Assembly: GCA_965644265.1 (NCBI GenBank) | Contig: OZ286468.1 | Location: 14,136,001-14,200,000 of the forward strand | From: Glycera tridactyla | Lineage: Eukaryota | Length of the DNA stretch: 64,000 nucleotides | Reading direction: 5' to 3' | Shown: positions 1-64,000 of the stretch, piece by piece | Layout: the number at the start of each line of letters is the position of its first letter | Position numbering within the stretch: the stretch's first letter is position 1 | Program-made: the position numbers and the translations under genes | The notes under the pieces: model-generated | Told to the model about the DNA's origin: nothing | Seen by the model: the letters and a program-made list of their open reading frames with translations, nothing else | The model's database searches: none

Positions 1-294
1 AGTTGACGAAAATTCAAAAAAAATAATGGAGCAGTGCTGCCTTATTTTTTTATAAGTAAATGTAAATGGCTCAGACTGAGTTGTTAAAACTAGTATCAAG
101 AAAGTTATACTATTGATATCACTCGATATTTCTTGCGAAGAAAAATGGTTCAAGCGAGTAGATTCAATTTCTGTACTCTTTGGCATAACTTGATGTGTTC
201 TTTCAATGTAACTCAATACACGAAGTTAACTCAACTCAACTGAGTTATGGTAACTTATCCCTACAGATTTCCCTGGATAGTTGACTCCACTTCA

Positions 295-470
295 CTAATT
301 GATGGAATAGTCACCTGAAATGATAAGGGTTAATACACAGAAAGTGACATATTTGAGCTGGGAGTTAAAGGAATAGTCACCTGAAATGATGAGGGTTAAT
401 ACACAGAAACTGACATATTTGAGCTGATAATGAAGGAATAGTCACCTGTAGTGATAAGGGTCAATAAACT
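295..470. repeat. Short tandem array (about 70-bp unit, about 2.5 copies) of a dispersed repeat; related copy at about 6805-6915
   Basis: GGAATAGTCACCTGAAATGAT...GGGTTAATACACAGAAA(G/C)TGACATATTTGAGCTG recurs at about 303 and 371, partially at about 435, and again near 6865. Confidence 0.75.
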
Positions 471-1189
471 GCAGCTCAACCTTTGTAAATTGACCTACAA
501 AACAAACATATGAAATTTCCATCTGCAAGTGAACACAAATAGACAAGGATTGATGATCAAACTGGCTCACATTGATGCATCAATGAAAATGATACCAAAA
601 CAGGTTAATCAGCTTGCACCACTTTATCAACAACTTCAAATGGTAATTATGATATAGCTGTTGAAATATATGTTCGAAACTAGATACCATGTGCTATTAC
701 ACCAATGACCTCTCTGTGTGAATCCATTGAATGAATACATTATTCATTGATGGATCCTGTATATTGGATGTATGGCAATAGGCTAGAGGTTGGTGAATCA
801 GAGTATCTAAGAAGAGCTAATGTTACTTATAATATATTTCTTGGCTATGCAGGATACAAGAGTAATATTTTTCCGTCGGAGACGGTACTATTTTCACTTT
901 GGGATTCCCACTCAATCTAGACATTGCTATCGTCCATTTCACAGGGTCATCCGCCATGAATCGACGTTGTTTGACTATGTTAATCACACATGTTCTGTGG
1001 ACTACCATTTGTAAACGATCGCTATCAAATTATCAGAATTGAACTGAAACTGCTTGAAAAATGTGTGGAATGTGTGAGAAACAGTAGTTTTTGCATGAAA
1101 CAGTGCTAATTTCGGATATTGTAGATTGATGACTGTGTGAGAATCTTTGAAACGAAAAATATATTATTAGAAGCGACGCATGGTGGATA

Positions 1190-1320
1190 AAGAGGGCGGG
1201 GAAACCCCTCCGTGACGTCATAACAGCTAGCAAACATGGCGCGCAGGGAAGAAGTTGCCATTCACGATTTCGGAAAGGTGCGCGCATCTCACCGCGCACG
1301 TTACGAAAGCGAGGCTCAGG
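1190..1320. promoter_or_regulatory. CpG-rich promoter-like island
   Basis: GC box GGGCGGG at 1194-1200, palindromic CRE TGACGTCA at 1213-1220 and YY1-type AACATGGCG at 1233-1241, with local CpG enrichment in otherwise CpG-poor DNA. Confidence 0.6.
1236..1277 (+). CDS. Candidate first coding exon of an unidentified host gene (MARREEVAIHDFGK)
   Basis: ATG in aacATGg context inside the promoter island; 14 codons followed by a possible phase-0 donor AAG|GTGCGC. Product not recognised. Confidence 0.3.
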
Positions 1321-2119
1321 GGACTAGGCTGCTCCTGTCAACTGTCACCTGCTTGTCTCTGTCACCTGTCACATGTGTCAGTAGACTCTGAATCCCATAT
1401 TTGAGCTCATTTTAGTGATGAAATTGTTGTTGTTATTGTTCTATAGCTGGGCATTGTTGGCATGGCCAACCACAGGAACTTGGGTGTCTGTAGCCTATAG
1501 AATTCTGCACTATCTAGGTTCCAAGCCAACCCTAACACACACACCCACCCTCCAAATTAAGATTGCCTTCACAGTCTCTTCCAATTAAAATCCTTCTGCA
1601 AGTGGTGTCAACTCCCCCCCCCCCCCACAACCCAGACCTATCCACAAAGACCACCCATGGATAATAGATAGGTGACCATTGTGAAGAGGTGGGCTTGATC
1701 ATCTATGGTAGAAAATACTCACATGGTGGCCTTTGTACAGACCTTTATACCTTGATGGTCTCTCAAGCATGTTCAACTGTATTTACTTCACTGTTAAATT
1801 GCCGGTCAGTTGTCCCTCCCCCCCCCCCCCCCCACCCAACACACAGACACAGTAGAACCTGTCCACAAAGACCATCCTTGATTGAATCATTGTAGAGATG
1901 AAATTCACAGAATATGCCTGGCATACTTGAGTTCAAATCATGTATTTTGGTTTGATTCATCCTTTGTTCATATTCTGACTCACTTTGAAGCAGTTTATTT
2001 GAGAAAAATTGAAATTCATTTTCCTGAAGCCAGCCCCAAGATTACATTAGAGAGTAGATTCTCAGCCTGCTGATAGCATTCAACACTAGGGTATGATAAA
2101 TACATGGATTTTCTAAATA

Positions 2120-2295
2120 CATACAAACCTGTATTGAGCAACCAACCTCGGGACAGTGAAAAGTGGTTGCTTAAGACAGGTGGTTATCTAATACAGGTTA
2201 ATAATAGTGAGAAATGCTCTGGAGGGATTTTCAAAAGTGGTTGCTTAAGGCAGGTGGTTGCTTAATACAGGTGCCCTTTATAGCAGGTTCAACTG
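2120..2295. mobile_element. Tc1/mariner-pogo type MITE (degenerate left end)
   Basis: Ends CATACAAACCTG / CAGGTTCAACTG flanked by TA; internal GTGGTTGCTTAAG repeats. Confidence 0.55.
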
Positions 2296-2297
2296 TA

Positions 2298-2454
2298 CAG
2301 TCGAACCTCCTCTAAAGACCACCTCTCTATAAAGACCGCCCTAGCTGTGATCATGGTAGTATTTTCAACAGTGAATGACCTCTCTATAAAGACCACCACC
2401 CTATAAAGACCACTTTTTATGCGACCGAGGACAGTCTTTATAGAGGTTCAACTG
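2298..2454. mobile_element. Tc1/mariner-pogo type MITE abutting the previous one
   Basis: TIRs CAGTCGAACCTC / GAGGTTCAACTG with TA on both sides (2296-2297, 2455-2456); internal TATAAAGACCAC repeats. Confidence 0.75.
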
Positions 2455-3002
2455 TATACCTGAATGAACTCATCTGGCAGAGGGCATTTTCCCATCCCTA
2501 TCTTTGTTTGTGTGGAAATCAGGAAGTATTTAAAGTCCCAGGGCGAATGAAATGCATACTTTTCTCACTGTGCCGTCTGTTGATTCCATATGCAGATGTG
2601 ACAGTTTATTTCAATCCTATTTTAGTACCACTATACCTGACCACTGGCAACTCATGATTATTTCACTGAGAGTGTGCAGCAGGGCACCACAACATCAAAA
2701 TTATCCACCTGCCCGGTGGGCAGGTACTTTTTCAGATCTACCTGCCCCCTTCAAAATTCAGCATGCCCCCATTATGTGTTCCTTGCATATATTATCATTC
2801 TCTACCTGTCCATCGGGCAGGTGGATTAGAAAATCAACCTGCCCACCTTGGAAATCTACCTGCAAGGGGCAGGTGGGAGGCCATCTTGTCGTGCCCTGTG
2901 CAGTCATGAGGGATCTTACCTGGAATTCTGGGTTGTGATGTTACCTACCTTCTCCATGTATGAGTGGATGTGAAGAACTCCCAATCTGCTTGGTCTTCTG
3001 TA

Positions 3003-3063
3003 ACCACCACCACCTCCTCCACCACCACCACCACCACCACCACCACCACCACCACCACCACCA
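3003..3063. repeat. (CCA)n microsatellite
   Basis: Direct reading. Confidence 0.95.
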
Positions 3064-4305
3064 CGCCCCAGCCCATCATCTCGATACATGATCACAGGCT
3101 CTGCTGATTGCAATTGACACCACCACCTTTCTACTGTTGAGTTGGGGGGGGGGCTATAGGACAGGGTCAGTGTGAGTCAGTCTTGACACTTGGGATGTGC
3201 TCACTCAAACCCTAAGCTCAATTGAGTGGGGTCAGTCAGGAGGGAAGGAGGGGGAGTGTGCATAGATGCATGACATGGGACAGGTGAGCACATATCAGTG
3301 GGCAAGTCAGTCATGATATTCAGAATGTGCTCACCCAAACCACAAGCTCACTGGAATGAGGTCAGGAGGGAGGGAGGTCTGAATGGGTTGGGTGGAGGGG
3401 GTGAGATGGGGGAGGGACCGTAGACATGGACGACACTACCAATAACCAGTCACCACCACCAACATCCACCACCATTTCTTTCACTAGACAATTGACAGAT
3501 CTTTATTTAGACAAAAGTTGAAAAAAATCGAATAAACACAATGTTTCCCTCAATACATCTATTTCAGAACTACAAGCTACAGCCTACCTTTTCGACATCA
3601 TCCTCTTTTTATTGAGACTATTTGATTTTACGATATCTGGAACAATTACGCTGTAAATGAAGGAACATCTCAAACATGTGCATGTGATGTGAAATAATGA
3701 GAAATTTACCTATTATACTGAAGAAATACATGTAATGATGCCTTTGAAAGTGGTTGAGGAATTTACTTGTGTGTCTCTCATCATTCAGATCATACTACTC
3801 ATCACATAGTGTAGTGATGGGGTCAAAATGGATGGAAAAGTTTCCAAATTATATTGACACAGACACAAAAATAACTTCAAAGTAGGGTCCCTTGGATTCA
3901 TTTGGTTTGGTTGAGGTTTAACTGCAGGTTACATTCTAGAGGATTATGCATGCTGTCTGTTTCTAGTCGATGAATGCTAGATGTTCTTCCTCCCTGCAGG
4001 CACCACTCTCACAAACCTTGAGCATAATGATGTGGAACCAGAAAGTAGCCAATTTAGGAACAAATAAGCTGAAATTACAGTATCATCTTGAAGTGAGACA
4101 GAAAATTATGAAAAATTCTGTGCTGAAAAAAGACATGCAATAAAACTGTTGAATGTGGGTCAGTAATTTCACTGTACAGTCACCATCCTCCATGAACCTC
4201 ACATCTTGTCTGTGAGCAATGAATAAACGCCAATATAGCTGATTATCAATTGAAATGAATCCGACTAATTGATTCCGAAATCTAGGTAATGATTCCTAAC
4301 ACTAG

Positions 4306-4437
4306 TTTCTGGCAAAAGTTCACACAGAACTCTTGAAAGTAGATGCATCTCCATCCCATGAAACACTGCTGGGGGTCGTTTTCAGCACTAGGACTCAATC
4401 TGATGATCCAGTAGCGATTGACATCTTGTCTTGTCAG
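4306..4437 (+). CDS. Candidate internal exon (FLAKVHTELLKVDASPSHETLLGVVFSTRTQSDDPVAIDILSCQ)
   Basis: 44 open codons between TAG| (after CTAAC) and CAG|GTGAAG; phase 0/0, compatible with the 1236-1277 candidate exon. No homologue recognised. Confidence 0.2.
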
Positions 4438-5415
4438 GTGAAGCTTGATACATTTCCACGTCAGGTTTGATGACAGATGACTTGTTCTGTCACTCAAGGA
4501 GCCTGGTGAAGAAATCAGATCATTCAGTCATTATAGTCCATAAAAACAGTGATATGCATAAAACCTTTTACAAAGATACCAACTAAAACATGCATACCTT
4601 TCGGATAGACTATTGGATGGACAGATGAATAGATGGATGAATGAAGAAAGTGAGGCAGGGTGAATAGAGGGGTGGTGGTGGTGGGGGTGATCAAAGGAAA
4701 GAAAAGTGAATGGATTGATGGGTGATTGTTCTCTGTAATCTGTGATTGAATAGGTGATCAAAGCTAAAGAGAAGCCATGGTGGTGGGTGTGAGGGGGGTG
4801 GCAACATCAACAGTGCATGTGTCAAGCTGTCACGCTTCAGTGATTTGCACTATGAGCACAAAACAGACCAAAACCTCCCTAATCTAAGAATGCAAGTCAC
4901 CATAAAAAAAATCTGGTATGTTTTTTCCAAGCATATGACAGATTGGTTCTGTTTACCAATTCAGTGACTGCGCAAAAGTCATGTTGACAGGCTATCTACT
5001 CACCCTGCAGTCTCAAGACTCCCCCATGTCATTCCCCACTTACTGTTACATTCTATCATAGCCAGGGAACAGGATAAATCTGCCTGATCTGTTAAATATA
5101 CAGCATAATAGGCCCATTCATCAAACTGTGCAAGCTAGAGTCAATGGGGATGTTGATTGGGAAGTCCCCTGATGTGGGTTCCAGAAGTGGCCACTAGATG
5201 GCGAGCGCGACTTTCCAAAGAGGTGAATTCGATCGATAGTTCACTGTTTCTGGCGAGTATACGACAGATTCACGCAATTGATACATGGGCTGTACCTAGC
5301 TGGATATGAAAGAATTCCTTTCATCACCAAGACAAGTCATAATACAAGTATTCGCTGGTAAAGTCGCTGTTCTTCTCGCCGCATGCTATCTACTATTAAC
5401 GTGTGTGCGCACGCT

Positions 5416-5724
5416 NNNNNNNNNNNNNNNNNNNNNNNNNNNNNNNNNNNNNNNNNNNNNNNNNNNNNNNNNNNNNNNNNNNNNNNNNNNNNNNNNNNNN
5501 NNNNNNNNNNNNNNNNNNNNNNNNNNNNNNNNNNNNNNNNNNNNNNNNNNNNNNNNNNNNNNNNNNNNNNNNNNNNNNNNNNNNNNNNNNNNNNNNNNNN
5601 CTTTCTGTGTGCGTGTATGATTGATTGCAAGTGTGTGTATATATGTGCATGTGTGGCTGTCTGTTTGTCTGTCTATCAATCTGTCTATTTGCCAGTCTGT
5701 GTGTGTGTGTGTGTGTGTATGTGT

Positions 5725-5778
<54 letters not shown>

Positions 5779-5780
5779 CT
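5416..5780. repeat. N run (5416-5600) followed by (GT)n/(GTCT)n simple repeat
   Basis: Direct reading. Other N runs at 16952-17080, 47436-47578, 47664-47801 and 48151-48298; several abut simple-repeat-like sequence. Confidence 0.9.
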
Positions 5781-8700
5781 CTCTCTACTTCTTACATTTC
5801 CCCACTTTTAAATCACCACCTCTCCGCTGTAAATCGACGACAATTCTTTTTTTTGAAGAAATTTCTTGTTTATATTCATAATTGTCCTTGAAAACTCTGG
5901 AAAGATGCTTATCAACCATACCAGTGAATGTTGCATGAAGGATATATGAAGAATGGGAATCGTCCAGCAAAATGATGCTTTACACACAGATATGGTGGTC
6001 CACTGTGTAGCATAATGTCGCTGTATTCTTTTGAGGTGGTCTTTGTGTAGAGGTGATCTCCAAAGCAGGCTTGACTGTATACATGAGGTGATGGGTTGAA
6101 CTAGCATCCAAAGAAGTTGAAGTTTGCTCTCATACATGAAACAGTCTCCGTAGGTCTTCTTCATCCACATCAACATCATTAGCCTAATCTAATTCAGAAT
6201 TCTTATGATCTAGCCTAGCAGGAAAACTTAATCAAGCAGGTTTGTTCTCATCAATAAGTGGTCTCTGTAGTCAGGTGGAATTTGTAGAGAGGTTGTTTAC
6301 TTGATGAAATATTGATGAAGCCACTACTTGGGACATTCTTCATGAGGTGACCTTTGTACATACATAGTCTTTCTAGCAGCTTTGACTGACCTCCAATGAA
6401 TTCTTGACCGGCCTATTCAAATACATATGTGGACATTCAATGACTTAAAATACAATGCAGTGACCATGTCCACACTATTTGAACCATTATATACAGCACC
6501 TGCTTGTGACCACCTCTATATCGAAACCACGGTTATACAAAAAAAAAGACAAAAGCTGTGACCGCGTTAGTACTCTCTACAGATAACATCAGTCCCTGTA
6601 GGAAGGTGGCGTATGTAGAGATTATTTACTTCACAGAATATGAGATTGGCCTTTGTAAGGTGGTCTTTATACGAAAGTGATCTTTTTAGCAAGTCTGACA
6701 GGACTGACTGGACAACATAAACTCAACTTGTCTAACAGTAGATCATTCAATAACAGTTGTCTGTTAAACTCACTGGCCTAAGTCAAACCTGCTTGGGTGT
6801 ACCGAGTTATGGTAACTTATCACTACAGCTTTCCCTGAATAGTTGACTGCTTCACTTATTGATGGAATAGCCACCTAAAATGCCAAAGGTTAATACACAG
6901 AAAGTGACATATTTGAGACATAGCAGAGATATGATCAAGCATGGTCATTGTACACAGGTTTGACTTTTCTACAGATAACATCTCTGTGGAATATCAACAC
7001 TAATATATATATGTATAAGACCTGAAAAACTTGAATGCGTGGCATGCTAACAAACACTGATCACCTGCGCATGAAATTAAAATACAGACCTGTCTAACCT
7101 CTGAACAAAGGCCACCTGCCTATGAGGACCACCATCAACTATGATCATGATGGCAATTTCACATCAGGCAACCTCTGTGCAAATACTACCTCCCTTCATA
7201 GGCCATTTTTCAATGTGACCATAGATGGTCTTTGAAGACAGGTTTGACTGCAAGAGAGTCAACTAATGCATGGGATGCCCTTCACCCACCAAAATCTGGA
7301 TCTAGGTTATGGCTGTAATTCAAATGTGAATCAACTGGTACAAATGATATCATGAACACCGAACAATCAATGTGGAAGAGACATATACAAGTAGGCTCTC
7401 TCAATTTTGATACTTCAAATTGATAATGCATAGATTGGTAATTACCTATTCAGCTAGATTAAAAAGGATGTGGAGACAAGTGATGTCATGAATGCCCATT
7501 ACAGCAGTAAGGCAGGGTAGCACAGATTATGAGGGGAAGATTAGCTTGCTTGACCGACAGGGGAAGGAGAGGGGACCCCCTCCTATCACACCCTGTATCC
7601 ATAGTGCAGAGATGCAGCAAGTCAAGTATAAACATATGGTGTGTGAGACTTATCATTACTTGTTTAGTTCAACTGACTCAAATGTATTGGGTAGAGCACC
7701 AACAGTTTTTACAGTGTAAATCTCCGAAACATGCAAACAAACACTTGAATGGTTTCCAAGATCAAAATACTTTAACCTATACACATAATATGCAAGCAAA
7801 CATGATTTTGTAACGAACAAGAAAACGTAAAACTAGTCCTGAAACTTTTCAGGTAATTGTCGAGAAACTGTTCTGACTCTTTTGCACTTGGTGACCATGA
7901 AATTGAAGATGGCTGCCCCAGAATATATAGGTGTCTTACCAAGTTTGAGAATTTGACCTTTTTGCACTTTCAGGTGACCACCCCATATCGATAGATGTCT
8001 TGCAATAGCCTAGCAGAGTCTGTGAACCAAGTTCAAGAAGTCTTACCCTCAAGCATTTCAAGTTATTGTCTGAAAACCGTTTTGACATTTTGCTCTTGTT
8101 GACCTTGAAAGTCAAGATGGCTGCCCCAAACAATAGGTGTTTTTTTTACCATATCTGTACACGATGTTATTGTCTGGAAACCGTTTTAGCACTTAGTGTC
8201 CTTGAAATTCAAGATGGTCACCCAAAAATCAATTAGAATTTTACCATGGCCCAGGAGAGTCTGTACACCAAGTTTGTGAAGTCTCGCCCTCAATCTTCTT
8301 GAGCCATCATCCAGAATACATAGTAGAAGACACTCATGGCTTATCACGAGCCTGACTCACTCCTGCCAGGCAAATTCCAAGAGCCAAAATTGAAATTTGG
8401 TAGCCAGTCAGTAGTGAAGCAATTGAAACTTGAAATAATTATTGGATCCAATATTAAATAATTGGCAGGGAGAGGTGGAATTTGGTAGCAGAGTCAATCC
8501 ATGAACAGTAGTTATACTGGCAAATTGTCAGCCATCTACACCTGAGATAATTAGAGAGAGAGGGAGGGAGGGAGAGAGAGGGGGAGGGAGGGAGGGAGAG
8601 AGAGGGAGGGAGTGAGAGTATGAATATGAAAGTAACTGATGATATGTAAAACACATTCAATTTGAAGAGGTCTCAGTGATGGTAGAAAACTAGGCCATAT

Positions 8701-8797
8701 GGGCATACCACCCAATGAACACATGGATACCCTAGACATGCCCTAGACATGAGTCTTGAATGATCCCACGTAAGTCCATTTCATGGGTGTCTCAATA

Positions 8798-9644
8798 CAG
8801 TCAAACCTGGTCTAGCATGCACCTCTACTCAGCATGACCCTCTCTTAAGCATGCACTTTCAATTCCCCCACCATATTTCCACCTGTACTAGGCAGGAACC
8901 TGCCTTAGAAGGGCAGTGTGAACGTTTTAAGCCTCCCTCCATGGGCACACCCCTCTTCTAAGCATGCACCCACATCCAATCCAGGGGTATGTTTAGCCCA
9001 TGATTGCAATCAGTCAACAGACTGTTATTGTTCTAAGCCACTCAGCTGTATTCCCTGGCCACTGCCAAAGGTGCCCAATGAATGGAAACCATCCCATCAC
9101 TATTTCCCCACCACAAATTTAGACCAGAAGTCAGTCTCATGTAATCTTCACTTTGATGCATGTTGTTTGAATTGGATTTGAAATGTCGAGTCCGAAGAGG
9201 AAATGCCTAACATTAGCAGAGGGAGTGGAGGTGCTGAAAGTCATGGATTCTGGCGAAAAGACTGGTATCATAGCTATGCAGTATCGTGTTGGGAAAACAC
9301 AACTCCATTTACTGAAGTAGAGGAACCATGAAGTGATTGCAGAATATGAAAATCCTGACAGCAAACAGCAATGCAAACGAACTTGATTTGAGGGTATCAA
9401 CAGTCTCATATAGACCTGGTTCCAAGATGCAACCATCTTGTGGTTCTTTATCAACCATGTATCTTTTATATGAATCAGTTAATCTGCTTTATTGAGAATA
9501 CACAGATTTCATCTGCTCACATTTGTTCACCTTATATTTAGGTTTTTGAGAGGGCGGGCCTGTGGGTGAATCTCCACTATGCATGCACCTCTTCTAGGCA
9601 TGCTATCATTTCCCTCGACCGCATGCTTAGGACAGGTTTGACTG
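8798..9644 (+). mobile_element. Internally deleted pogo/Tigger-like DNA transposon
   Basis: TIRs CAGTCAAACCTG / CAGGTTTGACTG, TA duplication at 8796-8797 and 9645-9646, subterminal GCATGC repeats, and a transposase N-terminal remnant inside. Confidence 0.8.
9183..9320 (+). pseudogene. Remnant of pogo/Tigger transposase N-terminal HTH (CENP-B/psq type)
   Basis: Translates MSSPKRKCLTLAEGVEVLKVMDSGEKTGIIAMQYRVGKTQLHLLK*, matching the KRK-x-LT-L-x-E...G...IA-x-x-F/Y-x-VGK pattern; premature stop. Confidence 0.65.
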
Positions 9645-9984
9645 TATAGCTTGGATGGTGCTCACAAGATGTGAAAACTGCATGATAAGTGTCACAGCCT
9701 AGAACACCCACCATCTCAATAGCATATAGTAACCACCAAACATGTATTGAGCCAAAACCATTTCCTGCTCGGGTACCTGGCAGTACCTGAAAATACATGA
9801 TATATGTAGATACATGGGGTGTCAACTGCCGACAACGCGTATATACGGTGTTTTGGCAACATAATTTCTTTCTCGGCGATCAATCAACTTGAAGGGTGTA
9901 AGTATGTGGTGTGGGAAAATAAAATTAGGGCGAACAATGATCCCGTTATTGTGCACTGGTTGGCCTGCTGCACTCAATGCACTG

Positions 9985-10082
9985 TGTGTGTATGTGTGTG
10001 TGTGGGGGGGGGGGGTGCATGTGTGTGAGTGCGTGTGTCTCATCTGTTTGTGCTTGTGAGTATACGAGTGTGTATATCTTTA

Positions 10083-10136
<54 letters not shown>

Positions 10137-10290
10137 TGTATACGTGTGTGTGAGTGTGCGCGTGCTTGTAAGTGTATGAGTGTGTGTATGTGCGTGCTTG
10201 TATACGTGCGTGCGTGTGTGTGTGTCTGTGTGTCTGTGATGTGTGTGTATACGTGTCTGTGTGTGTTTGTGGGCGCGTGTGTGTGTTCCA
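9985..10290. repeat. (GT)n-rich microsatellite
   Basis: Direct reading. Confidence 0.9.
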
Positions 10291-10452
10291 CTGGCCGTGA
10301 CCAGGTCAAGTGTGTCCGTATTAGTCACAGTTCATTTCAACTCTAGTTGACGGAGAAAGCGGCCACTGTCTGCAGTGTGACGGCGCGTTCACTCTCGACT
10401 GCCACTGTCCAACTTCTCCAGTAGCTAACCACAGTTCACGACCGCAGCTACT

Positions 10453-10460
10453 TTCCCACA
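10453..10460 (-). promoter_or_regulatory. CSL/Su(H)/RBPJ consensus site (distal)
   Basis: TTCCCACA = TGTGGGAA on the minus strand, 2.8 kb upstream of the NRARP ATG, in a CpG-rich patch. Confidence 0.35.
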
Positions 10461-11343
10461 CATTATCAATTTCCCCGCCAGCAGCGTCACCAGACGACAT
10501 TTCAACTAGACAGTCAAAGGTTTTAGCAGATGTGTGATTTGCCGGCCGAATACTCAGTCTTTGGGGAAGTAAATACGAAACGGGACGTCTGTTCAGCAGA
10601 ATTAAGAAAAGTCCTAGACGATCAAGAGAAATTGGGATCTCTGAGCGTCCATTTATGCCACTGAAATGCCACAGAGTTTCCATGTTTATAAACAGCTGAT
10701 TATAAGGGAGTTTTATGTGGTTAGTGGGATACCACTGGCTTCGCGTTGTGACAGCAGACTGGCTGGTGTAATCCGATGTTCGCATTCCATTTGGACAGAA
10801 AGCGTCGAGAAACATTTTGATACAATTTATTGGATTTTCCATTTGCGTTTCTAACCCTTATCCGATTTCTACAGTTCGTTGATTGGATGGCGTATCGACC
10901 CGTTGTATGTTGTGTGGTCCCTAATATGATGGGAAACGTGAAAGGTTGTCAAGTGGTAGTAGATGACAGTTCATACACGCCTCTACCTATCTTATGTAGC
11001 AATGCTTTCACTTTGAGCAAAACATGGGTCTGACTGTTCATAGACACCTTTCCGCACATCAAATACACCGATCCACTGTTGGATGGCTTTGCTATAGGCC
11101 AATACCAAAGGAATCAGATACATAATGGGGGGGGGGGGGGGGGGGTCTAAACATACGGTTCTGGATTTTCTATAGGGTGATGTATCAAAACATGGAACAC
11201 ATAACACAACACGCAAAATTTCTGTTCATATTTGTTTGGGAAAGGACATTGAACACCAATGAATCTCAGCAGATACGAATCTGATTGATTGATCGACTGA
11301 TTGATTGAAGTTCAGCAACACATACGTCAACCCAAGGGACTAT

Positions 11344-11545
11344 TTGTTTGTTTGAGTTTAACGTCAATTAAATCCGCTTTGGTTATATCGGAATGAAAAA
11401 ACTGAATCTGAAGAAAAGAGTCACCGCTGCCGGGGGCCGCCCCTACTCTCAGCGAAAGACAGCGGTGGTTCTTATACATGCGTGCAGGAAGAGACTTCTA
11501 TCAACACGAACGGCCTCCGATATCCCAGTCGGTATGCACTGGGTT
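11344..11545 (-). mobile_element. About 200-bp SINE-like retroposed element with (CAAA)n tail
   Basis: 13-bp TSD CCCAAGGGACTAT at 11331-11343 and 11546-11558; homologous to 17687-17902 and 42508-42723. Confidence 0.8.
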
Positions 11546-12229
11546 CCCAAGGGACTATCATGCTGTGTGTTCCTGGTTCATAGAGATGATTGGAAAACCA
11601 GAAAGTTTATCAAGTGGAAATAGTTGACAGTTCAGACACACCCCTACACGCCTCACATAAATCTGATGAGCCCAGCGATGACTTATCTTCCCATCCCAAA
11701 CACAGCAGGACTTACAAAGGTCACGGGTTGAAGATCAATGTTGATAGCCGATTGTTGATGGGCCCCTCCTAGCCAAAACCAAAACACTAACCCAATCTGT
11801 ACCCTGCATTCATTCACAGATGTTTCTACTTTTAAGCTAAATCAACCATGCTCCATCCACGACCATTGAGAGATCACTTGAATTCTGTCATCACTGTGAA
11901 ATTTCCAACTCGTTGCATTTAGCTTGAGGAGCAAGAAAGCCAATTTCAGTCCTGAATGATATTATCATTATGACCGCAGGGGAAAGGATGCAATGGTCAG
12001 TCTTCATTGGTGCAACCTAATTTCTTATAGTGACTTCGACAAAAGGCTTGCCGATTTCTTCAAAAGAAGGAAAAGTTTTATCTCCTGGCTGAATGGTTCA
12101 TGTCTCGTTCTGATGCAGGTATGGAAACATCATCACTGTTTAGTTGGCTGAAAGATTGGATGTCTGGCTGCAAGTCTGGCTAACTGACCTGGGTGTGCGT
12201 GTCTGTGCGTGTGTGTATGTGTGTGCGTG

Positions 12230-12630
12230 CGTGTTTTCCCACGACACGTTTTTCCCGTGCGTGGTTGAAACATGCTTGCAGTGGACATGGGTTGACCCGA
12301 TGTGTAGACCGTTGTGGGTGTGCGACCGATGACCTCTTTTCGTCTGGCAAAGACGTTCGCCTCATCATCATTATAATCATCGGTGACCCTTTCAATCAAC
12401 GTCTGCCGATAGCATCCACCGCTTGCCTTCAATCGCGTTTTGAAGTGCCGTCGCTGGTTCATTGAAGCAATGCCGACGCACATTCTCCAGGGCGAATTTC
12501 CGACTTTTTCCCACGCTGCCAAGTGTCTGAATACGCTCGTCAGAACCTCGCGCTGACCCCCGCAACACTCCGCCAATCAAAACGTTAGAAGGCGGGGCGC
12601 TGGGTCAAATCGCTGCACGCTGATTGGTCG
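12230..12630 (+). promoter_or_regulatory. NRARP upstream regulatory region
   Basis: Two perfect CSL sites TTCCCACG (12236-12243, 12508-12515), CCAAT boxes (about 12574 and an inverted one at about 12623) and a GC box (about 12591); CpG-rich. Confidence 0.55.
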
Positions 12631-13251
12631 CTGGGTGCGAAGCGAGTGAAAGTTTACTTCTCGTGTTATGGTGCCTTTAACTGGAATATCTGAATTGTTT
12701 GCACTCTCCAAACACACCTCGTTCTCTGCATATGAGCAACGCAATTGTTGTGTTACTACACCTCTCTTGGACTTGATATAAGAATGGGATATTTTAGAGT
12801 ATTATACCATTTTTGGAGCTAGTTACAGAAGTTTTGGTTGTTCGGTGGATAAGGTATTAGAGGCTATTTGCTAGATAGCCCATGTGTAATGGTCGGTTTT
12901 GAGCTGCTTTGCCGTGTGCTGGTTTGTGGTGTGTTTGACCCACATAGTTTCAAGCTTGTAGACCGTGTAGTTAGCGCAGTCAGGGAGGGCGCTGTCTAGA
13001 TTGTGTGTGCGTGAGTGTGTGCGGACATTGCGTGCGTGTGTGTGCGTGTATGCACCTACAAGTTCACAAGCTGCTATCACGCGCGCTCAGCGAAGATAGA
13101 GATCCAGACACGGTGTAAGTTCTTCAGACACACACCGCATCGTCGAACTTTTACTACGCATATCGTCCGTCCTAAAATCGAACCATCCACCGTACGCACT
13201 CACGTTCTTAGACGTAACTCGCACCGTCTCAACGACGACGTAGGACGTAGA

Positions 13252-13608
13252 ATGGCGACGTCGACGTCGACCCAAACGGCGTCTTCGACCGCAACGTCGT
13301 CGACGACGAGTGAATGGCCGTACCAAAAACAGTTCCAAGAAACTGTGAACGCTGGTGACCCAGGGGAGTTACGACGACTGCTAGAGGAAAGACAGGGCAA
13401 AGTGAACGTGAATCTTCACGATTGCGAAGGACAAACAGCACTACATCATGGCTGTCTTAATGGTAACTTGGAACTGGTTAAATTACTGGTCGGATTTGGT
13501 GCCGATATTCGACTGGCAAATCGAGATGGATGGTCAGCCCTACACGTAGCTGCTTACGGAGGACATAATGATATAGTTGTCTACCTCATTAATGCTTTCA
13601 AAAGATAA
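13252..13608 (+). CDS. NRARP: Notch-regulated ankyrin repeat protein (118 aa, intronless)
   Basis: GQTALHHGCLNGNLELVKLLVGFGADIRLANRDGWSALHVAAYGGHNDIVVYLI closely matches vertebrate NRARP (GQTALHQSVIDGNLELVKLLVKFGADIRLANRDGWSALHIAAFGGHQDIVLYLI). The ATG at 13252 (agaATGg) gives the expected length. Confidence 0.95.
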   Translation: MATSTSTQTASSTATSSTTSEWPYQKQFQETVNAGDPGELRRLLEERQGKVNVNLHDCEGQTALHHGCLNGNLELVKLLVGFGADIRLANRDGWSALHVAAYGGHNDIVVYLINAFKR

Positions 13609-14214
13609 TAGTTGACGGACCGTATTCTCAACTCGTCCTACAGTGATGATAATGTCTGATATATCAGGCATTTGTATATAAATACCTTGTATATTATTAT
13701 GGATAGTGTATTATATGAACAACATTGATATAAGCGTCGGAATATATACCGATATGGGTGATCAGATGTGTCTATCAGAATATAGGATATACCTCATTAA
13801 GAACATAATCGAAGACTTCTGTATGAGAATATTTATTATCAAGTGGAAGTAGATATATTTCTGTAAATGTCGCCGAATGCTGAATTGTACAACCAATCTC
13901 GCAATGGATTGTGATACGAATGAACTTTTGGAGCATTAGCCTTTCTATTCAACATTGCCAAGTAAGTAAACGTATTGTTAATTGATTGATGCATGTAGGA
14001 TGGGGTGTTAGCGTTTTGATCCGGACACAGGGAGCGGTATCCTTGTCAAACAAGCTTTCATCTCAGCCACTGTTTCCCCACGAGATATCCCTGGCTAAAC
14101 TTCGATATCACTCTTTATCGAAAGGGAACGCATTGCTATCAGGCTTGTTGTCAGCTTAGCCAGTCATATTGTTAGATATGACATCTGTGGGTTTGATATG
14201 TTCATGTTGAGTAA

Positions 14215-14345
14215 GAAGACGTGTCTGAACTGTCAGCTACTTCCACATGTTCCCCGTCATCTTGTGTTCAAGGTTTGTGTAAGTGATACCTGCAGGGGAG
14301 AGAACATCAAACTTTCATTGACCAGGATCACATGGCAGCATGGCA
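14215..14345. repeat. Dispersed repeat family (core GTGTCTGAACTGTCA..TACTTCCAC..CATCTTGTGTTCA..CCTGCAGGG)
   Basis: Homologous copies at about 44415-44550 (same strand), about 43855-44000 (inverted) and fragments near 3975, 10950, 11620, 42900 and 51580. Confidence 0.65.
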
Positions 14346-15782
14346 TACACTGGGCTGTCACATGCCGTTAAACCACAAACAAACAGCGACTATTTCCCTT
14401 GAGATATCCCTGGCTGACCTTTGATATTACTTCATCGGAAATCCCCAAGGATGCGGGACAAAGCAAAAAATACATAGGCTGAAATTTCATTATTTCGGCC
14501 CAAGAATTCCAACTATATTTTGGTCAAAGTACCTGATGATAAATGTTGTGTGCATTCTGCTTCTGCCATCAAAAATACGTTTGCAAAGGACGGAGTGTGA
14601 ATCCAAGTCTGAGGTAACTCTCTCCTGGTGTATGAAATTGACGATAGTTGTCTGAGGTTAGATGGCGCAGGTCTCTTCAGCCCAGACAGGATTGTTCAAG
14701 ACCCCATCGTATCGATCCATGCCATGGACCATGGGATTGTGTATGCCGTTTAAAATGAAAACTGAATTTGATGTTCATGTCATTTCACCTCCCGTTGTGA
14801 ATTCGTCGGTAGGTTGGTTGGTTGGTGGGAGTCTCATGGCATGTATTAATCCAAAATATTATGTATGCCATGTGCTCCTGATCCATAAGATATGAATGTT
14901 CTGTCCCTTATAGCAGTACCATAGAACACCCTGCGCACAATATGATGGGGAACCAAGAAGGCTGTCAAGTGAGAGTATTTGACCGTTCAGACACATCTCT
15001 ACTGGCCCACACGGCGGAATCTTGAATGATCCCACGCTTGCACATTGCACGGGCGTCCCGATATAGCCCAGCTGGTGTTCATGAGACCAAGTAGTCAAGA
15101 ACCAACCAGATGTGTTCGAGCTGCTTGTTTTGTCCCCTCGAAGCATCTCACCACAGAACCTGATCACTGCAAAGTGTGGCTCCAGTGAGCCACCAGCCTT
15201 ATTGGTTGTCACGGTGATTTCTATACCTAAAGTGTTTATCAACATTTGAAGTAGACCTGAAGATAGGTTGCATATTTTACCATGCAAATGAGCTACAGAT
15301 TTACCATGTCTACCTGATCAGGAATGTCTGGGTCATTGAAATAATCATAATTGTACCCAAGTTTATTCAAAATCTGCAGGATACTGCAGGATCCATTCGG
15401 TAATGTGTATAGGGGGCAACGCAATGTATACATAAAGTTGTCATGGACCTGAATCGCACGACCTGGTGCCAAAGACTGGGTCCTTTCTAATAATATGGCT
15501 TTAGACATTTTACCTCACACCATGGTATCAACGAACGCCTACACTTCCACTTGACAACCTTTCTGTTTACTCATCATATATTTAGGGTCTCAATCATTGT
15601 ATTGGACCATTATAACGACTTATAACACATGGAGTATGTAACCCCTAGGGTGAATACATGCTGTTAAATTCCAAGGAACTAATCAAGTAACCAATCAATC
15701 AACAAACCATTTGTCCAGATATTGGTTGAGCGCATCTGTGAGGAAATATCCCGACGACTTGAGCTCCTCCCTGGACCGTCCT

Positions 15783-15785
<3 letters not shown>

Positions 15786-15848
<63 letters not shown>
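15786..15848. repeat. (GT)n microsatellite
   Basis: Direct reading. Confidence 0.95.
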
Positions 15849-15849
<1 letters not shown>

Positions 15850-17432
15850 TTCACCCTGGGGTTGTTGACTTGCCTTCCCTGTTTATTCGGGTGCCTCAAC
15901 CCTAATGGGAGGCTTGGCCTTCTTCATGTTAGCTACTTTTCCTTTCCTTTTTCCTTCCCTCTTCCTATCCTTGTCTTTTTCCCTTTCCTTCGTTGCTTCT
16001 TCCCATAGTCTGTGGATTTCTTTTAGGTATCTTCTGTTCGCTTGCGACTTATCCGACAGTATCATCTTGATGTTCCTCTGGGTACCTTTGATCCCTCATG
16101 TCCTGCACCTCAAGGCTGTCCAGGCTCTTAACAAATGTGGCAAGACGTTCGTAGGCCACCGGTCTATGCTGAATGTCCCCAGTCTTCATTAACGTTCTTT
16201 GTCTTTAATAGATAGTGATGCTCGATGATTGATTGAAATGCATTGGATAAACGCTCATCGTCCATAGCCATCAACAAATTATGAAAGGGAGAACCATGTA
16301 ACAGAAAATGACCTTTCTTTCGCCACTTCAGGAACTGAGATGCCATAGATAGATATGGAAACAGGCTGTTTGTTGGACTTGTATACTGCAATTAATTGGT
16401 TACTGCAATCATCGGTTACTTAAGACAATCGCATTTATCGATTGAGAGAATGCCTCCGATTCACATCACATCCAAGAGATCAGGGATACGATTGTTTCAC
16501 GGATTCAAAGACTTCCATCATTCTGTATAGGTTAGGGAAGAGCAGTTCATGCTGAACGTTTTGGAATTTAGATCATGAAAATCGGACCATAATTAGTCAT
16601 GATATAGCAAAGAGTTTATCTGTTATTATAGTTACCAGTTGTTGGTGTTTCTTGGTCTACAAAATCGTGATGAAGTGCCTCCGGTCGAGTTTTCATTTTC
16701 TTCCAGGCCATCTCAATGTCGCTTGATGAGATCACCTGAACATGGGCACAGCAAAAACTGGTGAAAAACCACGGTGAAACTATGCTGATGTCTCCTAAAA
16801 GGCAGGTTTTTTCGGTTCTAGGAAATCCGTGGAGCTCCCATCAACTAATACCAAACCTATTCAGCTTGGATCACAGTTTGGTCACATGAGTTGCGAGGTT
16901 TTCAAGTAATCTTTTCAGAATCTTCTAACCTCTATTGGAGCAACGCACTCANNNNNNNNNNNNNNNNNNNNNNNNNNNNNNNNNNNNNNNNNNNNNNNNN
17001 NNNNNNNNNNNNNNNNNNNNNNNNNNNNNNNNNNNNNNNNNNNNNNNNNNNNNNNNNNNNNNNNNNNNNNNNNNNNNNNAACATACTGACGACTCACATA
17101 CACCCAATGCCTGTACAAACATAGAAAATAGATAAATGAACACATGAATGGATGAATAATTGAACCCTCGCACACGCAATCACAAACATGCACACTGACC
17201 TGGTGGTGGCCATGGACATCATTCCCATGTTCACAGGGTAACACAGTGGTCATGATCCCTGATGTCAGAGATGACACATTGAGTGTCTTTGAATTCCTTA
17301 GATTTTCCCCGTCCATTGAGGCACCAGACAGAGAAGTCTTGAATGATCCCTACGATATGATACCCATTACATGGGCGTCTCAATATTGCCCGCGAGACGG
17401 AAAACAACTAACCAACTAACTACCCTCAACAC

Positions 17433-17483
<51 letters not shown>

Positions 17484-17686
17484 ATTGCCAGAAACGCAGG
17501 GTGTGGAAACATAAAGAATATTCACCCGTACTGTGACCAGATGTATACCGAATCTACCTGCCCCCCCCCCCAAAAAAAAAAAATCAGCCTGTCCACATTT
17601 CATGCATAAGGCATCTATCATCATCTTCCACCTGTACATCAGGCAGGTAAAATTAAAATCTACCTGCTCACCTTGGGAATCTACCA

Positions 17687-17902
17687 AACCCAGTGCATGC
17701 CGACTGGGATATCAAAGGCCGGCCGTATTGATAGGAGTCTCTTCCTGTACACACGTAAAAGAACCACCGCTGTCTTTTGCAAAGTGTAGGGACGGCCCCC
17801 GGCACGCAGTGACTCTTTTTTCAGCATTTTCAGGTTTTTTTCAGTCCAATATAACCCAAGCGGGTTTAAGTGACGTTAAACTCAAACAAACAAACAAACA
17901 AA
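17687..17902 (+). mobile_element. SINE-like element, same family as 11344-11545
   Basis: Starts AACCCAGTGCATGCCGACTGGG, ends in (CAAA)n; no TSD seen for this copy. Confidence 0.7.
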
Positions 17903-18419
17903 CTGCCCTGGACAGGTGGGAGACCAGCTCTTCTCGGCCTGTAGTGACGGTAAATAATATATTGACGTTGTTTACATGAAGCCACAGCTAAAGCCCATAA
18001 ATTGTGAGGTGTGAGATCAATAGTAACTGGTGCGAAATACAAAGCTAGAAAGGGGAGATTTATACAAAAGAAGGGGAAGCTGATGGGAGGAAGATGGAGA
18101 GCTGCTTACAATGTGATTGCTCGTCTTGGGAGGGAAGGGGGGGGGGCTGCTCGTCAGCCACAACATAAGTCAACACACGCGGGCAAGTGAAAACACAGGT
18201 GTAAAAGCCAGCGCCGGCCAGCACCGCTTTAAAAACCACAAAACTCAGCCAGGCTGAAAGACACACGAGCACTGAAAGCACTGTACATCCGCCAAATACA
18301 CCAGCGAACTCGATTCATAATGTTGAAGTTTGCCTTGGAAGTCGAATTCTAGTTTGATGATACCGACGGTAGTGGCAGCGTCGGCGACGGCGACATCGAC
18401 GGTGGTGGTGGTGCTGCTG

Positions 18420-18426
18420 CTGATGG

Positions 18427-18483
<57 letters not shown>
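18420..18483. repeat. (GAT)n microsatellite
   Basis: Direct reading. Confidence 0.95.
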
Positions 18484-18484
<1 letters not shown>

Positions 18485-18485
<1 letters not shown>

Positions 18486-19540
18486 CTTACCCAACTATTG
18501 ATTAACACTCATCTACTCGGGTAATAAAGAAAGCACTCCTAGATGTTGTGTGTGGTTCCTGCAGTTTATCTATCTTACACAACAATTGATTGACACTCAT
18601 CTACTCAAATTATAAAGAAAGCACTCCTAGATGTGTATAATTTCTGCAGTAAACTATTGATTAACATTTATCTACTGAAGTTGTAAAGAAAATACTCTTA
18701 GATGTCATGTAATTTTTTCAAGCAGCATATCTATCTTACCGTAAGATAGATATACCACAGGAATTATACTCATCTAGGAGTGATTTCTTTACAACATGAG
18801 TAGATGAGTGTTAATGAATAGTTGGGTACGATCGATATACTACAGGAAGTATAGACGACAGCTAGGAGTGTCTTCTTTACAACTTGAGTAGATAAATGTT
18901 AATCAATTGTTGGGTAAGATAGATAGATATACTGCTGGAATCAGGCATAACATCTAGGAGTGCTTTCTTTACAACTCTAGTAGATAAGGATTAATCAATA
19001 GTCGGGTAAGATAGATAGATATACTGCTGGAATCAGGCATAACATCCAGGAGTGCTTTCTTTACAACTCTAGTAGATAAGGGTTAATCAATAGTCGGGTA
19101 AGATAGATAGATATACTGCTGGAATCATACACAACATCTAGGAGTGCTTTCTTAACAACTTGAGCAGATGAGTGTTAATCAATAGTTGGGTAAGATAAAT
19201 AGATATACTTCTGGAATCACACACAACATCCAGGAGTGTTTTCTTAACAACTTGAGCAGATGATGTTAATCATTTGTTGGGTAAGATAGATAGATATACT
19301 GCTGGAATCATCAACCACATCTAGGAGTGTTTTCTTTATAACTTGGGTAGATGAGTGTTAATCAATACGAGGAGTGTTTTCTTAACAACTTGAGTGGATG
19401 AGTGTTAATCAATAGTTGGGTAAGATAGATGGATATACTGCTGGAATCATACACAATATCTAGGAGTGATTTCTTAACAACTTGAGCAGATGAGTGTTAA
19501 TCAATAGTTGGGTAAGATAGATAGATATACTGCTGGAATT
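18485..19540. repeat. About 92-bp tandem array with an internal orientation switch at 18740
   Basis: Unit recurs with a 92-bp period (GTCGGGTAAG at 19001 and 19093); about 3 units forward, then about 8 inverted. Confidence 0.85.
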
Positions 19541-21299
19541 TTCTGGTGGGCCGGATGCTTTCCCGGGCGTGGTGAGCGAGAGATAACACCCAGTGCCGGG
19601 TCCAGTGCTCTTTCAAATGTAAACACGGCAACATCAACAGTCTATCCTAGAGAAACAACACTACAGTCTGCTCATTGTAAGGAGGCCACAGTATCCATTC
19701 CGTAGGCGAATGGGCATGAACTTGAGTGTCGCCAGTATTCGCTCTGACTCATGCCCGAGTGGGGACATTCGTCCCATCTATTTTCAAAAGCAGGGACAAC
19801 AATCTCAGCACCAGTGTCATAGAATTCGATCTAGATGGAGATCGATTTTGTGCTGAAACAAAGATCATACCTGAAGTACAAGGTTGATTGAATAAGGGGT
19901 AATGTCATGAGTACTAAATCAAATGGACAGAGCTCTCTTACTGAGGTAAAAACGAAAACGCTACTGGCCTGGTTGGTTGTCGGAGTGCAGCACTCCTGGC
20001 GCACCAGTAGGTACAAAAAGGGCCACATATCCTAATTTTGTGACATTTGACGCAGCCTAGAACAAACACCATCAGCCTTCACCTAGTTAGTAGTCACATT
20101 GTTACATAGTTGGATCTGCCATCCACAGGTACATAAAATCATTGCATGTAGGTCGATGTGTGTCTGAACCGGCAGCCACTTTCTTTCGACAATCTGTCTT
20201 GAGTAAAAGCATCTTGCATTTTGGGTTTGTGAGAGTGGTCGCTACTCGGGACAGCGCATTCAGTTTTACACATATCAGTAAAACGTACACGATCGTTTGA
20301 ATTGATACATGCCTCTGTGGCTCGGCACCATTTCATATTCAGTGGCTCTGGGGGTAGTGTGATACCAGTCGGGGACAATGCAGCGGGTCTGTATAGGTTT
20401 AGAACACCCGATGGACTCACCCTAATAATTTAGATAACAGTAATAATATATTGCCACGCCATTCCTACAGATATGTTTATGTTATAATAGATGGGTAGAG
20501 GCGTGTCTGACCTTCCAGCCACCTCTACTTGACATCCCTTCTGGTCTCTTTCATCCTACGTTCAGGGTTTGTGATAGCTGTAGCTGCAGGGACAGAGAAA
20601 GCCAGCATTCACAAATCAGGAAGATACACCATACATGATTCTTTGAGTTGGCCCATGACGTTCATCCCCAACCATCCAACCAACCAAACAACCAGCCAGT
20701 AAGCCAGCCAGCAAATCAACCAGCCAGCCAGCCAGCAAACCAACCAACCAGCCACTAAACCAACCAACCAACCAACCAACCAACCCTCCTACCATAGATG
20801 GAGGAGACGCTCATACTTTGCCCAACCCAGCGACCATTTCATTGAGTTGTATGAAAACCATAGTAGCACTCCAATAATTAGTGAAATGTAAACGAATTAC
20901 GGTGCGTTCCAGCAACACTGATCTTGACACGATGGAATGTGAATCACAAATCTCCTGTCACCGTGGACTACTGTAGCTATACATATACACGCTTGCTTAT
21001 CAACCCTTTCAAGGTGAGAGGTAGATATTTACTGTGTATATAAGGCATTCCCCATTTGACTGGTTTATCGAGTCCTTTAAGTCGGTGGCTATTCGGACCC
21101 ATCTTATTTCAACTTTCTTTATTTGTTCGAGTTCAAAGTCCTTCTAACCTCTTTGGGTCATACCGGACTGAAAAAGTGGCTGAAGGGAGGCACTGCTGCC
21201 GGGGTCGATCCCCTACTTTCTGCGAAGGATAACAGTGGATCTTTTACGTGTGTACAGGAATAGACTCCCATACACACGTAAACTATAGGTTGTTTATTA

Positions 21300-21544
21300 A
21301 GTAGTATTATATGGGTGCCTATGGCCGCCTCAAGTTCTGTGCAGATAAATAATAATAATGTGACAGCTGGATAATAAAAAATGATTAAAAACCCTATATT
21401 TGAACGGATCTGGGGCGGCCATAGGTCCCCATATCAATAACTTGTCATCATATTTCTCTTGGAATTGACATTTATCATCTATTAAATCAACTGAAGAAAC
21501 CATTTATTTCTATTTTCACTCCAAGTTCTGTGCAGATAAATCAT
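21300..21544 (+). repeat. Left terminal inverted repeat of the Maverick
   Basis: Reverse complement of 42194-42438 with roughly 8-9 differences; outer about 70 bp identical. Confidence 0.95.
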
Positions 21545-22017
21545 CATAATGTGACAGCGCTTGATGGAACTCAGCATTCACAGGTGAGCACACTCATATC
21601 AGCATCTTGTCATCATATATCTTCACTATCTCACCTACTAACTCAGCTATTACTCTCTGCAGATTTAGTATATGCAGATGTAGTATATATTTGACCATGA
21701 TTCTCCTGCTGCTAATCTTTCCTTCTCTTCTTCTGACCTATATCTCTGACCTATATCTCCTAGCATATGCCAGATAAATATGAGTATCATAGCTTGCTTC
21801 ACCTCAAACCAATACTGACATTTCTCATCATGAGACTGGTATCCACATGGGATTGACGTTAAATTCCGTTTGGTTGGATGGATAGAGATTTTTCTATTAT
21901 GGAGACGATTTACATCAGTGTGAGCTCGAGATATTGATATTGAAAAAAGTTGACTTTCTACTATCATTTTGTGGATGTACTATCATTCTAGGAACATTTT
22001 GTGGATGGAACTTTTTC

Positions 22018-22284
22018 ATGGATCGATTTCTCGCACCGCCTTTACCCTACTCTATTGCTGAACTTCGCCAACAGAAACAATTCTTCATTCGCATATCTGA
22101 CGATCTCTATCTGAAAGTGAGGAATAAAAAACAATCTTGCCTAATTCTGTTCTATTACCAGAACAAAAAATCTTTCTCAATACCCTATTCATTATTTCTG
22201 GAAGTTTTGAACTCATACGAAACAGTCAAACTAGCAGCTGATCTTATCCAAGGTACATTATTTACTGATCAAGATGGATCTTGA
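22018..22284 (+). CDS. Maverick small hypothetical protein (88 aa), possibly PC4-like beta-sheet/helix fold
   Basis: First ATG of ORF 21934-22284; overlaps the pPolB start by 11 nt. Fold guess from hydrophobic pattern only. Confidence 0.55.
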   Translation: MDRFLAPPLPYSIAELRQQKQFFIRISDDLYLKVRNKKQSCLILFYYQNKKSFSIPYSLFLEVLNSYETVKLAADLIQGTLFTDQDGS

Positions 22285-25200
22285 TTCTGTCTTCATTCAG
22301 CTTCTCAACAGTTTCCATTCAGCTACAGAGTTAGAGGAATGGGCTAGGACAAACAATCTACTGAATGATCCACAGGTTCAGGCAAGACTTAGACGATTTC
22401 GCCAAGCTGATGAAGATGATATTGACACTCTATATACTGCTATCAACTCTAATCACATGACCACTCAACCCATTCAGCAACAACCAAGGAGTACGAATTT
22501 GAATACCTATCCTTCTACCTCACATCAGAGTACTCAGTCCATATCTCATCCTGATTGGCACCAGCCAGGGAATACAAATCTGGATAACTATTGTTTTACC
22601 TCACATCACAGTAATCATCCAACTCGGTCAACTTCACATCAGGAATATACTTGCAAACAATGTAAAAAACATTTTGCCAGCAAATTCTCCTTGTGCAGAC
22701 ATGAAAAAAAATGTAAAGCAGAGAGTTTTGTCTGCCCCTTGTGCGGGAAGCAATACTCACAAGCGCCATCATTCAACAGACATAAACAGCTTTGTAAAGG
22801 ATACCCATGTTCTCTCTGCAATTCATCCTTCTCTTCATCTTCAGAACTAGACTCACACAGAAAACATTCACATCCGCATGTTTCGCAAAATTGTCCTTAT
22901 AGTTGTAGAGATTGTGGATCAGGACATAATAATCTCAGATCTTTATATCTACACAGATCAGTACAACATGGTGGTGCAGATAACCTTCAAGCTGAACCAT
23001 GGGATGAAGGTCCATGGATTGAAAATGGCCAGGTTATTGATCGAGATTTGAAGGAAGTGTACACTAGGAACCGCGAGCATATTTTGCGATCTCATAGAGA
23101 CACTGCTCACACTACTGTCTATAATTTTCCAACAAATAATTTGCAAGGAGGTATAGATTGGTTTATGGAACAACTTCAGTTCATTTTTCAGCAGCAACAT
23201 AATGCATTCAGAGTTAACATCTCTTTCGGAATGATATTGCGAAATTTAACTGCTGAAGACGGTCAGAATAGGTATAGATATTTCATACCATTCAAGAATA
23301 ATAACCTATTCACTCATCCAGTATACATTTCACGACGCAGAGATTTACGTAATATTCGTAACAGATTAGAAGCGTTGGATATAAATAACTATGTCAATGA
23401 AGAGAGACAAGACTCAAAATGGCGTCTATTCATGATTGTTAATGTGAATTTCGTCACTTATCGAACATACTACCCATTGGGTCAAGGTATCTTACCAAAT
23501 TTTATTCGAGAGCGAAAATGTATAGTGACTCTTGACAAGAGTCGGGCAGGAATTCCTTATAAAGATAATTTGTGCATCTTCCGTTGTCTCGCTACACATA
23601 AGAAAGCTAAAGCCATGTCTGCAACAGTGAATAACTATTATTCAAAGTGGAGAGCATACATTGCTTCTACCACTGGCAAAACTATTCCACTACATTCCAA
23701 GGATTATGAAGGTATCACATTCGACCTTTTGCCAGATTTTGAAAATTGTTTCAAAATCAATCTGCATGTGTATGAATTATTAGAAAATGGGTGCGTTGTC
23801 AATAGATTCCTTTCGTTGTCTGATTACCAAGATGAAATATATCTGAATTTCTATGATCATCATTTGTCATATATAAAGAATTTTGACACATATGCTCAAA
23901 AATTTCAATGTCCGATGTGCGAGAGACATTTTCTCAGAGCGTGGAATCTCAAACGACATTTGAGAGTCTGTTCCAATGTCACCAAACTTGTTTTTCCAGG
24001 AGGTTTGTATTCAAACTTCAAAACAATATTTGATGAATTGGAAGAGTATGATATCATTGTAGATTCCAGTAGAAGATTTTATGACTGGTTCATAGTGTAT
24101 GACTTGGAAGCCATTCTCATGAAGAGTGATGCAGTTGGAACAGAGAAATTGAAATGGAATAACGAACATAAACCGATTTCTATCAGCATAGCAGCAAACA
24201 CTGATGATCATAGAAAAGCGGTTTGCATTGTTGATCCTGACTTGGAATCACTGCTAGAAAAAGCAGTGGACTATTTCACTTCAGTTGCTGCACACATACA
24301 AGCACTAGCACACGAGAAATGGTCTGACATTTTTGAAATATTAGATGCTAATATTGATAAATGGAAATCTTCAAAAAAGACCAAAAAACACAAGCGTAAT
24401 CATTCAGGTTTTGTGCTTGAGTGTGCAGCTGTTGATGATGAATCTGATGATTATGATTCTGACATCTCAGACGACTTAGACGAAGACATTGACGATAATA
24501 ATGACCATAGTTGGAAAAACCAAAAGCGAGATGAAATCAGTAGCTCAAAGAAAATGTACAATAATTTGAGAAAACTCAGACAGAAATTTGAGTTATATTG
24601 CAACCAAGTTCCGGTGCTAGGGTTCAATTCTGCACGATATGACTTGAATTTGATCAAAGGTGCCTTTATTAGACATTTGAATTATTTACATTCGCAGAAC
24701 AAATTTGTAGTAAAAAAAAATGCGGCATATGCTTGCATTGCTACTGACAATTTTCGCTTTCTTGACATCTCCCACTACCTTGCACCATGTTGTAGTTATG
24801 CTCAATTTCTTAGAGCATTTGAGGTACAAGAGAACAAATCTTTCTTCCCATATGAATGGTTTGACCATCCAGACAAATTGAACTATAACTCTCTACCTCC
24901 ATATGACTCCTTTTTCTCATCATTGAAAGGTCTGAATGTTCTTGACTCTGATTTTTTTCACTGGGATGGGACAGGACAAAGACCTATGTCTGGTCAAGAA
25001 AATTATGAAGCCCTACTCCAAATATGGCAGGAAAAAAATATGCAGTCCATGCAAGATTTTCTCATATATTATAACAATTTGGATGTTGAACCCTTTGTTT
25101 CTGCTGTCGAAAACATGCAAGCTTTCTATCGAGAGAAATATATAGACCTATTCAAGACAGCAATCTCAGTGCCAGGAATTGCAAGACAATTACTATTCCA

Positions 25201-27607
25201 GACAGCCAAACAGTCCGGGGTCACTTTCTCAGTTTTTGGGAGAGAGGATGAAGATTTATATCGGACCGTGAAAGCAAATATTGTCGGTGGACCCTCTATT
25301 ATCTTCACAAGACACCATAAAACTGGTGAAACCAAGATACGAGGTGGCAAACTGTGTAAATCAATCCTCGGTTTTGATGCGAATGCTCTATATCTCTGGT
25401 CACTCGGTCAACCAATGCCCACAGGAAGTTATGTTCGTAGATCACGTGATGACAACTTCAAACCTATTTTTTCAATGAAGTATGTCGCCATGTTTCATTG
25501 GATGGACTACCTCAATATGACTAAGGTAGCTGACATTAAACATAAGATGAATAATGGAAGAGAGAAAAGGATAGGACCCTATTTTGTTGATGGATATGAT
25601 TCCAACACTAGCACCATTTATGAATACCATGGCTGCTATTTTCATGGACATGAATGCATGAAACATATGAAGGATGGTGAGAGAAAAGAACGTTATGACA
25701 GAACACAAAAGCGGAAACAATTTTTGATGGATCTTGGGTATAATGTTATTGAAAAATGGGAGTGCGAATTTCAAAATGAAGTCAAACGCAATCATCAATT
25801 AAAATCCCTAATTGATGAATCTCTCCCTCCTTTTGCCAGACAACATTGGTTTCCAGTTGCTGAAAGAGAAATTCTTGACGCAGTTGAACAAGGTCGTCTC
25901 TTTGGAATGGTGGAGGTTGATATCAGAGTCCCAGATAAATGGAATACCCACAGAAGATTCCATTTACCGCCACAGGATTATTTCAGTGAGATGTCACCCA
26001 TATTTTGTACGACAGACATTTCATTCGAGTCCATAGGAAGTCACATGCAAGAACACATCCAGGACCACAAGTTGAGTGATAAACCACGTCGTTTATTGGT
26101 AGGAGGAACAAAGGCCAAAAAAATTCTCCTTGCAACTCCTTTATTGAAATGGTATTTGAAACATGGAATGGAGGTGACATATATATATCAAGTCATTGAA
26201 TTCAGTCCTAATAACTGTTTCAAAGATTTTGAAAATAAAGTGAGTGATGCTCGCCGTCTTGGAGATGAAGATCCTAGGAAAGCAATAATTGCAGATTCCA
26301 TGAAGCTGATAGGGAATTCTGGTTATGGATCTCTGATTATGGATAAAGAGAAGCATCAAAATGTAGAATACGTTGAAGATGAATCAACTTTGATCCATAA
26401 AATCAATGATCCTCGCTTCAAAAAGATGACTGATCTCAGTGAAAATTTCTATGAGCTTGAGATGTCAAAAAAAAAATTGAAGCTTGACCTCCCTATCCAG
26501 CTCGGATATTTTGTACTGCAATATGCGAAACTCATGATGTTGTCTTTCTACTACGATTTTATGGATGTTTATGTCGACAGGAATGACTTTGAATACATAG
26601 AGATGGATACAGATTCTGCTTATATGGCAATATCTGCTGACAAATTTGAAGATGTCATCAAACCCTCTTACTGTGATCAGTATATGGACTCCATGAAAAA
26701 TCGATGTGATGACAACACCTTCCATCCAGATATGTATAAGAACTGGTTTCCTCGCACTTGTTGTGATAAACACAATAAATTTGATAAGAGAACACCGGGT
26801 TTATTCAAAGAAGAAGCCCGAGGTGATGAGATGATTGCACTGAGCTCCAAAACATACATCCTCAAGCAGGGATCCAATTGTAAGATGAGTTGCAAAGGGG
26901 TCAATAAATCTCAGGTCATTGATCCAATGAAAACATTTGAGCGTGTTCTTCGTGATCATAACCCTGTCACCACTGTTAACAGAGGATTCAGACCTAAAAA
27001 TAATACCATATTTACCTATGAACAGAAAAAAAATGGTTTCACATATCTCTACTGTAAGCGGATAGTGAGTGATGATGGAATACACACTACTCCACTTGAT
27101 ATCACTCTGTCCCCTTTCAAGGAGAGGAATATTCTACTGATTGATGAAAACCATCCATTATCACTCACATCAACTTGTGCTTTATCACATGATGGAGTGG
27201 TGTTCACAAGCATGCGTCATCTTTATGAATATTGTAAAGCGATTCATCATGATAATTTATTGGAAGGGCAAAGTATAATAGATAGAACAATCAATTCAAA
27301 ATCATTGCAAGATGTCACACCCTATGAATCAGATCGATGGATGTCGGAGAAAGAATCTATCATGTTCAATATTGCAAAAATGAGATGCAATCAGAGTTCG
27401 GAAATACAACAGATATTACAATCCAGTGGAGAAAAATCTTTTATTTATGCTATTTCCACAGATATGTATTGGGGATGCGGTTTTAATGAAAAAATTGCTC
27501 TGACCCGAGATCCGGATTCTCATCCCGGTGCAAACAGACTCTCATCAATCTGGATAAAAGTGAGACAAACTCTCAATCAATCCTCTATTTCTCACTGTCT
27601 AACATGA
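22274..27607 (+). CDS. pPolB: Protein-primed family B DNA polymerase (1777 aa) with N-terminal C2H2-type zinc fingers, a Vsr-like nuclease insert and a C-terminal NADAR-like domain
   Basis: Exo I YDLE, Exo II FNSARYD, Exo III YNNLD; polymerase motifs FDANALY, KLIGNSGYG, MDTDS. Four zinc fingers at about 22646-22970; insert VDGYD..YEYHGCYFHGH..KWECE at about 25568-25770. Confidence 0.95.
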   Translation: MDLDSVFIQLLNSFHSATELEEWARTNNLLNDPQVQARLRRFRQADEDDIDTLYTAINSNHMTTQPIQQQPRSTNLNTYPSTSHQSTQSISHPDWHQPGNTNLDNYCFTSHHSNHPTRSTSHQEYTCKQCKKHFASKFSLCRHEKKCKAESFVCPLCGKQYSQAPSFNRHKQLCKGYPCSLCNSSFSSSSELDSHRKHSHPHVSQNCPYSCRDCGSGHNNLRSLYLHRSVQHGGADNLQAEPWDEGPWIENGQVIDRDLKEVYTRNREHILRSHRDTAHTTVYNFPTNNLQGGIDWFMEQLQFIFQQQHNAFRVNISFGMILRNLTAEDGQNRYRYFIPFKNNNLFTHPVYISRRRDLRNIRNRLEALDINNYVNEERQDSKWRLFMIVNVNFVTYRTYYPLGQGILPNFIRERKCIVTLDKSRAGIPYKDNLCIFRCLATHKKAKAMSATVNNYYSKWRAYIASTTGKTIPLHSKDYEGITFDLLPDFENCFKINLHVYELLENGCVVNRFLSLSDYQDEIYLNFYDHHLSYIKNFDTYAQKFQCPMCERHFLRAWNLKRHLRVCSNVTKLVFPGGLYSNFKTIFDELEEYDIIVDSSRRFYDWFIVYDLEAILMKSDAVGTEKLKWNNEHKPISISIAANTDDHRKAVCIVDPDLESLLEKAVDYFTSVAAHIQALAHEKWSDIFEILDANIDKWKSSKKTKKHKRNHSGFVLECAAVDDESDDYDSDISDDLDEDIDDNNDHSWKNQKRDEISSSKKMYNNLRKLRQKFELYCNQVPVLGFNSARYDLNLIKGAFIRHLNYLHSQNKFVVKKNAAYACIATDNFRFLDISHYLAPCCSYAQFLRAFEVQENKSFFPYEWFDHPDKLNYNSLPPYDSFFSSLKGLNVLDSDFFHWDGTGQRPMSGQENYEALLQIWQEKNMQSMQDFLIYYNNLDVEPFVSAVENMQAFYREKYIDLFKTAISVPGIARQLLFQTAKQSGVTFSVFGREDEDLYRTVKANIVGGPSIIFTRHHKTGETKIRGGKLCKSILGFDANALYLWSLGQPMPTGSYVRRSRDDNFKPIFSMKYVAMFHWMDYLNMTKVADIKHKMNNGREKRIGPYFVDGYDSNTSTIYEYHGCYFHGHECMKHMKDGERKERYDRTQKRKQFLMDLGYNVIEKWECEFQNEVKRNHQLKSLIDESLPPFARQHWFPVAEREILDAVEQGRLFGMVEVDIRVPDKWNTHRRFHLPPQDYFSEMSPIFCTTDISFESIGSHMQEHIQDHKLSDKPRRLLVGGTKAKKILLATPLLKWYLKHGMEVTYIYQVIEFSPNNCFKDFENKVSDARRLGDEDPRKAIIADSMKLIGNSGYGSLIMDKEKHQNVEYVEDESTLIHKINDPRFKKMTDLSENFYELEMSKKKLKLDLPIQLGYFVLQYAKLMMLSFYYDFMDVYVDRNDFEYIEMDTDSAYMAISADKFEDVIKPSYCDQYMDSMKNRCDDNTFHPDMYKNWFPRTCCDKHNKFDKRTPGLFKEEARGDEMIALSSKTYILKQGSNCKMSCKGVNKSQVIDPMKTFERVLRDHNPVTTVNRGFRPKNNTIFTYEQKKNGFTYLYCKRIVSDDGIHTTPLDITLSPFKERNILLIDENHPLSLTSTCALSHDGVVFTSMRHLYEYCKAIHHDNLLEGQSIIDRTINSKSLQDVTPYESDRWMSEKESIMFNIAKMRCNQSSEIQQILQSSGEKSFIYAISTDMYWGCGFNEKIALTRDPDSHPGANRLSSIWIKVRQTLNQSSISHCLT

Positions 27608-27610
27608 AGG

Positions 27611-27814
27611 ATGGACATATCTCCATCCATGAAAAAACAAGTTTCATTTTCTATGAACGTGACACTATATTACATGCACACTTGGAAATTTGCATATAGA
27701 CAAGCAAGGATAAGTGATTGGCAGAAGACGTATCTTGATCGACTACGATTCGAAGATAGAATACGAAAGAGTGAATCTCTTCTATCTACAGTTCTGAGAG
27801 CTGGAATGAAATGA
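27611..27814 (+). CDS. GADD34/PPP1R15 C-terminal-like (ICP34.5/DP71L-type) PP1-eIF2alpha adaptor, 67 aa
   Basis: QVSFSMNVTLYYMHTWKFAYRQARISDWQKTYLDRLRFEDRI aligns without gaps to GADD34 [42 protein letters not shown]. Confidence 0.8.
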   Translation: MDISPSMKKQVSFSMNVTLYYMHTWKFAYRQARISDWQKTYLDRLRFEDRIRKSESLLSTVLRAGMK

Positions 27815-28443
27815 TGTATCCATTCAACCCCTGTACAACCATGGTTTTGAGTGGGACAACCGGTTCTGGAAAAACTAGTTGGATTCGTAATTTACTTCAA
27901 AATAGAGACTCCATGTTTCTCAATCTACCACCAGATGGAATACTTTACTGTTATTCAATATGGCAGCCAATATTCGATGACATGGAACAATTAGGAATTG
28001 AATTTCATTTAGGGATTCCAGGCGAGGACTATATTGACACATTCAGACAAAACCGCAAACATACAGTCATAGTGCTTGATGATTTGATGGATCAGATCAA
28101 ACAAAGTCCTGAGGTGGAAAGTTTATTCACACGTGGTTCACACCATAAACAATTAACCATTATATATTTGAATCAAAATTTGTTTTCTCAGGGAAAGTGT
28201 AGTCGGACCATAAATCTCAATGCGCATTATATAACTATTTTCAAGTCTTCTGATATCCATCAAATTCAGATACTAGGAAAACAGATGGGAATATGTAGAA
28301 CAATAGCAGAAGCATACAAAGATTGTATGCAAGATCAGTATGGTTATCTCATTATTGATCGATCACCGTCGGCTACACCATCACACATACTCAGAACGAA
28401 GATATTTCCCGGAGAAGATTGTATCATATATCAACCTATATAA
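27811..28443 (+). CDS. A32/FtsK-like DNA packaging ATPase
   Basis: Walker A SGTTGSGKT, Walker B VIVLDDLM, motif C TIIYLNQNLF. Confidence 0.92.
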   Translation: MMYPFNPCTTMVLSGTTGSGKTSWIRNLLQNRDSMFLNLPPDGILYCYSIWQPIFDDMEQLGIEFHLGIPGEDYIDTFRQNRKHTVIVLDDLMDQIKQSPEVESLFTRGSHHKQLTIIYLNQNLFSQGKCSRTINLNAHYITIFKSSDIHQIQILGKQMGICRTIAEAYKDCMQDQYGYLIIDRSPSATPSHILRTKIFPGEDCIIYQPI

Positions 28444-28478
28444 TTTGTTTGATCAGCTATCCATGGACAGTTCTCACC

Positions 28479-28787
28479 ATGAGTAAGGCGCTACAACAAG
28501 TAGAGGATTTTTTGGTGTTATTGCTGTCCACATCCAATTTTCAAGGAAGAGTACTATTGGAAACTGCAACACCGGACCAGGTACTTGCCATTCAGGAAAT
28601 AGTAGCAAATCTATTGGAGTCTAAGTCAAAACTATCACAAAATGTTAGAGTCTTATTGAATAAGAGAGACCGAGCTCTGAAAAAGATTGTGAACAAAGCT
28701 AACCCCGCTGTCACTATAGCTTCTCATTCTCGTCTTCTACTCGATACATTACTTGCAGTGAAAAGCTTGATTCTCTTTCAATTATGA
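28479..28787 (+). CDS. Maverick conserved hypothetical helical protein (102 aa)
   Basis: Open frame from ATG 28479 within the packed core block; LL..A...QV.AI.EI..NLL pattern resembles small Maverick core proteins. Confidence 0.7.
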   Translation: MSKALQQVEDFLVLLLSTSNFQGRVLLETATPDQVLAIQEIVANLLESKSKLSQNVRVLLNKRDRALKKIVNKANPAVTIASHSRLLLDTLLAVKSLILFQL

Positions 28788-29431
28788 AATTCACTCGTAA
28801 GATGGTGCTGATTCCTCATGAACGTTACAGGGCTCTCACAATGAATCGGCAGAATATAGAGAAAGATCCATCAATGGAAAAAGATTCAGTCGTTCCTTCA
28901 AGCCTTGACCATACATCATCTGAAAATATGGAAATTGAGGAACTAATAGACGTACCAGAAAACAGTATGAATGAGGAAACAATTCTGTCTTTACTTCCAA
29001 GAAAGTACAGAAGCAAAGGATCGATTCTACTCAATCAATTAAAAAAAGTCATGTCATGGAACAAAAATGGAGCAGTAACAATTAATGGGGAAGAGATTGC
29101 AGATTCACATATCACTGACCTGATAAAAGATGTTTTATCTCCATTCACTCTCAAGCATGCTTTGATTGGAATTGATAAATTCCGATCTTGTATGAAACTA
29201 TGTGGAATCCCGAAATCATTCTTATCTCATAAAATTCAGGATGGGAATGGAAATAAGAGGAAACCCCCTCCAGGTATACCACCTGAGCATAAGAAAGAAA
29301 GAAAACTTGAAGATGCAGACACAAATTTGCAAAAACCGCCCAAATATCAACTAGAAGATAAAAAAAAGAAGCGGGTATATAACAAGACTGCTAAAAAGTT
29401 TGCAAACATACAATGGCAGCAACTTATTTAG
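28784..29431 (+). CDS. Maverick conserved hypothetical protein (215 aa)
   Basis: KMVLIP N-terminus and WNKNGAVTINGEEIADSHITDLI motif typical of a Maverick core gene; basic C-terminus. Confidence 0.75.
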   Translation: MKFTRKMVLIPHERYRALTMNRQNIEKDPSMEKDSVVPSSLDHTSSENMEIEELIDVPENSMNEETILSLLPRKYRSKGSILLNQLKKVMSWNKNGAVTINGEEIADSHITDLIKDVLSPFTLKHALIGIDKFRSCMKLCGIPKSFLSHKIQDGNGNKRKPPPGIPPEHKKERKLEDADTNLQKPPKYQLEDKKKKRVYNKTAKKFANIQWQQLI

Positions 29432-30519
29432 AGAAGAACTACTTTGATCCCTCTGCTCCTGCAAGTTTTGCAGGACCGGAGAAGGTGCATAAGACTACCA
29501 AACTTCAAGGACATGACATAAGTAAGGCAGATATTGAGAAATGGATGCAAGCAGAGGATACATATACGTTGAATAAGAATGTGAGGAGAAACTTCCACAG
29601 ACCAAGAGTAGTTGTACCTGACAAAAACTATCAATGGGATGGAGATACTGCCTTCATGGTCAAGTATCACGAAGCAAATAAGGGATTTAAGTATTTTGTT
29701 CTCTTCATCGATATATTCTCAAGATATGTATATACAAGACCCACCAAAACAACAAAGGGAGAGGAAACGGTTTCTGTCCTGAAAGCCATATTTGATGAAG
29801 CAGGAACACACCCTCAGCATATCAGAACTGATAAAGGTGTTGAATTTGCAAATCGTAATGTCAAGAAACTTTGTCGCGATAAAGATATCAATTTCTTTGT
29901 CACTCAGAATGAGAAGAAGAGTAATTATGCTGAACGAGCAATAAAAACACTCAAAAACAAAATTATGAGATATATGAAAAGGAACAAAACGGAAAAATGG
30001 ATCGATATCCTTGCAGATATTACCTCAAGTTATAACCATTCATATCATCGCAGTATAAAGCGTGCACCTATATCAGTCACTTCAAATGATGTTGATCTAT
30101 GGCAACAACAGTATGATGAGAGAGAAAAAAAACCAATCATCAGGAAACCAAGATTACCCAAATTCAAATACAAGATAGGTGATATAGTCAGAATATCTAG
30201 ACTTCATGAACTTTTCGACAAAGAGTATGATGAGAATTGGACAAGAGAATTGTTCACAATCACAGAACGATGGTTTAATCAGGATATACCTTTGTATGCA
30301 CTAAAAGATTATGATAATGACCCTATCACTGGATCTTTCTATGAATATGAAATTCAGAAAGTTCAAGTCAAGGATGATGCTGTATATGACATTGAAAAAG
30401 TAATTCGTACTCGAATGAGAGATGGGGGAAAACAAGCACTTGTCCGCTGGCTTGGTTGGTCAAAAAAATTTGATTCATGGATCCCGTATGAAGATGTTAC
30501 AATTCACAAAAATGATTGA
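29413..30519 (+). CDS. Retroviral-like DDE integrase with C-terminal chromodomain
   Basis: WDGD...RTDKGVEF...SNYAERAIKTLK triad; chromodomain YDIEKVIRTR...ALVRWLGWSKKFDSWIP. Confidence 0.93.
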   Translation: MAATYLEKNYFDPSAPASFAGPEKVHKTTKLQGHDISKADIEKWMQAEDTYTLNKNVRRNFHRPRVVVPDKNYQWDGDTAFMVKYHEANKGFKYFVLFIDIFSRYVYTRPTKTTKGEETVSVLKAIFDEAGTHPQHIRTDKGVEFANRNVKKLCRDKDINFFVTQNEKKSNYAERAIKTLKNKIMRYMKRNKTEKWIDILADITSSYNHSYHRSIKRAPISVTSNDVDLWQQQYDEREKKPIIRKPRLPKFKYKIGDIVRISRLHELFDKEYDENWTRELFTITERWFNQDIPLYALKDYDNDPITGSFYEYEIQKVQVKDDAVYDIEKVIRTRMRDGGKQALVRWLGWSKKFDSWIPYEDVTIHKND

Positions 30520-30549
30520 TCTATACCAAGAAAGTCATTCCATGTCAGG

Positions 30550-30981
30550 ATGGGGCACAGACAACACTTCTTATTTGTTTCGTCCAAGGATTCCGCTTCA
30601 ATTTTTCCAGAAAATAAGAGTCATGAATTCAATGTACAACTCCCCCAAACACTTGAATTGCAAGGTGAATGGGAATGTGCATTGATTGATATGAATATAC
30701 GTCCTAAAGGAGTTGACATAAAGGACATATACATATTTACCGATTTCATACAGGATAGTTATGTTAGGGATAGTCAGCTTTCCCTGCTGGGAATTACCCA
30801 ATACATTTCAAAGAAGAAAACTGACACTGATTTGGCTCTAGATAAAAAACTGTATCACAAAGTTTCCCGAAATACTTTGGACACAATCAGGATATATATG
30901 ACAGATGAAAACTTGGAACCGTATACACACTTGGGAGAGAGTTCGAGGTGTACACTTCATCTACGAAAAGTCCGGAGATGA
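30550..30981 (+). CDS. Minor capsid (penton-like, PZ-type) protein, short form (143 aa)
   Basis: FVSSKDSASIFPENKSHEFNVQLPQTLELQGEWECAL matches the S..S...FP.N....F.V.LP..L.L.G.W motif of Polinton minor capsid proteins. Confidence 0.72.
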   Translation: MGHRQHFLFVSSKDSASIFPENKSHEFNVQLPQTLELQGEWECALIDMNIRPKGVDIKDIYIFTDFIQDSYVRDSQLSLLGITQYISKKKTDTDLALDKKLYHKVSRNTLDTIRIYMTDENLEPYTHLGESSRCTLHLRKVRR

Positions 30982-31322
30982 ATTTTCTTAGTCCAGATCT
31001 AGCTTTTCTCACCCCTGATCTGAATAAGTGGAAGACTCATTTTCTTAACATGGCAAGAAATAAAATCTGTGGAAAAGACAAGAGAGTACTGGTGCAACGA
31101 GAACCATCTGAAAAGCCGCTGATAAAGATGGTTACCCCGGCTCAGCAAGCAGTTGAAGTAGCAGAATCAGCATTGGAACAAGTCATAAAACCATCCAGAA
31201 AGCGAAAATCGTCTCAGTTTGCAAAATCATCTCGTACTAAGAAGGTCAAACAGACTCAAAGCGGACAGGGTAAAAAACATAAATCTACTAAACGGATATC
31301 ACATACAAGGAAAAAACGATGA
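30978..31322 (+). CDS. Small basic protein (114 aa), candidate virion core protein
   Basis: K/R-rich C-terminal half containing QSGQG; lies immediately upstream of the major capsid gene. Confidence 0.65.
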   Translation: MNFLSPDLAFLTPDLNKWKTHFLNMARNKICGKDKRVLVQREPSEKPLIKMVTPAQQAVEVAESALEQVIKPSRKRKSSQFAKSSRTKKVKQTQSGQGKKHKSTKRISHTRKKR

Positions 31323-32584
31323 AGATTGACGGAGATGAATGCCACAAAAACACACTATCTCTTTTCCAAACACCACCCTACGATGTCGGGATCATATCCG
31401 AGGAGTATATAGATTTCAGACCAATTGCTCAAGTGACTGGTGATGCACCAATTGAATTCATATATTCTGGTAATAGTTCATCATATATTGACCTGAGAAA
31501 GTCAAGATTGAAAGTGAAAGCAAAGGTGGTGAAGACAGGAGGAGGAGACATTGACTCCACTGATAATGTAGGAGTGTGCAACCTAACACTTCAATCATTA
31601 TTTCGCCAGGTAGACCTCTCCCTTCAAGGACTTGTCGTATCTACATCAGCATGTTACTACAATTATAAAGCTTATATTGACACTTTGGAACATCTAGCAG
31701 AGGGAGAAGAGAAGTATAGTAGTCAAATCTTCTCCCTTGATACTCCTGGAGGGTTCGATACTGTGGCAGATCCTTCAGAAGGATCAACCATACCTTCAAA
31801 TATTGGTCTGAATGATAGGAAAGTTCTGCTGAACAAAGCCGGATTTGAGATGGTTGGCCCAATTATGTCTGACCTTGCACAGCAAGATAGACTGATACTG
31901 AATGGTTTACCACTGCATTTGAAACTTTGGCCTGCCAAAGATTCATTCATTTTACTTTCAGACTCAACCAATTATAGAATACATATTACAGAGGCTGTAT
32001 TACAATTAGCGATGATTAAAGTTTCACCAGGAATTCTGATTGGACATGCAGAAGCATTGAAAGAAAAACCTGCCCAATATCCATTGACAAGATCAGTATT
32101 AAAATCGTATAATATTCCCAAAGGTCAATTTGATACTGTACTTTACCCTATATTTACTAATGAGGTTCCTAGTGAAGTCATCATTGCTATGGTTGATTCT
32201 AGAGCATACAATGGTGATTTTAGTATGAATCCGTATAATTTCCAAAACTTTGATTTAAATTATATTGCTCTGACAGTTGATGGTCAGTCAGTGCCACACG
32301 CCCCCTTACAACCGAACTATAGGAAAGATTTGTTCACTGAATGCTACCTCAGTTTTTTTGGTGACGGACAGATTGATAGAACAAGTTACAAAGACGGATA
32401 CTGTATTTATAAATTCGCATTATCATCACTGCACAAAGAAGATTGTCTTGCTGTTTCTAAAACTGGCGAGGTTCGAATTCACTTGAGATTTAACACATCT
32501 ATAAATAAGGGGGTTACTGTGTTAGTGTATGGGAAATTTCCTGACCTATTACAGATTGATGAGGCACGTAATATTTTGAAATGA
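31319..32584 (+). CDS. Major capsid protein (double jelly-roll, PY-type), 421 aa
   Basis: LSLF..PP..V.I....Y..FRP, YIDL..S.L.VK, LFRQVDL, NPYNFQNF and EVRIHLRF motifs and length typical of Polinton MCP. Confidence 0.88.
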   Translation: MKIDGDECHKNTLSLFQTPPYDVGIISEEYIDFRPIAQVTGDAPIEFIYSGNSSSYIDLRKSRLKVKAKVVKTGGGDIDSTDNVGVCNLTLQSLFRQVDLSLQGLVVSTSACYYNYKAYIDTLEHLAEGEEKYSSQIFSLDTPGGFDTVADPSEGSTIPSNIGLNDRKVLLNKAGFEMVGPIMSDLAQQDRLILNGLPLHLKLWPAKDSFILLSDSTNYRIHITEAVLQLAMIKVSPGILIGHAEALKEKPAQYPLTRSVLKSYNIPKGQFDTVLYPIFTNEVPSEVIIAMVDSRAYNGDFSMNPYNFQNFDLNYIALTVDGQSVPHAPLQPNYRKDLFTECYLSFFGDGQIDRTSYKDGYCIYKFALSSLHKEDCLAVSKTGEVRIHLRFNTSINKGVTVLVYGKFPDLLQIDEARNILK

Positions 32585-33051
32585 ATAACGTTCAGTTGAC
32601 TCATTTTTTAATGAAAAATCAATATACTCATAAATATTTCATGGGAGTGTTTTCTGCTGATACTTTGCCGGGTTCCATCCCAAGAAAACCCGCTTTTCTG
32701 ATTGTGAATACAGCGAAACAAAAAGAGGAGGGTCGACACTGGATCTGTCTTTTCTTTCCTAGACAAGGTCCAAGTGAATGCTTTGACTCTCTCGCTAGGA
32801 ATTCCACTCAATTCGAACGATTTCTATTGAAACAATCATCTACCTGTCTTCACAATCTACTCAGGTTACAACAATCGGGAACTAATACATGTGGACTATT
32901 TTGTATCCAATTTGCTGTAAATAGATGCAAAGGTGTTACTTTCTCTGATTTTTTATCTTTTTTTCGAGGAAGAAGTCTGACTGAAAACGAGAAAATAATC
33001 AAACATTTGACATGGCCAATCTTGCTAATTTCAGATTCCTGCTCGGTATGA
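32581..33051 (+). CDS. Adenain-like cysteine protease
   Basis: GRHW (His), CFDS (Asp), LQQ...TCGLFC (Gln/Cys) catalytic motifs. Confidence 0.9.
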   Translation: MNNVQLTHFLMKNQYTHKYFMGVFSADTLPGSIPRKPAFLIVNTAKQKEEGRHWICLFFPRQGPSECFDSLARNSTQFERFLLKQSSTCLHNLLRLQQSGTNTCGLFCIQFAVNRCKGVTFSDFLSFFRGRSLTENEKIIKHLTWPILLISDSCSV

Positions 33052-33353
33052 AATTACGTCGAGTCTATGATTTCTTGGTGAAATGTGTTTGTTCTGTGAA
33101 AACACAGCCAGGAGAAATGACAGGAATGGAACTGGAACTTCATATAGTCAAGAGCCAGCTTGCAAGTTATCAAAGGAGAGAAATGGAGTATTATAATTTC
33201 CGTAAAAAGCTTACAATGCAGAATCGTCAAAAAGAATGGCTTCAAAAGCAGGATGAAGATAACTATTATGAATGTGTAGAATGTGGAACTTTAATCCCCA
33301 AATTCGAAATGAGCAGTGATGAAGGGGAGGACTATGATACAATTGATGGATAA
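33048..33353 (+). CDS. Small hypothetical protein (101 aa) with coiled-coil and CxxC motif
   Basis: ATG overlaps the protease stop (ATGA); YECVECG; AATAAA follows at 33451. Confidence 0.6.
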   Translation: MKLRRVYDFLVKCVCSVKTQPGEMTGMELELHIVKSQLASYQRREMEYYNFRKKLTMQNRQKEWLQKQDEDNYYECVECGTLIPKFEMSSDEGEDYDTIDG

Positions 33354-33450
33354 AGTTTGCATTGATGGCGTATTGTTGTACTGATGTATTGATGACATAT
33401 TGCTGTACTGATGTAGTGTTGTATTACTGTATTGGTGAGATGGATCATGT

Positions 33451-33456
33451 AATAAA
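33451..33456 (+). terminator. Candidate polyadenylation signal closing the core gene block
   Basis: AATAAA about 100 nt after the last core ORF, followed by T-rich sequence. Confidence 0.5.
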
Positions 33457-34284
33457 AAAAAAAGTATTGAAGTGAAAAAAAAAGTTTGTCTTTTGTTTCT
33501 ATCTATTCAATGGCATAATAAGTAAGATGATAGCATCAAATGAGTCGGTTTCCATAACTAGGGCGAATCTTGCCAAATATTGTCTTCAAGGGAGCTGGAA
33601 TGGGAATTCACCAAGGCGAGTTCATTTATAGCTAGGTGGGATTATTTATAGACAGGCGGAGTTATTTATAGACAGGCGGGTTTATTTATAGCTACCGCGT
33701 CAAAATCAACGCTATTTATAACTCGCTGTCAGTAGTGCGCACGATAGCATCCGCATGGATGCCGCGGTAAGAGGACGTGGATTTCTTGTCACGAGCATGA
33801 AACCAGATTCATTCTATGAGAGATATATTCCGTATGCATGTGAAAGAACCATCACTATCTTTCACAAAAGAAGGGATTGATCAAGAAAGCGTGTGTATGG
33901 GGATATAAGCCATATCCATTTGAAAGAATCATCACCACTCTGTAAAGAGAAGTGATTGATCCCGGGAACACTGCATCTTCCTCAGTCTTTTCAAGAATGA
34001 TGAGCTGAAAAGAGAAGGGATTGACCCCAGCAGTGCTGGTTCTTCCTCATTCTTTTCAAGAACGATAAACTGAAACATACAAATTGAGAGATATATGCGG
34101 GAGAAAATGTCAGTCTTATAATGTTAATCTAGAATAAATATCCTCAGAATAATAAGAAAGACGGAACCACTTGATAAAACTAATGAAATATAGGCAATAA
34201 AAGAATACCATGAAGATATGAGCGGTGAAATATCTCGCTATTTTTTTTTCCCACGGATCAAGACTGTGGACCTCCAGCATTGTT

Positions 34285-34425
34285 CGAAAGCGCGAAACTA
34301 TAGGCGCGCCACAAGAAGAGCACTAAAAAAGGCGCTAAAAAAAGGCGCTAAAAGAAGGCGCTGAAAGAAGGCGCCAACTTTAGGTTATATAAGGAAGAAA
34401 TCTTAATTTGACCGCTGTCATTTGT
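34285..34425 (+). promoter_or_regulatory. Candidate Pol II promoter inside the Maverick
   Basis: GCGCGAAA (E2F-type, about 34290), four AAGGCGC repeats (34325-34375), TATATAAG at 34386-34393 and TCATTT initiator-like site about 30 nt downstream. Confidence 0.5.
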
Positions 34426-34449
34426 GATCGAATCACTGAAACGGTCGAG

Positions 34450-34597
34450 ATGAAGCGATGTCAGCGGAATAGGCACTGTTTGTGCCACGAGTGTATGGAT
34501 GGATTACACATGTATTGCCCTAATCGTGGTCCGAAACCTGGATCAGAACTCAGTTTGGTCGTGGGATTGAAAATTGGAACCATCTATGCAAATACAG
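34450..34597 (+). CDS. Predicted exon 1 of Maverick spliced membrane protein (Cys/His-rich)
   Basis: ATG 34450 just after TATA/Inr; MKRCQRNRHCLCHECMDGLHMYCP...; phase-1 donor ACAG|GTTAGT. Confidence 0.4.
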
Positions 34598-35342
34598 GTT
34601 AGTTGATTGTTCTTTCATTATGATTAATTGATAGAAAGATAGGAAGGCAGACAGACGCACACACAGGCATTGAAAATTGGAACCAAGTATGTGAATACCG
34701 GTTAGATGATTGTTCTTTGATCATGATTAATTTATAAACAGATAGGTAGGCAGACAGACACACAGACGCATTCAGACAGATGGATAGACATGCACACGGA
34801 TGCACATGGACGCGCACATACAGACAGATATGTAGAATAATGCTTACTCAGTTTTGATAGATGCACATACAGACAGACACACGGACACATTCAGACAGAT
34901 GGATAAACATGCACCCGGATGCACACGGACGTACACACAGACAGATACGTAGAGTAATGCTTATTCAGTTTTGTCTGTTACCAAGATCATGAATCCAAAA
35001 TACATTTCAAGTGAAAAACATGTCTATTTTTGAATATATTCTGTGTGATTCTGTAAGAACCATCGCTTTCCTTCGCAAGAAGAATGGATTGATCCATTTT
35101 TGTCACCTCCGCTATCAGATTAAGGAGTAGTCATATATCCAGACATGAAGTCATTAGATTCAATTTGTTCGTGTCAAGGAGGTATAGACATGTCTGAACT
35201 GACAAATACATCGACTCAACTTTCTTTCTGGTTCCTATCATATTATATTCAGAGTTTGAGTGAGTGACATATATACGATCAGAACATTTAGTTGATCAAA
35301 TTCAACTGCAATCAGTAATGAATTCTTTTGTTTTCAATATAG

Positions 35343-35561
35343 ATATATGTGAGAGAGAGGATGTCACTACAACACAAAGATTGAACAGAGGTGGAAGACT
35401 ACTTGATGGGCCTGACGGTTTGCTTGCCACCTCATCTGATGGACTTCCGATTGATTCGGTGACTGGAATTTCAGCCGGAACCATAACAGCTGCATCAACT
35501 ATCCCAATGATCATAATCATTCTGATGATTATCAGCGCCTTCTTTCTGATCAAACATCATG
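35343..35561 (+). CDS. Predicted exon 2 (transmembrane segment)
   Basis: Acceptor TTCTTTTGTTTTCAATATAG|, phase 1; encodes IPMIIIILMIISAFFLI; strong donor CATG|GTGAGT, phase 1. Confidence 0.6.
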
Positions 35562-35998
35562 GTGAGTTCCATTTATTTGAATCACATTTTGGTGAATAAT
35601 ATTCAAAGGATGAAATTCATGTAGAATATTCAATTCTTCTTCATTATCACATACAAATTTTTCATTATCACACTTAGTGAATGTGAAAAAGTATATTTGG
35701 TGAAGGGAAAAAGCATACCTGGTGAACGGAAAAGTATACTTGATGATTGGAAAAAAACACATGAGGAAGAATCCAATGTATTTTGAATGTAAATTTTTCA
35801 TCAACATATTTTGAAAAATGACAACAATTGTTTTCATTTATGCATACATCTCGAATGAAAAAAACACCTTGGTTCATCATTCCATCAAACATCAATTTGA
35901 TTAATACATAAGATTTAGTGGAAACAACCCAGCGCTGATATCTAATTGGAATTTGGAATTTACAGAATTTTTGATGAAGTGTATGTTCGCTGTTTCAG

Positions 35999-37512
35999 TT
36001 CATGTGAATTTCGGGAGAATGGGGAATATCGTGTCCTCGCATCTACCACGAATTCCGAGACGGTCGATTCATCCAGCCCCGCCAGGAGGGATAAGACGCC
36101 CGCTTCCACGTCTGCCGCCACCGACTCGCCCCCCTCCCCCACGTGTCGATGGTCTACCACCACTCCCGCCACCAACACGTGTAGACGGTCTACCGCCACT
36201 CCCGCCGCCAAGAAAGAAACCAAGACCCCCACCAGTTCGCGCCCTACCTCCACAGAAACACGGACTACCCCTACTCCCACCGTTAATGCCAAAACCGCTT
36301 GATCATCCAGGTCAAATAGCTGCATCGCTAGCTGAACTAGGTGACGTTGTTGGAGCTACCAAAATAATACACCCACATGTTCCGTCCATTCCCCGACTCC
36401 CCAGGCAGTATGAGCCTGGACCTGCGCGTGGTCTAGCAATTGCTCTAGGCGAATTGGGTCGATATCATACACCGTCCTTGGTATCCCATGGAGATAGCGG
36501 AATGAGCCCAATATCAGATTCCGATCATGTAGTGCATTCAGTACCCTCGCCTAGTTTGCTGACAGAAAATTCCTCGGACTACTATCCTGATCGTTCCTCG
36601 GACTACTATTATGATCGTTCCTCAACCCAGTATCATGATCTACCGGTTCCATCTCCACGTACAGTTTTACCATCACCTGAAGAGAGTTTTGAAGAGAGAG
36701 TGGCTAGGTGGCGCTTCGATCCACCTTCAAATGCTACTTCTGATCATGATCATGATCATGATCATGATCATGATCATGATCATGACTATGAGCAGGTGGA
36801 TAGTGTAACTGAATCAGTCCAAGATACGGTAGATGAGGTCTACAAAATGTATGAAGATTCTGACTCAGATTGGGATTATGAGATTGATAGTATTTATGAA
36901 GAACTGAATATGTTGGATAATGACTTACATGGTGTGAACTATAATGACTCTGATGATGATGATTGGATTACTCCTTCAGAAGATGACAATGTGAGTTGTA
37001 GCTATCCAGATGAGGAAGGTTTGGAGAGAACTGGTCAGTTTGATGAGGGAGAGGGTGCGGAGGTGGTGAGTGGACAGATCGATGAGGGAGAGGGTGCGGA
37101 GGTTGAGAGTGGTCAGTTTGGTGAGGGAAAGGGTGCGGAGGTGATGAGTGGTCGGTTTGATGAGGTAGGTGGGGGAGAGGATTCGGTGCAGGAAGTGAGT
37201 GGTCAAGATGAGAATGTAGAGGAGGCGAGTGGTCAGATCAGAGAGGGAGGTAGCGAAAATCATCAGGATGGTGGGGAAGAGGATCCGGAGGCGAGTGGTC
37301 ATATTGGTGGGGAAGAGGATCCGGAGGCGAGTGGTCATATTGGTGGGGAAGAGGATCCGGAGGCGAGTGGTCATATTGGTGGGGAAGAGGATCCGGAGGC
37401 GAGTGGTCATATTAGTGAGGGAGGTAGCAGTGCTCATCATCCACCAGCTTCCTTCATTTCACTCAGACGTCGTGAAGTTGAAAGAGTGGTCAAATTGAAA
37501 AAGAAGAAGTGA
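35999..37512 (+). CDS. Predicted exon 3: Pro-rich, (DH)n and acidic repeat tail (most of ORF 35953-37512)
   Basis: Acceptor GTTTCAG| in the phase matching exon 2; about 504 open codons; four perfect 36-bp repeats at 37270-37413; basic end KLKKKK. Confidence 0.65.
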
Positions 37513-38528
37513 AGGAAGCTGGTGAACATCCAAATCAATACTTTTTGATATTTAGTCTCAGTATTTTCTCAGTCAGTCTCACTTATTTTAGTTTCAATCT
37601 GAATTGAAATAGTTTACTGTGGTTGTATTAGGGAAGAGTCAGTTTTTAAATTTTCCATTGCATGGTCAGTTTCTGAACTGTGGTCGCTTTATAGAGGAGT
37701 CTGTCCATAGCCGGTAGTGAGTAATAAAATCTCTCATATTCCTCACAACTCCAATGCAGTAGTAGAGACTGTGAAAACTTTCACATCTCATAGATTCCAA
37801 AATGATGGTAGTCATTTTATGGATCTACTGAACTCTAGCATATGGTTACTGTCATCTTTCGGTTGTATTAGGGAGGTGTCCACTTTAAAATTTTCCATCC
37901 ACCACTCACTCTATCTCATTTTTTAAAGTTGGAACGTAAATCTAACTACACATAATTTTGCGCGGTATATGAGACTGAGAAAACCGCTAACTGGCACAAC
38001 TCATAGAGTTCAATTTATGAAGGTGGTCATTTTATGAAGGTGATCATTTTATGCATGTCTACTCCACCACACATTCATGGGAGATACATAAGATCCATTC
38101 AGATCAAGATGTTGATATCATATAGTTTGATAGATGGATGTTCTGAAGGTGGTCGTATCATGAAGGTGGTCGTATCATGAAGGCGTTCACATATATTTTG
38201 ACGGAAATGTTCTTGCCCTAATATTCTATATTGTTGGATGTGCTTGTATCATGGATGGATTTCAAAATAAAAACCCATTACTTGACAATACAGTATTTGT
38301 ATCGAATCCTGTTTCAACTGAAAATGTGATTTTGACCTCATTCTCTGTGACTAGTTCTGACACACTCGCGCATCGAATTTTTATTGTTCATCAAGACAAG
38401 GGGGAGGGTCATCAATTAAGGACTGCAGGTCAGGGAGGATCATCATTTATGACCTGCAGGATGGGAGGGACATCAATTATGGACTGTGAAACAGCTAGTA
38501 GACTGTTTCTATACTTAAATATTTCTGG

Positions 38529-38903
38529 ACATCTTCTGCATAAGCCTGGATCTGATATCGCCCTTTTTCTGGTGGAAAAAAGGGATCTACCGATTCCAAC
38601 CTTACCCCGGTCACACCACGAGGAGGTAGATGTCATATGACCATCTAACCTTTTGAATAGTCGTAAATTGACTATGATTGGTCAAATAAAACTAAGAATA
38701 ATGTAGTTTTATGAAGAGTATTATAATTTGAACATCTTCTGCATAAGCTTGGATTTGACAGTTTCCCTTTGTAGTGGTAATAAGGGATTCTATCGGTTCC
38801 AACCTTACCCCGGTCACACCGCGAGGAGGTAGATGTCATATGACCGTCTAACCTTTTTGAATAGTCACAAAAATGACTAAAATTGTCCGAATGAAGCTAA
38901 GAA
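38529..38903. repeat. Diverged tandem duplication (about 203-bp period) within the Maverick
   Basis: ACATCTTCTGCATAAGC...CCAACCTTACCCCGGTCACACC.CGAGGAGGTAGATGTCATATGACC present from 38529 and 38732. Confidence 0.85.
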
Positions 38904-39503
38904 AGTGTGTTTTGGATTTTATTTTTTTATAATTTTTTTTTTCTTATTTTATAGGAACACTTCAATTCTGAATAGATATTCATTGTCAATGATAAAAGAT
39001 CGCTCACTCGATCAAACTAAGATTGGTGCTTTTCGGATTGGTATTCAACCAATGAACAAGATCAAACTCGATATTTCTGTTCGGATACCCGTCCGGGTTC
39101 AATCCTTTTCCTGTGACGTTGATACATACTCATATCGAGTTGAATTGTCTGCTTGGACTCTCATCAAGTAAAGATCATGCACGACTGTGCAGAGCAAGGT
39201 TCAAAGCACTGCAAATATATCATCACCACATGTCATTGAAAACGTCTGCTTGAACTCCTGTCCAGGAAAGTTCCTCTTACGTTGATGCAGACAGAGTGAA
39301 AATGACTTGTGAACCAAATATATTGTAAGTGATCAGTCTAATTTCATTGCGATGGATGAACATTAAGAAATAAAGTGTTCCATTTTATAATTTTTTTCGT
39401 GGGTAATGTATCCTCTCGATACTTAAATGATTCAAACTGAGTATTGAGAGAATGCAGAACCAAATTAATGAAATAACGATAATTTCGACACTGCATTGCA
39501 CTG

Positions 39504-39914
39504 TTATATGAAATGGAAAATGAAATGTTCCATACAAATTGCACCAAGACGAATTCTACCGACACTATCCCACCAATGAAATGAGATTTTTGGAATGAGT
39601 CCGGTATCGGGGCTGGCTATAGCGTCCAGATAGGTATCCTGAGCGTTAGACGTGTCCATCCCATCTGCGAAGGTCGAGCGATACTCTAAGACTTTGATTA
39701 ATATTCTCAGACCGCGAATATAGGCCGTGAATGTAAAGTCAAAGTCTGAGGTAAACAAACCACGTCTGCAGATAGGGCAAGAATTGTGTCCTTCATTAAC
39801 CATCTGGATTAGGCATGTGATACAAGAAAAGTGGTTGCATGATGGTAAACGAGGAAATAAGTCGTTATTCCGAAATTCGTAGCAAATGATACACTCCGAA
39901 TAAATTTCCGACAT
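39504..39914 (-). CDS. C3HC4 RING-finger protein (putative E3 ubiquitin ligase), 136 aa
   Basis: CIIC-x14-CNH-x2-CITC-x11-CPIC has canonical RING spacing. Confidence 0.8.
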   Translation of the reverse strand: MSEIYSECIICYEFRNNDLFPRLPSCNHFSCITCLIQMVNEGHNSCPICRRGLFTSDFDFTFTAYIRGLRILIKVLEYRSTFADGMDTSNAQDTYLDAIASPDTGLIPKISFHWWDSVGRIRLGAICMEHFIFHFI

Positions 39915-40177
39915 TTTAGATCTGGTGTGTATGGTGTGAAATATAACAGTGCAATGTAGCCTACAGATAGAATACCATCACCATCACCATCAAAGGGGGG
40001 TGGTGTGGAGGAGGGTTGTAGTGACCACCCTCAGATTCATCCAATCATAGGTTCCATAGGGAACAACCATAGCGTCCACCCACGATATGGAATATGGAAC
40101 TTGATTTATAGTCCACCATTTCCTCACGATATATATTATTCAGAATGGTGTCTGACCAGAAATTCAAGATGAAATGG

Positions 40178-41260
40178 TCAGAATTGATCTGTGAATCCAA
40201 ATGGGGAACATTCCTTGCAAGAAATGAATCCCATCTCATTATTGTGTGTTTCACAACAAGAAATGATATTGGATGATGGAGAGAAATTCTCCATCTCTGC
40301 AACCGCGTGTTTGAATTTGTCAAATTCAATGAATTTGAAAGCGATGTTTGGTCTGCCAAATTTAGATGGAGCACCAACTGGAGCATCTCTCTCTAGATAT
40401 CGCTTATGGATAGAAACACAGTACAGACCAGTCTTCACCTCAACATAGAAGGCTGCTCCGAGGTGGATCCTCAAACTTTCTGTTTCGTTGCGTTTCACAC
40501 GTTCAACTGCTTCACTAATTCTGTCCAAATTGGAAATCAGCAGCTTCCATCGACTCTGTGAGAGTACGACTGTTCTACCGTCGATGTCATTTCCATAGTC
40601 TGTTTTCAAAGCAAGCTTGTAATATTCTTCGTCGGACGAAATTGTGAATCGTCTGCCATATCCGACATCTCTCAGGAAAAATGATGTTGGAAATACATTC
40701 AGTTGAACTGAAGCTGGTCTCTCAGCCTGGCCGTTCAGTGCTGAATTGCTAGCAGCGGCAGTAGCATTAGCAAAGTTGGATGATGGTGGAATTGAGTTGG
40801 CGATAGATGGAAGTGTGATCCCATTCTCCATACACTTCTGAGTAGGAACGAATAGTGACTGGCTTTCTTCAACTTGATCTTCACTACTTTTACTCAGAGA
40901 ACACTCAATGTTAAATGTAGATTCTGATATGGCAGGTTTTTTTAGTCCATCAGCAGCATCACAGTGTGAAGATTGGTCTTTGGTGATTTGAGATGGAGTA
41001 GTGTCAATAGTATTATCTACGCGCTCAATATTCACCAAGGTGACAGAATCTGAAGAGTTGTCTTCATTGATTATAATCGCAGAATCAGAAGTCGGAGGAG
41101 AAATTTGTCCATTCTGTCCTCCATAGTACGAGAACTGGCGGAGAAAGTTGGGACGATAATCCAAACGGGATGGAACTGCTTCAGCTTGATCTTGTCCGTA
41201 TCTTTCCTTCTTCTCAGGAACTGGTGTTGTAGCAGAATGATTTCGCTTTCCACGATGCAT
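40178..41260 (-). CDS. PC4-like ssDNA-binding protein (360 aa) with N-terminal NLS-like and low-complexity region and C-terminal Cys/His cluster
   Basis: RIHLGAAFYVEV...CVSIHKRY...NIAFKFIEFDKF resembles PC4-fold repeats; ends CCETHNNEMGFISCKECSPFG; TATAAA on the minus strand near 41375. Confidence 0.65.
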   Translation of the reverse strand: MHRGKRNHSATTPVPEKKERYGQDQAEAVPSRLDYRPNFLRQFSYYGGQNGQISPPTSDSAIIINEDNSSDSVTLVNIERVDNTIDTTPSQITKDQSSHCDAADGLKKPAISESTFNIECSLSKSSEDQVEESQSLFVPTQKCMENGITLPSIANSIPPSSNFANATAAASNSALNGQAERPASVQLNVFPTSFFLRDVGYGRRFTISSDEEYYKLALKTDYGNDIDGRTVVLSQSRWKLLISNLDRISEAVERVKRNETESLRIHLGAAFYVEVKTGLYCVSIHKRYLERDAPVGAPSKFGRPNIAFKFIEFDKFKHAVAEMENFSPSSNIISCCETHNNEMGFISCKECSPFGFTDQF

Positions 41261-42193
41261 TTTTCTCTTCCGGAGGAAAAATGGAAACAGGAAACTAGAC
41301 GGAAACTGGTGAAGAGTAATCTCTGTCTCTGCTGTAGATATTAGAGGAGTGGGAATAGTGATCCGATGTATGCGGTTTATATGTGCTAGAGCTTAAAATA
41401 AAACGTCAGTCATTGGCAAAATGGGAGGAGGGGGGTGGAGTGGTCATTTCTCATGAAGACTAGTGGAAATTTCCATCAGGTAGGATCGATTCAGTTTACA
41501 TTAGATGAATGCTTGTAATGCATATTGGATCGAGAGCAGAGTAAGTATTTCTTGATCAGACAGGACCGATTCACATCCTCATAGGTATCGACTTATGATA
41601 TATATATATATATATTGAAACGGATTTTTCTATTAACTATATTAGTTGGATCTATCAATATATGGAGGTTCAATTCAGTATTCGTCTTATTATAGTGATC
41701 TGAAGACATTATTTATTGAATCAATAGTGAAAATGTCCCCTGACCTGATGAGGATACAATCACAGTTGGATTTCTCGGTCAGGAAATGTAGCGTGATTAA
41801 ATATGGTAATGGGCACATGAGTGGACGAGGGAGGTAGACATGGGGGGTGAATTGAAGAGGGATATGTGACTAACCCGAGGAGGACCAATCACAGCAGGAT
41901 AAGTCAGCCATATTGCATCTGATAAGATACGGATTAGGTTGATGCAACAATCAACTGGCAGGGTATGGAAGTCTACACATTCTTGGGTACGCATTCAATT
42001 TAGAGGAGGCAGGTGGTTAGTCTATTTGATCCAGAAAACTATTCACTCAATTATAGAGCAGAATGAGACGGATCCAAGCAGCAGATGTTCAATAACGTGA
42101 GGGAAAATGGGATATAGTAAGAGGAATAAGATGTCATCTTAATGGAGTGGAAACCTGTACCCATCCAGAATCTCGTCAAATATCGAATTTTAC

Positions 42194-42438
42194 ATGATTT
42201 ATCTGCACAGAACTTGGTGTGAAAATAGAAATAAATGGATTTCTAGGTTGATTTAATAGATGATAAATGTCAATTCCAAGAGAAATATGATGACAAGTTA
42301 TTGATATGGGGGCCTATGGCCGCCCCAGATCCGTTCAAATATAGAGGTTTTAATTATTTTTTATTATCCAGCTGTCACATTATTATTATTTATCTGCACA
42401 GAACTTGAGGCGGCCATAGGCACCCATATAATACTACT
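42194..42438 (-). repeat. Right terminal inverted repeat of the Maverick
   Basis: Ends ...ATAATACTACT followed by TTATTA. Confidence 0.95.
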
Positions 42439-42507
42439 TTATTATTTGACCAATCACGTAATCAACAGGTTCACACAGTGGTCAACACATCGTGATCGTT
42501 TGAAGGG

Positions 42508-42723
42508 TTTTGTTTGTTTGTTTGTTTGAATTTAACGTCACTTAAACCCGCATGGGTTATATCGGACTGAAAAAACTGAAAATGCTGAAGAAAACAGTCA
42601 CTGCATGTTGGGGGCCGTCCCTACTCTTTGCGAAAGACAGCAGTGGATCTTTAAAGTGCGTCAAGGAAAAGACTCCTATCAACACGGCCGGCCTTTGATA
42701 TCCCAGTCGGCATGCACTGGGTT
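42508..42723 (-). mobile_element. SINE-like element, same family as 11344-11545
   Basis: 10-bp TSD GTTTGAAGGG (42498-42507; 42724-42733); (TTTG)n tail. Confidence 0.8.
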
Positions 42724-44543
42724 GTTTGAAGGGGATCGTTCCAAATTGAGTCAAAAGTGATATTAACAGATATTGGTTGGTTATTGGGGGTCCAGAGTTA
42801 TGTTTGATCTGTCAGCTGTCTCCAGAACCTCGCATCCAGGGCCGGGCAGAGTCAGGCCCTGGAAACCAGTCTTGATCGGCTCCCTGGATCGAGGTTGCAC
42901 TTGACAACCTTTGTGGTTCCCCCAGCATCTTGTCTTCGGGAGTTGTGAGAGTGATGCCTGCAGAGGACAGAGCATCTGACCTTTATAGATCTTTCTTTAT
43001 TGAATATTAAAATCTCGATGGACCGAGCGACCAACCAACCCACCAATAAACCAATCAATTAAGAAGGCATCCAAACATCTGGATAAATCTGCGAGGCTAA
43101 AAGAGCCACCCTGTTATTTCGTAAAGAGAGGGATGAACTCCTCAGCAGGAGTGCCCTATTCTTCAGCCAGTACTTATTTCCTTCATGAAGAAAAAAAGAG
43201 GAAAATACCACAAAATGATACATAGATAAGAATAAACACTTTTATTACAGATTCCCTTTTTAGTCCAACATTTGTCTAGACTAGCAATAACTTCTCGAAT
43301 GATCCTGCCTGGTTTGAAGAGACGTTAAGCACCACTCAATCAATCAATCAATCAATCAATCAGTCAATGAAGCAATGAATCAATCATCCAACCCTCTCAG
43401 ACCAGGATCACTCGGCATACATGATCATTAGGATCGATGTATACCTTTAAACCAAAACCAAATCAAACCATCCAGGCAGATATTCAATATCTCTCAAAAA
43501 ATACCGGGCATACTCAACGATCTGTTGATTCCTATATAACCCTGATTAAACCGTCCAAAAAAACGTCGTTGCAAACTCAAGCCGTTGAACTGGTGTGGAG
43601 TTAGTGTCTCTTGTCAACGCATGACGAGCAAGTGTAGGTCATTCACCCTGTATTGGGTTTCAGCGGAAAGACCTATTCTCACTGAAATAACAGACCCCTA
43701 GGAGAAACATAAGGGCTTGTGAATGTTGTCGACCCCGAGTGTGCCAGTGCCCTAGTTTTTGCAAGGCGCATGCGATCATTTCACACACTTATGGACAAGA
43801 CTTGGTTCGGTTTGGTTGCCGTGTACTGTCATGTGTCGACCCAGAGGATTACTGTACGTATACCGTGTGTCACTGTTCAATGCAAGCTAGATGCTCTGTC
43901 CCCTGCAGGCCCCACTTCCACAAACCCTGAACACAAGATGGTGATGAACCGGGAGGGTTGTCAAGTGGAAATAGCTGACATTTCAGACACACCTCTATCT
44001 TGACGGAAGCTAGCACTTTCAAAAATGGGATAACCGTTGGTCTTGTGTATTCTTATATTTGAGTGAAACTGCATTTTGAATGTCTGAGAATGGGGTCAGT
44101 GAGAGGGAGGGGGCTGCTACCCTGGACATGTGGTGACATAAACGGGTCACATACGGGGTGACACTACCGGGGTGACGGAATCCACCCCCACCCCGACCCC
44201 AGGATATCAATGACAAATCAAGGCGAGTCTCATATATATATATATGTCCATATACATATAGGTGCCTGGGAACGAGCCCCCCCCCCCCCCCCCCGCACAC
44301 ATGTGCTCATGAGCTTGTTTCAAGTGCTGCGCTTTGCTCATAATGCATTGCTATCAATCTTGAGTGTCAGCTTCCAGTTACATCAATAGGTTCATTATGT
44401 TTATGTAGACTAGGTAGAGCTGTGTCTGAACTGTCATTTACTTCCACTTGACAACCTTTCCTCATCATCTTGTGTTCACGGTTGGTGTAAGTGATGTCTG
44501 CAGGGAGAGGACATCAATCTTTCACTAACCAGGAGCACACAGC

Positions 44544-44876
44544 ATACATAATCTTCTGAGTTGATACATGCCGTTAAACCTCATACAAACAAACGAGCAG
44601 AGAGAAATAGGCACAGGCAGGCAGGCAGGCAGGCAGGCAGGTAGACAGGCAGACAGGCGGGTAGGCAGTCAGTCAGACAGATATTCTGACTGGGGTGTTG
44701 GTCGATCTTACATAATACATAATCTTCTGAGTTGATACATGCCGTTAAACCTCAAACAAACAAACGAACAGAGAGAAATAGGCGCAGGCAGGCAGGCAGG
44801 CAGGCAGGTAGACAGGCAGACAGGCGGGTAGGCAGTCAGTCAGACAGATATTCTGACTGGGGTGTTGGTCGATCTT
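44544..44876. repeat. Recent tandem duplication (about 170-bp unit with (GGCA)n core)
   Basis: Two near-identical copies starting ATACATAATCTTCTGAG at 44544 and 44715. Confidence 0.9.
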
Positions 44877-45822
44877 GCATTACACTTGGCTTTACCTCAT
44901 ACCAGCACCCTTCCTGGCCCACATACAACACAAACTGTACATTCATCCCGTGTCAGCAGACATTCTCAGAGGATGCATTCATCACTTTGACCAATGGCGA
45001 ATGAGTTAGCTAAACATCTGATGTTATGAGAGGAAAAAACCTGGTCCTTTAAAGTTTCTGTTAATCTAGAATAATTTATAGTAAAAAGGAGAGCGGGTAC
45101 AACTGGTACCATATCCATCTTGAGAATAAATAGGCCATGAAAACGAGGGTGCTAAGCTCGGAGATGCGTCAGAGCACCTGACTATGCAGTCAGATCACGT
45201 GGCAAAGATGTTTGGATTTGGGAGATTTCTTTATTGATACACTTATATGTAACACTAGATAATCTAGAAATGAAAAAATATGAATGTAGTGTTGTACAGT
45301 TTGGTATCCTTTGGAAGTTCACCCGACTCTTATGATTACATTCCTTGGCTTGCTGACTCATTTTCATTTCAATCACGAACACATAATCCATTGAGTGGGA
45401 TACGCAGGGATCTCCCTGGCCAGATTTCTGCGCTGGCCAAAGGCCCATTAGTACTCAGAACAGTGGGCCTTTTCTGAGAAGAGTGGGCCCTTTGTCGAAA
45501 CATGTGGGCCCCTTTTAGCGCCTATGAAGAACAATTGAATTCCATATGATTTTGATGTTATTGTGAAATATAGGGGATTATTCACTTCTTCATATTTTAG
45601 GTGGCAGGGTGCTTCACTGATAGGTGTTTTCAGTTGCCAGGACAATTACATTCTCCAGGTGGATGTGAAAAAATCTTCTATCAGCATTTTCTTCACCAAT
45701 TCTGAACAGGTGACACTTCAAGGGTATGCTTTCAATTTGCCATATCAATTCAATTCTCTGAAGATGGCTTGTTTGCGGAGTTTTACATAAACTTTTCACA
45801 AGATCCATCCATCCATCCATCA

Positions 45823-45855
<33 letters not shown>

Positions 45856-46554
45856 CCCAGAGCAGGCAGTGATAATTTCACCTGCTCTCCTCAGTCAGGA
45901 TTCTCACCTGCCCCTTCCATAGAATCATAGACTGGGCCATGAATGAACATCACTTATCCCGACACCCCAAGAATCCTCCCACATTCAAAAGGTAATAATA
46001 TGGAATAAAACTGCAGACTCTTGCCACAATAGTTAAGGTTAGAATTTTCAAGTTCATTGCACGATGTGGGAGGCTGGTAGGGTGGTTCTTTGGTTGCTGT
46101 AGCCCAAACTAGAGAAGGAACCTGGACAGTTGCAGCTTTTGAAGAGTGTCATATTTCTCTGTATTTTGTGATTTCATCCGTATTTTCTGAATTTCTGTTT
46201 TCATCTCACCATAATGCTAGACAATTCAGTGGTCACGCTGAAACATAAAGGGCTGTAGGGCTTTTTATCTGACCAATACCAATATGTGCCACATATTGAC
46301 AGAAATTAGTCGCTCAGTGAAGACACTTTAGTTTTGAAAACTGGGTGCAAACACAGCTCTCTGACCTAAAATACAATTATCTTAATTTCATTAAAAAACT
46401 GCCATACCTACAATTTGTCTGATGTCCATTTTCTATCTGGGACTAACCTGATAAGGTTCATGCCAACCTGTTGTCTAATCTGTGAACAATCTTGAAGTGA
46501 ACAAGATGGGGTGAGATTGGTAAAGATGACAGGGGCCAGCCGCCACCTGCCAGT

Positions 46555-46613
46555 GACAGTGATGGTGATTTTATGGTGCGTATGATACGCACCATAAAAT
46601 CACCATCACTGTC
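46555..46613. repeat. Perfect palindrome, 29-bp arms, 1-nt spacer
   Basis: GACAGTGATGGTGATTTTATGGTGCGTAT-G-ATACGCACCATAAAATCACCATCACTGTC. Confidence 0.95.
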
Positions 46614-48341
46614 TAATACGTAAATTTACATAATCTAGAAATAGAAGCTGTGAATGTAGTGGTCCACAGTGTGGTTTCCTCGGGAAGTTCACCCGACTTC
46701 ACGATCACATATCTTAGAAGGCCTGCTCAAGCTTGAACACTTAAAGTTAACTGCATGGGTTAAGCACTACTACGATCCCCATCACTGCCTATAACCAAGA
46801 AGCAAGATATATCTTGCTTCATGCCATAACCAAGCACTCATTCACACCTGGATCAAATGGAGTGGTGGAGCACAGAGGTTCCACTCAGTTATGTAGTGAG
46901 CATGGGCCCCCCGAGAGAAGGTATGATTCATGAAATTCACAGACACTTATTATGTCATTGTTGATAGAGACATCTTGAGTGTCTGTGAATTTCATACATA
47001 TTCACTTCTGTTGGGGACCTTGGAGGAGGAGTAGTCTTGAATGATCCCACCCATGCCCATTGTATGGGCGTCACAGGATAGCATGTATGACACATGACGT
47101 TGAATCAGAACCAACAAAGCAACCATCCAACCAATTGACCACGGAACAAGTCGTTCTCGGTGGAGAGAGATGGAGTTGAATTGAATCGAATTGAAAAGAT
47201 GACGTCACCAAGGTCAAGGACATGTCAACTTGGCAGCGCTCACTGGGGATTTTAGACCACAAGCCACACTGAAGCCCCGAATGACGAAAAAAGTTGCACA
47301 TTGGATTTCCGGATCTTCCGGATGAGTTGCATTGAAAAGGCCTTTCTTTGCGTTTCTTTACTCGGTGAATACAATGTTTCTGGAATTCCCCAACTGAAAC
47401 CACGCAAGCAGCCAGTCTGTACAATGATGATCGCANNNNNNNNNNNNNNNNNNNNNNNNNNNNNNNNNNNNNNNNNNNNNNNNNNNNNNNNNNNNNNNNN
47501 NNNNNNNNNNNNNNNNNNNNNNNNNNNNNNNNNNNNNNNNNNNNNNNNNNNNNNNNNNNNNNNNNNNNNNNNNNNNNNACAGACAGATAGACAATCACAT
47601 CGACTGACTGGCGGACGGGTGGTCGGGCGGACAGACGGACTGAAATATTTGATAAATAGATTGNNNNNNNNNNNNNNNNNNNNNNNNNNNNNNNNNNNNN
47701 NNNNNNNNNNNNNNNNNNNNNNNNNNNNNNNNNNNNNNNNNNNNNNNNNNNNNNNNNNNNNNNNNNNNNNNNNNNNNNNNNNNNNNNNNNNNNNNNNNNN
47801 NNTATTAATGGGGAGACGAACAAGAAGAAGGGAGAGAATGTAGAGAGAGAGAGGGGAAGGGGAGGGAGAGAGATGCTGGATCTACAAATCCAGATCGTAT
47901 GGGGATTGATGGCTTATTCATGTCAATATGAACCTGTTTGTTCAGTGGGTGTACACTTCTTCGTGCTCCGACTCCGAATAAGAGAGGTTCCACCGGATAG
48001 TGAGCAAAATCACTCACTAACATCGTGTCTCTTCAGTCAGGCTGCAAGCAAGCCAGCCTGTAAGGTAGATATCATCATCATCGACATGGTCGTCGTCATC
48101 ATGGTCATGGTCACCCCCACCGTTACCATGCATCGCCATCGTCGTCATCGNNNNNNNNNNNNNNNNNNNNNNNNNNNNNNNNNNNNNNNNNNNNNNNNNN
48201 NNNNNNNNNNNNNNNNNNNNNNNNNNNNNNNNNNNNNNNNNNNNNNNNNNNNNNNNNNNNNNNNNNNNNNNNNNNNNNNNNNNNNNNNNNNNNNNNNNTC
48301 GGCGTCAACATGAGCCCGGCTTCCATGGCTACATTCATATA

Positions 48342-48502
48342 CAGTTGAACTTGTCCTAAGCAAGATCCTGTCCTACGCAACAGGATTTTGTTCATCCCAC
48401 ATGCGTATTTTTCACTATATTCGACATGTACTAAGCATGAACTTCCTCTAAGCACACACATTTTCTCGTCCCGCAGCTTCATGCTTAGGACAAGTTTGAC
48501 TG
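48342..48502. mobile_element. pogo-type MITE
   Basis: TIRs CAGTTGAACTTGTCCTAAGCA / TGCTTAGGACAAGTTTGACTG with TA on both sides; right end resembles that of 8798-9644. Confidence 0.75.
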
Positions 48503-50160
48503 TAGTGTACAGTTTTGATGGGAGCTAGATGCAGATAATTACAGTATGTGTGGGGTATATCTAATAACGTGTAATTGGCTGGCAACTGACTCCGGCCTGA
48601 AGGCAAATGTCTTCTTCAAAAAGCTGCTATTACCTTCGGTGAATTCTTAACCAGTGTATTCCAGGAAGAAGAGTTCTCGGACCTCCCAGTAATGATGGAA
48701 ACCCCCTCATTTGCCCTGGAGCTGAATGGAATATGTGTTTGTGTCATGGTGTTGCAGTTCTGACATGAAAAACTAAATTCGCCCTCGTATTTCTCCAAGA
48801 GAAGTTCCCCGACGAAATTGGTCTATTTGCGAGCGAATAGCATTTTTTTCCAAAAAGTACGGTAGTCATACCTGGAACCATTCATGCATTTTTCTCAGTC
48901 TCAAGTATTGTTTAAGACGATATATCATAAAAAAAAATCATTTATCAGATAGGCAGTCAGTAGCAGGTCCACAGTCTAGTGAGTCAAATGAAATCAAAAT
49001 TGTCTTGACGTTTGGCACTGGGCAGTTTCTACCAATATTTCACTATCATCGAGCTCTTTCTCTTCACATCAAGTCTAAGCTCTACTCTTAGTTCTTCTGC
49101 GAAATGATCTCACGTGTAGATAATTGACGGTTTGCTGTGTTCCAAGGGCTGTAGCTAGGATATAGAGTAAGAGTGGCTACATTGCGGGGATAGAACAAGG
49201 AAAGATTATTGTAAAGGCTTGAGGTCATCAGTTATATCATTGGACAGATTGGTTAAGCAATCCCCATGCCTGATGTCGGGGCTAGAAACGACATGAAAGA
49301 TATGGTGTTCCATCAGGACCATGGAGTTAGTGTTTTGGTAGACTGGATGGATATACTAGATATATTTTCATCAAAAGAATTGAAGATTCATCATCATCAC
49401 ATCCAGCCATTGCATGACGCATGACGATGCTGCCCTCCATCTGATGAAAACATTTCCGTTGACTTTCCCAACCGGCTAGCTGTATCCGAGCTCAACCAGC
49501 ATTTTCTTAATCTGACTAGTTACATAGTTGTGCGATCCGAAGCATTCCTATTATTGTATGTAGATAGGGGTGTGTCTGACCTAACAGCCATTGGTTCCAT
49601 GTGATCCTGTTAGACTGGTGCCTACAGTGGACAGAACACCCGGCATTCATAGACCAAGAAGATGTGGCATGAATGATAAATCAGTTTTATATAGTGTGTT
49701 AGGTTCCAATAGATTGGTCCACTTGACAACGTTTGTAGAACCTTGCTCACAATTGCTTAACCCTGCTCTCTAAGGAACTGGAGTGACTGCACCTAACTCG
49801 CTCTCCCCCTCCCACCATGAAAAAGAAAGATAAACTGATTGATGCGAAGAACACCGGAGACAATGACTCGGAAAAAGGGAAAAAACGACAAATCAGAAAT
49901 GTTGATGCCTTGGAGATCCCTTGGGGCACTTGCACTTCCCGTGTTCGACGAAAAGGGGAAGTGAAGGGCGACATGATCAAAAACTTGTTTACTAGAAAAT
50001 GTGCGTTTTTCTTGCGCAGACAAGGTCATGTACATTTCATGGAATGGAAACAAGTGTCATGTGGAATTACTCGGTGCATATTGGAAGAGATATGTCACCA
50101 CATGTTATGACGCTTACGGCATGATCCATTGAGCAAACCTCCAGAGTTCGTTATGAACCT

Positions 50161-50209
<49 letters not shown>

Positions 50210-52619
50210 TGTCTGTCTGTCTATCTTTCTGTCTCTGTCTGTCCCTGCCTCTGTCCCTTTCTTTCGTTCTTGCTTTCTCTGTCTATCTGGTCTGTCTGTC
50301 TGTCTGTCTGTCTGTCTTTCTTTCTTTTTCTTTCTTTCTCTGTCTATCTCTCTGTCTGTCTTGTCTGTCTGTCTGGCTGGCTGTATAATCTAGGGAAGGG
50401 GCGTGATTCCCAGTATGTCTTCTCTCGAGGCTAAATAAACAATTTTGAACCATTTACCGTCGTTGTCATTGCCAAAGTTTGAAATAAATCATCGAGTACC
50501 TGTGAATTCTCACCTCCCGTTGTGCACCCGGGAATCATAAATGACCCCACCCATGCTCATCACTTTAGTGTCCCAATATAGCCCAGATAGTGCTCATGGG
50601 ACGTGAAACAACTAGCCAACTAGCCATACGCAGCGACGACGGCGGTGGTGCATGGGTTAACCACTCTACAATCACTATCAATTCACACTTTGACGAAGAG
50701 GAGTGTGGTGGAGTTCAGAGATTCATTTACCCCCAGAGGTGCCTCCTTGGTGAGTGGCGCAGATCATATAGATCTGTGTGACGGTGCAGGTCCAGTCTTG
50801 AATGGTGAACCTTGTGGGGTGGCTATCTAAAAATTGAAGGCCACAGGTCCCAAAAAGGTCGTGGATGGACTGATTTGTGGATGATACCTCAAATCATTAC
50901 AGAGCTATTCATTTTAAATTTGGCACACTGGCGCATAGTAGGCATCACAGGGCCGTTATGAGTAAGTGATATACATATTGCTTGTAATTATCATATTTTA
51001 CCAATTACTTGCCTATGTGAAGGCTTATAGTGAAGGCCATCAAGGGTTATATAGATGCTGAGTCTCATCACTGCACTAAGCTGCATGTATCTTCATCATG
51101 TCCGACAGTGAAGGTGCTATTGTCGGACATTATTTCTACATGCCTGTTTTGTCAGAGGGACCAACATTATCATGGTGGCGCTGCTTTTGTGATAGCAGGT
51201 ATGGAATGATCGTCTCCATCAAATCCCGATGATGTGAACCGTCCATGTGAAACAAATGATCGTACGGCGGGGAAGGAAGGCGGGCAGAAAAAGCGGAGAG
51301 AAGAGAGGGAATAGGACGAGTGTCTGGTCTGGCTACTGCAGCCGGTTTTTACAACCGGATATTGCGGCGGTTCGACCGGCTGCCGGTCTCAGACACTGCT
51401 GGCCCAATAGACTATATATAGCTAGCCCAACAGACCAGCAAACCCGGTTTCTACAGAAAGATACACACCTTTATCCTTACTTTTCCACTGCGTTTACGGG
51501 TTTAGTTCGGTTAAGGTGTAACAGCACCTATCACGCCAGAGGATCATGTATGCCGTGCGTTCCAAATCAATGAAAACATGCACCACTCTCACAAACCCTG
51601 AACATTATTGTAGGCGTGGTTTGGAAACGACAGTTCCTATGTCAACTCATAGGTAAAGTGTTTTCAGAATATGACGCAACCAGTTCTTATTTTATGTACT
51701 GCACCTTGCCTGAAAAGAAAGCATTGGGCATAGTGAAACGGCATAGTGAAACAGCTGCAGTACAGAACGTGGCCATGTTGATGATGACGATTATTGTGGA
51801 GACGAAAACGTCGAGAATGATGCCGACGTCAACGCCGCGGTGACAGTGATATGGTGCTAATGATGGTGTTATTGTTGTTGTTGGTGGTGGTAATGCTGCT
51901 GCTGACGTTGGTAGTGGTTGTGGTGGTGGTGGCAGCGGCGGCGGTAGGCTGGTGGTGGTATTGATGATGGAGGTGGTAGTGGTGGTGGTGGTGGTAGTGA
52001 CGGCTGTGCTGCTGCTGTTGCTGCAGTTGCCGGTCCCCTGCCCTGCCATAGAGTAGTGTTTGCCGTTTGTAGTAAGCTGGTCTAACCAGGGTGTTGGTAG
52101 TTACCCTGTTTGTGGGGTGTGATTTACATCGACTGTCTGGCATTCACGGAGATGCTCTCGCCGTATCCCGTCGTCCAGTAGTAGCCTCAATCATTCACAC
52201 CCGCAGCTGCCACAGCAGTGACCACAACAGTCGATCCTCGGGCCTACAGCGCTGGATGCTAGACGCCGAATTCTTCGCCGGCATCCTAACAACCCCAGCA
52301 TTCGTCGACGGGCAGAGTTCAATCAGGGCAGCCACGACCACATCATCTCTTGCTATGTCCAAAATCTTTATGAATATCTTATCTCTCAAGAATGTTCCTA
52401 TTGCAAGAAATGGCGGTCGAAATGTTTAGTAAATCTTGAGATCTGTGGCGGTAGCACCAAGCTGAGCGATAAAGGGGCGTTTCAGTGTTAAGTGCCTGAG
52501 ATCAGATGTGCATCCGATAATCCTGGATTTACAAATCTTGGGATATCGGCAGCTTGTATCTGACTGGATCGTACATCCTCAAGGTTACATAAGATTATTG
52601 GAGGCCGCACATCTAGACG

Positions 52620-52684
52620 CTAGAGCAAGGTTCTATGATTGGTCATCTCATTGTTGTTTTTGTTGCTGTTGTCGTTGTTGATGT

Positions 52685-52749
<65 letters not shown>

Positions 52750-52803
52750 ATCATGACGATGGTCATAATGATGAGCATGATGATGATGATCATCATCATC
52801 ATC

Positions 52804-52860
<57 letters not shown>

Positions 52861-52890
52861 TTCATCATCATCATGATCACTGATTGATTG
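52620..52890. repeat. (GAT)n/(CAT)n compound microsatellite
   Basis: Direct reading. Confidence 0.95.
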
Positions 52891-54513
52891 ATCGCTGCTG
52901 CTGTTGCTGTTGCTACTTCTAATGATAGTGATGGTGAAGGTGATGGCGATGGCGATTTTTAGTTTAGATTCTTAATTTTTCTTCGTCGTACATGAAATGA
53001 TGTACAATTGCTCCCGTAAAGGGTGCGTTCCCAAGTCGACGATGACGATGACGATGACGACGATGCCAATAACACTGATGAGCAGATAAGTCTAATCAAG
53101 CTATGCTACGATGGTATGCGGTGTGCGTGGCTTGGTGGAAAATAGGAGAGCATTTCGAGTGTGACCTGGCAACTGGGAAATGTTGACCCAAAAGAAGGAA
53201 TCGTCAAATGGAATACGGAAACTTCAGTGTTGGCTCTCTCGCCTGACAGTGTATCATATGCATAGGGCTCGCCTAAATGAAATTCAAACATCTGCTCAAT
53301 GGGTGAATGACCAGCACCGACCCAGACATCATCTTGCCATTCATCTTACCAAATTCTCAAATGTCCGATTCCATTGCATTTGTCAGAAGTTTCTGTGACA
53401 GTTGTCCCAATGGGTCTGATCATAGATACATTAGATGCCGGATTATCATTCACTTCAAGCTAAAATACTTCCACGCATGCTGTAAAAGAACAGGCAATTA
53501 TATCATTTTCTGTTCGATGTAGGAAGACCGTAATATAAGCTTTTTCATTCAAGAAGCAGACTGTAGTATGGCGAATCCAGCTTAATCCCAGGAGACATGA
53601 CCGAAATGGCTCAGTTCAGGCTGACTTATGGCAAGCCATATCTGGCATTGGAACGGGTAGCCAGAAATGTGCCATTTGAAGCACTGAATGGCAAACCATA
53701 TGCCATATCGGCCATAGCTTGCCAGTATAAAACCAGGACTGGCCCATTTCGGTCATGTACGCTGGGTTGCTCCTGGTGAGTGATAATAGTCTCATCCAGC
53801 TCATATATCAAAAGATGATTCCTGCTTTAGCTTGCGCAGAGCCAGACCCGACCTCGTACAGCCTTTTAGCCTACTAGCCAGCGACTCATACCCAAACTCT
53901 TGTCTGCACTCCTTTCAGTATTTTAGATCATGAAAGCTGCATAGTCCAGGAACCATCTCTCGACACAAGGGGATTGGTACCAGATCTCTTCTGTGGGTGG
54001 GTTGAAGGCAACGCACTTCTCATGCGGTATAGATGATAGACGAGTAGATCCAGTTCATCAGCTTTATTCCTCCAACCAATACAGCATACAGCATGGCTTT
54101 GAGGAGGAATGGGAAGCTCGATCAATTCACAGCACTGCAACCATGTGACGTGTAGAATACCCAGTGCTGATCTAGCTTCCCAAGCCTCCTTTACAATCTT
54201 ATATAGGCTCGACAAGAGGGTGGTGGAATTGCAACATTCACTGACATCACTGCTAAATTTAGCAGTGATGAGGTGGTTATTTTTGGATATTACGAGGTGG
54301 TTGAGCAATCAGAGAGCAGGTGTCTTGCAAGATGGCGGAGGTGTATTGCACCATACACCGGCGGGATGGTGGAATTCCCCACCTGTCAGAATAAGATGGA
54401 TGGCCACATTCCTGGCCGGAGGCAAGAATGTCTTACCCTTTTCAGAATTACTTACAGACATCTTGGATTTCCCAGACCCCTGCTTTGGATAATATTCATC
54501 CAAATATAATTGC

Positions 54514-55891
54514 TGAGATATTACATCTCACCTCTGATGCTAACGTCCTCGTAGCATTTGACACTACCATCAACACGAGGGGGACAGGTCGGATCCTGGT
54601 CATGAAGCTCTGATACCACCTACAGCCAGGCGACAGTCAACCGACAGCCAATCAGATACATAGTATCCAATCAGCTATCAGCTACCATCAGCCACAGCCA
54701 GGCAGAGTCCAACTGCACTTCCAGATCTCAGCAGACACAGCTGCCAAGTCCCCATCGTGTCAAGGCATTATACAATCAAACGTAGTATAAATACATATGA
54801 ATGCAACATTGAATCAACCATCGACACAGTTCGTGAGGCGTGATATCTCAAGTTTTGGCGTGATTGACTCAAAAACCTTTTTGTTCATTCTAGGGTTTTC
54901 TTTAGGGTTTTGATTGGTTCAAAGGCGGCTGACGGGTGTCAACCTTAAGAGAGGAGGTCACGACAAGGAGAGCATGGTAGATGAATCATCCCATAATTCA
55001 TCCACCAAACTCCCCATGTCAAGACATGGCAAAAATAGCCGACGAACTATCCAGAGAGTTCGTCGACCATATTCATCATGGCCAGACCAAGGTAAGAAGG
55101 GTGTGGATTCATGTTATTCATGATACCACGGTGAGTATGACTCAGGTTGTGTCCAATATGATTCTCATAAGAACCATAGCGATCCCCAATTCCGGGGGTA
55201 TGGTCTCCATATCAATATTAAATCAATGCCATTACCCTTCTGTTTGAACCGGTTGAAGCCAGTTTTATCTTATACAATGATTCCAAATATCCATATGTGA
55301 ATTTTAGTTTCACTTTCCCATCAGTTTCTCCCTTATGAGATGATAGGTAGCCTATATGTGTTCAATTTGACTTGAAGCGGTCGGATTTGTTGGTCTTACG
55401 CCGATTCCCCGGATGACGACAGTCTCGCCACCCAGCGGCTATTCTACACACCAGCAGCCTGCAGGCGAGCCCGCTAGGTCTGCTAGTCTCTCGCAACTCC
55501 CGCTTCGACTTTATGACTAGATTTATAGCTTCTCGTTAACCGCATCTGCGGTCAATCCATTCCTCGCCTCGATAGGCGTGAAATTGTTTCGGTTATCGTC
55601 ACGTACGAACGACTGCTATTCTCCTCAGTCTGATAAGACATTCGTTGAAAGGAAAAACAGCCGTCTTTGTGTGAGTCATCTCGTAAATCGCAGCGAAGGC
55701 GACCGCCTTGGCCTCGCCTTGCACATGATCACGCCCAACTCGCTAAATTCCTCTCTCTTACCCCACGAACCGGACCATATCACGTCTATTTTTAGCCCAG
55801 ACGTGATTGATTCAGCGAAGTACTCCCAATGTTCGCTTGTCGATAGTCAATTTGGCCGGCCCTACATGTCTTACTGAGATATTACATCTCA
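54514..55891 (-). repeat. Putative 3' LTR (about 1.38 kb)
   Basis: Bounded by TGAGAT...ATCTCA; the same 21-mer occurs at both ends. The partner LTR is off-window, so this is not verifiable here. Confidence 0.4.
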
Positions 55892-57384
55892 CCTAGGCGT
55901 AAGCCTAGCATCCGCAAACAGAGTATGACTTCACACTACAATCCGGCCAGGTTACTTAGAATACATATTAAACATCATAGAACCCAGTTTGTCCTAAGAT
56001 TGGCAGTCAAAGGGTCTGAATTCCGGCCCCATGCTCAATTCTGATGCAATATAGATTCTAACACACTGAAACGTGACCGCCATTGTTACCAAACGACAAA
56101 CTGGATTTTTATCAAAACAACAATAGACAAGAACTGTGGTTCTTCAGAGAATGTAAGATAGGTATTACAGACTCCGTAGAGTTACAAGAGAGGGAGAAAG
56201 GAGAGGATAGCAAGAAGAGAAAAGAAGAGAAAAAGCTCCACATCAATTCAGGAGGGCACATAGACCGGATGGCGAATTTTCCACACAACCCACAGTCGCA
56301 TACTAAGTTATACGGCTGCGTGTTGAAGTCGTTGCCATACCATCCAAGCATATGCGCCCTACATGTCATACTAGCGCCAATGGCGCAATGGCGCAAAATT
56401 TCAAAACACATTCCAATGAATCAGAAATCGACAGGAATACAACTCCACCTCCTCCGTATCATATACAAATGATTACTTAGCGAAGAATGTCAATCTTTTC
56501 GCTCCATAATCCGTGGAGAGCTTCGAGCACATTTCGTAATTCTAGCAGCCTCAGTACATCGTCCAATCCGGCTCAGGGTTATCATGCGACTTCCGTGCTT
56601 ACGCGATACGCATATCATCACCCCAAGTCACGGATTTCGCTGCTTATAGGCTTAGAAGTGGCAGGCTCCATGATTCGATGATTTCGTGCCACTCCATGAT
56701 ATCGTAATCGTGATATGCGCATCTGCCGAGCCCAGACAGGTATCCAAGGGCAGTTTTCGTCCAATCGTGGTGCACCATGTCTGGAACTCAAGCAAATGAA
56801 CATATCAGTCAATAACTGTACGATACCGTCGAGAACCACACCATCAATCATTTACAATATGCCTGTTAATCCATAATACTATCCCAGAATATGTACAAGA
56901 TTATACACACACAGCAACCTTAAATGCGATTAAATATTGATTAAATGCGATTAAATGCGAGTAAATATGGGAACCATCCAATAACAACTTTCAACCAGAG
57001 ACAAGACACGGCCACATAGATTGGGACTGAGAACACGGCCACGAACGGCTGGCATGACTCGTAAAAGACAGTGGCCATGGTCTAGAATAAGCAGCTCTTA
57101 CTCTAGCCTCGTATAACCCCAGTTCTCATGGTACCCAGACGTCACATATCCTAAGCGGAACCAAGTATCCTAAGCACACATACACAAAATCAAGGAAACT
57201 GGTTCCACTCAGGGATGTGGTACAGTCAATTGATTGATTGAGAGAGGTTGCCTGTCAATCACGCAATCGACCGTCTTACCCAGACCTGTCAGTTTCTCGC
57301 CAGAATATAGCAGATTATAAATATAGAATGCCCCTCAACCAGACCCCAAGCCTACCATATACTAGAGAGATAGCAAAAATCATT

Positions 57385-60300
57385 CTATTCCTCGAGCGGC
57401 GCCAGGGGCGTCTTACTGAACGTCACCCTCTGATTCTTAGTATCCACCATAATGTTCTGCGCCGACTTAGGCTTCTTAGGGATGACTGGTGAGCCAGGAG
57501 GTACCATCAGAGGTGCTGACTCCTTCTTATCACAATTTGCCACTTGGCTAATTGATGGATAGATAAGCTTAGTGGCCTCAGGAGGATCATAGATACCACT
57601 ACAGCCATATCCATCACACAAGGGTTGACATATCTTAGGGATAATAAAGACCTTATCAGCTACCATGATTTTGAATATCGCTGTGAATCGTCCATTCAAT
57701 AGCTGATTCACGACTCGTTTCTGCCACGGCCAGAGAAATAGATTGGCCGGTGGCGACATCGGATCGCGGCCTAGCTTGTTTCCTATGACTAAGCCTCTCC
57801 AATACACTCCTAGGTAACCCCAGCAGTACCTGTTCACCACGTGATATGGACCAGGATTCCCTAGTCCCATTAAATGATAGTTAGACATCGCTCCTGGTAA
57901 TTTCATGATGAAAATGTCCACTGTATCGACCAAGTTACCCAGCTCCAAATATAAATCGCAACGTGATCTGAGCTTAGTCACGTAGAGTTCACGTAGGAGA
58001 TAAGCCGTGAGAAGAATCAAACCTAGGATGGATACAGTTGAAAGAACCACCACTGATGATGATACAAAATCGGCTAGATCTTCAGGACTCCTCGTTGTCA
58101 TAAGAGAGCCCTCATTTAGCATTGGGAACCGATGGTCTACAAGGGCAGTGTCTTCTGCCAGATTTCGCATAACTTCGTTGGGCGTGTCAAGCATCTTCTG
58201 TGCCTCAGTTGGCTTGATGACACCAGCTATACTATATGCTAGCATGGCCTTTTCTAAGGTCCTATACGACCTCCTAGTATAAACAGCCAATCCTAAGGCT
58301 CCAGAAGCTACTATCATCCCAAGAACTGATAAGACGTTAGCCAGAATGAAAAAGTCGCCTGCGGTATCGAAGACCCACGTACTAGCCGGAAGCTGCTTGA
58401 TAGGATCTACTTCGAGACCTTCCTTAGCCCTTTTCATGACTGAAGCTAGCTTCATAGAATAATCATAATCACGGTTTATATTGACTTGAAAATCATCTCC
58501 TACCCTGATTTTAGGCATAACAGGTAGCCATTTTTCTTTGTAAAGTGAGCTTCCAGTAACCTTGTCGATATCTGTCATGTCGTATACCATTGAAAGAGCG
58601 GCCAGGTTTATCGGGTGATCCACGACAAACTCCTGCGATGGGGGTAAGCAATTGTTAATGCGGGGTGGTAAGGCGGCCGTAGAGATTGAGTTGGAAACAT
58701 GCAACGAGCATTGACATTGAAGCTCTATCTGGCAGTATACACAGCCAGGTCTTTTCTTAGGTAGCTGACCGCCACACTGCAGTAGCATGGTATCGGCGTT
58801 ATGAACAAGGACCCTGCCTTCCCCCACATCTATCAGGTCTACGATGGGATCCATGCTCTCGAACCGGAAACCACAGTGTTTGTCAACCTGCTCTGTACGA
58901 TCTAAGAATATTGAAGCCATACAAGAAGGTTGGTCCATATCAAAGATTTTCAAGACCGAGGTGCATCTGAAAGCAGTCGTGTCATCACATCTGGCCAGCT
59001 GTTTGTGTGACATCTCGATATAATTCATTCTGTCTTCTGTAACACCGAAGTATTCAACTTCGGTTTTCAGTCTTGTAGTCTGTGTGGCAACATCCGTGAT
59101 AGGGGTGTTATGAATCTCTACTGAGTACAGGAAGAAGTCCTTGCTCAAGGATGACAACGGAAATTCCAACGTGATCATGAGATATTGATCGTTGGTCCTA
59201 AAATAATTTACCCTACCAAATCTATAATAATATTGAGGTGAGATCTCTGTGAGATGGGACTTAGGATAGTCATACCTCATCTGATCCTGTAAAGACAAGA
59301 TAGTCTGAGTCAATGTTGCCTCGTCTACCAGATAAGGGCTCAGCTTACCCTGGACCAGATCATGGACTGCTTCCATCATCTGTTCCATCTGGTTTGTTAG
59401 CGCGTGCATTCTTTGCATCATACTAGCCAAGGCGTTTCCACTCAAGATACTGTATCTCATCACCATCCATAACTTGTCATCTACATGCTCCCCCAATGCT
59501 CGCATCTGCTGCTCCATCTCTGTGTGCATAGCTGAGATGGCCCCTGCCAGGTTTTCGAACCTCTGAGATGTAATGTCCATAAACGAAGCTGTCTCAGCCT
59601 GGAACTTAGTGAAACGTCTGGCCAACAGGGCTTGGTTCTCACTAACGTGTTTTACGACGTTAGTGAGCCTTGTGACGTCACTATTGGTAGCCAACCCAAA
59701 CACCTTCTTCCCTAACCAGGAAAAGGGGTTCCAGCGTTTCACCCGACCAGACGTCAGCGCAGGTACGTGGTACTTCACCATATGATTCATATATTCTAAG
59801 TTATCAGAAGTTCGATCTAACAAGGCCATAGTCCGCTTTTGCATAGTTTGTCTATTATTAGCCCACTTTAAGAATTTGGTCCTTTCTAATGCAGATAGAT
59901 TAGCTATATTTTCTTCTCCAGTTTTCGTCGAACTTAGCCAATTTCGCGAGTGAACACGCATATCACGAATTATGTCACGCTTTCCTCTAATCATGGAGGA
60001 TGTTGAATCATTCAATCTGGCGCATCCCAGACTCTCGCATCTATCAGGGGAACTAGTGGGCCCAACGGTTACGTTGACTACGATTGGAGCGCGAGTAGTG
60101 GTAGGTATATCCCACGTCTGATTCATGCAATGTTCTCGTGTTTCATTAATCGGTGTATTGAATAGTCGAGACGCTATGTCCATCAGCAATGATACCTTAC
60201 AGAATTCCTTTTGCCCATCCGTCGGTTTCCGAGCACGGTCGCCCTCCTCCTTCGCCGCGAGAGTCGTCTGTCTCCTCAGCCTGGATCGTTGGTTCGTAAC

Positions 60301-60645
60301 GTTATGCGCGGTTAACGATAGGATGGATGACTGCACTTTGTTCAAGTCTAATATGAGCAAATCACGATATTCCAATAGTTTTTCGACTACATCCGACTCA
60401 CTTTCGCACTGGTTCTTCGCACACTCATCCGGCAGAGCCCCAAAGAGCTGTTTGGTCATTACTTTCGGAATCTTAATGCGAAAAACATGCGTCCATGCGG
60501 ATGCAGACGGATATAGCGTCTTTAGAGGGTGAAAACTGACTCCATAATTAGGTCTACTTACTGGATCTAAATCAGCGGTCACGACCGACAGCCATATCAT
60601 AAGCGCTGGTCCCAATATAGCCCAAAACACCCTCGTAGTCTTCAT
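57385..60645 (-). CDS. env: Envelope / class I fusion glycoprotein (baculovirus-F/errantivirus-like), about 1086 aa
   Basis: Signal peptide MKTTRVFWAILGPALMIWLSVVTA; furin sites RLRR, RGKR and RVKR, the last followed by fusion-peptide-like WNPFSWLGKKVFGLAT; heptad region, Cys-rich ectodomain, TM segments; splice acceptor TTCTCGTCTTGTCTGTTGTAG| 11 nt before the ATG. Confidence 0.88.
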   Translation of the reverse strand: MKTTRVFWAILGPALMIWLSVVTADLDPVSRPNYGVSFHPLKTLYPSASAWTHVFRIKIPKVMTKQLFGALPDECAKNQCESESDVVEKLLEYRDLLILDLNKVQSSILSLTAHNVTNQRSRLRRQTTLAAKEEGDRARKPTDGQKEFCKVSLLMDIASRLFNTPINETREHCMNQTWDIPTTTRAPIVVNVTVGPTSSPDRCESLGCARLNDSTSSMIRGKRDIIRDMRVHSRNWLSSTKTGEENIANLSALERTKFLKWANNRQTMQKRTMALLDRTSDNLEYMNHMVKYHVPALTSGRVKRWNPFSWLGKKVFGLATNSDVTRLTNVVKHVSENQALLARRFTKFQAETASFMDITSQRFENLAGAISAMHTEMEQQMRALGEHVDDKLWMVMRYSILSGNALASMMQRMHALTNQMEQMMEAVHDLVQGKLSPYLVDEATLTQTILSLQDQMRYDYPKSHLTEISPQYYYRFGRVNYFRTNDQYLMITLEFPLSSLSKDFFLYSVEIHNTPITDVATQTTRLKTEVEYFGVTEDRMNYIEMSHKQLARCDDTTAFRCTSVLKIFDMDQPSCMASIFLDRTEQVDKHCGFRFESMDPIVDLIDVGEGRVLVHNADTMLLQCGGQLPKKRPGCVYCQIELQCQCSLHVSNSISTAALPPRINNCLPPSQEFVVDHPINLAALSMVYDMTDIDKVTGSSLYKEKWLPVMPKIRVGDDFQVNINRDYDYSMKLASVMKRAKEGLEVDPIKQLPASTWVFDTAGDFFILANVLSVLGMIVASGALGLAVYTRRSYRTLEKAMLAYSIAGVIKPTEAQKMLDTPNEVMRNLAEDTALVDHRFPMLNEGSLMTTRSPEDLADFVSSSVVVLSTVSILGLILLTAYLLRELYVTKLRSRCDLYLELGNLVDTVDIFIMKLPGAMSNYHLMGLGNPGPYHVVNRYCWGYLGVYWRGLVIGNKLGRDPMSPPANLFLWPWQKRVVNQLLNGRFTAIFKIMVADKVFIIPKICQPLCDGYGCSGIYDPPEATKLIYPSISQVANCDKKESAPLMVPPGSPVIPKKPKSAQNIMVDTKNQRVTFSKTPLAPLEE

Positions 60646-60852
60646 CCTGTCTGCTTCTACAACAGACAAGACGAGAACCAAATTAACCCTAGTCTATAGT
60701 AATTCTCACCCTACTCTCGATTTATGTCGATTTCTATACAGTCCCAATTCTGCCTTCCCATGTCTACATTGCCTATTATTTGTTGTCTTACAGATTGAGA
60801 ATTTCCAGGTTTCCTTTGTGTGAATACTAACCTAGTATTACCAAATCCTAGC

Positions 60853-62202
60853 ATGGCTCCCCACTATCAGGATCTACCCCAATTCTTACGCTCCCTGGTG
60901 GAGGACTTCCTCGCCCACTATGGGGTGAGGCGAGTCGATGTCCTTACCGGAGAGGACGTCCTAGTCCTAGTCCTTCAGGCAGATCGCCAGGACTGGGACA
61001 GGTCCATGGGCGCCGTCCTCACTCGGTATGCCGAGGACCGCACTAGCCAGCTGATCCTGTCAGCATGGCAGGCAGTTCGGAGGGTGGCCATCTCCACCAG
61101 GATTTTGGATTTCGTGCCCAGGCATGCGGATCAGTATTCACTGATCCAGGGCATCGACATGATGTTGGACATCCCCAGGATTCCTCATCAGTCTATCCCT
61201 CCTTTTCCTGGGAACAATGTCCTTCCTCCCCGGACTCCTGAGAGGACCCTTAGGGTGGGGCCCAGAGACCACGCCAATGCGAGGACTCTGTGGTCCGATG
61301 ATGATGGGTTCGATGAACCCTCATCACCTCCTCCCAGGGTCATCTCCAACCCTTGGGATGTGGACTCTGACCTCCCCGATTCTGATCAGGGAGGGACCGT
61401 CCTCCTTCCTGGAGCCCCCTTGGACATCCCTAAGCCGAAGAAGGCTAAGAGGAAGTTCAAGAAGTTTCCTCCCAGGGTACGACCTGTGGCCCTGCCGTCA
61501 GATAGTGACGACTCGGCCTTGTTCGTACCTGCCCTACGAAAACGTCGTCCGTCGTCGGACGACGACGCAGGAGATTCTGTCTTTAGTGATGGCCAGGATG
61601 CTTCTGCGTCCTTAGACCAGGTCTCAGACCATGGTTCAGCCCATGGGTCGGGCAGTCCGTCCAGTTACGTGGACTCCAGTCCTTCTGATCCACCGTTTCC
61701 CCCCAAGAAACCAAAAAAAGATACCCGGGGGAAAAACAAGGGTAAGGGTAAATCCCCCACGGGCTCCCCCCAGGATGCAGGCACCCTTTCTGCTAGCAGT
61801 TCAGTAGACGCCCTGGATCTGACGCAACCACCTCCCCCCATTCCATCCACCTCCAACTCCACTGTCCGTCCCAATGGAAATTCCAGTGTCCGGGACCAGG
61901 CCATTTCCAATGCCCTGTCCCTGGCCCTGGACGTGGCTCTGGGACCCAGTCCTAACCCCACCCCCTCCGGATCCCCTGGCCCTGACCCTATCCCCTCTGG
62001 ATCAGTTGGGCCCCCGTCCGAAGATATGGAGTGGGAGGCCACTGGTCCCGAAGCCCTTATGGAGGACTCGGGTGTACCCCAGGCCTTTCCAGGTACATCT
62101 TCGGAGTATCTGGAATGGATCCTCTGTGGGTTCACCCACATTCCTACTCAAGAGGAGTTGGCGGCCTGGCAGGGAGGGTTAGCCTATTCTTATTTCCATT
62201 AA
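60853..62202 (+). CDS. Antisense ORF of the Gypsy element (449 aa), unknown function
   Basis: Uninterrupted frame from agcATGg; about 100-aa globular-looking N-terminus, then Pro/Ser/Asp-rich region with basic clusters KPKKAKRKFKK, RKRR and KKPKK. Confidence 0.65.
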   Translation: MAPHYQDLPQFLRSLVEDFLAHYGVRRVDVLTGEDVLVLVLQADRQDWDRSMGAVLTRYAEDRTSQLILSAWQAVRRVAISTRILDFVPRHADQYSLIQGIDMMLDIPRIPHQSIPPFPGNNVLPPRTPERTLRVGPRDHANARTLWSDDDGFDEPSSPPPRVISNPWDVDSDLPDSDQGGTVLLPGAPLDIPKPKKAKRKFKKFPPRVRPVALPSDSDDSALFVPALRKRRPSSDDDAGDSVFSDGQDASASLDQVSDHGSAHGSGSPSSYVDSSPSDPPFPPKKPKKDTRGKNKGKGKSPTGSPQDAGTLSASSSVDALDLTQPPPPIPSTSNSTVRPNGNSSVRDQAISNALSLALDVALGPSPNPTPSGSPGPDPIPSGSVGPPSEDMEWEATGPEALMEDSGVPQAFPGTSSEYLEWILCGFTHIPTQEELAAWQGGLAYSYFH

Positions 62203-63017
62203 ACCTTCCCTAGTAACGCTGCTAGTAGGTATTAGAATTGTAGTCGAACGGGGCATTTAGTTTTATTATTTTTATTATTATGTATATATATATTATTTTT
62301 GGTTTCCTCTATTTAACCTCATTTATTCCTATCTACTCTTATTTAATCACGTATTCTGTATATATGTATATACATCCTTATTTTTATAACATCAGATGTC
62401 TTCTCAACCTATCTCATCTATGTTGCCCATTATTATCCTCCTTATCCAGTCTGTCACCCAATTTCTTTCCTTCCTCTGCCGGACTGCTCCCTGTACCTCC
62501 CGCAAGACACAGAGCAGTCCTTACTAACCTCCTGGTAAATTCTCATATTCTACCCGCTACTTCTGGTCGAAGGAGAACCCCACAAGTCCAGCCAAGTTCA
62601 CCACACCACACCCTCACAAGGTGAGTACAATCACATCTTTTTACAGATCTCTCTGCTTAAGGACCCAAGGTGGCAGGACCCTTTGGTGCACCTATATACA
62701 GGACAATACAACATAAACTACTCACACCAGATAGCTATCAAAGAATCTGTTGGCTACAGTTCATTCAAACTCAGATTCCGGCAAATCAATGCACATCTCA
62801 CTATAGCCCCGAGTGGCGTAATCAAGCTAATGCGTGTTCGTTTTCACACAGCTATCTTACAGCAAACTCGGTTGATTCCGCTATCACCATGCGTATATCT
62901 ATATACCAACATTAATACAGAGGCGGCTAGGGCGGCGTCTTCCAAGGTCATCTCATTGTGACCCCAGATATCGCCTAATTGTATTTCTATAGCCCAACCT
63001 AGCCTTACCTCGAGCGC

Positions 63018-64000
63018 TCACATGGATTTGTCATCGGGCAGCAGCTTAAATGGCGGATATTCGTACGTGACGCTTCCTCGCGCCACGCTTATAGTCGGAT
63101 CGGCGAAGATCACGACCAACGCCGCAGAATCGCCTCCGTCGTTCAGTCTCTCGTGTAAAGCTGCTTGACTTCGAGTCATAGGGCCGCGGGAGCGCAAAAC
63201 TGGGCGGTTTTCGACGGCTGGGGTAGCCGATTTCTTAGCCTTGACCAAAGAGTGTCTAACCAAATCACGTGGCCCCGGATCTGCTCTCACTCTGTCATCG
63301 TTGGGCGTGACATCTTCTAAGTTCAAATTGCGCAATCTACTCTCGGTTTCATCACGAAAAAGCGACAATTTGTTGCCATGTATAAGTGAGCCATACAAGA
63401 CATTTGTTCTTACATCCTGTAGCTTAAATAATACACCGCCTAGGGTGTCTATGATTCGATATGGGCCTAGTCGTTGATCATCAGTTTTGCCTACTGCCTG
63501 ACCCGCTGGCCTGGCGGTTTTCATCCATACTAGATCACCTATCTGGAACTTAAATTTGCTCACTTTGTATCTTTGCTCGTACACCTGTTTGTACTTCTGA
63601 GCAGATTTCCGGATATTCTCTCTTGCTATCTCTCGATGTGCATTTAATTCCGGCAGTAATGCTTCCATTACTGTCTGCTCGTCCCTCAACAGTAATGAGG
63701 GATCTCTGACATGACAATACTCTCCAACCGAAGTATCCACCCCTGTAGCCAAAAACATAGGTGAATACCCAGAGCTATGTGAAACTGAAGTGTTTAGGTT
63801 CAATCTCACCACTGGCAGATATCTAACCCACTCTTTGGTCTTGCTTACGAGCATCCTAAGTAAAGACAGAATGGAACTATTGACTCTCTCAACCTTGGCA
63901 TTACTTTCGGGTCTATGGCTACTTGTGAACAGACGCTTGTAGCCTAACTGCTTGGCTAATTCCTTCATGAGCAAACTTCTGAAACTCTGATGTCTGTCTG
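63018..64000 (-). CDS. pol: Pol C-terminus: integrase core and GPY/F module (5'-truncated by the window edge)
   Basis: SDRHQSF...TSSHRPESNAKVERVN...NTSVSHSSGYSPMFL; FQIGDLVW...LGPYRI. Confidence 0.92.
   Translation of the reverse strand, partial: DRHQSFRSLLMKELAKQLGYKRLFTSSHRPESNAKVERVNSSILSLLRMLVSKTKEWVRYLPVVRLNLNTSVSHSSGYSPMFLATGVDTSVGEYCHVRDPSLLLRDEQTVMEALLPELNAHREIARENIRKSAQKYKQVYEQRYKVSKFKFQIGDLVWMKTARPAGQAVGKTDDQRLGPYRIIDTLGGVLFKLQDVRTNVLYGSLIHGNKLSLFRDETESRLRNLNLEDVTPNDDRVRADPGPRDLVRHSLVKAKKSATPAVENRPVLRSRGPMTRSQAALHERLNDGGDSAALVVIFADPTISVARGSVTYEYPPFKLLPDDKSM

Follow-up and report, generated by a model that had tools for sequence, protein, structure and literature searches.

Whether animal Mavericks (Polintons) are viruses or mere transposons is still debated, and intact copies alone do not decide the matter. 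The question is posed by a 64,000-nucleotide stretch of Glycera tridactyla DNA (contig OZ286468.1, positions 14,136,001 to 14,200,000; here called the window), in which a Maverick/Polinton of 21,139 bp spans positions 21300-42438. A translation-rescue gene of the kind carried by lytic DNA viruses, such as is predicted in this element, would be needed by a replicating virus but hardly by a quiet transposon. In our view the element is probably a young provirus whose coding regions are intact; it would belong to a mollusc-type Polinton family (polintovirus, Beta-adintovirus-like) that has replicated recently. Intact Mavericks are already known, 134 having been reported from 17 vertebrate species (Barreat and Katzourakis 2021, PMC8097293), and it is the cargo gene for a recruiter of protein phosphatase PP1 that is the new part.

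The ends of the element are as follows.

21294..21299, no strand: left target-site duplication (TSD), TTATTA
21300..21544, plus strand: left terminal inverted repeat (TIR), 245 bp, beginning AGTAGT, with an 18-bp word present twice (21333 and 21524)
42194..42438, minus strand: right TIR, ending ACTACT
42439..42444, no strand: right TSD, TTATTA

These ends agreed with the initial annotation, which had given AGTAGT/ACTACT termini, a TTATTA duplication and 245-bp TIRs about 96% identical (235/245, 95.9%). Long TIRs with doubled AGT/ACT ends, a motif described in PMC8097293, and a 6-bp duplication are thus both present, as in Mavericks and Polintons; the probability of the 6-mer matching by chance, with flank composition taken into account, is ~4e-4. 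The 10 TIR mismatches were distributed unevenly, with six in the inner 53 bp and four in the outer 192 bp, and because the inner differences recur in a public sequencing run (X1), the identity of ~96% is unusable as a clock; the outer ones may represent collapsed bubbles. The flanks proved to be separate copies of one repeat rather than halves of a single interrupted copy, no second Maverick remnant was found in the window, and an Rfam scan of 20-44 kb returned no matches.

The left arm is occupied by a block of plus-strand open reading frames (ORFs):

22018..22284, plus strand: 88-aa ORF with no convincing match
22274..27607, plus strand: protein-primed DNA polymerase B (pPolB), 1777 aa
27611..27814, plus strand: predicted 67-aa PP1 recruiter of the PPP1R15/GADD34/DP71L type, with V11-x-F13, RQAR, W37, DRxRF and LSTVL
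27811..28443, plus strand: A32/FtsK-type packaging ATPase, Walker A and B present (PF04665, E 5e-6)
28479..28787, plus strand: 102-aa ORF in the position of a 113-aa ORF of Polinton L001, without detectable similarity to it
28784..29431, plus strand: 215-aa ORF in the position of a 127-aa ORF of Polinton L001, again without detectable similarity
29413..30519, plus strand: rve integrase with chromodomain, D-D-E motifs present (PF00665, E 3e-12)
30550..30981, plus strand: minor capsid (penton) protein of 143 aa, a short form lacking the central insertion
30978..31322, plus strand: 114-aa basic protein
31319..32584, plus strand: major capsid protein (MCP), from its relatives and predicted structure
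32581..33051, plus strand: adenain-type (C5) maturation protease with His, Asp, Gln and Cys motifs (PF00770, E 3e-6)
33012..33353, plus strand: 113-aa ORF with one CxxC

Positions 22274 to 33353 hold eleven consecutive ORFs (twelve if the 88-aa ORF at 22018 is counted), and neighbours abut or overlap, with 4-nt overlaps at five junctions. The initial annotation had listed eleven consecutive core ORFs; they are indeed open and consecutive, but only six are recognised core genes and one more is the PP1 recruiter, while the remaining four (102, 215, 114 and 113 aa) have no assigned homologue by which truncation could be gauged. All four enzymes (polymerase, ATPase, integrase, protease) and both capsid proteins appear to be of full length, and the enzymes retain their catalytic motifs; the rve integrase, packaging ATPase and C5 protease are those of a Maverick/Polinton. 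On position and composition the 114-aa basic protein is likely a virion core protein. The 88-aa ORF was considered as a second PC4-like gene and rejected, having no similarity to that of Polinton L001.

Matches to the MCP, minor capsid protein, ATPase and protease bear out the full virion gene set that had been claimed. The MCP had 43 relatives, most of them 409-463 aa long and aligned over 94-100% of the query, those with names coming from bivalves, and its model (pLDDT 86.6) resembled most closely the capsids of PBCV-1, an iridovirus, Sputnik and mavirus (E 2e-15 to 1e-11); a single-protein scan of viral contigs with the MCP gave no match. The minor capsid protein was assigned from its position and its matches to Polinton L001 (E 5e-10 against the positional equivalent) and to Atlas (clusters of 139-148 aa at 0.97-0.98; Sputnik V18/19 at 0.93) rather than from a fold search, its model being of low confidence (pLDDT 52.9) with jelly-roll matches that do not single out pentons.

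The polymerase comprises C2H2 fingers, exonuclease and polymerase motifs, a Vsr-like insert (~aa 1118-1165) and a degenerate C-terminal NADAR domain (aa 1638-1767). The motifs of a protein-primed PolB are present and 771 relatives were found, many with PF03175; Pfam run on the query itself gave no match to the polymerase core. At columns invariant in seven close relatives the protein agreed in 295 of 305 cases, and the same leave-one-out test on those relatives gave 87-99%. The insert, which is characteristic of the marine pPolB2 subgroup, had only Vsr proteins as PDB matches (E 0.05-0.09), a weak signal consistent with TIGR00632 (E 0.001) and with relatives named Vsr endonuclease. The closest polymerases with a name come from molluscs, and on the insert and best matches, not on a tree, we place the element with mollusc-type, Vsr-bearing pPolB Polintons. 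NADAR, which had been listed as cargo, is no separate gene: it is fused to the polymerase, an arrangement that 17 of the 120 closest pPolBs share. Both catalytic acids, the Glu of S-x-E-H and a second acidic residue (PMC11543638), are replaced by Arg and Tyr at the columns mapped by alignment to YbiA. Among relatives the acid is retained in 5/21 at the first column and 1/21 at the second, and the domain is taken as an old appendage of the polymerase that is probably non-catalytic.

Marine mollusc and nematode pPolB2 Polintons (Jeong et al. 2023, PMC10748475) share the Vsr-like insert, whereas NADAR, phosphatase and PC4 have no mention in the available text of that paper and the window element carries a C-terminal NADAR, a PP1 recruiter and PC4. 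With Beta-type adintoviruses (Starrett et al. 2021, PMC8502044) it shares, as does L001, the order ATPase, two small ORFs, integrase, penton, basic ORF, capsid, protease. The definition of intactness used for vertebrate Mavericks (TIRs with doubled AGT/ACT ends, a 6-bp TSD and core ORFs that are open; PMC8097293, as available) applies equally here, and the size falls within their 12.7-24.6 kb range; unlike them, the window element has a presumed invertebrate host lineage, all core genes on one strand, a spliced accessory gene and the PP1 recruiter.

The 67-aa ORF is, as judged from its sequence, a DP71L/GADD34-type PP1 recruiter, so that the eIF2-alpha-rescue cargo previously proposed holds at that level. 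PDB matches were to PPP1R15A/B or DP71L in every case, 5/5 for the protein and 6/6 for its family profile (profile E 2e-13 to 5e-6), and the RVxF, Arg and W..DRxRF motifs and C-terminal LSxVL helix shared by PPP1R15, DP71L and ICP34.5 are all present. The V-x-F and the LSAVL leucines have been shown to be necessary in DP71L (PMC5346070), and the matching residues are kept. By itself the ORF scored under the Pfam cut-off for PP1c_bdg (12.2 vs 26.1 bits); PF10488 was matched at E<=0.01 by 19 of the 32 aligned proteins but not by the window's own, which also deviates at two positions from the eIF2-alpha-binding consensus published in PMC5346070. Two other, distant Polintons, L022 (=L070) and L046, have the same minimal gene of 60-72 aa; a word-index search and a single-protein scan of viral contigs with the 67-aa protein gave no match. 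The same minimal module of PP1-binding and eIF2-alpha-binding parts occurs in ASFV DP71L (71 aa, against 67 aa here), HSV ICP34.5 and cellular GADD34/CReP (PMC5346070), but the carriers of DP71L and ICP34.5 are large DNA viruses, whereas the predicted activity here belongs to a 21-kb integrating element. Among the literature matches listed, in openly available text, we found no description of a PP1 recruiter in Polintons, nor any that paired polinton or adintovirus with GADD34, DP71L, ICP34.5 or PPP1R15; the available main text of PMC8502044 has no phosphatase, eIF2 or NADAR, and one of its supplements no phosphatase, PP1, GADD, PC4, NADAR or ICP34.

The right arm (33.4-42.2 kb) is poor in genes and rich in repeats:

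35318..35561, plus strand: membrane protein exon 1, with one hydrophobic helix (aa ~60-78); the unspliced ORF extends to 35599
35562..35998, plus strand: GT..AG intron of 437 nt, skipped in contigs of runs X2, X3 and X4, not X1
35999..37512, plus strand: membrane protein exon 2, Pro-rich (15 PxxP), with a Tyr-bearing and acidic tail and 36- and 39-bp repeats
39504..39914, minus strand: C3HC4 RING protein, 136 aa (domain match, E 2e-6)
40178..41260, minus strand: 360-aa protein with a C-terminal PC4-like domain and a Cys/His motif, both common to Polinton L001

In three runs the GT-AG joint links two cargo ORFs, giving a membrane protein of 585 aa; this backs the adaptor-like protein annotated earlier, and the product is probably a signalling adaptor or decoy; an internal Met of exon 2 (36019) starts MGxxxS. 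Against the PDB the PC4-like domain matched only spurious zinc-finger entries. The cargo had been read as a coherent counter-defence toolkit, and this is only partly supported, because NADAR is a clade-wide polymerase domain without catalytic acids: the predicted eIF2-alpha rescue and the membrane protein stand, RING is a domain match only, and nothing observed ties the four items into one system.

A rival reading, which we consider improbable, is that the cargo is not counter-defence at all, the PP1-binding gene and right-arm ORFs being captured host fragments or serving another use, e.g., PP1 for another substrate. The NADAR without catalytic acids, the gene-poor, repeat-rich right arm and a RING protein and adaptor without a tested homologue of known role agree with this, but the recruiter has been trimmed to the minimal viral format here and in both distant Polintons and keeps the C-terminal helix, which DP71L needs for eIF2-alpha dephosphorylation and not for PP1 binding (PMC5346070).

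The recent insertion that had been proposed is supported by run X1 (318,374 records with a mean of ~62 nt, 19.9 million letters in all), which carries the element at 99.9% identity, unspliced and with intact frames, in a few long contigs. Between the window and an X1 contig of 15,308 nt there were 13 letter differences plus 3 gap letters; no gap fell within an ORF and no stop had arisen, and at 10 of the 13 sites the window also differed from the sister runs. Among the 40 differences listed out of 115, 6/9 window-lineage coding differences were synonymous vs 2.6 expected (p=0.02), a test of nine sites with polarity set by one sister lineage. The splice-joint runs X2, X3 and X4 show a broken sister: the integrase is interrupted by a 4-nt gap, the start of the capsid gene falls in a gap of 61 nt, and the protease contains a stop. 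This older copy is the form present in the spliced (RNA-like) runs, and the splice joint therefore cannot be credited to the window copy. Two X3 contigs have foreign sequence directly against 21300, and 10 further runs under the same label contained next to no element words; runs X7, X8 and X9 had small shares. No contig among those listed bridged an empty insertion site.

In X1 the pattern is that of either a many-copy burst or free DNA. It is a tentative possibility that the family replicated in the X1 animal as free linear DNA, possibly in particles, the window copy being one integrant. There the element is covered by five long pieces with a depth of 14-18, the contig with the TIR begins exactly at 21300, none runs past the left edge of the stretch compared and, among the contigs listed, none joins element to flank; if X1 is low-pass whole-genome DNA and the genome is assumed to be 0.5-3 Gb, the element is 50-130x over-represented, depth in X1 being no copy number. 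A midge data set with the same pattern was interpreted as virus with free ends (PMC8502044, as available), a precedent among Beta-type adintoviruses for apparently free-ended majority sequences. However, at least 50 dispersed near-identical insertions would give an identical contig graph, because the individual junctions would be too infrequent for assembly, and TIR depth, 20 against 25 expected for a collapsed two-arm repeat without free ends, was dropped as a sign of such ends. A depth spike near 38917-38950 was a T-run artefact.

That the family is instead a self-synthesising transposon confined to the genome, which has recently undergone a burst and carries capsid genes and cargo along without forming particles, appears doubtful. 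Copy number alone would account for the over-representation, no RNA was found for the intact form, and Maverick particles have not been observed according to the available text of PMC8097293; yet the capsid, penton, ATPase and protease genes have stayed open and of full length while sharing only 27-41% identity with most relatives, which needs long-term selection, and in the broken sister these same genes decay. Very improbable, finally, is an intact interior that is an assembly product, the collapsed majority of several copies between the flanks of one, possibly damaged, insertion: five N-runs of 128-185 nt elsewhere in the window, typical of short-read scaffolds, and the existence of near-identical sister sequences speak for it, but the element contains no N, its TSDs match, and the window departs from the X1 majority path at 13 sites in 15.3 kb, at 10 of which the sister runs disagree with it as well, so that it is not the X1 majority sequence.

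For the young provirus that we favour, knowledge of the family suggests that pPolB would copy the linear genome from its TIR ends, that the integrase would insert it with a 6-bp duplication, and that the ATPase, protease and two capsid proteins could form particles. From its motifs, the 67-aa protein would recruit host PP1 and have eIF2-alpha dephosphorylated, so that translation would go on during late gene expression; the location of its ORF, flanked by the polymerase and ATPase genes in the block of overlapping ORFs, would fit such a role. A stronger version, in which a live integrating virus of a mollusc-like animal is present in one sample as both provirus and amplified free linear DNA and cancels eIF2-alpha shut-off through its DP71L-type recruiter, seems to us rather unlikely. 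If it were true, the recurrence of the minimal gene in distant Polinton groups would mean that animal Polintons in general evade the integrated stress response, a trait so far unreported, and would point to lytic-type gene programmes in these elements.

The element occupies window positions 21300-42438 (21,139 bp), begins with AGTAGT and ends with ACTACT, contains no Ns, and is adjoined on both sides by TTATTA, an identity with a chance probability of ~4e-4. Its terminal inverted repeats (TIRs) are 245 bp long with 10 mismatches, and eleven consecutive, densely packed open ORFs lie on the + strand at 22274-33353. Ends, duplication, TIRs and ORFs were all re-read in the sequence and the initial annotation had them right; every testable defining feature of Mavericks/Polintons is present. 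Each TIR also carries two exact copies of an 18-bp word at a spacing of 191 bp (none expected by chance), to which proteins of replication or integration may bind. Several tandem repeats (20, 65, 103 and 119 bp), which could act as promoter or enhancer repeats, lie in the region without ORFs that separates the core block from the membrane-protein gene.

Repeats within the element (window positions)
21333-21350, 18-bp TIR word
21524-21541, 18-bp TIR word
42197-42214, mirror of the 18-bp TIR word
42388-42405, mirror of the 18-bp TIR word
33614-33691, tandem repeats
33940-34075, tandem repeats
34566-34973, tandem repeats

Copies of a short interspersed repeat (71-90% mutual likeness) were found on both sides of the element, at 21114-21278, 42513-42723, 17687-17902 and 11343-11545, and 92-bp tandem units at 18485-19539, with an inverted partner at 18485-18651, are possibly a MITE or minisatellite. 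A Gypsy-like LTR retroelement at 57385-63998 (-) extends past the window edge; it has an integrase end (63018-63998), an open 1086-aa envelope ORF matching baculovirus F (E 6e-7) and, between the two on the opposite strand, a 449-aa low-complexity ORF (60853-62202).

Pfam matches identified the ATPase as A32, the integrase as rve plus chromodomain and the protease as C5, and catalytic motifs were present in all three and in the polymerase. The polymerase had 771 relatives, those with names being mostly molluscan, and agreed at 295 of the 305 columns invariant in seven close relatives, with one 5-aa gap, which falls inside the range of those relatives themselves (87-99%). It carries a Vsr-like insert, taken in the accessible part of PMC10748475 as a mark of the marine mollusc and nematode pPolB2 subgroup. 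The 421-aa ORF had full-length relatives, and its predicted fold (pLDDT 86.6) resembled the double jelly-roll capsids of PBCV-1, iridovirus, Sputnik and mavirus; capsid assignments in Polintons were established by PMC4028283, to judge from the portion available. From its sequence, the 143-aa ORF appears to be a short penton, probably untruncated, because both its ends align with the positional equivalent in the Polinton L001, the central insertion of ~110 aa being missing, and because clusters resembling it are 139-148 aa long; its structure model was weak. Homologues of the 102-, 215-, 114- and 113-aa ORFs were sought and none was found. Given the core-gene matches, motifs and full-length relatives, the virion gene set is complete as far as can be judged. 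The best matches point to a mollusc or comparable marine invertebrate as the probable host. In a Polinton-like contig, L002, ORFs beside the capsid gene (8708-9906 and 15607-16035) read like putative TFIIB, TBP and dUTPase genes.

Four public sequencing runs contained at least half of the sampled words, and these (X1 to X4, four of the 19 runs listed) were compared over 21001-41000, a span that leaves the last 1.4 kb of the element outside. In X1 the element was unspliced and present as five long pieces at a depth of 14-18, and a 15,308-nt contig showed 13 letter differences and 3 gap letters when compared with the window. Disruption of the ORFs in reads, which the initial annotation had named as evidence against a recent intact copy, was absent from the X1 form, since this contig gained no stop and its gaps lie outside ORFs. 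Coding changes specific to the window relative to X1 and a sister run were synonymous in 6 of 9 cases (expected 2.6, p = 0.02) in a small test that took in 36 of the 40 difference rows listed, of 115; by their pattern, they seem to have arisen while the element was replicating under selection, rather than by decay after insertion. Other X1 contigs resembled the integrase only at short parts (29905-29939 and 30445-30482) before diverging, and would be more distant family members from the same sample.

X1 is sparse (19.9 million letters, mean record ~62 nt), yet the element assembled almost whole from it, with a TIR contig beginning at the first base and, among the X1 contigs listed, none joining element to flank. 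Assuming a genome of 0.5-3 Gb and a library of low-pass genomic DNA, the element is 50- to 130-fold over-represented. A burst of near-identical insertions fits this pattern, and so does free linear DNA. A similar picture in a midge was interpreted as a free-ended virus in the available text of PMC8502044; for X1 we regard free DNA as rather doubtful. TIR depth does not tell the two apart: it was 20, and a collapsed repeat would be expected to give 25. In X3, foreign sequence adjoins 21300 in two contigs, and the family therefore has at least one further insertion site.

X2, X3 and X4, from two studies, represent a sister form that differs by ~0.5-0.9%. Its gaps comprise 4 nt in the integrase, 61 nt across the capsid start, 17 letters towards the end of the polymerase and 1 nt close to the adaptor end, and its protease contains a stop. 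Its coding changes (5 of 14 listed synonymous, expected 3.9) are as neutral decay would give. One contig in each of these runs lacked 35562-35998, whereas X1 retained it; the segment is bounded by GTGAGT and TTTCAG, and its removal fuses a 93-aa hydrophobic ORF in frame with a 512-aa ORF. The skip contigs belong to the sister form rather than the intact one; because assembled contigs lose rare variants, the intact form may still be expressed. Because the X2-X4 contigs also bridge non-coding parts, they suggest read-through transcription of a dead copy, in runs that carry no RNA label. The predicted 585-aa protein has a single membrane helix (residues ~60-78) followed by a proline-rich region with 15 PxxP and 15 tyrosines and an acidic tail, an architecture that we associate with membrane signalling adaptors. 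MGxxxS, presumably a myristoylation-type start, begins at an internal Met (36019).

The initial annotation had read the cargo as a coherent counter-defence toolkit, which held in part: one gene is well supported and one plausible, and two do not carry the claim, since NADAR lacks its acids and RING gave a plain domain match. The NADAR domain comes last in the polymerase, and 17 of the best 120 polymerase relatives (of 771) bear the same annotation. Where the two catalytic acids should stand, as defined in the accessible part of PMC11543638, the aligned residues in the window are Arg and Tyr, and acids occur in only 5/21 and 1/21 relatives, for which reason NADAR is likely a binding module rather than an ADP-ribose hydrolase. 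A 360-aa protein has a C-terminal PC4-like domain, shared with L001, and would more probably bind single-stranded DNA or assist transcription.

Intact Mavericks with these ends are already known (134 in vertebrates, according to the part of PMC8097293 available); the window element is distinguished by its DP71L-type gene, its putative spliced accessory gene and the strong over-representation of a near-identical form in X1 with a clean end. All five PDB matches of the 67-aa protein (27611-27814, +) were PPP1R15A, PPP1R15B or ASFV DP71L, and a profile built from this protein together with 31 short relatives matched only these PDB proteins (E 2e-13 to 5e-6), with PF10488 matched in 19 of its 32 members. 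It had 322 relatives at E <= 0.001, many standalone and 60-85 aa long. The retained V-x-F and LSTVL correspond to V16/F18 and LSAVL of DP71L, which the available text of PMC5346070 gives as required for eIF2-alpha dephosphorylation. Among 73 loci with the motif pattern, 35 matched the profile and three also matched window core genes; these three are two elements, L022 and L070 being one and L046 the other.

PP1 recruiters (72 and 60 aa) in distant Polintons
L022:7950-8168, PP1 recruiter
L070:2020-2265, PP1 recruiter
L046:1204-1386, PP1 recruiter

On our reading, the layout of these elements, which includes a putative PLA2-like ORF, would place them in the other main Polinton group. No published report of a PP1 recruiter in Polintons was found, and gene maps in figures or supplements may already label one; the portions available of PMC11131425, 10.1101/2023.10.16.562556 and PMC11071308 report no such gene, and that of PMC5704228 notes one in baculoviruses. 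Because the window element, L022/L070 and L046 all carry one, the PP1 recruiter is recurrent in Polintons. The predicted protein would bring PP1 to phospho-eIF2-alpha, where it may undo stress- or PKR-type shut-off amid heavy gene expression.

Follow-up and report, generated by a model that had tools for sequence, protein, structure and literature searches.

A minimal PPP1R15/DP71L-like gene in a Maverick/Polinton of Glycera tridactyla and in many related element families

Stand-alone viral versions of the PPP1R15 core have been described from herpes-, asfar-, pox- and baculoviruses (PMC5346070 among the sources, in the portions consulted). HSV ICP34.5, canarypox CNPV231 and the PPP1R15A-like genes of baculoviruses are captures of this core that undo eIF2alpha phosphorylation; unlike the gene described here, all are found in large DNA viruses, and we liken them to it by description, not by sequence. 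For ASFV DP71L, the sections consulted state that about 70 aa suffice for activity (PMC5346070; 10.1101/2025.02.28.640897) and that the LSAVL motif is needed for function (PMC5346070). Vertebrate-type Mavericks (PMC8097293) and adintoviruses (PMC8502044) share with the element described here the ppolb-atp-pm-pz and int-mcp-pw-Mcp-pro gene orders, AGTAGT termini and size range, but no gene is mentioned between ppolb and atp in the text searched. Among the best-ranked matches in the full-text literature searched, there is no report of a PPP1R15 core in Polintons (Repbase or GenBank annotations might list it). No phosphatase or eIF2 term occurs in the searched sections of PMC8502044, PMC11296320, 10.1101/2023.08.22.554363, PMC11161782, PMC8097293, 10.64898/2026.10.13.758929 and PMC11131425. 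Whether animal Mavericks are viruses or transposons has so far been argued mostly from the conservation of capsid genes; a conserved gene directed at the host's control of translation offers evidence of another kind.

We analysed a window of 64,000 nucleotides of the Glycera tridactyla genome, which holds an element of this type (Table 1). The 67-aa ORF that the earlier note had placed between pPolB and the ATPase is borne out by the gene map and by its translation, which was reproduced exactly. It starts 3 nt past the pPolB stop, and its stop shares 4 nt (ATGA) with the ATPase start; four core-gene junctions of the element are packed in the same way. The ATG is in good context, and no promoter of its own is evident upstream of this copy. 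Every motif named in that note was found (K9-Q-V11-S-F13, V17-T18, W25, A32-R33 and W37-x5-D43-R44-x-R46-F47-x2-R50-I51), and the gap-free register that it had claimed with the C-terminus of GADD34/PPP1R15A extends over 54 columns of the alignment to chain 7nzm_C. In several families (L016-L030, L041, L044) the ORF continues for about 20 codons inside the ATPase gene, read in a different frame; that of the window family ends at the ATGA overlap.

Table 1. Features of the Maverick/Polinton element and of the 67-aa ORF (positions in the window)
Feature	Position	Strand	Evidence
Complete Maverick/Polinton, 21,139 bp (21.1 kb)	21300..42438	+	Termini AGTAGT...ACTACT, 6-bp TSD TTATTA
Left TIR	21300..21544	+	Arms 96% complementary
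88-aa ORF (accessory arm), overlaps pPolB start	22018-22284	+	Sequence
pPolB-type polymerase, 1777 aa, C2H2 fingers and C-terminal NADAR	22274..27607	+	PolB motifs, gene order; NADAR E=2e-16
Minimal PPP1R15/DP71L-like ORF, 67 aa	27611..27814	+	Sequence, Pfam, PDB and profile searches, Atlas, selection tests, PP1 model
RVxF-type PP1-docking motif KQVSF (residues 9-13)	27635..27649	+	Sequence; register with KVRF 555-558; lowest-error contacts in PP1 model
R33 to I51: PP1 Arg-pocket residue, invariant Trp, DRxRFxxRI helix (in PPP1R15A: actin-/eIF2alpha-facing)	27707..27763	+	Alignment, published residue maps
A32-like packaging ATPase	27811..28443	+	PF04665 E=4.8e-6, above cut-off
102-aa conserved ORF at PM position	28479..28787	+	ppolb-atp-pm-pz order; kept in sister families; label by position only
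215-aa ORF at PZ position	28784..29431	+	Label by position only
Retroviral-like integrase with chromodomain	29413..30519	+	rve E=3e-12, Chromo E=1e-7, above cut-off
143-aa ORF at minor capsid position	30550..30981	+	Label by position only
114-aa ORF at PW position	30978..31322	+	Label by position only
Double jelly-roll major capsid protein, 421 aa	31319..32584	+	Model pLDDT 75; Foldseek
Adenain-like maturation protease	32581..33051	+	PF00770 E=3e-6, above cut-off
512-aa Pro/acidic repeat ORF (accessory arm)	35974-37512	+	Sequence
RING finger ORF (accessory arm)	39504-39914	-	Pfam E=2e-6
360-aa ORF (accessory arm)	40178-41260	-	Relatives in other families
Right TIR	42194..42438	-	Arms 96% complementary

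The short form of DP71L (70-72 aa; PDB 9NB9) resembles the Maverick protein in length and in being a stand-alone core with an RVxF motif, a linker, R-x3-W, DRxRFxxRI and an LSAVL-like tail (LLSTVL in the 67-aa ORF). However, the linker of the Maverick ORF is 6 residues longer and GADD34-like, there is a D at the R594 position, and the ORF is carried by an integrating 21-kb element in many germ-line copies. The human core (PPP1R15A/GADD34 residues 555-621; PDB 7NZM, 4XPN and 7NXV) and PPP1R15B/CReP are comparable over the 54 gap-free residues, in which V556, F558, R578, W582, D588, R591, F592, R595 and I596 of PPP1R15A have kept counterparts. In contrast to PPP1R15A/B, the ORF lacks the N-terminal ER anchor, PEST and substrate-recruiting regions; it ends at the equivalent of R612, and R587 and R594 are not kept.

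Taken singly, the ORF provides modest evidence for likeness to PPP1R15. Its sole Pfam match at E<=1 is PF10488 (E=0.14; 12.2 bits, under the cut-off of 26.1). All 5 matches at E<=10 among 177,635 PDB sequences are PPP1R15A, PPP1R15B or DP71L chains (E=0.0027 for PPP1R15A, E=0.014 for DP71L). The best Atlas match (0.96, with a low recognition score) is a cluster in which 37% of members have PF10488, and the score against the host PPP1R15 exon (84) was equalled in 0 of 10,000 shuffles (maximum 52). Searching by word index gave no homologues for the ORF as a single query and 21 relatives for an alignment.

At the level of the family the evidence is strong. A profile of 15 element-borne copies, from which cellular sequences were left out, matches PPP1R15A at E=1.3e-16, DP71L at E=1.5e-12 and PPP1R15B at E=3.1e-10; 7 of its 8 PDB matches belong to the PPP1R15/DP71L family and the eighth has E=0.71. 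PF10488 is matched at E<=1 by 10 of the 15 aligned copies, and element-borne relatives of another family score 29-33 bits, above the cut-off. Invariant or near-invariant in the 15 copies are V11, F13, R33, W37, D43, R46, F47, R50 and L62, and the near-invariant columns coincide with residues mapped as functional in PPP1R15A. The RVxF motif (KQVSF), the PhiPhi pair (L19/Y20 at V564/H565) and the Arg (R33 at R578) are correctly spaced, without gaps, and the LLSTVL of the ORF corresponds to the LSAVL motif of DP71L. Also present are the invariant Trp (W37) and counterparts of the actin-facing F592, R595 and I596 (F47, R50 and I51). Judged from these alignments, the 67-aa ORF is almost certainly a homologue of the PPP1R15/DP71L core.

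The gap-free register and the published numbering (PMC10743859, PMC8500838, in the parts consulted) equate V11/F13 with V556/F558 of PPP1R15A, R33 with R578, W37 with W582, D43 with D588, R46 with R591, F47 with F592, R50 with R595, I51 with I596, and L19/Y20 with the PhiPhi pair. Of 17 anchored families, 15-17 retain the counterparts of R591, D588, F592, R595, W582 and R578. At the eIF2alpha-facing sites, D43 and R46 are kept; R587 is replaced by L42 and R594 by D49, a charge reversal. These two sites vary both in the family and among cellular members, with T and N in the host gene. D at the R594 position occurs in 2/17 element families and in 1/41 long external relatives, and is absent from the states listed for 90 short ones. 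In several families the basic residue before V-x-F has been lost. In many element copies, S or T occurs inside the V-x-F motif (S12 in the window, positions 27644-27646). Phosphorylation inside V-x-F switches off PP1 binding in other regulators.

A structure prediction with PP1, which the earlier note had suggested, docked KQVSF and scored 0.80, whereas none of 3 controls exceeded 0.00; the partner pLDDT is 59-64, and at least 63% of contacts recur between runs. Among solved eukaryotic pairs for which there is no like complex, 39/65 reach that mark, against 2/126 of unrelated pairs. The PP1 used is a mosquito stand-in, with 100% identity to the 79-aa PP1 exon of the host. In the model, residues 8-28 touch PP1, including Y104, D97 and L315-C317 of the stand-in, and R33 is not confidently placed. 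By numbering offset, we take these PP1 residues to be Y78, D71 and a strand of the RVxF groove. Because like complexes have already been solved, the model may draw on memory, and it indicates likeness rather than binding; KQVSF and residues 16-25 are predicted to bind PP1.

By analogy with known members of the family, the 67-aa protein is probably a PP1/actin adaptor that dephosphorylates eIF2alpha. It would dock host PP1 via KQVSF. As in PPP1R15A and DP71L, R33 would enter the PP1 Arg pocket, W37 would position the helix, F47, R50 and I51 would bind actin, and D43 and R46 would contact eIF2alpha. PP1 with G-actin would then be directed to eIF2alpha dephosphorylation, allowing element mRNAs to be translated during stress shut-off. 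The least secure step is the benefit, which may come when polymerase and capsid are made in a burst during a virus-like phase. The ORF is the cheapest Maverick gene to test, as PP1 pull-down and phospho-eIF2alpha assays are established.

Among 114 candidates scored in the genome, 91 match the ORF, and 84 of these have no internal stop. Fourteen copies are 97-100% identical, with frames intact in all 14, and over the surrounding 3.2 kb they match the window at 98-100% identity; the other matches fall in many families, at 36-70% identity. At least 65 of the 91 are within 1 kb of an ATPase match on the same strand (68 of 150 listed ATPase matches were used), and two more were placed near an ATPase gene by locus inspection. 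A further 21, assigned by score class (5 inspected), belong to a distant Maverick family with the gene after the protease, and 3 are isolated or degraded. Twenty more ATPase-centred stretches were compared. The gene occupies the pPolB-ATPase slot in 12 of the 14 from the window's clade, some with stops or a frameshift, and is missing from the other two, both of one family (L064/L065). The 6 stretches from a distant clade, elements perhaps not fully covered, gave no match in 5/6 and a weak match elsewhere in 1/6.

In a tree of the ATPase, the gene is present in 16 of 17 rows (sampled families) of the window's clade, and the family without it is nested inside. In that family the gene is detectable neither at the slot nor, for one copy, in the surrounding 30 kb. 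This absence is likely a loss and, because the family lies inside the clade, the gene is dispensable. The survey of other Mavericks proposed earlier thus recovers the gene at the same slot in sister copies and sister families. The reading in the earlier note is partly supported, and it under-called the scope, since the gene is lineage-wide in many families and in two slots. We conclude that the gene is real, conserved and spread across this Maverick lineage, and that it belongs to a known viral kind. We found no report of it in such a carrier; the mechanism is not new.

Compared with a sister family by simple Nei-Gojobori counts, the core of the ORF (58 codons) has a dN/dS of 0.20, the ATPase 0.08, the end of pPolB 0.13, and the genes at the PM and PZ positions 0.49 and 0.25. 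For the ORF, dN/dS between families is 0.20-0.33. In 14/16 family pairs, which share sequences and so are non-independent and of which several have saturated dS, pN<pS at P<0.01; two low-divergence pairs gave dN/dS of 0.78 and 0.58, not significant. Distances for ORF and ATPase are correlated over 15 families (Mantel rho 0.63, p=1e-4). The ORF is under purifying selection and is inherited vertically with the element.

The host PPP1R15 gene was identified at about 73.892-73.896 Mb of G000:C31, minus strand (L056; PF10488 36.2 bits). It has the same W-x-[FY]-A-Y-x-x-A-R linker type as the ORF but differs in its long N-terminal exon and in an intron between K and V of its K-V-Y-F motif, and it is not the closest kin of the ORF (15/51 residues identical). 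Recent capture from this gene was considered and rejected, as a clade of the window family with the host exon is excluded by an AU test (p=0.009). We conclude from these comparisons that, within the element lineage, the gene is old. All 18 element rows may share a single origin, which the AU test does not reject (p=0.46, about 60 columns). In a 102-row tree, which includes a random draw of 40 from 92 short external proteins, element rows are split among anonymous short proteins. The window family falls there in a starred group with 6 such proteins from other data, themselves selected by the 15-copy profile.

These results bear on whether the frame could be a small ORF that arose by chance, or a passenger in decay that was taken recently from host PPP1R15. 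It is short, its single-sequence scores are weak, and 5/6 distinct substitutions among the 14 near-identical copies are nonsynonymous, as in neutral decay after insertion. Set against this are the low dN/dS between families, the 84 matches free of internal stops, co-divergence with the ATPase, and the distance from the host exon with the rejected clade. Such an origin is largely refuted, and we regard it as extremely improbable. Also improbable, though less so, is that the protein binds PP1 (perhaps actin) and has lost or changed its substrate targeting, acting as a decoy against host PPP1R15 or on another substrate. The replacements of R587 by L and R594 by D would fit, as would the PP1 model, in which only residues 8-28, and not R33, are confidently placed. 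However, the six counterparts kept in nearly all anchored families argue for an intact adaptor, DP71L is likewise without R587 yet active (10.1101/2025.02.28.640897, in the part consulted), and prolonged shut-off is of no obvious use to the element.

A different question is the purpose of the proposed eIF2alpha dephosphorylation. The earlier note held that it counters an antiviral response, as expected of an infectious virus. The antiviral reading is the weakest step: a non-exhaustive reading of 140 kb turned up neither a kinase motif nor a PKR-like kinase near 9 dsRBD matches. Family searches for HRI and GCN2 were silent, as were their controls, and are therefore uninformative; one exon of host eIF2alpha was found. 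The step to independent infectivity is unproven, and it is not forced because an element in a stressed germ-line or helper-infected cell would gain equally. With the same biochemistry, the gene might instead serve copying in germ-line or stressed cells or in co-infection with a helper. We consider this quite possible, if short of likely, and it contests only the infectious-virus step. Many Polinton-like viruses have been hypothesised to be parasites of large DNA viruses (PMC11296320, in the section consulted), PPP1R15 of Drosophila has roles in development and in ER stress (PMC10743859, likewise), and since the limited search found no PKR, shut-off may come from other kinases. On the other side, the stand-alone versions in the literature examined are all viral, and the capsid, protease and ATPase frames of the element are intact, with the ATPase under strong purifying selection.

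Outside this genome, the 15-copy profile retrieved 1,874 protein clusters at E<=0.001. Of the best 150 external proteins 147 were new, including 71 of at most 100 aa and 41 of more than 200 aa. We examined 14 metagenome loci: 8 are long frames or resemble cellular exons, 5 are short stand-alone ORFs in two groups, and one is a 120-residue frame without context. In one contig, a stand-alone homologue (L112:429-617, plus strand) is about 1.9 kb from a PF21738 DJR capsid gene (380 bits). After the capsid gene come ORFs that by eye are penton-like and protease-like; the 5' end of this contig is perhaps chimeric. Another contig (L111) has the same neighbours. The capsid of the window has no PF21738 match and, because the capsid types differ, we infer that a second Polinton-type lineage carries the gene. 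A pPolB link for the L113 group was considered and dropped, as the N-terminal likeness is by eye only (BLASTP to the window pPolB E=0.06 and 0.47; Pfam silent), and no neighbours were identified for L106 and L108.

Two contigs of large viruses encode homologues with a shared W-x-FAYR-x-AR linker: one of 90 aa in a 243-kb contig with topoisomerase II and dNK (L061:9986-10258), and one of 124 aa in a 190-kb contig (L062:9794-10168). Scans of IMG/VR with single proteins gave 0 relatives among 20 and 17 pattern matches. Exact cluster look-up for 9 short external relatives gave no informative names, and so most short external homologues are without context. A cluster of 71-aa proteins in the Atlas is labelled Preplasmiviricota (a single record); thus, such a protein may already have an entry in a database. 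Tentatively, and with more doubt than confidence, we suggest that suppression of the ISR is an overlooked ancient part of the life cycle of animal Polintons. A minimal PPP1R15 gene would then be near-core across both capsid types and account for many anonymous homologues of 60-100 aa, and Polintons would have been a reservoir or shuttle of the mimic among animal DNA viruses. Three external proteins (P0025, P0026, P0033) have 2-4 repeated PPP1R15 cores.

The 1777-aa ORF has no Pfam polymerase match; we take it to be probably the polymerase, from PolB motifs and from its place in the gene order. It is at the expected place and is conserved across Maverick families. Its NADAR domain (positions 27185-27575, pPolB residues 1638-1767) is alignable in sister families. 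NADARs strip ADP-ribose from guanine in DNA. This domain, which lies immediately upstream of the 67-aa ORF, may serve as a second module against host defence; the term is absent from a paper on Polinton pPolB (10.1101/2023.08.22.554363). The capsid fold was modelled from an 11-sequence alignment (pLDDT 31 from the single sequence), and its best Foldseek matches are the iridovirus, PBCV-1, mavirus and Sputnik capsids (E down to 4e-13). Contigs from 4 sequencing runs span the element, including its non-coding ends, with no splice joint, and are uninformative on transcription. A 15.3-kb contig at flat depth 16 in one run was considered as a free element genome and rejected, as a shallow skim of about 14 near-identical copies gives the same.

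In the family with the gene after the protease (L046, L047, L052, L054), the capsid is 34% identical. Unlike the window copy, this ORF has its own CCAAT, TGAC[CG]TCA, TATAAAA and ACCATG upstream. The CRE/ATF-type site is perfect in 1/4 copies, and stress-inducible expression of this gene is a guess. A weak diverged match in a distant family (L079:1428-1583, minus strand; E=0.0018) lies between the integrase and minor capsid genes and is possibly a third slot. In a starred clade of 8 sampled families (L031-L040, L066-L075, L082), the first Trp is missing and the linker is 3-5 residues shorter, nearer in length to that of CReP and DP71L; these families form one clade in both the ORF tree and the ATPase tree.

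Follow-up and report, generated by a model that had tools for sequence, protein, structure and literature searches.

The window analysed here, a 64,000-nucleotide stretch of Glycera tridactyla DNA (contig OZ286468.1, positions 14,136,001 to 14,200,000), contains the 3' part of a retrotransposon on the reverse strand and, opposite pol and env on the forward strand, an ORF of 449 amino acids (60853..62202). This antisense ORF starts with an ATG at 60853 and lies within a stretch that is free of stops from 60799 to 62202 (467 codons from stop to stop). env (57385..60645, reverse strand; 1086 amino acids) encodes an F-type fusion glycoprotein that matches Pfam PF12259 (Baculo_F) with 28.9 bits at a cut-off of 24.1 (E 5.9e-7). 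Its ATG at 60645 and the ATG of the antisense ORF face each other head to head, 207 nt apart; these coordinates confirm the open codons and the spacing reported in a preliminary description of the locus. The 3' end of pol (63018..64000, reverse strand) has its stop at 63018, the integrase end is read at 63018-63998, and integrase C-terminal Pfam matches are present below cut-off. The gap between pol and env that holds the antisense ORF is ~2.4 kb. The 3' LTR (53803..54521, reverse strand; 719 bp) has one mismatch to the 5' LTR (L060:6245-6963), which lies with gag and the remaining pol outside the window in the adjoining stretch L060; end to end, the element measures ~17.2 kb. Because the two LTRs differ at 1 of 719 bases (99.86% identity), the element is young, i.e., recently inserted. 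In the translation of L060, gag comprises 661 amino acids with CCHC knuckles and is followed by pol, whose motifs indicate the order protease-RT-RNase H-integrase. gag and pol share one frame with a single TGA between them (L060:3355-3365), suggesting readthrough or a nearby frameshift, and the segment between protease and RT (L060 ~2500-2900, reverse strand) resembles a degenerate dUTPase-like one. Altogether, the LTRs, gag-pol and the PF12259 match support the Gypsy and env identity put forward earlier and, with it, an assignment to errantivirus-like, env-bearing Ty3/Gypsy retrotransposons.

Searching for related DNA with the antisense ORF as query gave 41 matches with 80-100% identity (40 scored of 74 candidates); one match is a partial duplicate within another locus and two are pieces of one locus, and 39 loci were compared as family A. 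First, the mean pairwise dN/dS of the antisense frame over these 39 copies is 0.21, compared to 1.43-2.36 in four other frames over the ORF, 0.20 in env, 0.10 in pol and 0.89-1.26 in the spacer behind the ORF; the mirror frame has a dN/dS of 0.37 and contains 537 stops versus 5 in the antisense frame. Second, changes common to at least two copies (153 nonsynonymous, 280 synonymous) have a dN/dS of 0.22 (bootstrap 0.18-0.27) versus 0.70 for private changes (198 nonsynonymous, 116 synonymous; Fisher p 7.7e-14), which is the pattern expected if the protein matters during element replication and decays after insertion. Third, the antisense frame is unbroken in 24 of the 38 other copies, a count obtained from copies that were picked by likeness to the ORF, a sampling that favours those retaining it; env is unbroken in 9 and the pol part in 12, both being longer, and breaks per kb amount to 0.35 in the antisense ORF, 0.42 in env and 0.30 in pol. 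The preliminary description had named a frame interrupted in most young copies, or a lack of purifying selection, as what would speak against a gene; all nine of the youngest copies (≥96% identity) are open, and selection is purifying. Because the frame is open in the youngest copies, is under purifying selection and recurs in other families and assemblies (see below), we regard it as near certain that the antisense ORF encodes a genuine accessory protein and that purifying selection maintains it about as strongly as env.

That the ORF is instead a by-product without function for the element, whether as the GC-rich shadow of a sense feature, through a nested insertion or as a host fragment carried along as a passenger, appears highly improbable to us. 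The ORF has 58% GC and low complexity, which favour long open frames, and no homologue was found outside these elements. However, when the pol-env gap (60646-63017) was shuffled block-wise 2000 times, ≥449 stop-free codons never arose in any frame, the longest run having a median of 136 and a maximum of 322 codons. Moreover, no long sense-strand ORF overlaps the antisense ORF (the longest has 160 codons), the mirror frame is dense in stops, the context of the ATG is identical in 39 of 39 copies, and shared changes are under purifying selection in four families. Other coding candidates nearby were rejected. The frame upstream of 60853 stays open further in many copies; as an N-terminal extension it was dismissed, given that single-base indels shift the frame and the window copy has a stop. 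A second antisense ORF at 62244-62961 has a dN/dS of about 1 and many frameshifts.

The predicted protein has three parts. The conserved N-terminal domain (residues 1-125; 60853..61227, forward strand) is predicted to have an alpha-beta-beta-alpha-beta-beta-alpha order. It is followed by a Pro/Ser/Asp/Gly-rich, likely disordered tail (residues 126-400; 61228..62052, forward strand), in which the basic clusters, the ALDLT sequence and an acidic M[DE]W motif occur, and by a conserved C-terminal segment (residues 401-449; 62053..62199, forward strand) that is found in family A only and has no match in family B. Beyond residue 125, 48% of residues are P, S, D or G. Each part is under constraint, with a dN/dS of 0.15 in the N-terminal domain, 0.27 in the tail and, for shared changes, 0.10 in the C-terminal segment. 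The basic clusters and the ALDLT motif noted earlier are indeed present (residues 194-204, 229-232, 284-289 and 320-324). Among 28 full-length family A proteins (from 25 of the 39 copies and from L098-L100), the basic clusters persist, ALDLT or ALDLS is found in 27 inside an otherwise variable stretch, and DMEWE is found in 26.

Structure prediction of the N-terminal domain, a check proposed in the preliminary description, returned the alpha/beta order but neither high confidence (AlphaFold2 pLDDT 47) nor a credible fold match. The matches to designed proteins and to PilO/GspM-like folds were rejected, the best being a designed cage (Z 8.9, rmsd 2.1, 76 aligned). The corresponding domain of family C, one of the related families described below, was predicted with the same order of elements at pLDDT 77 and pTM 0.69; its best match in the fold search had Z 4.6, and Foldseek gave none at E 0.001. 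This order of elements is also that of LAGLIDADG domains; LAGLIDADG is not among the matches listed for the fold searches with either model, and there is no such Pfam match. No known DNA- or RNA-binding domain was detected by sequence or fold search, and Pfam gave nothing above cut-off for the antisense proteins. A collection of 5.8 billion proteins contained no homologue of the whole protein or, among its longer proteins, of the N-terminal domain alignment. The single match among 1.84 billion representatives was a summed low-complexity repeat match and was discarded. Likewise, the ESM Atlas (A and C domains) and PDB sequences held no homologue, and scans of IMG/VR and metagenomes with the N-terminal domain alignment, and of IMG/VR with env, were blank. 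In the libraries searched, the protein thus appears to be an orphan whose homologues lie only within these elements.

Within the same genome, the N-terminal 120 residues as query gave 150 scored matches of 1453 candidates, with identities down to 36-39%. Among the weaker matches, 20 of 20 sampled loci have the gene opposite env and just upstream of it; four are divergent family A relatives and 16 form family B. Family B is ~72% identical to family A in pol and ~51% in env, and its antisense protein has ~277 amino acids. The gene has a shared-change dN/dS of 0.14, and its frame is intact in 10 of the 16 loci (L104, with an uncovered stretch in the alignment, is not counted as intact). The N-terminal domains of A and B are 36-40% identical (hhalign 99.9%), and by these measures the family B protein is a homologue of the family A protein in the same place. 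It contains PMDW and a C-terminal RKRH.

Elements with F-type env are very abundant in this genome (2801 first-look PF12259 candidates; 64 matches among 72 scored). From these 64 Baculo_F matches, 20 loci were taken for inspection, four of which are without pol in the stretch examined. In families C (L125-L127) and D (L132-L136), whose RT is 34-37% identical to that of A, the interval from env to the pol stop contains an antisense ORF of ~170 codons; L130 and L131 were placed in family C through selection counts and the RT tree. Shared-change dN/dS is 0.10 in family C (5 nonsynonymous, 20 synonymous; 34 copies) and 0.06 in family D (14 nonsynonymous, 92 synonymous; 34 copies). The C and D domains are probably homologous (hhalign 49.9%, E 1.6e-4). 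Neither family has a basic cluster or an M[DE]W motif in the tested frame. As an observation on these families, the end of the ORF in L126 (C) and L133 (D) runs into a phase-0 donor, whose GT is conserved in 32 of 33 covered copies for L126 and in 34 of 34 for L133; this donor adjoins the pol stop and is followed by pyrimidine-rich sequence, and any second exon would lie antisense to the pol tail, overlapping it. Six of the 20 Baculo_F loci (L118, L120, L122, L123, L129 and L137) have no clear equivalent ORF; L123 and L129 have forward-strand frames near or over the pol tail. In an RT tree of this genome's elements only, A+B, C+D and five loci without a clear ORF separate, these five being the ones among the six that were long enough. 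Because the tree is unrooted and long branches are flagged, it does not establish a single origin of the antisense ORFs.

Beyond this genome, an env alignment search of a partly scanned public collection identified at least 10 loci, and three of the three contigs with ~1 kb upstream of env, from two other assemblies, carry an antisense ORF there. In L218 and L219, it encodes 294 amino acids with a pair dN/dS of 0.20 (p 5e-10), and in L219 integrase is also found upstream. The two proteins have a conserved N-terminal domain followed by an acidic low-complexity tail with the basic cluster ARKQRR. L221, from a different assembly than L218 and L219, encodes a protein that is cut short, with an N-terminal domain, 28% identical to theirs at the N-terminus, and then an acidic low-complexity tail. 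The outside-assembly protein has no relative in the Glycera genome (best E 0.47). In hhalign, the initial helix-strand-strand segments of the A domain and of the outside group fall into a plausible register; alignments that link A/B, C/D and the outside group to one another do not outscore column shuffles, 4 of 60 and 25 of 60 of which score as high. Because homology does not exceed the shuffles, the A/B, C/D and outside ORFs may be different genes in one slot.

The acceptor-like sites that the preliminary description placed ahead of the ATG are present. The two predicted antisense acceptors (60775..60808, forward strand) have CAG ending at 60793 and 60808; each CAG is present in 39 of 39 copies, against a background of 26 invariant trinucleotides out of 190 nearby; family B has a similar acceptor-like site ahead of its antisense gene. 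On the other strand, a predicted env acceptor (60657..60680, reverse strand) lies 11 nt before the env ATG, and its AG is conserved in 37 of the 38 copies that cover it. We infer that the 207-nt gap accommodates a back-to-back pair of acceptors and not a promoter common to both genes, and the conservation of these acceptors suggests a spliced antisense RNA from the 3' end. From the 3' LTR to the env stop, only two strong forward-strand donors are predicted, with GT at 55092 and 55131 (55089..55136), each kept in 36 of 36 covered copies. Because 12 of 31 nearby GT sites are also invariant, this conservation shows no excess over the local background and lends the donors little weight. RNA contigs from one study (four thin, unstranded runs that we guessed to be RNA) cover the ORF and have no joint at the predicted sites, and one contig of these unstranded runs crosses the acceptor region unspliced; we give these contigs no weight for or against splicing. 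Two other features of the non-coding parts deserve mention. At 62621-62646 of the window, a forward-strand donor-like GTGAGT is followed 26 nt later by TTTTACAG; this element is identical, including its flanks, in 23 of 39 copies, has a similar counterpart in family B and is too short for an ordinary intron. The 2.9-kb region between env and the 3' LTR (54522-57384) is well conserved over 36 copies; a coding role was rejected given frequent frameshifts and lack of codon periodicity, and the region may hold RNA elements.

Altogether, these findings support a model, to which we assign a probability of about 55%, whereby the accessory gene antisense between pol and env encodes a likely nuclear regulator of element expression that is made from a spliced antisense RNA. 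In this model, the antisense RNA would start in or beside the 3' LTR and be spliced across env, joining one of the donors near 55092/55131 with the acceptor at 60793, a route that we hold to be slightly better than an even bet. Entry of the protein into the nucleus via its basic clusters is quite probable. At a little under even odds, the N-terminal domain would then engage element DNA or RNA or a host factor, with the tail recruiting or blocking chromatin co-regulators (CtBP via ALDL[T/S]), thereby tuning LTR transcription or countering silencing. In RAI2, ALDLS is described to bind CtBP (PMC11187106). Of the nuclear accessory regulator proposed in the preliminary description, the accessory protein gene is upheld by selection and recurrence, and the nuclear role is read from the basic clusters and ALDL[T/S]. 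Basic clusters in A, RKRH in B and ARKQRR in L218/L219 argue for such a role; the lack of a basic cluster in the tested frame of C and D, and of ALDL[T/S] in B, C and D, argues against it. Similarly, the suggestion that ALDLT is a CtBP-like motif gains from the retention of ALDLT or ALDLS in 27 of 28 family A proteins and loses from the absence of ALDL[T/S] from the homologous B protein and from C and D (tested frames).

A real gene could also act as Rev or CERV do, with the protein binding unspliced genomic RNA and exporting it from the nucleus. Because env has a conserved predicted acceptor, the genomic RNA contains splice sites, and an element with a spliced env needs export of unspliced RNA. 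The long conserved non-coding stretches beside env could contain a response element, the basic clusters could bind RNA, and CERV of Cer1, itself an animal Gypsy element of C. elegans, acts in this manner as described (PMC10309623). However, the published account has CERV made from a sense, gag-linked spliced mRNA and occupying the env slot, env-bearing families of another RT clade have no clear equivalent ORF, and the fold searches did not find an RNA-binding fold. We consider RNA export unlikely as the function of the antisense protein.

The diversity of the antisense ORF bears on another possibility. Its mean p-distance is 0.109 compared to 0.045-0.054 for pol and env, i.e., it is twice as diverse, yet the rates of private synonymous change per codon match (0.26, 0.24 and 0.24 in antisense ORF, pol and env) and CpG density is alike in the three. 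Because diversity is doubled at equal private synonymous rates and similar CpG, older haplotypes appear to persist in the antisense ORF. Distances in the ORF follow those in pol poorly (rho 0.42-0.46, versus 0.94 within the ORF), and L101 is 89% identical in pol but 48% in the antisense protein. The persisting haplotypes are likely reshuffled by recombination, a conclusion weakened by the low signal of the control within pol itself (rho 0.46-0.60). This diversity and the poor agreement with pol would fit an antagonist of host defence (piRNA/siRNA or a restriction factor) that works away from chromatin and is exchanged among subfamilies as part of an arms race. Nevertheless, selection is purifying overall, the extra diversity is largely synonymous, pol's own low rho undercuts the recombination argument, and the basic clusters point toward the nucleus; such an antagonist is about as improbable to us as an RNA exporter. 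As a separate observation, the most variable coding parts of family A are the 5' part of env (59750-60350) and the antisense ORF (60853-62200), which together resemble a swappable host-facing cassette.

Our preferred reading, a nuclear regulator encoded in antisense, has parallels in other elements, and antisense extra genes as such are already known from plant and fungal Gypsy elements and from deltaretroviruses. Additional ORFs in antisense orientation have been reported from Retand (TRP28), maize Grande (gene23) and rice RIRE2 (PMC11963269, PMC7264820), and brtn of Botrytis Boty is a fungal example. These ORFs resemble the one described here in being antisense to gag-pol, downstream of pol and kept in most copies; their function is given as unknown, and GENE23 of Grande is nuclear (PMC7264820). 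The TRP28 domain (PF04195) of the Retand type is absent by Pfam from our protein and 26 aligned relatives. Among deltaretroviruses, which carry antisense HBZ and APH-2/3/4, HBZ is described as spliced, from the 3' LTR and nuclear (PMC10186651). The likeness lies in an antisense protein gene in a gag-pol-env element, a spliced 3' RNA, predicted here, and a likely nuclear protein with short co-regulator motifs, as predicted here from sequence. Unlike HBZ and APH, the gene resides in a Gypsy element rather than a member of the Retroviridae, no sequence similarity and, by Pfam, no bZIP was found, the predicted domain being alpha/beta instead, and a Tax/Rex-like partner is not evident. Like CERV, the protein is an accessory orphan encoded by an animal Gypsy element, and we infer a nuclear role for it as well; CERV is a sense-strand protein joined to gag exons in the env slot (PMC10309623), whereas the element described here has both env and an accessory gene in antisense. 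Micropia antisense RNAs are described as non-coding.

The element resembles the 'ancient errantiviruses' of Chary and Hayashi (PMC13524379), which are described from across animals as Ty3/Gypsy elements present in multiple copies and composed of gag, pol and an F-type env, features that it shares. In a word search of the text and seven supplements of that paper, 'antisense' and 'accessory' are absent. As described, its first filter admitted non-insect elements with a pol-env gap of ≤1000 nt, and for some phyla a manual extension of 3000 nt was made; the gap here is ~2.4 kb. The literature searched, including PMC13524379 and PMC5408684 as far as available, contains no antisense gene between pol and env of animal Gypsy elements, and an earlier annotation in Repbase/Dfam, subscription papers or bioRxiv supplements is possible.

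env-bearing Gypsy elements are usually treated as simple gag-pol-env retroelements. A fourth gene, antisense and under selection, in at least four families and in other assemblies indicates that such elements can carry accessory genes like complex retroviruses, and an orphan family under selection of env strength is a candidate for control of element expression or evasion of host silencing. For annotators, it follows that the opposite strand of long pol-env gaps should be inspected. We advance tentatively, as something we would on balance not expect to hold in full, that there is a broad lineage of env-bearing invertebrate-type Gypsy elements with a complex-retrovirus plan, in which a fixed antisense pol-env slot encodes ancient, fast-evolving regulators that act in the nucleus, contain an alpha/beta domain not described before and are produced from a spliced antisense RNA of the 3' LTR, having arisen independently of HBZ; such a lineage would have been overlooked since surveys filter long pol-env gaps. 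Finally, four identical weak matches (L224-L227; G000:C40 ~57.96-58.02 Mb) are spaced at 20.5 kb, and this spacing points to a large tandem repeat.
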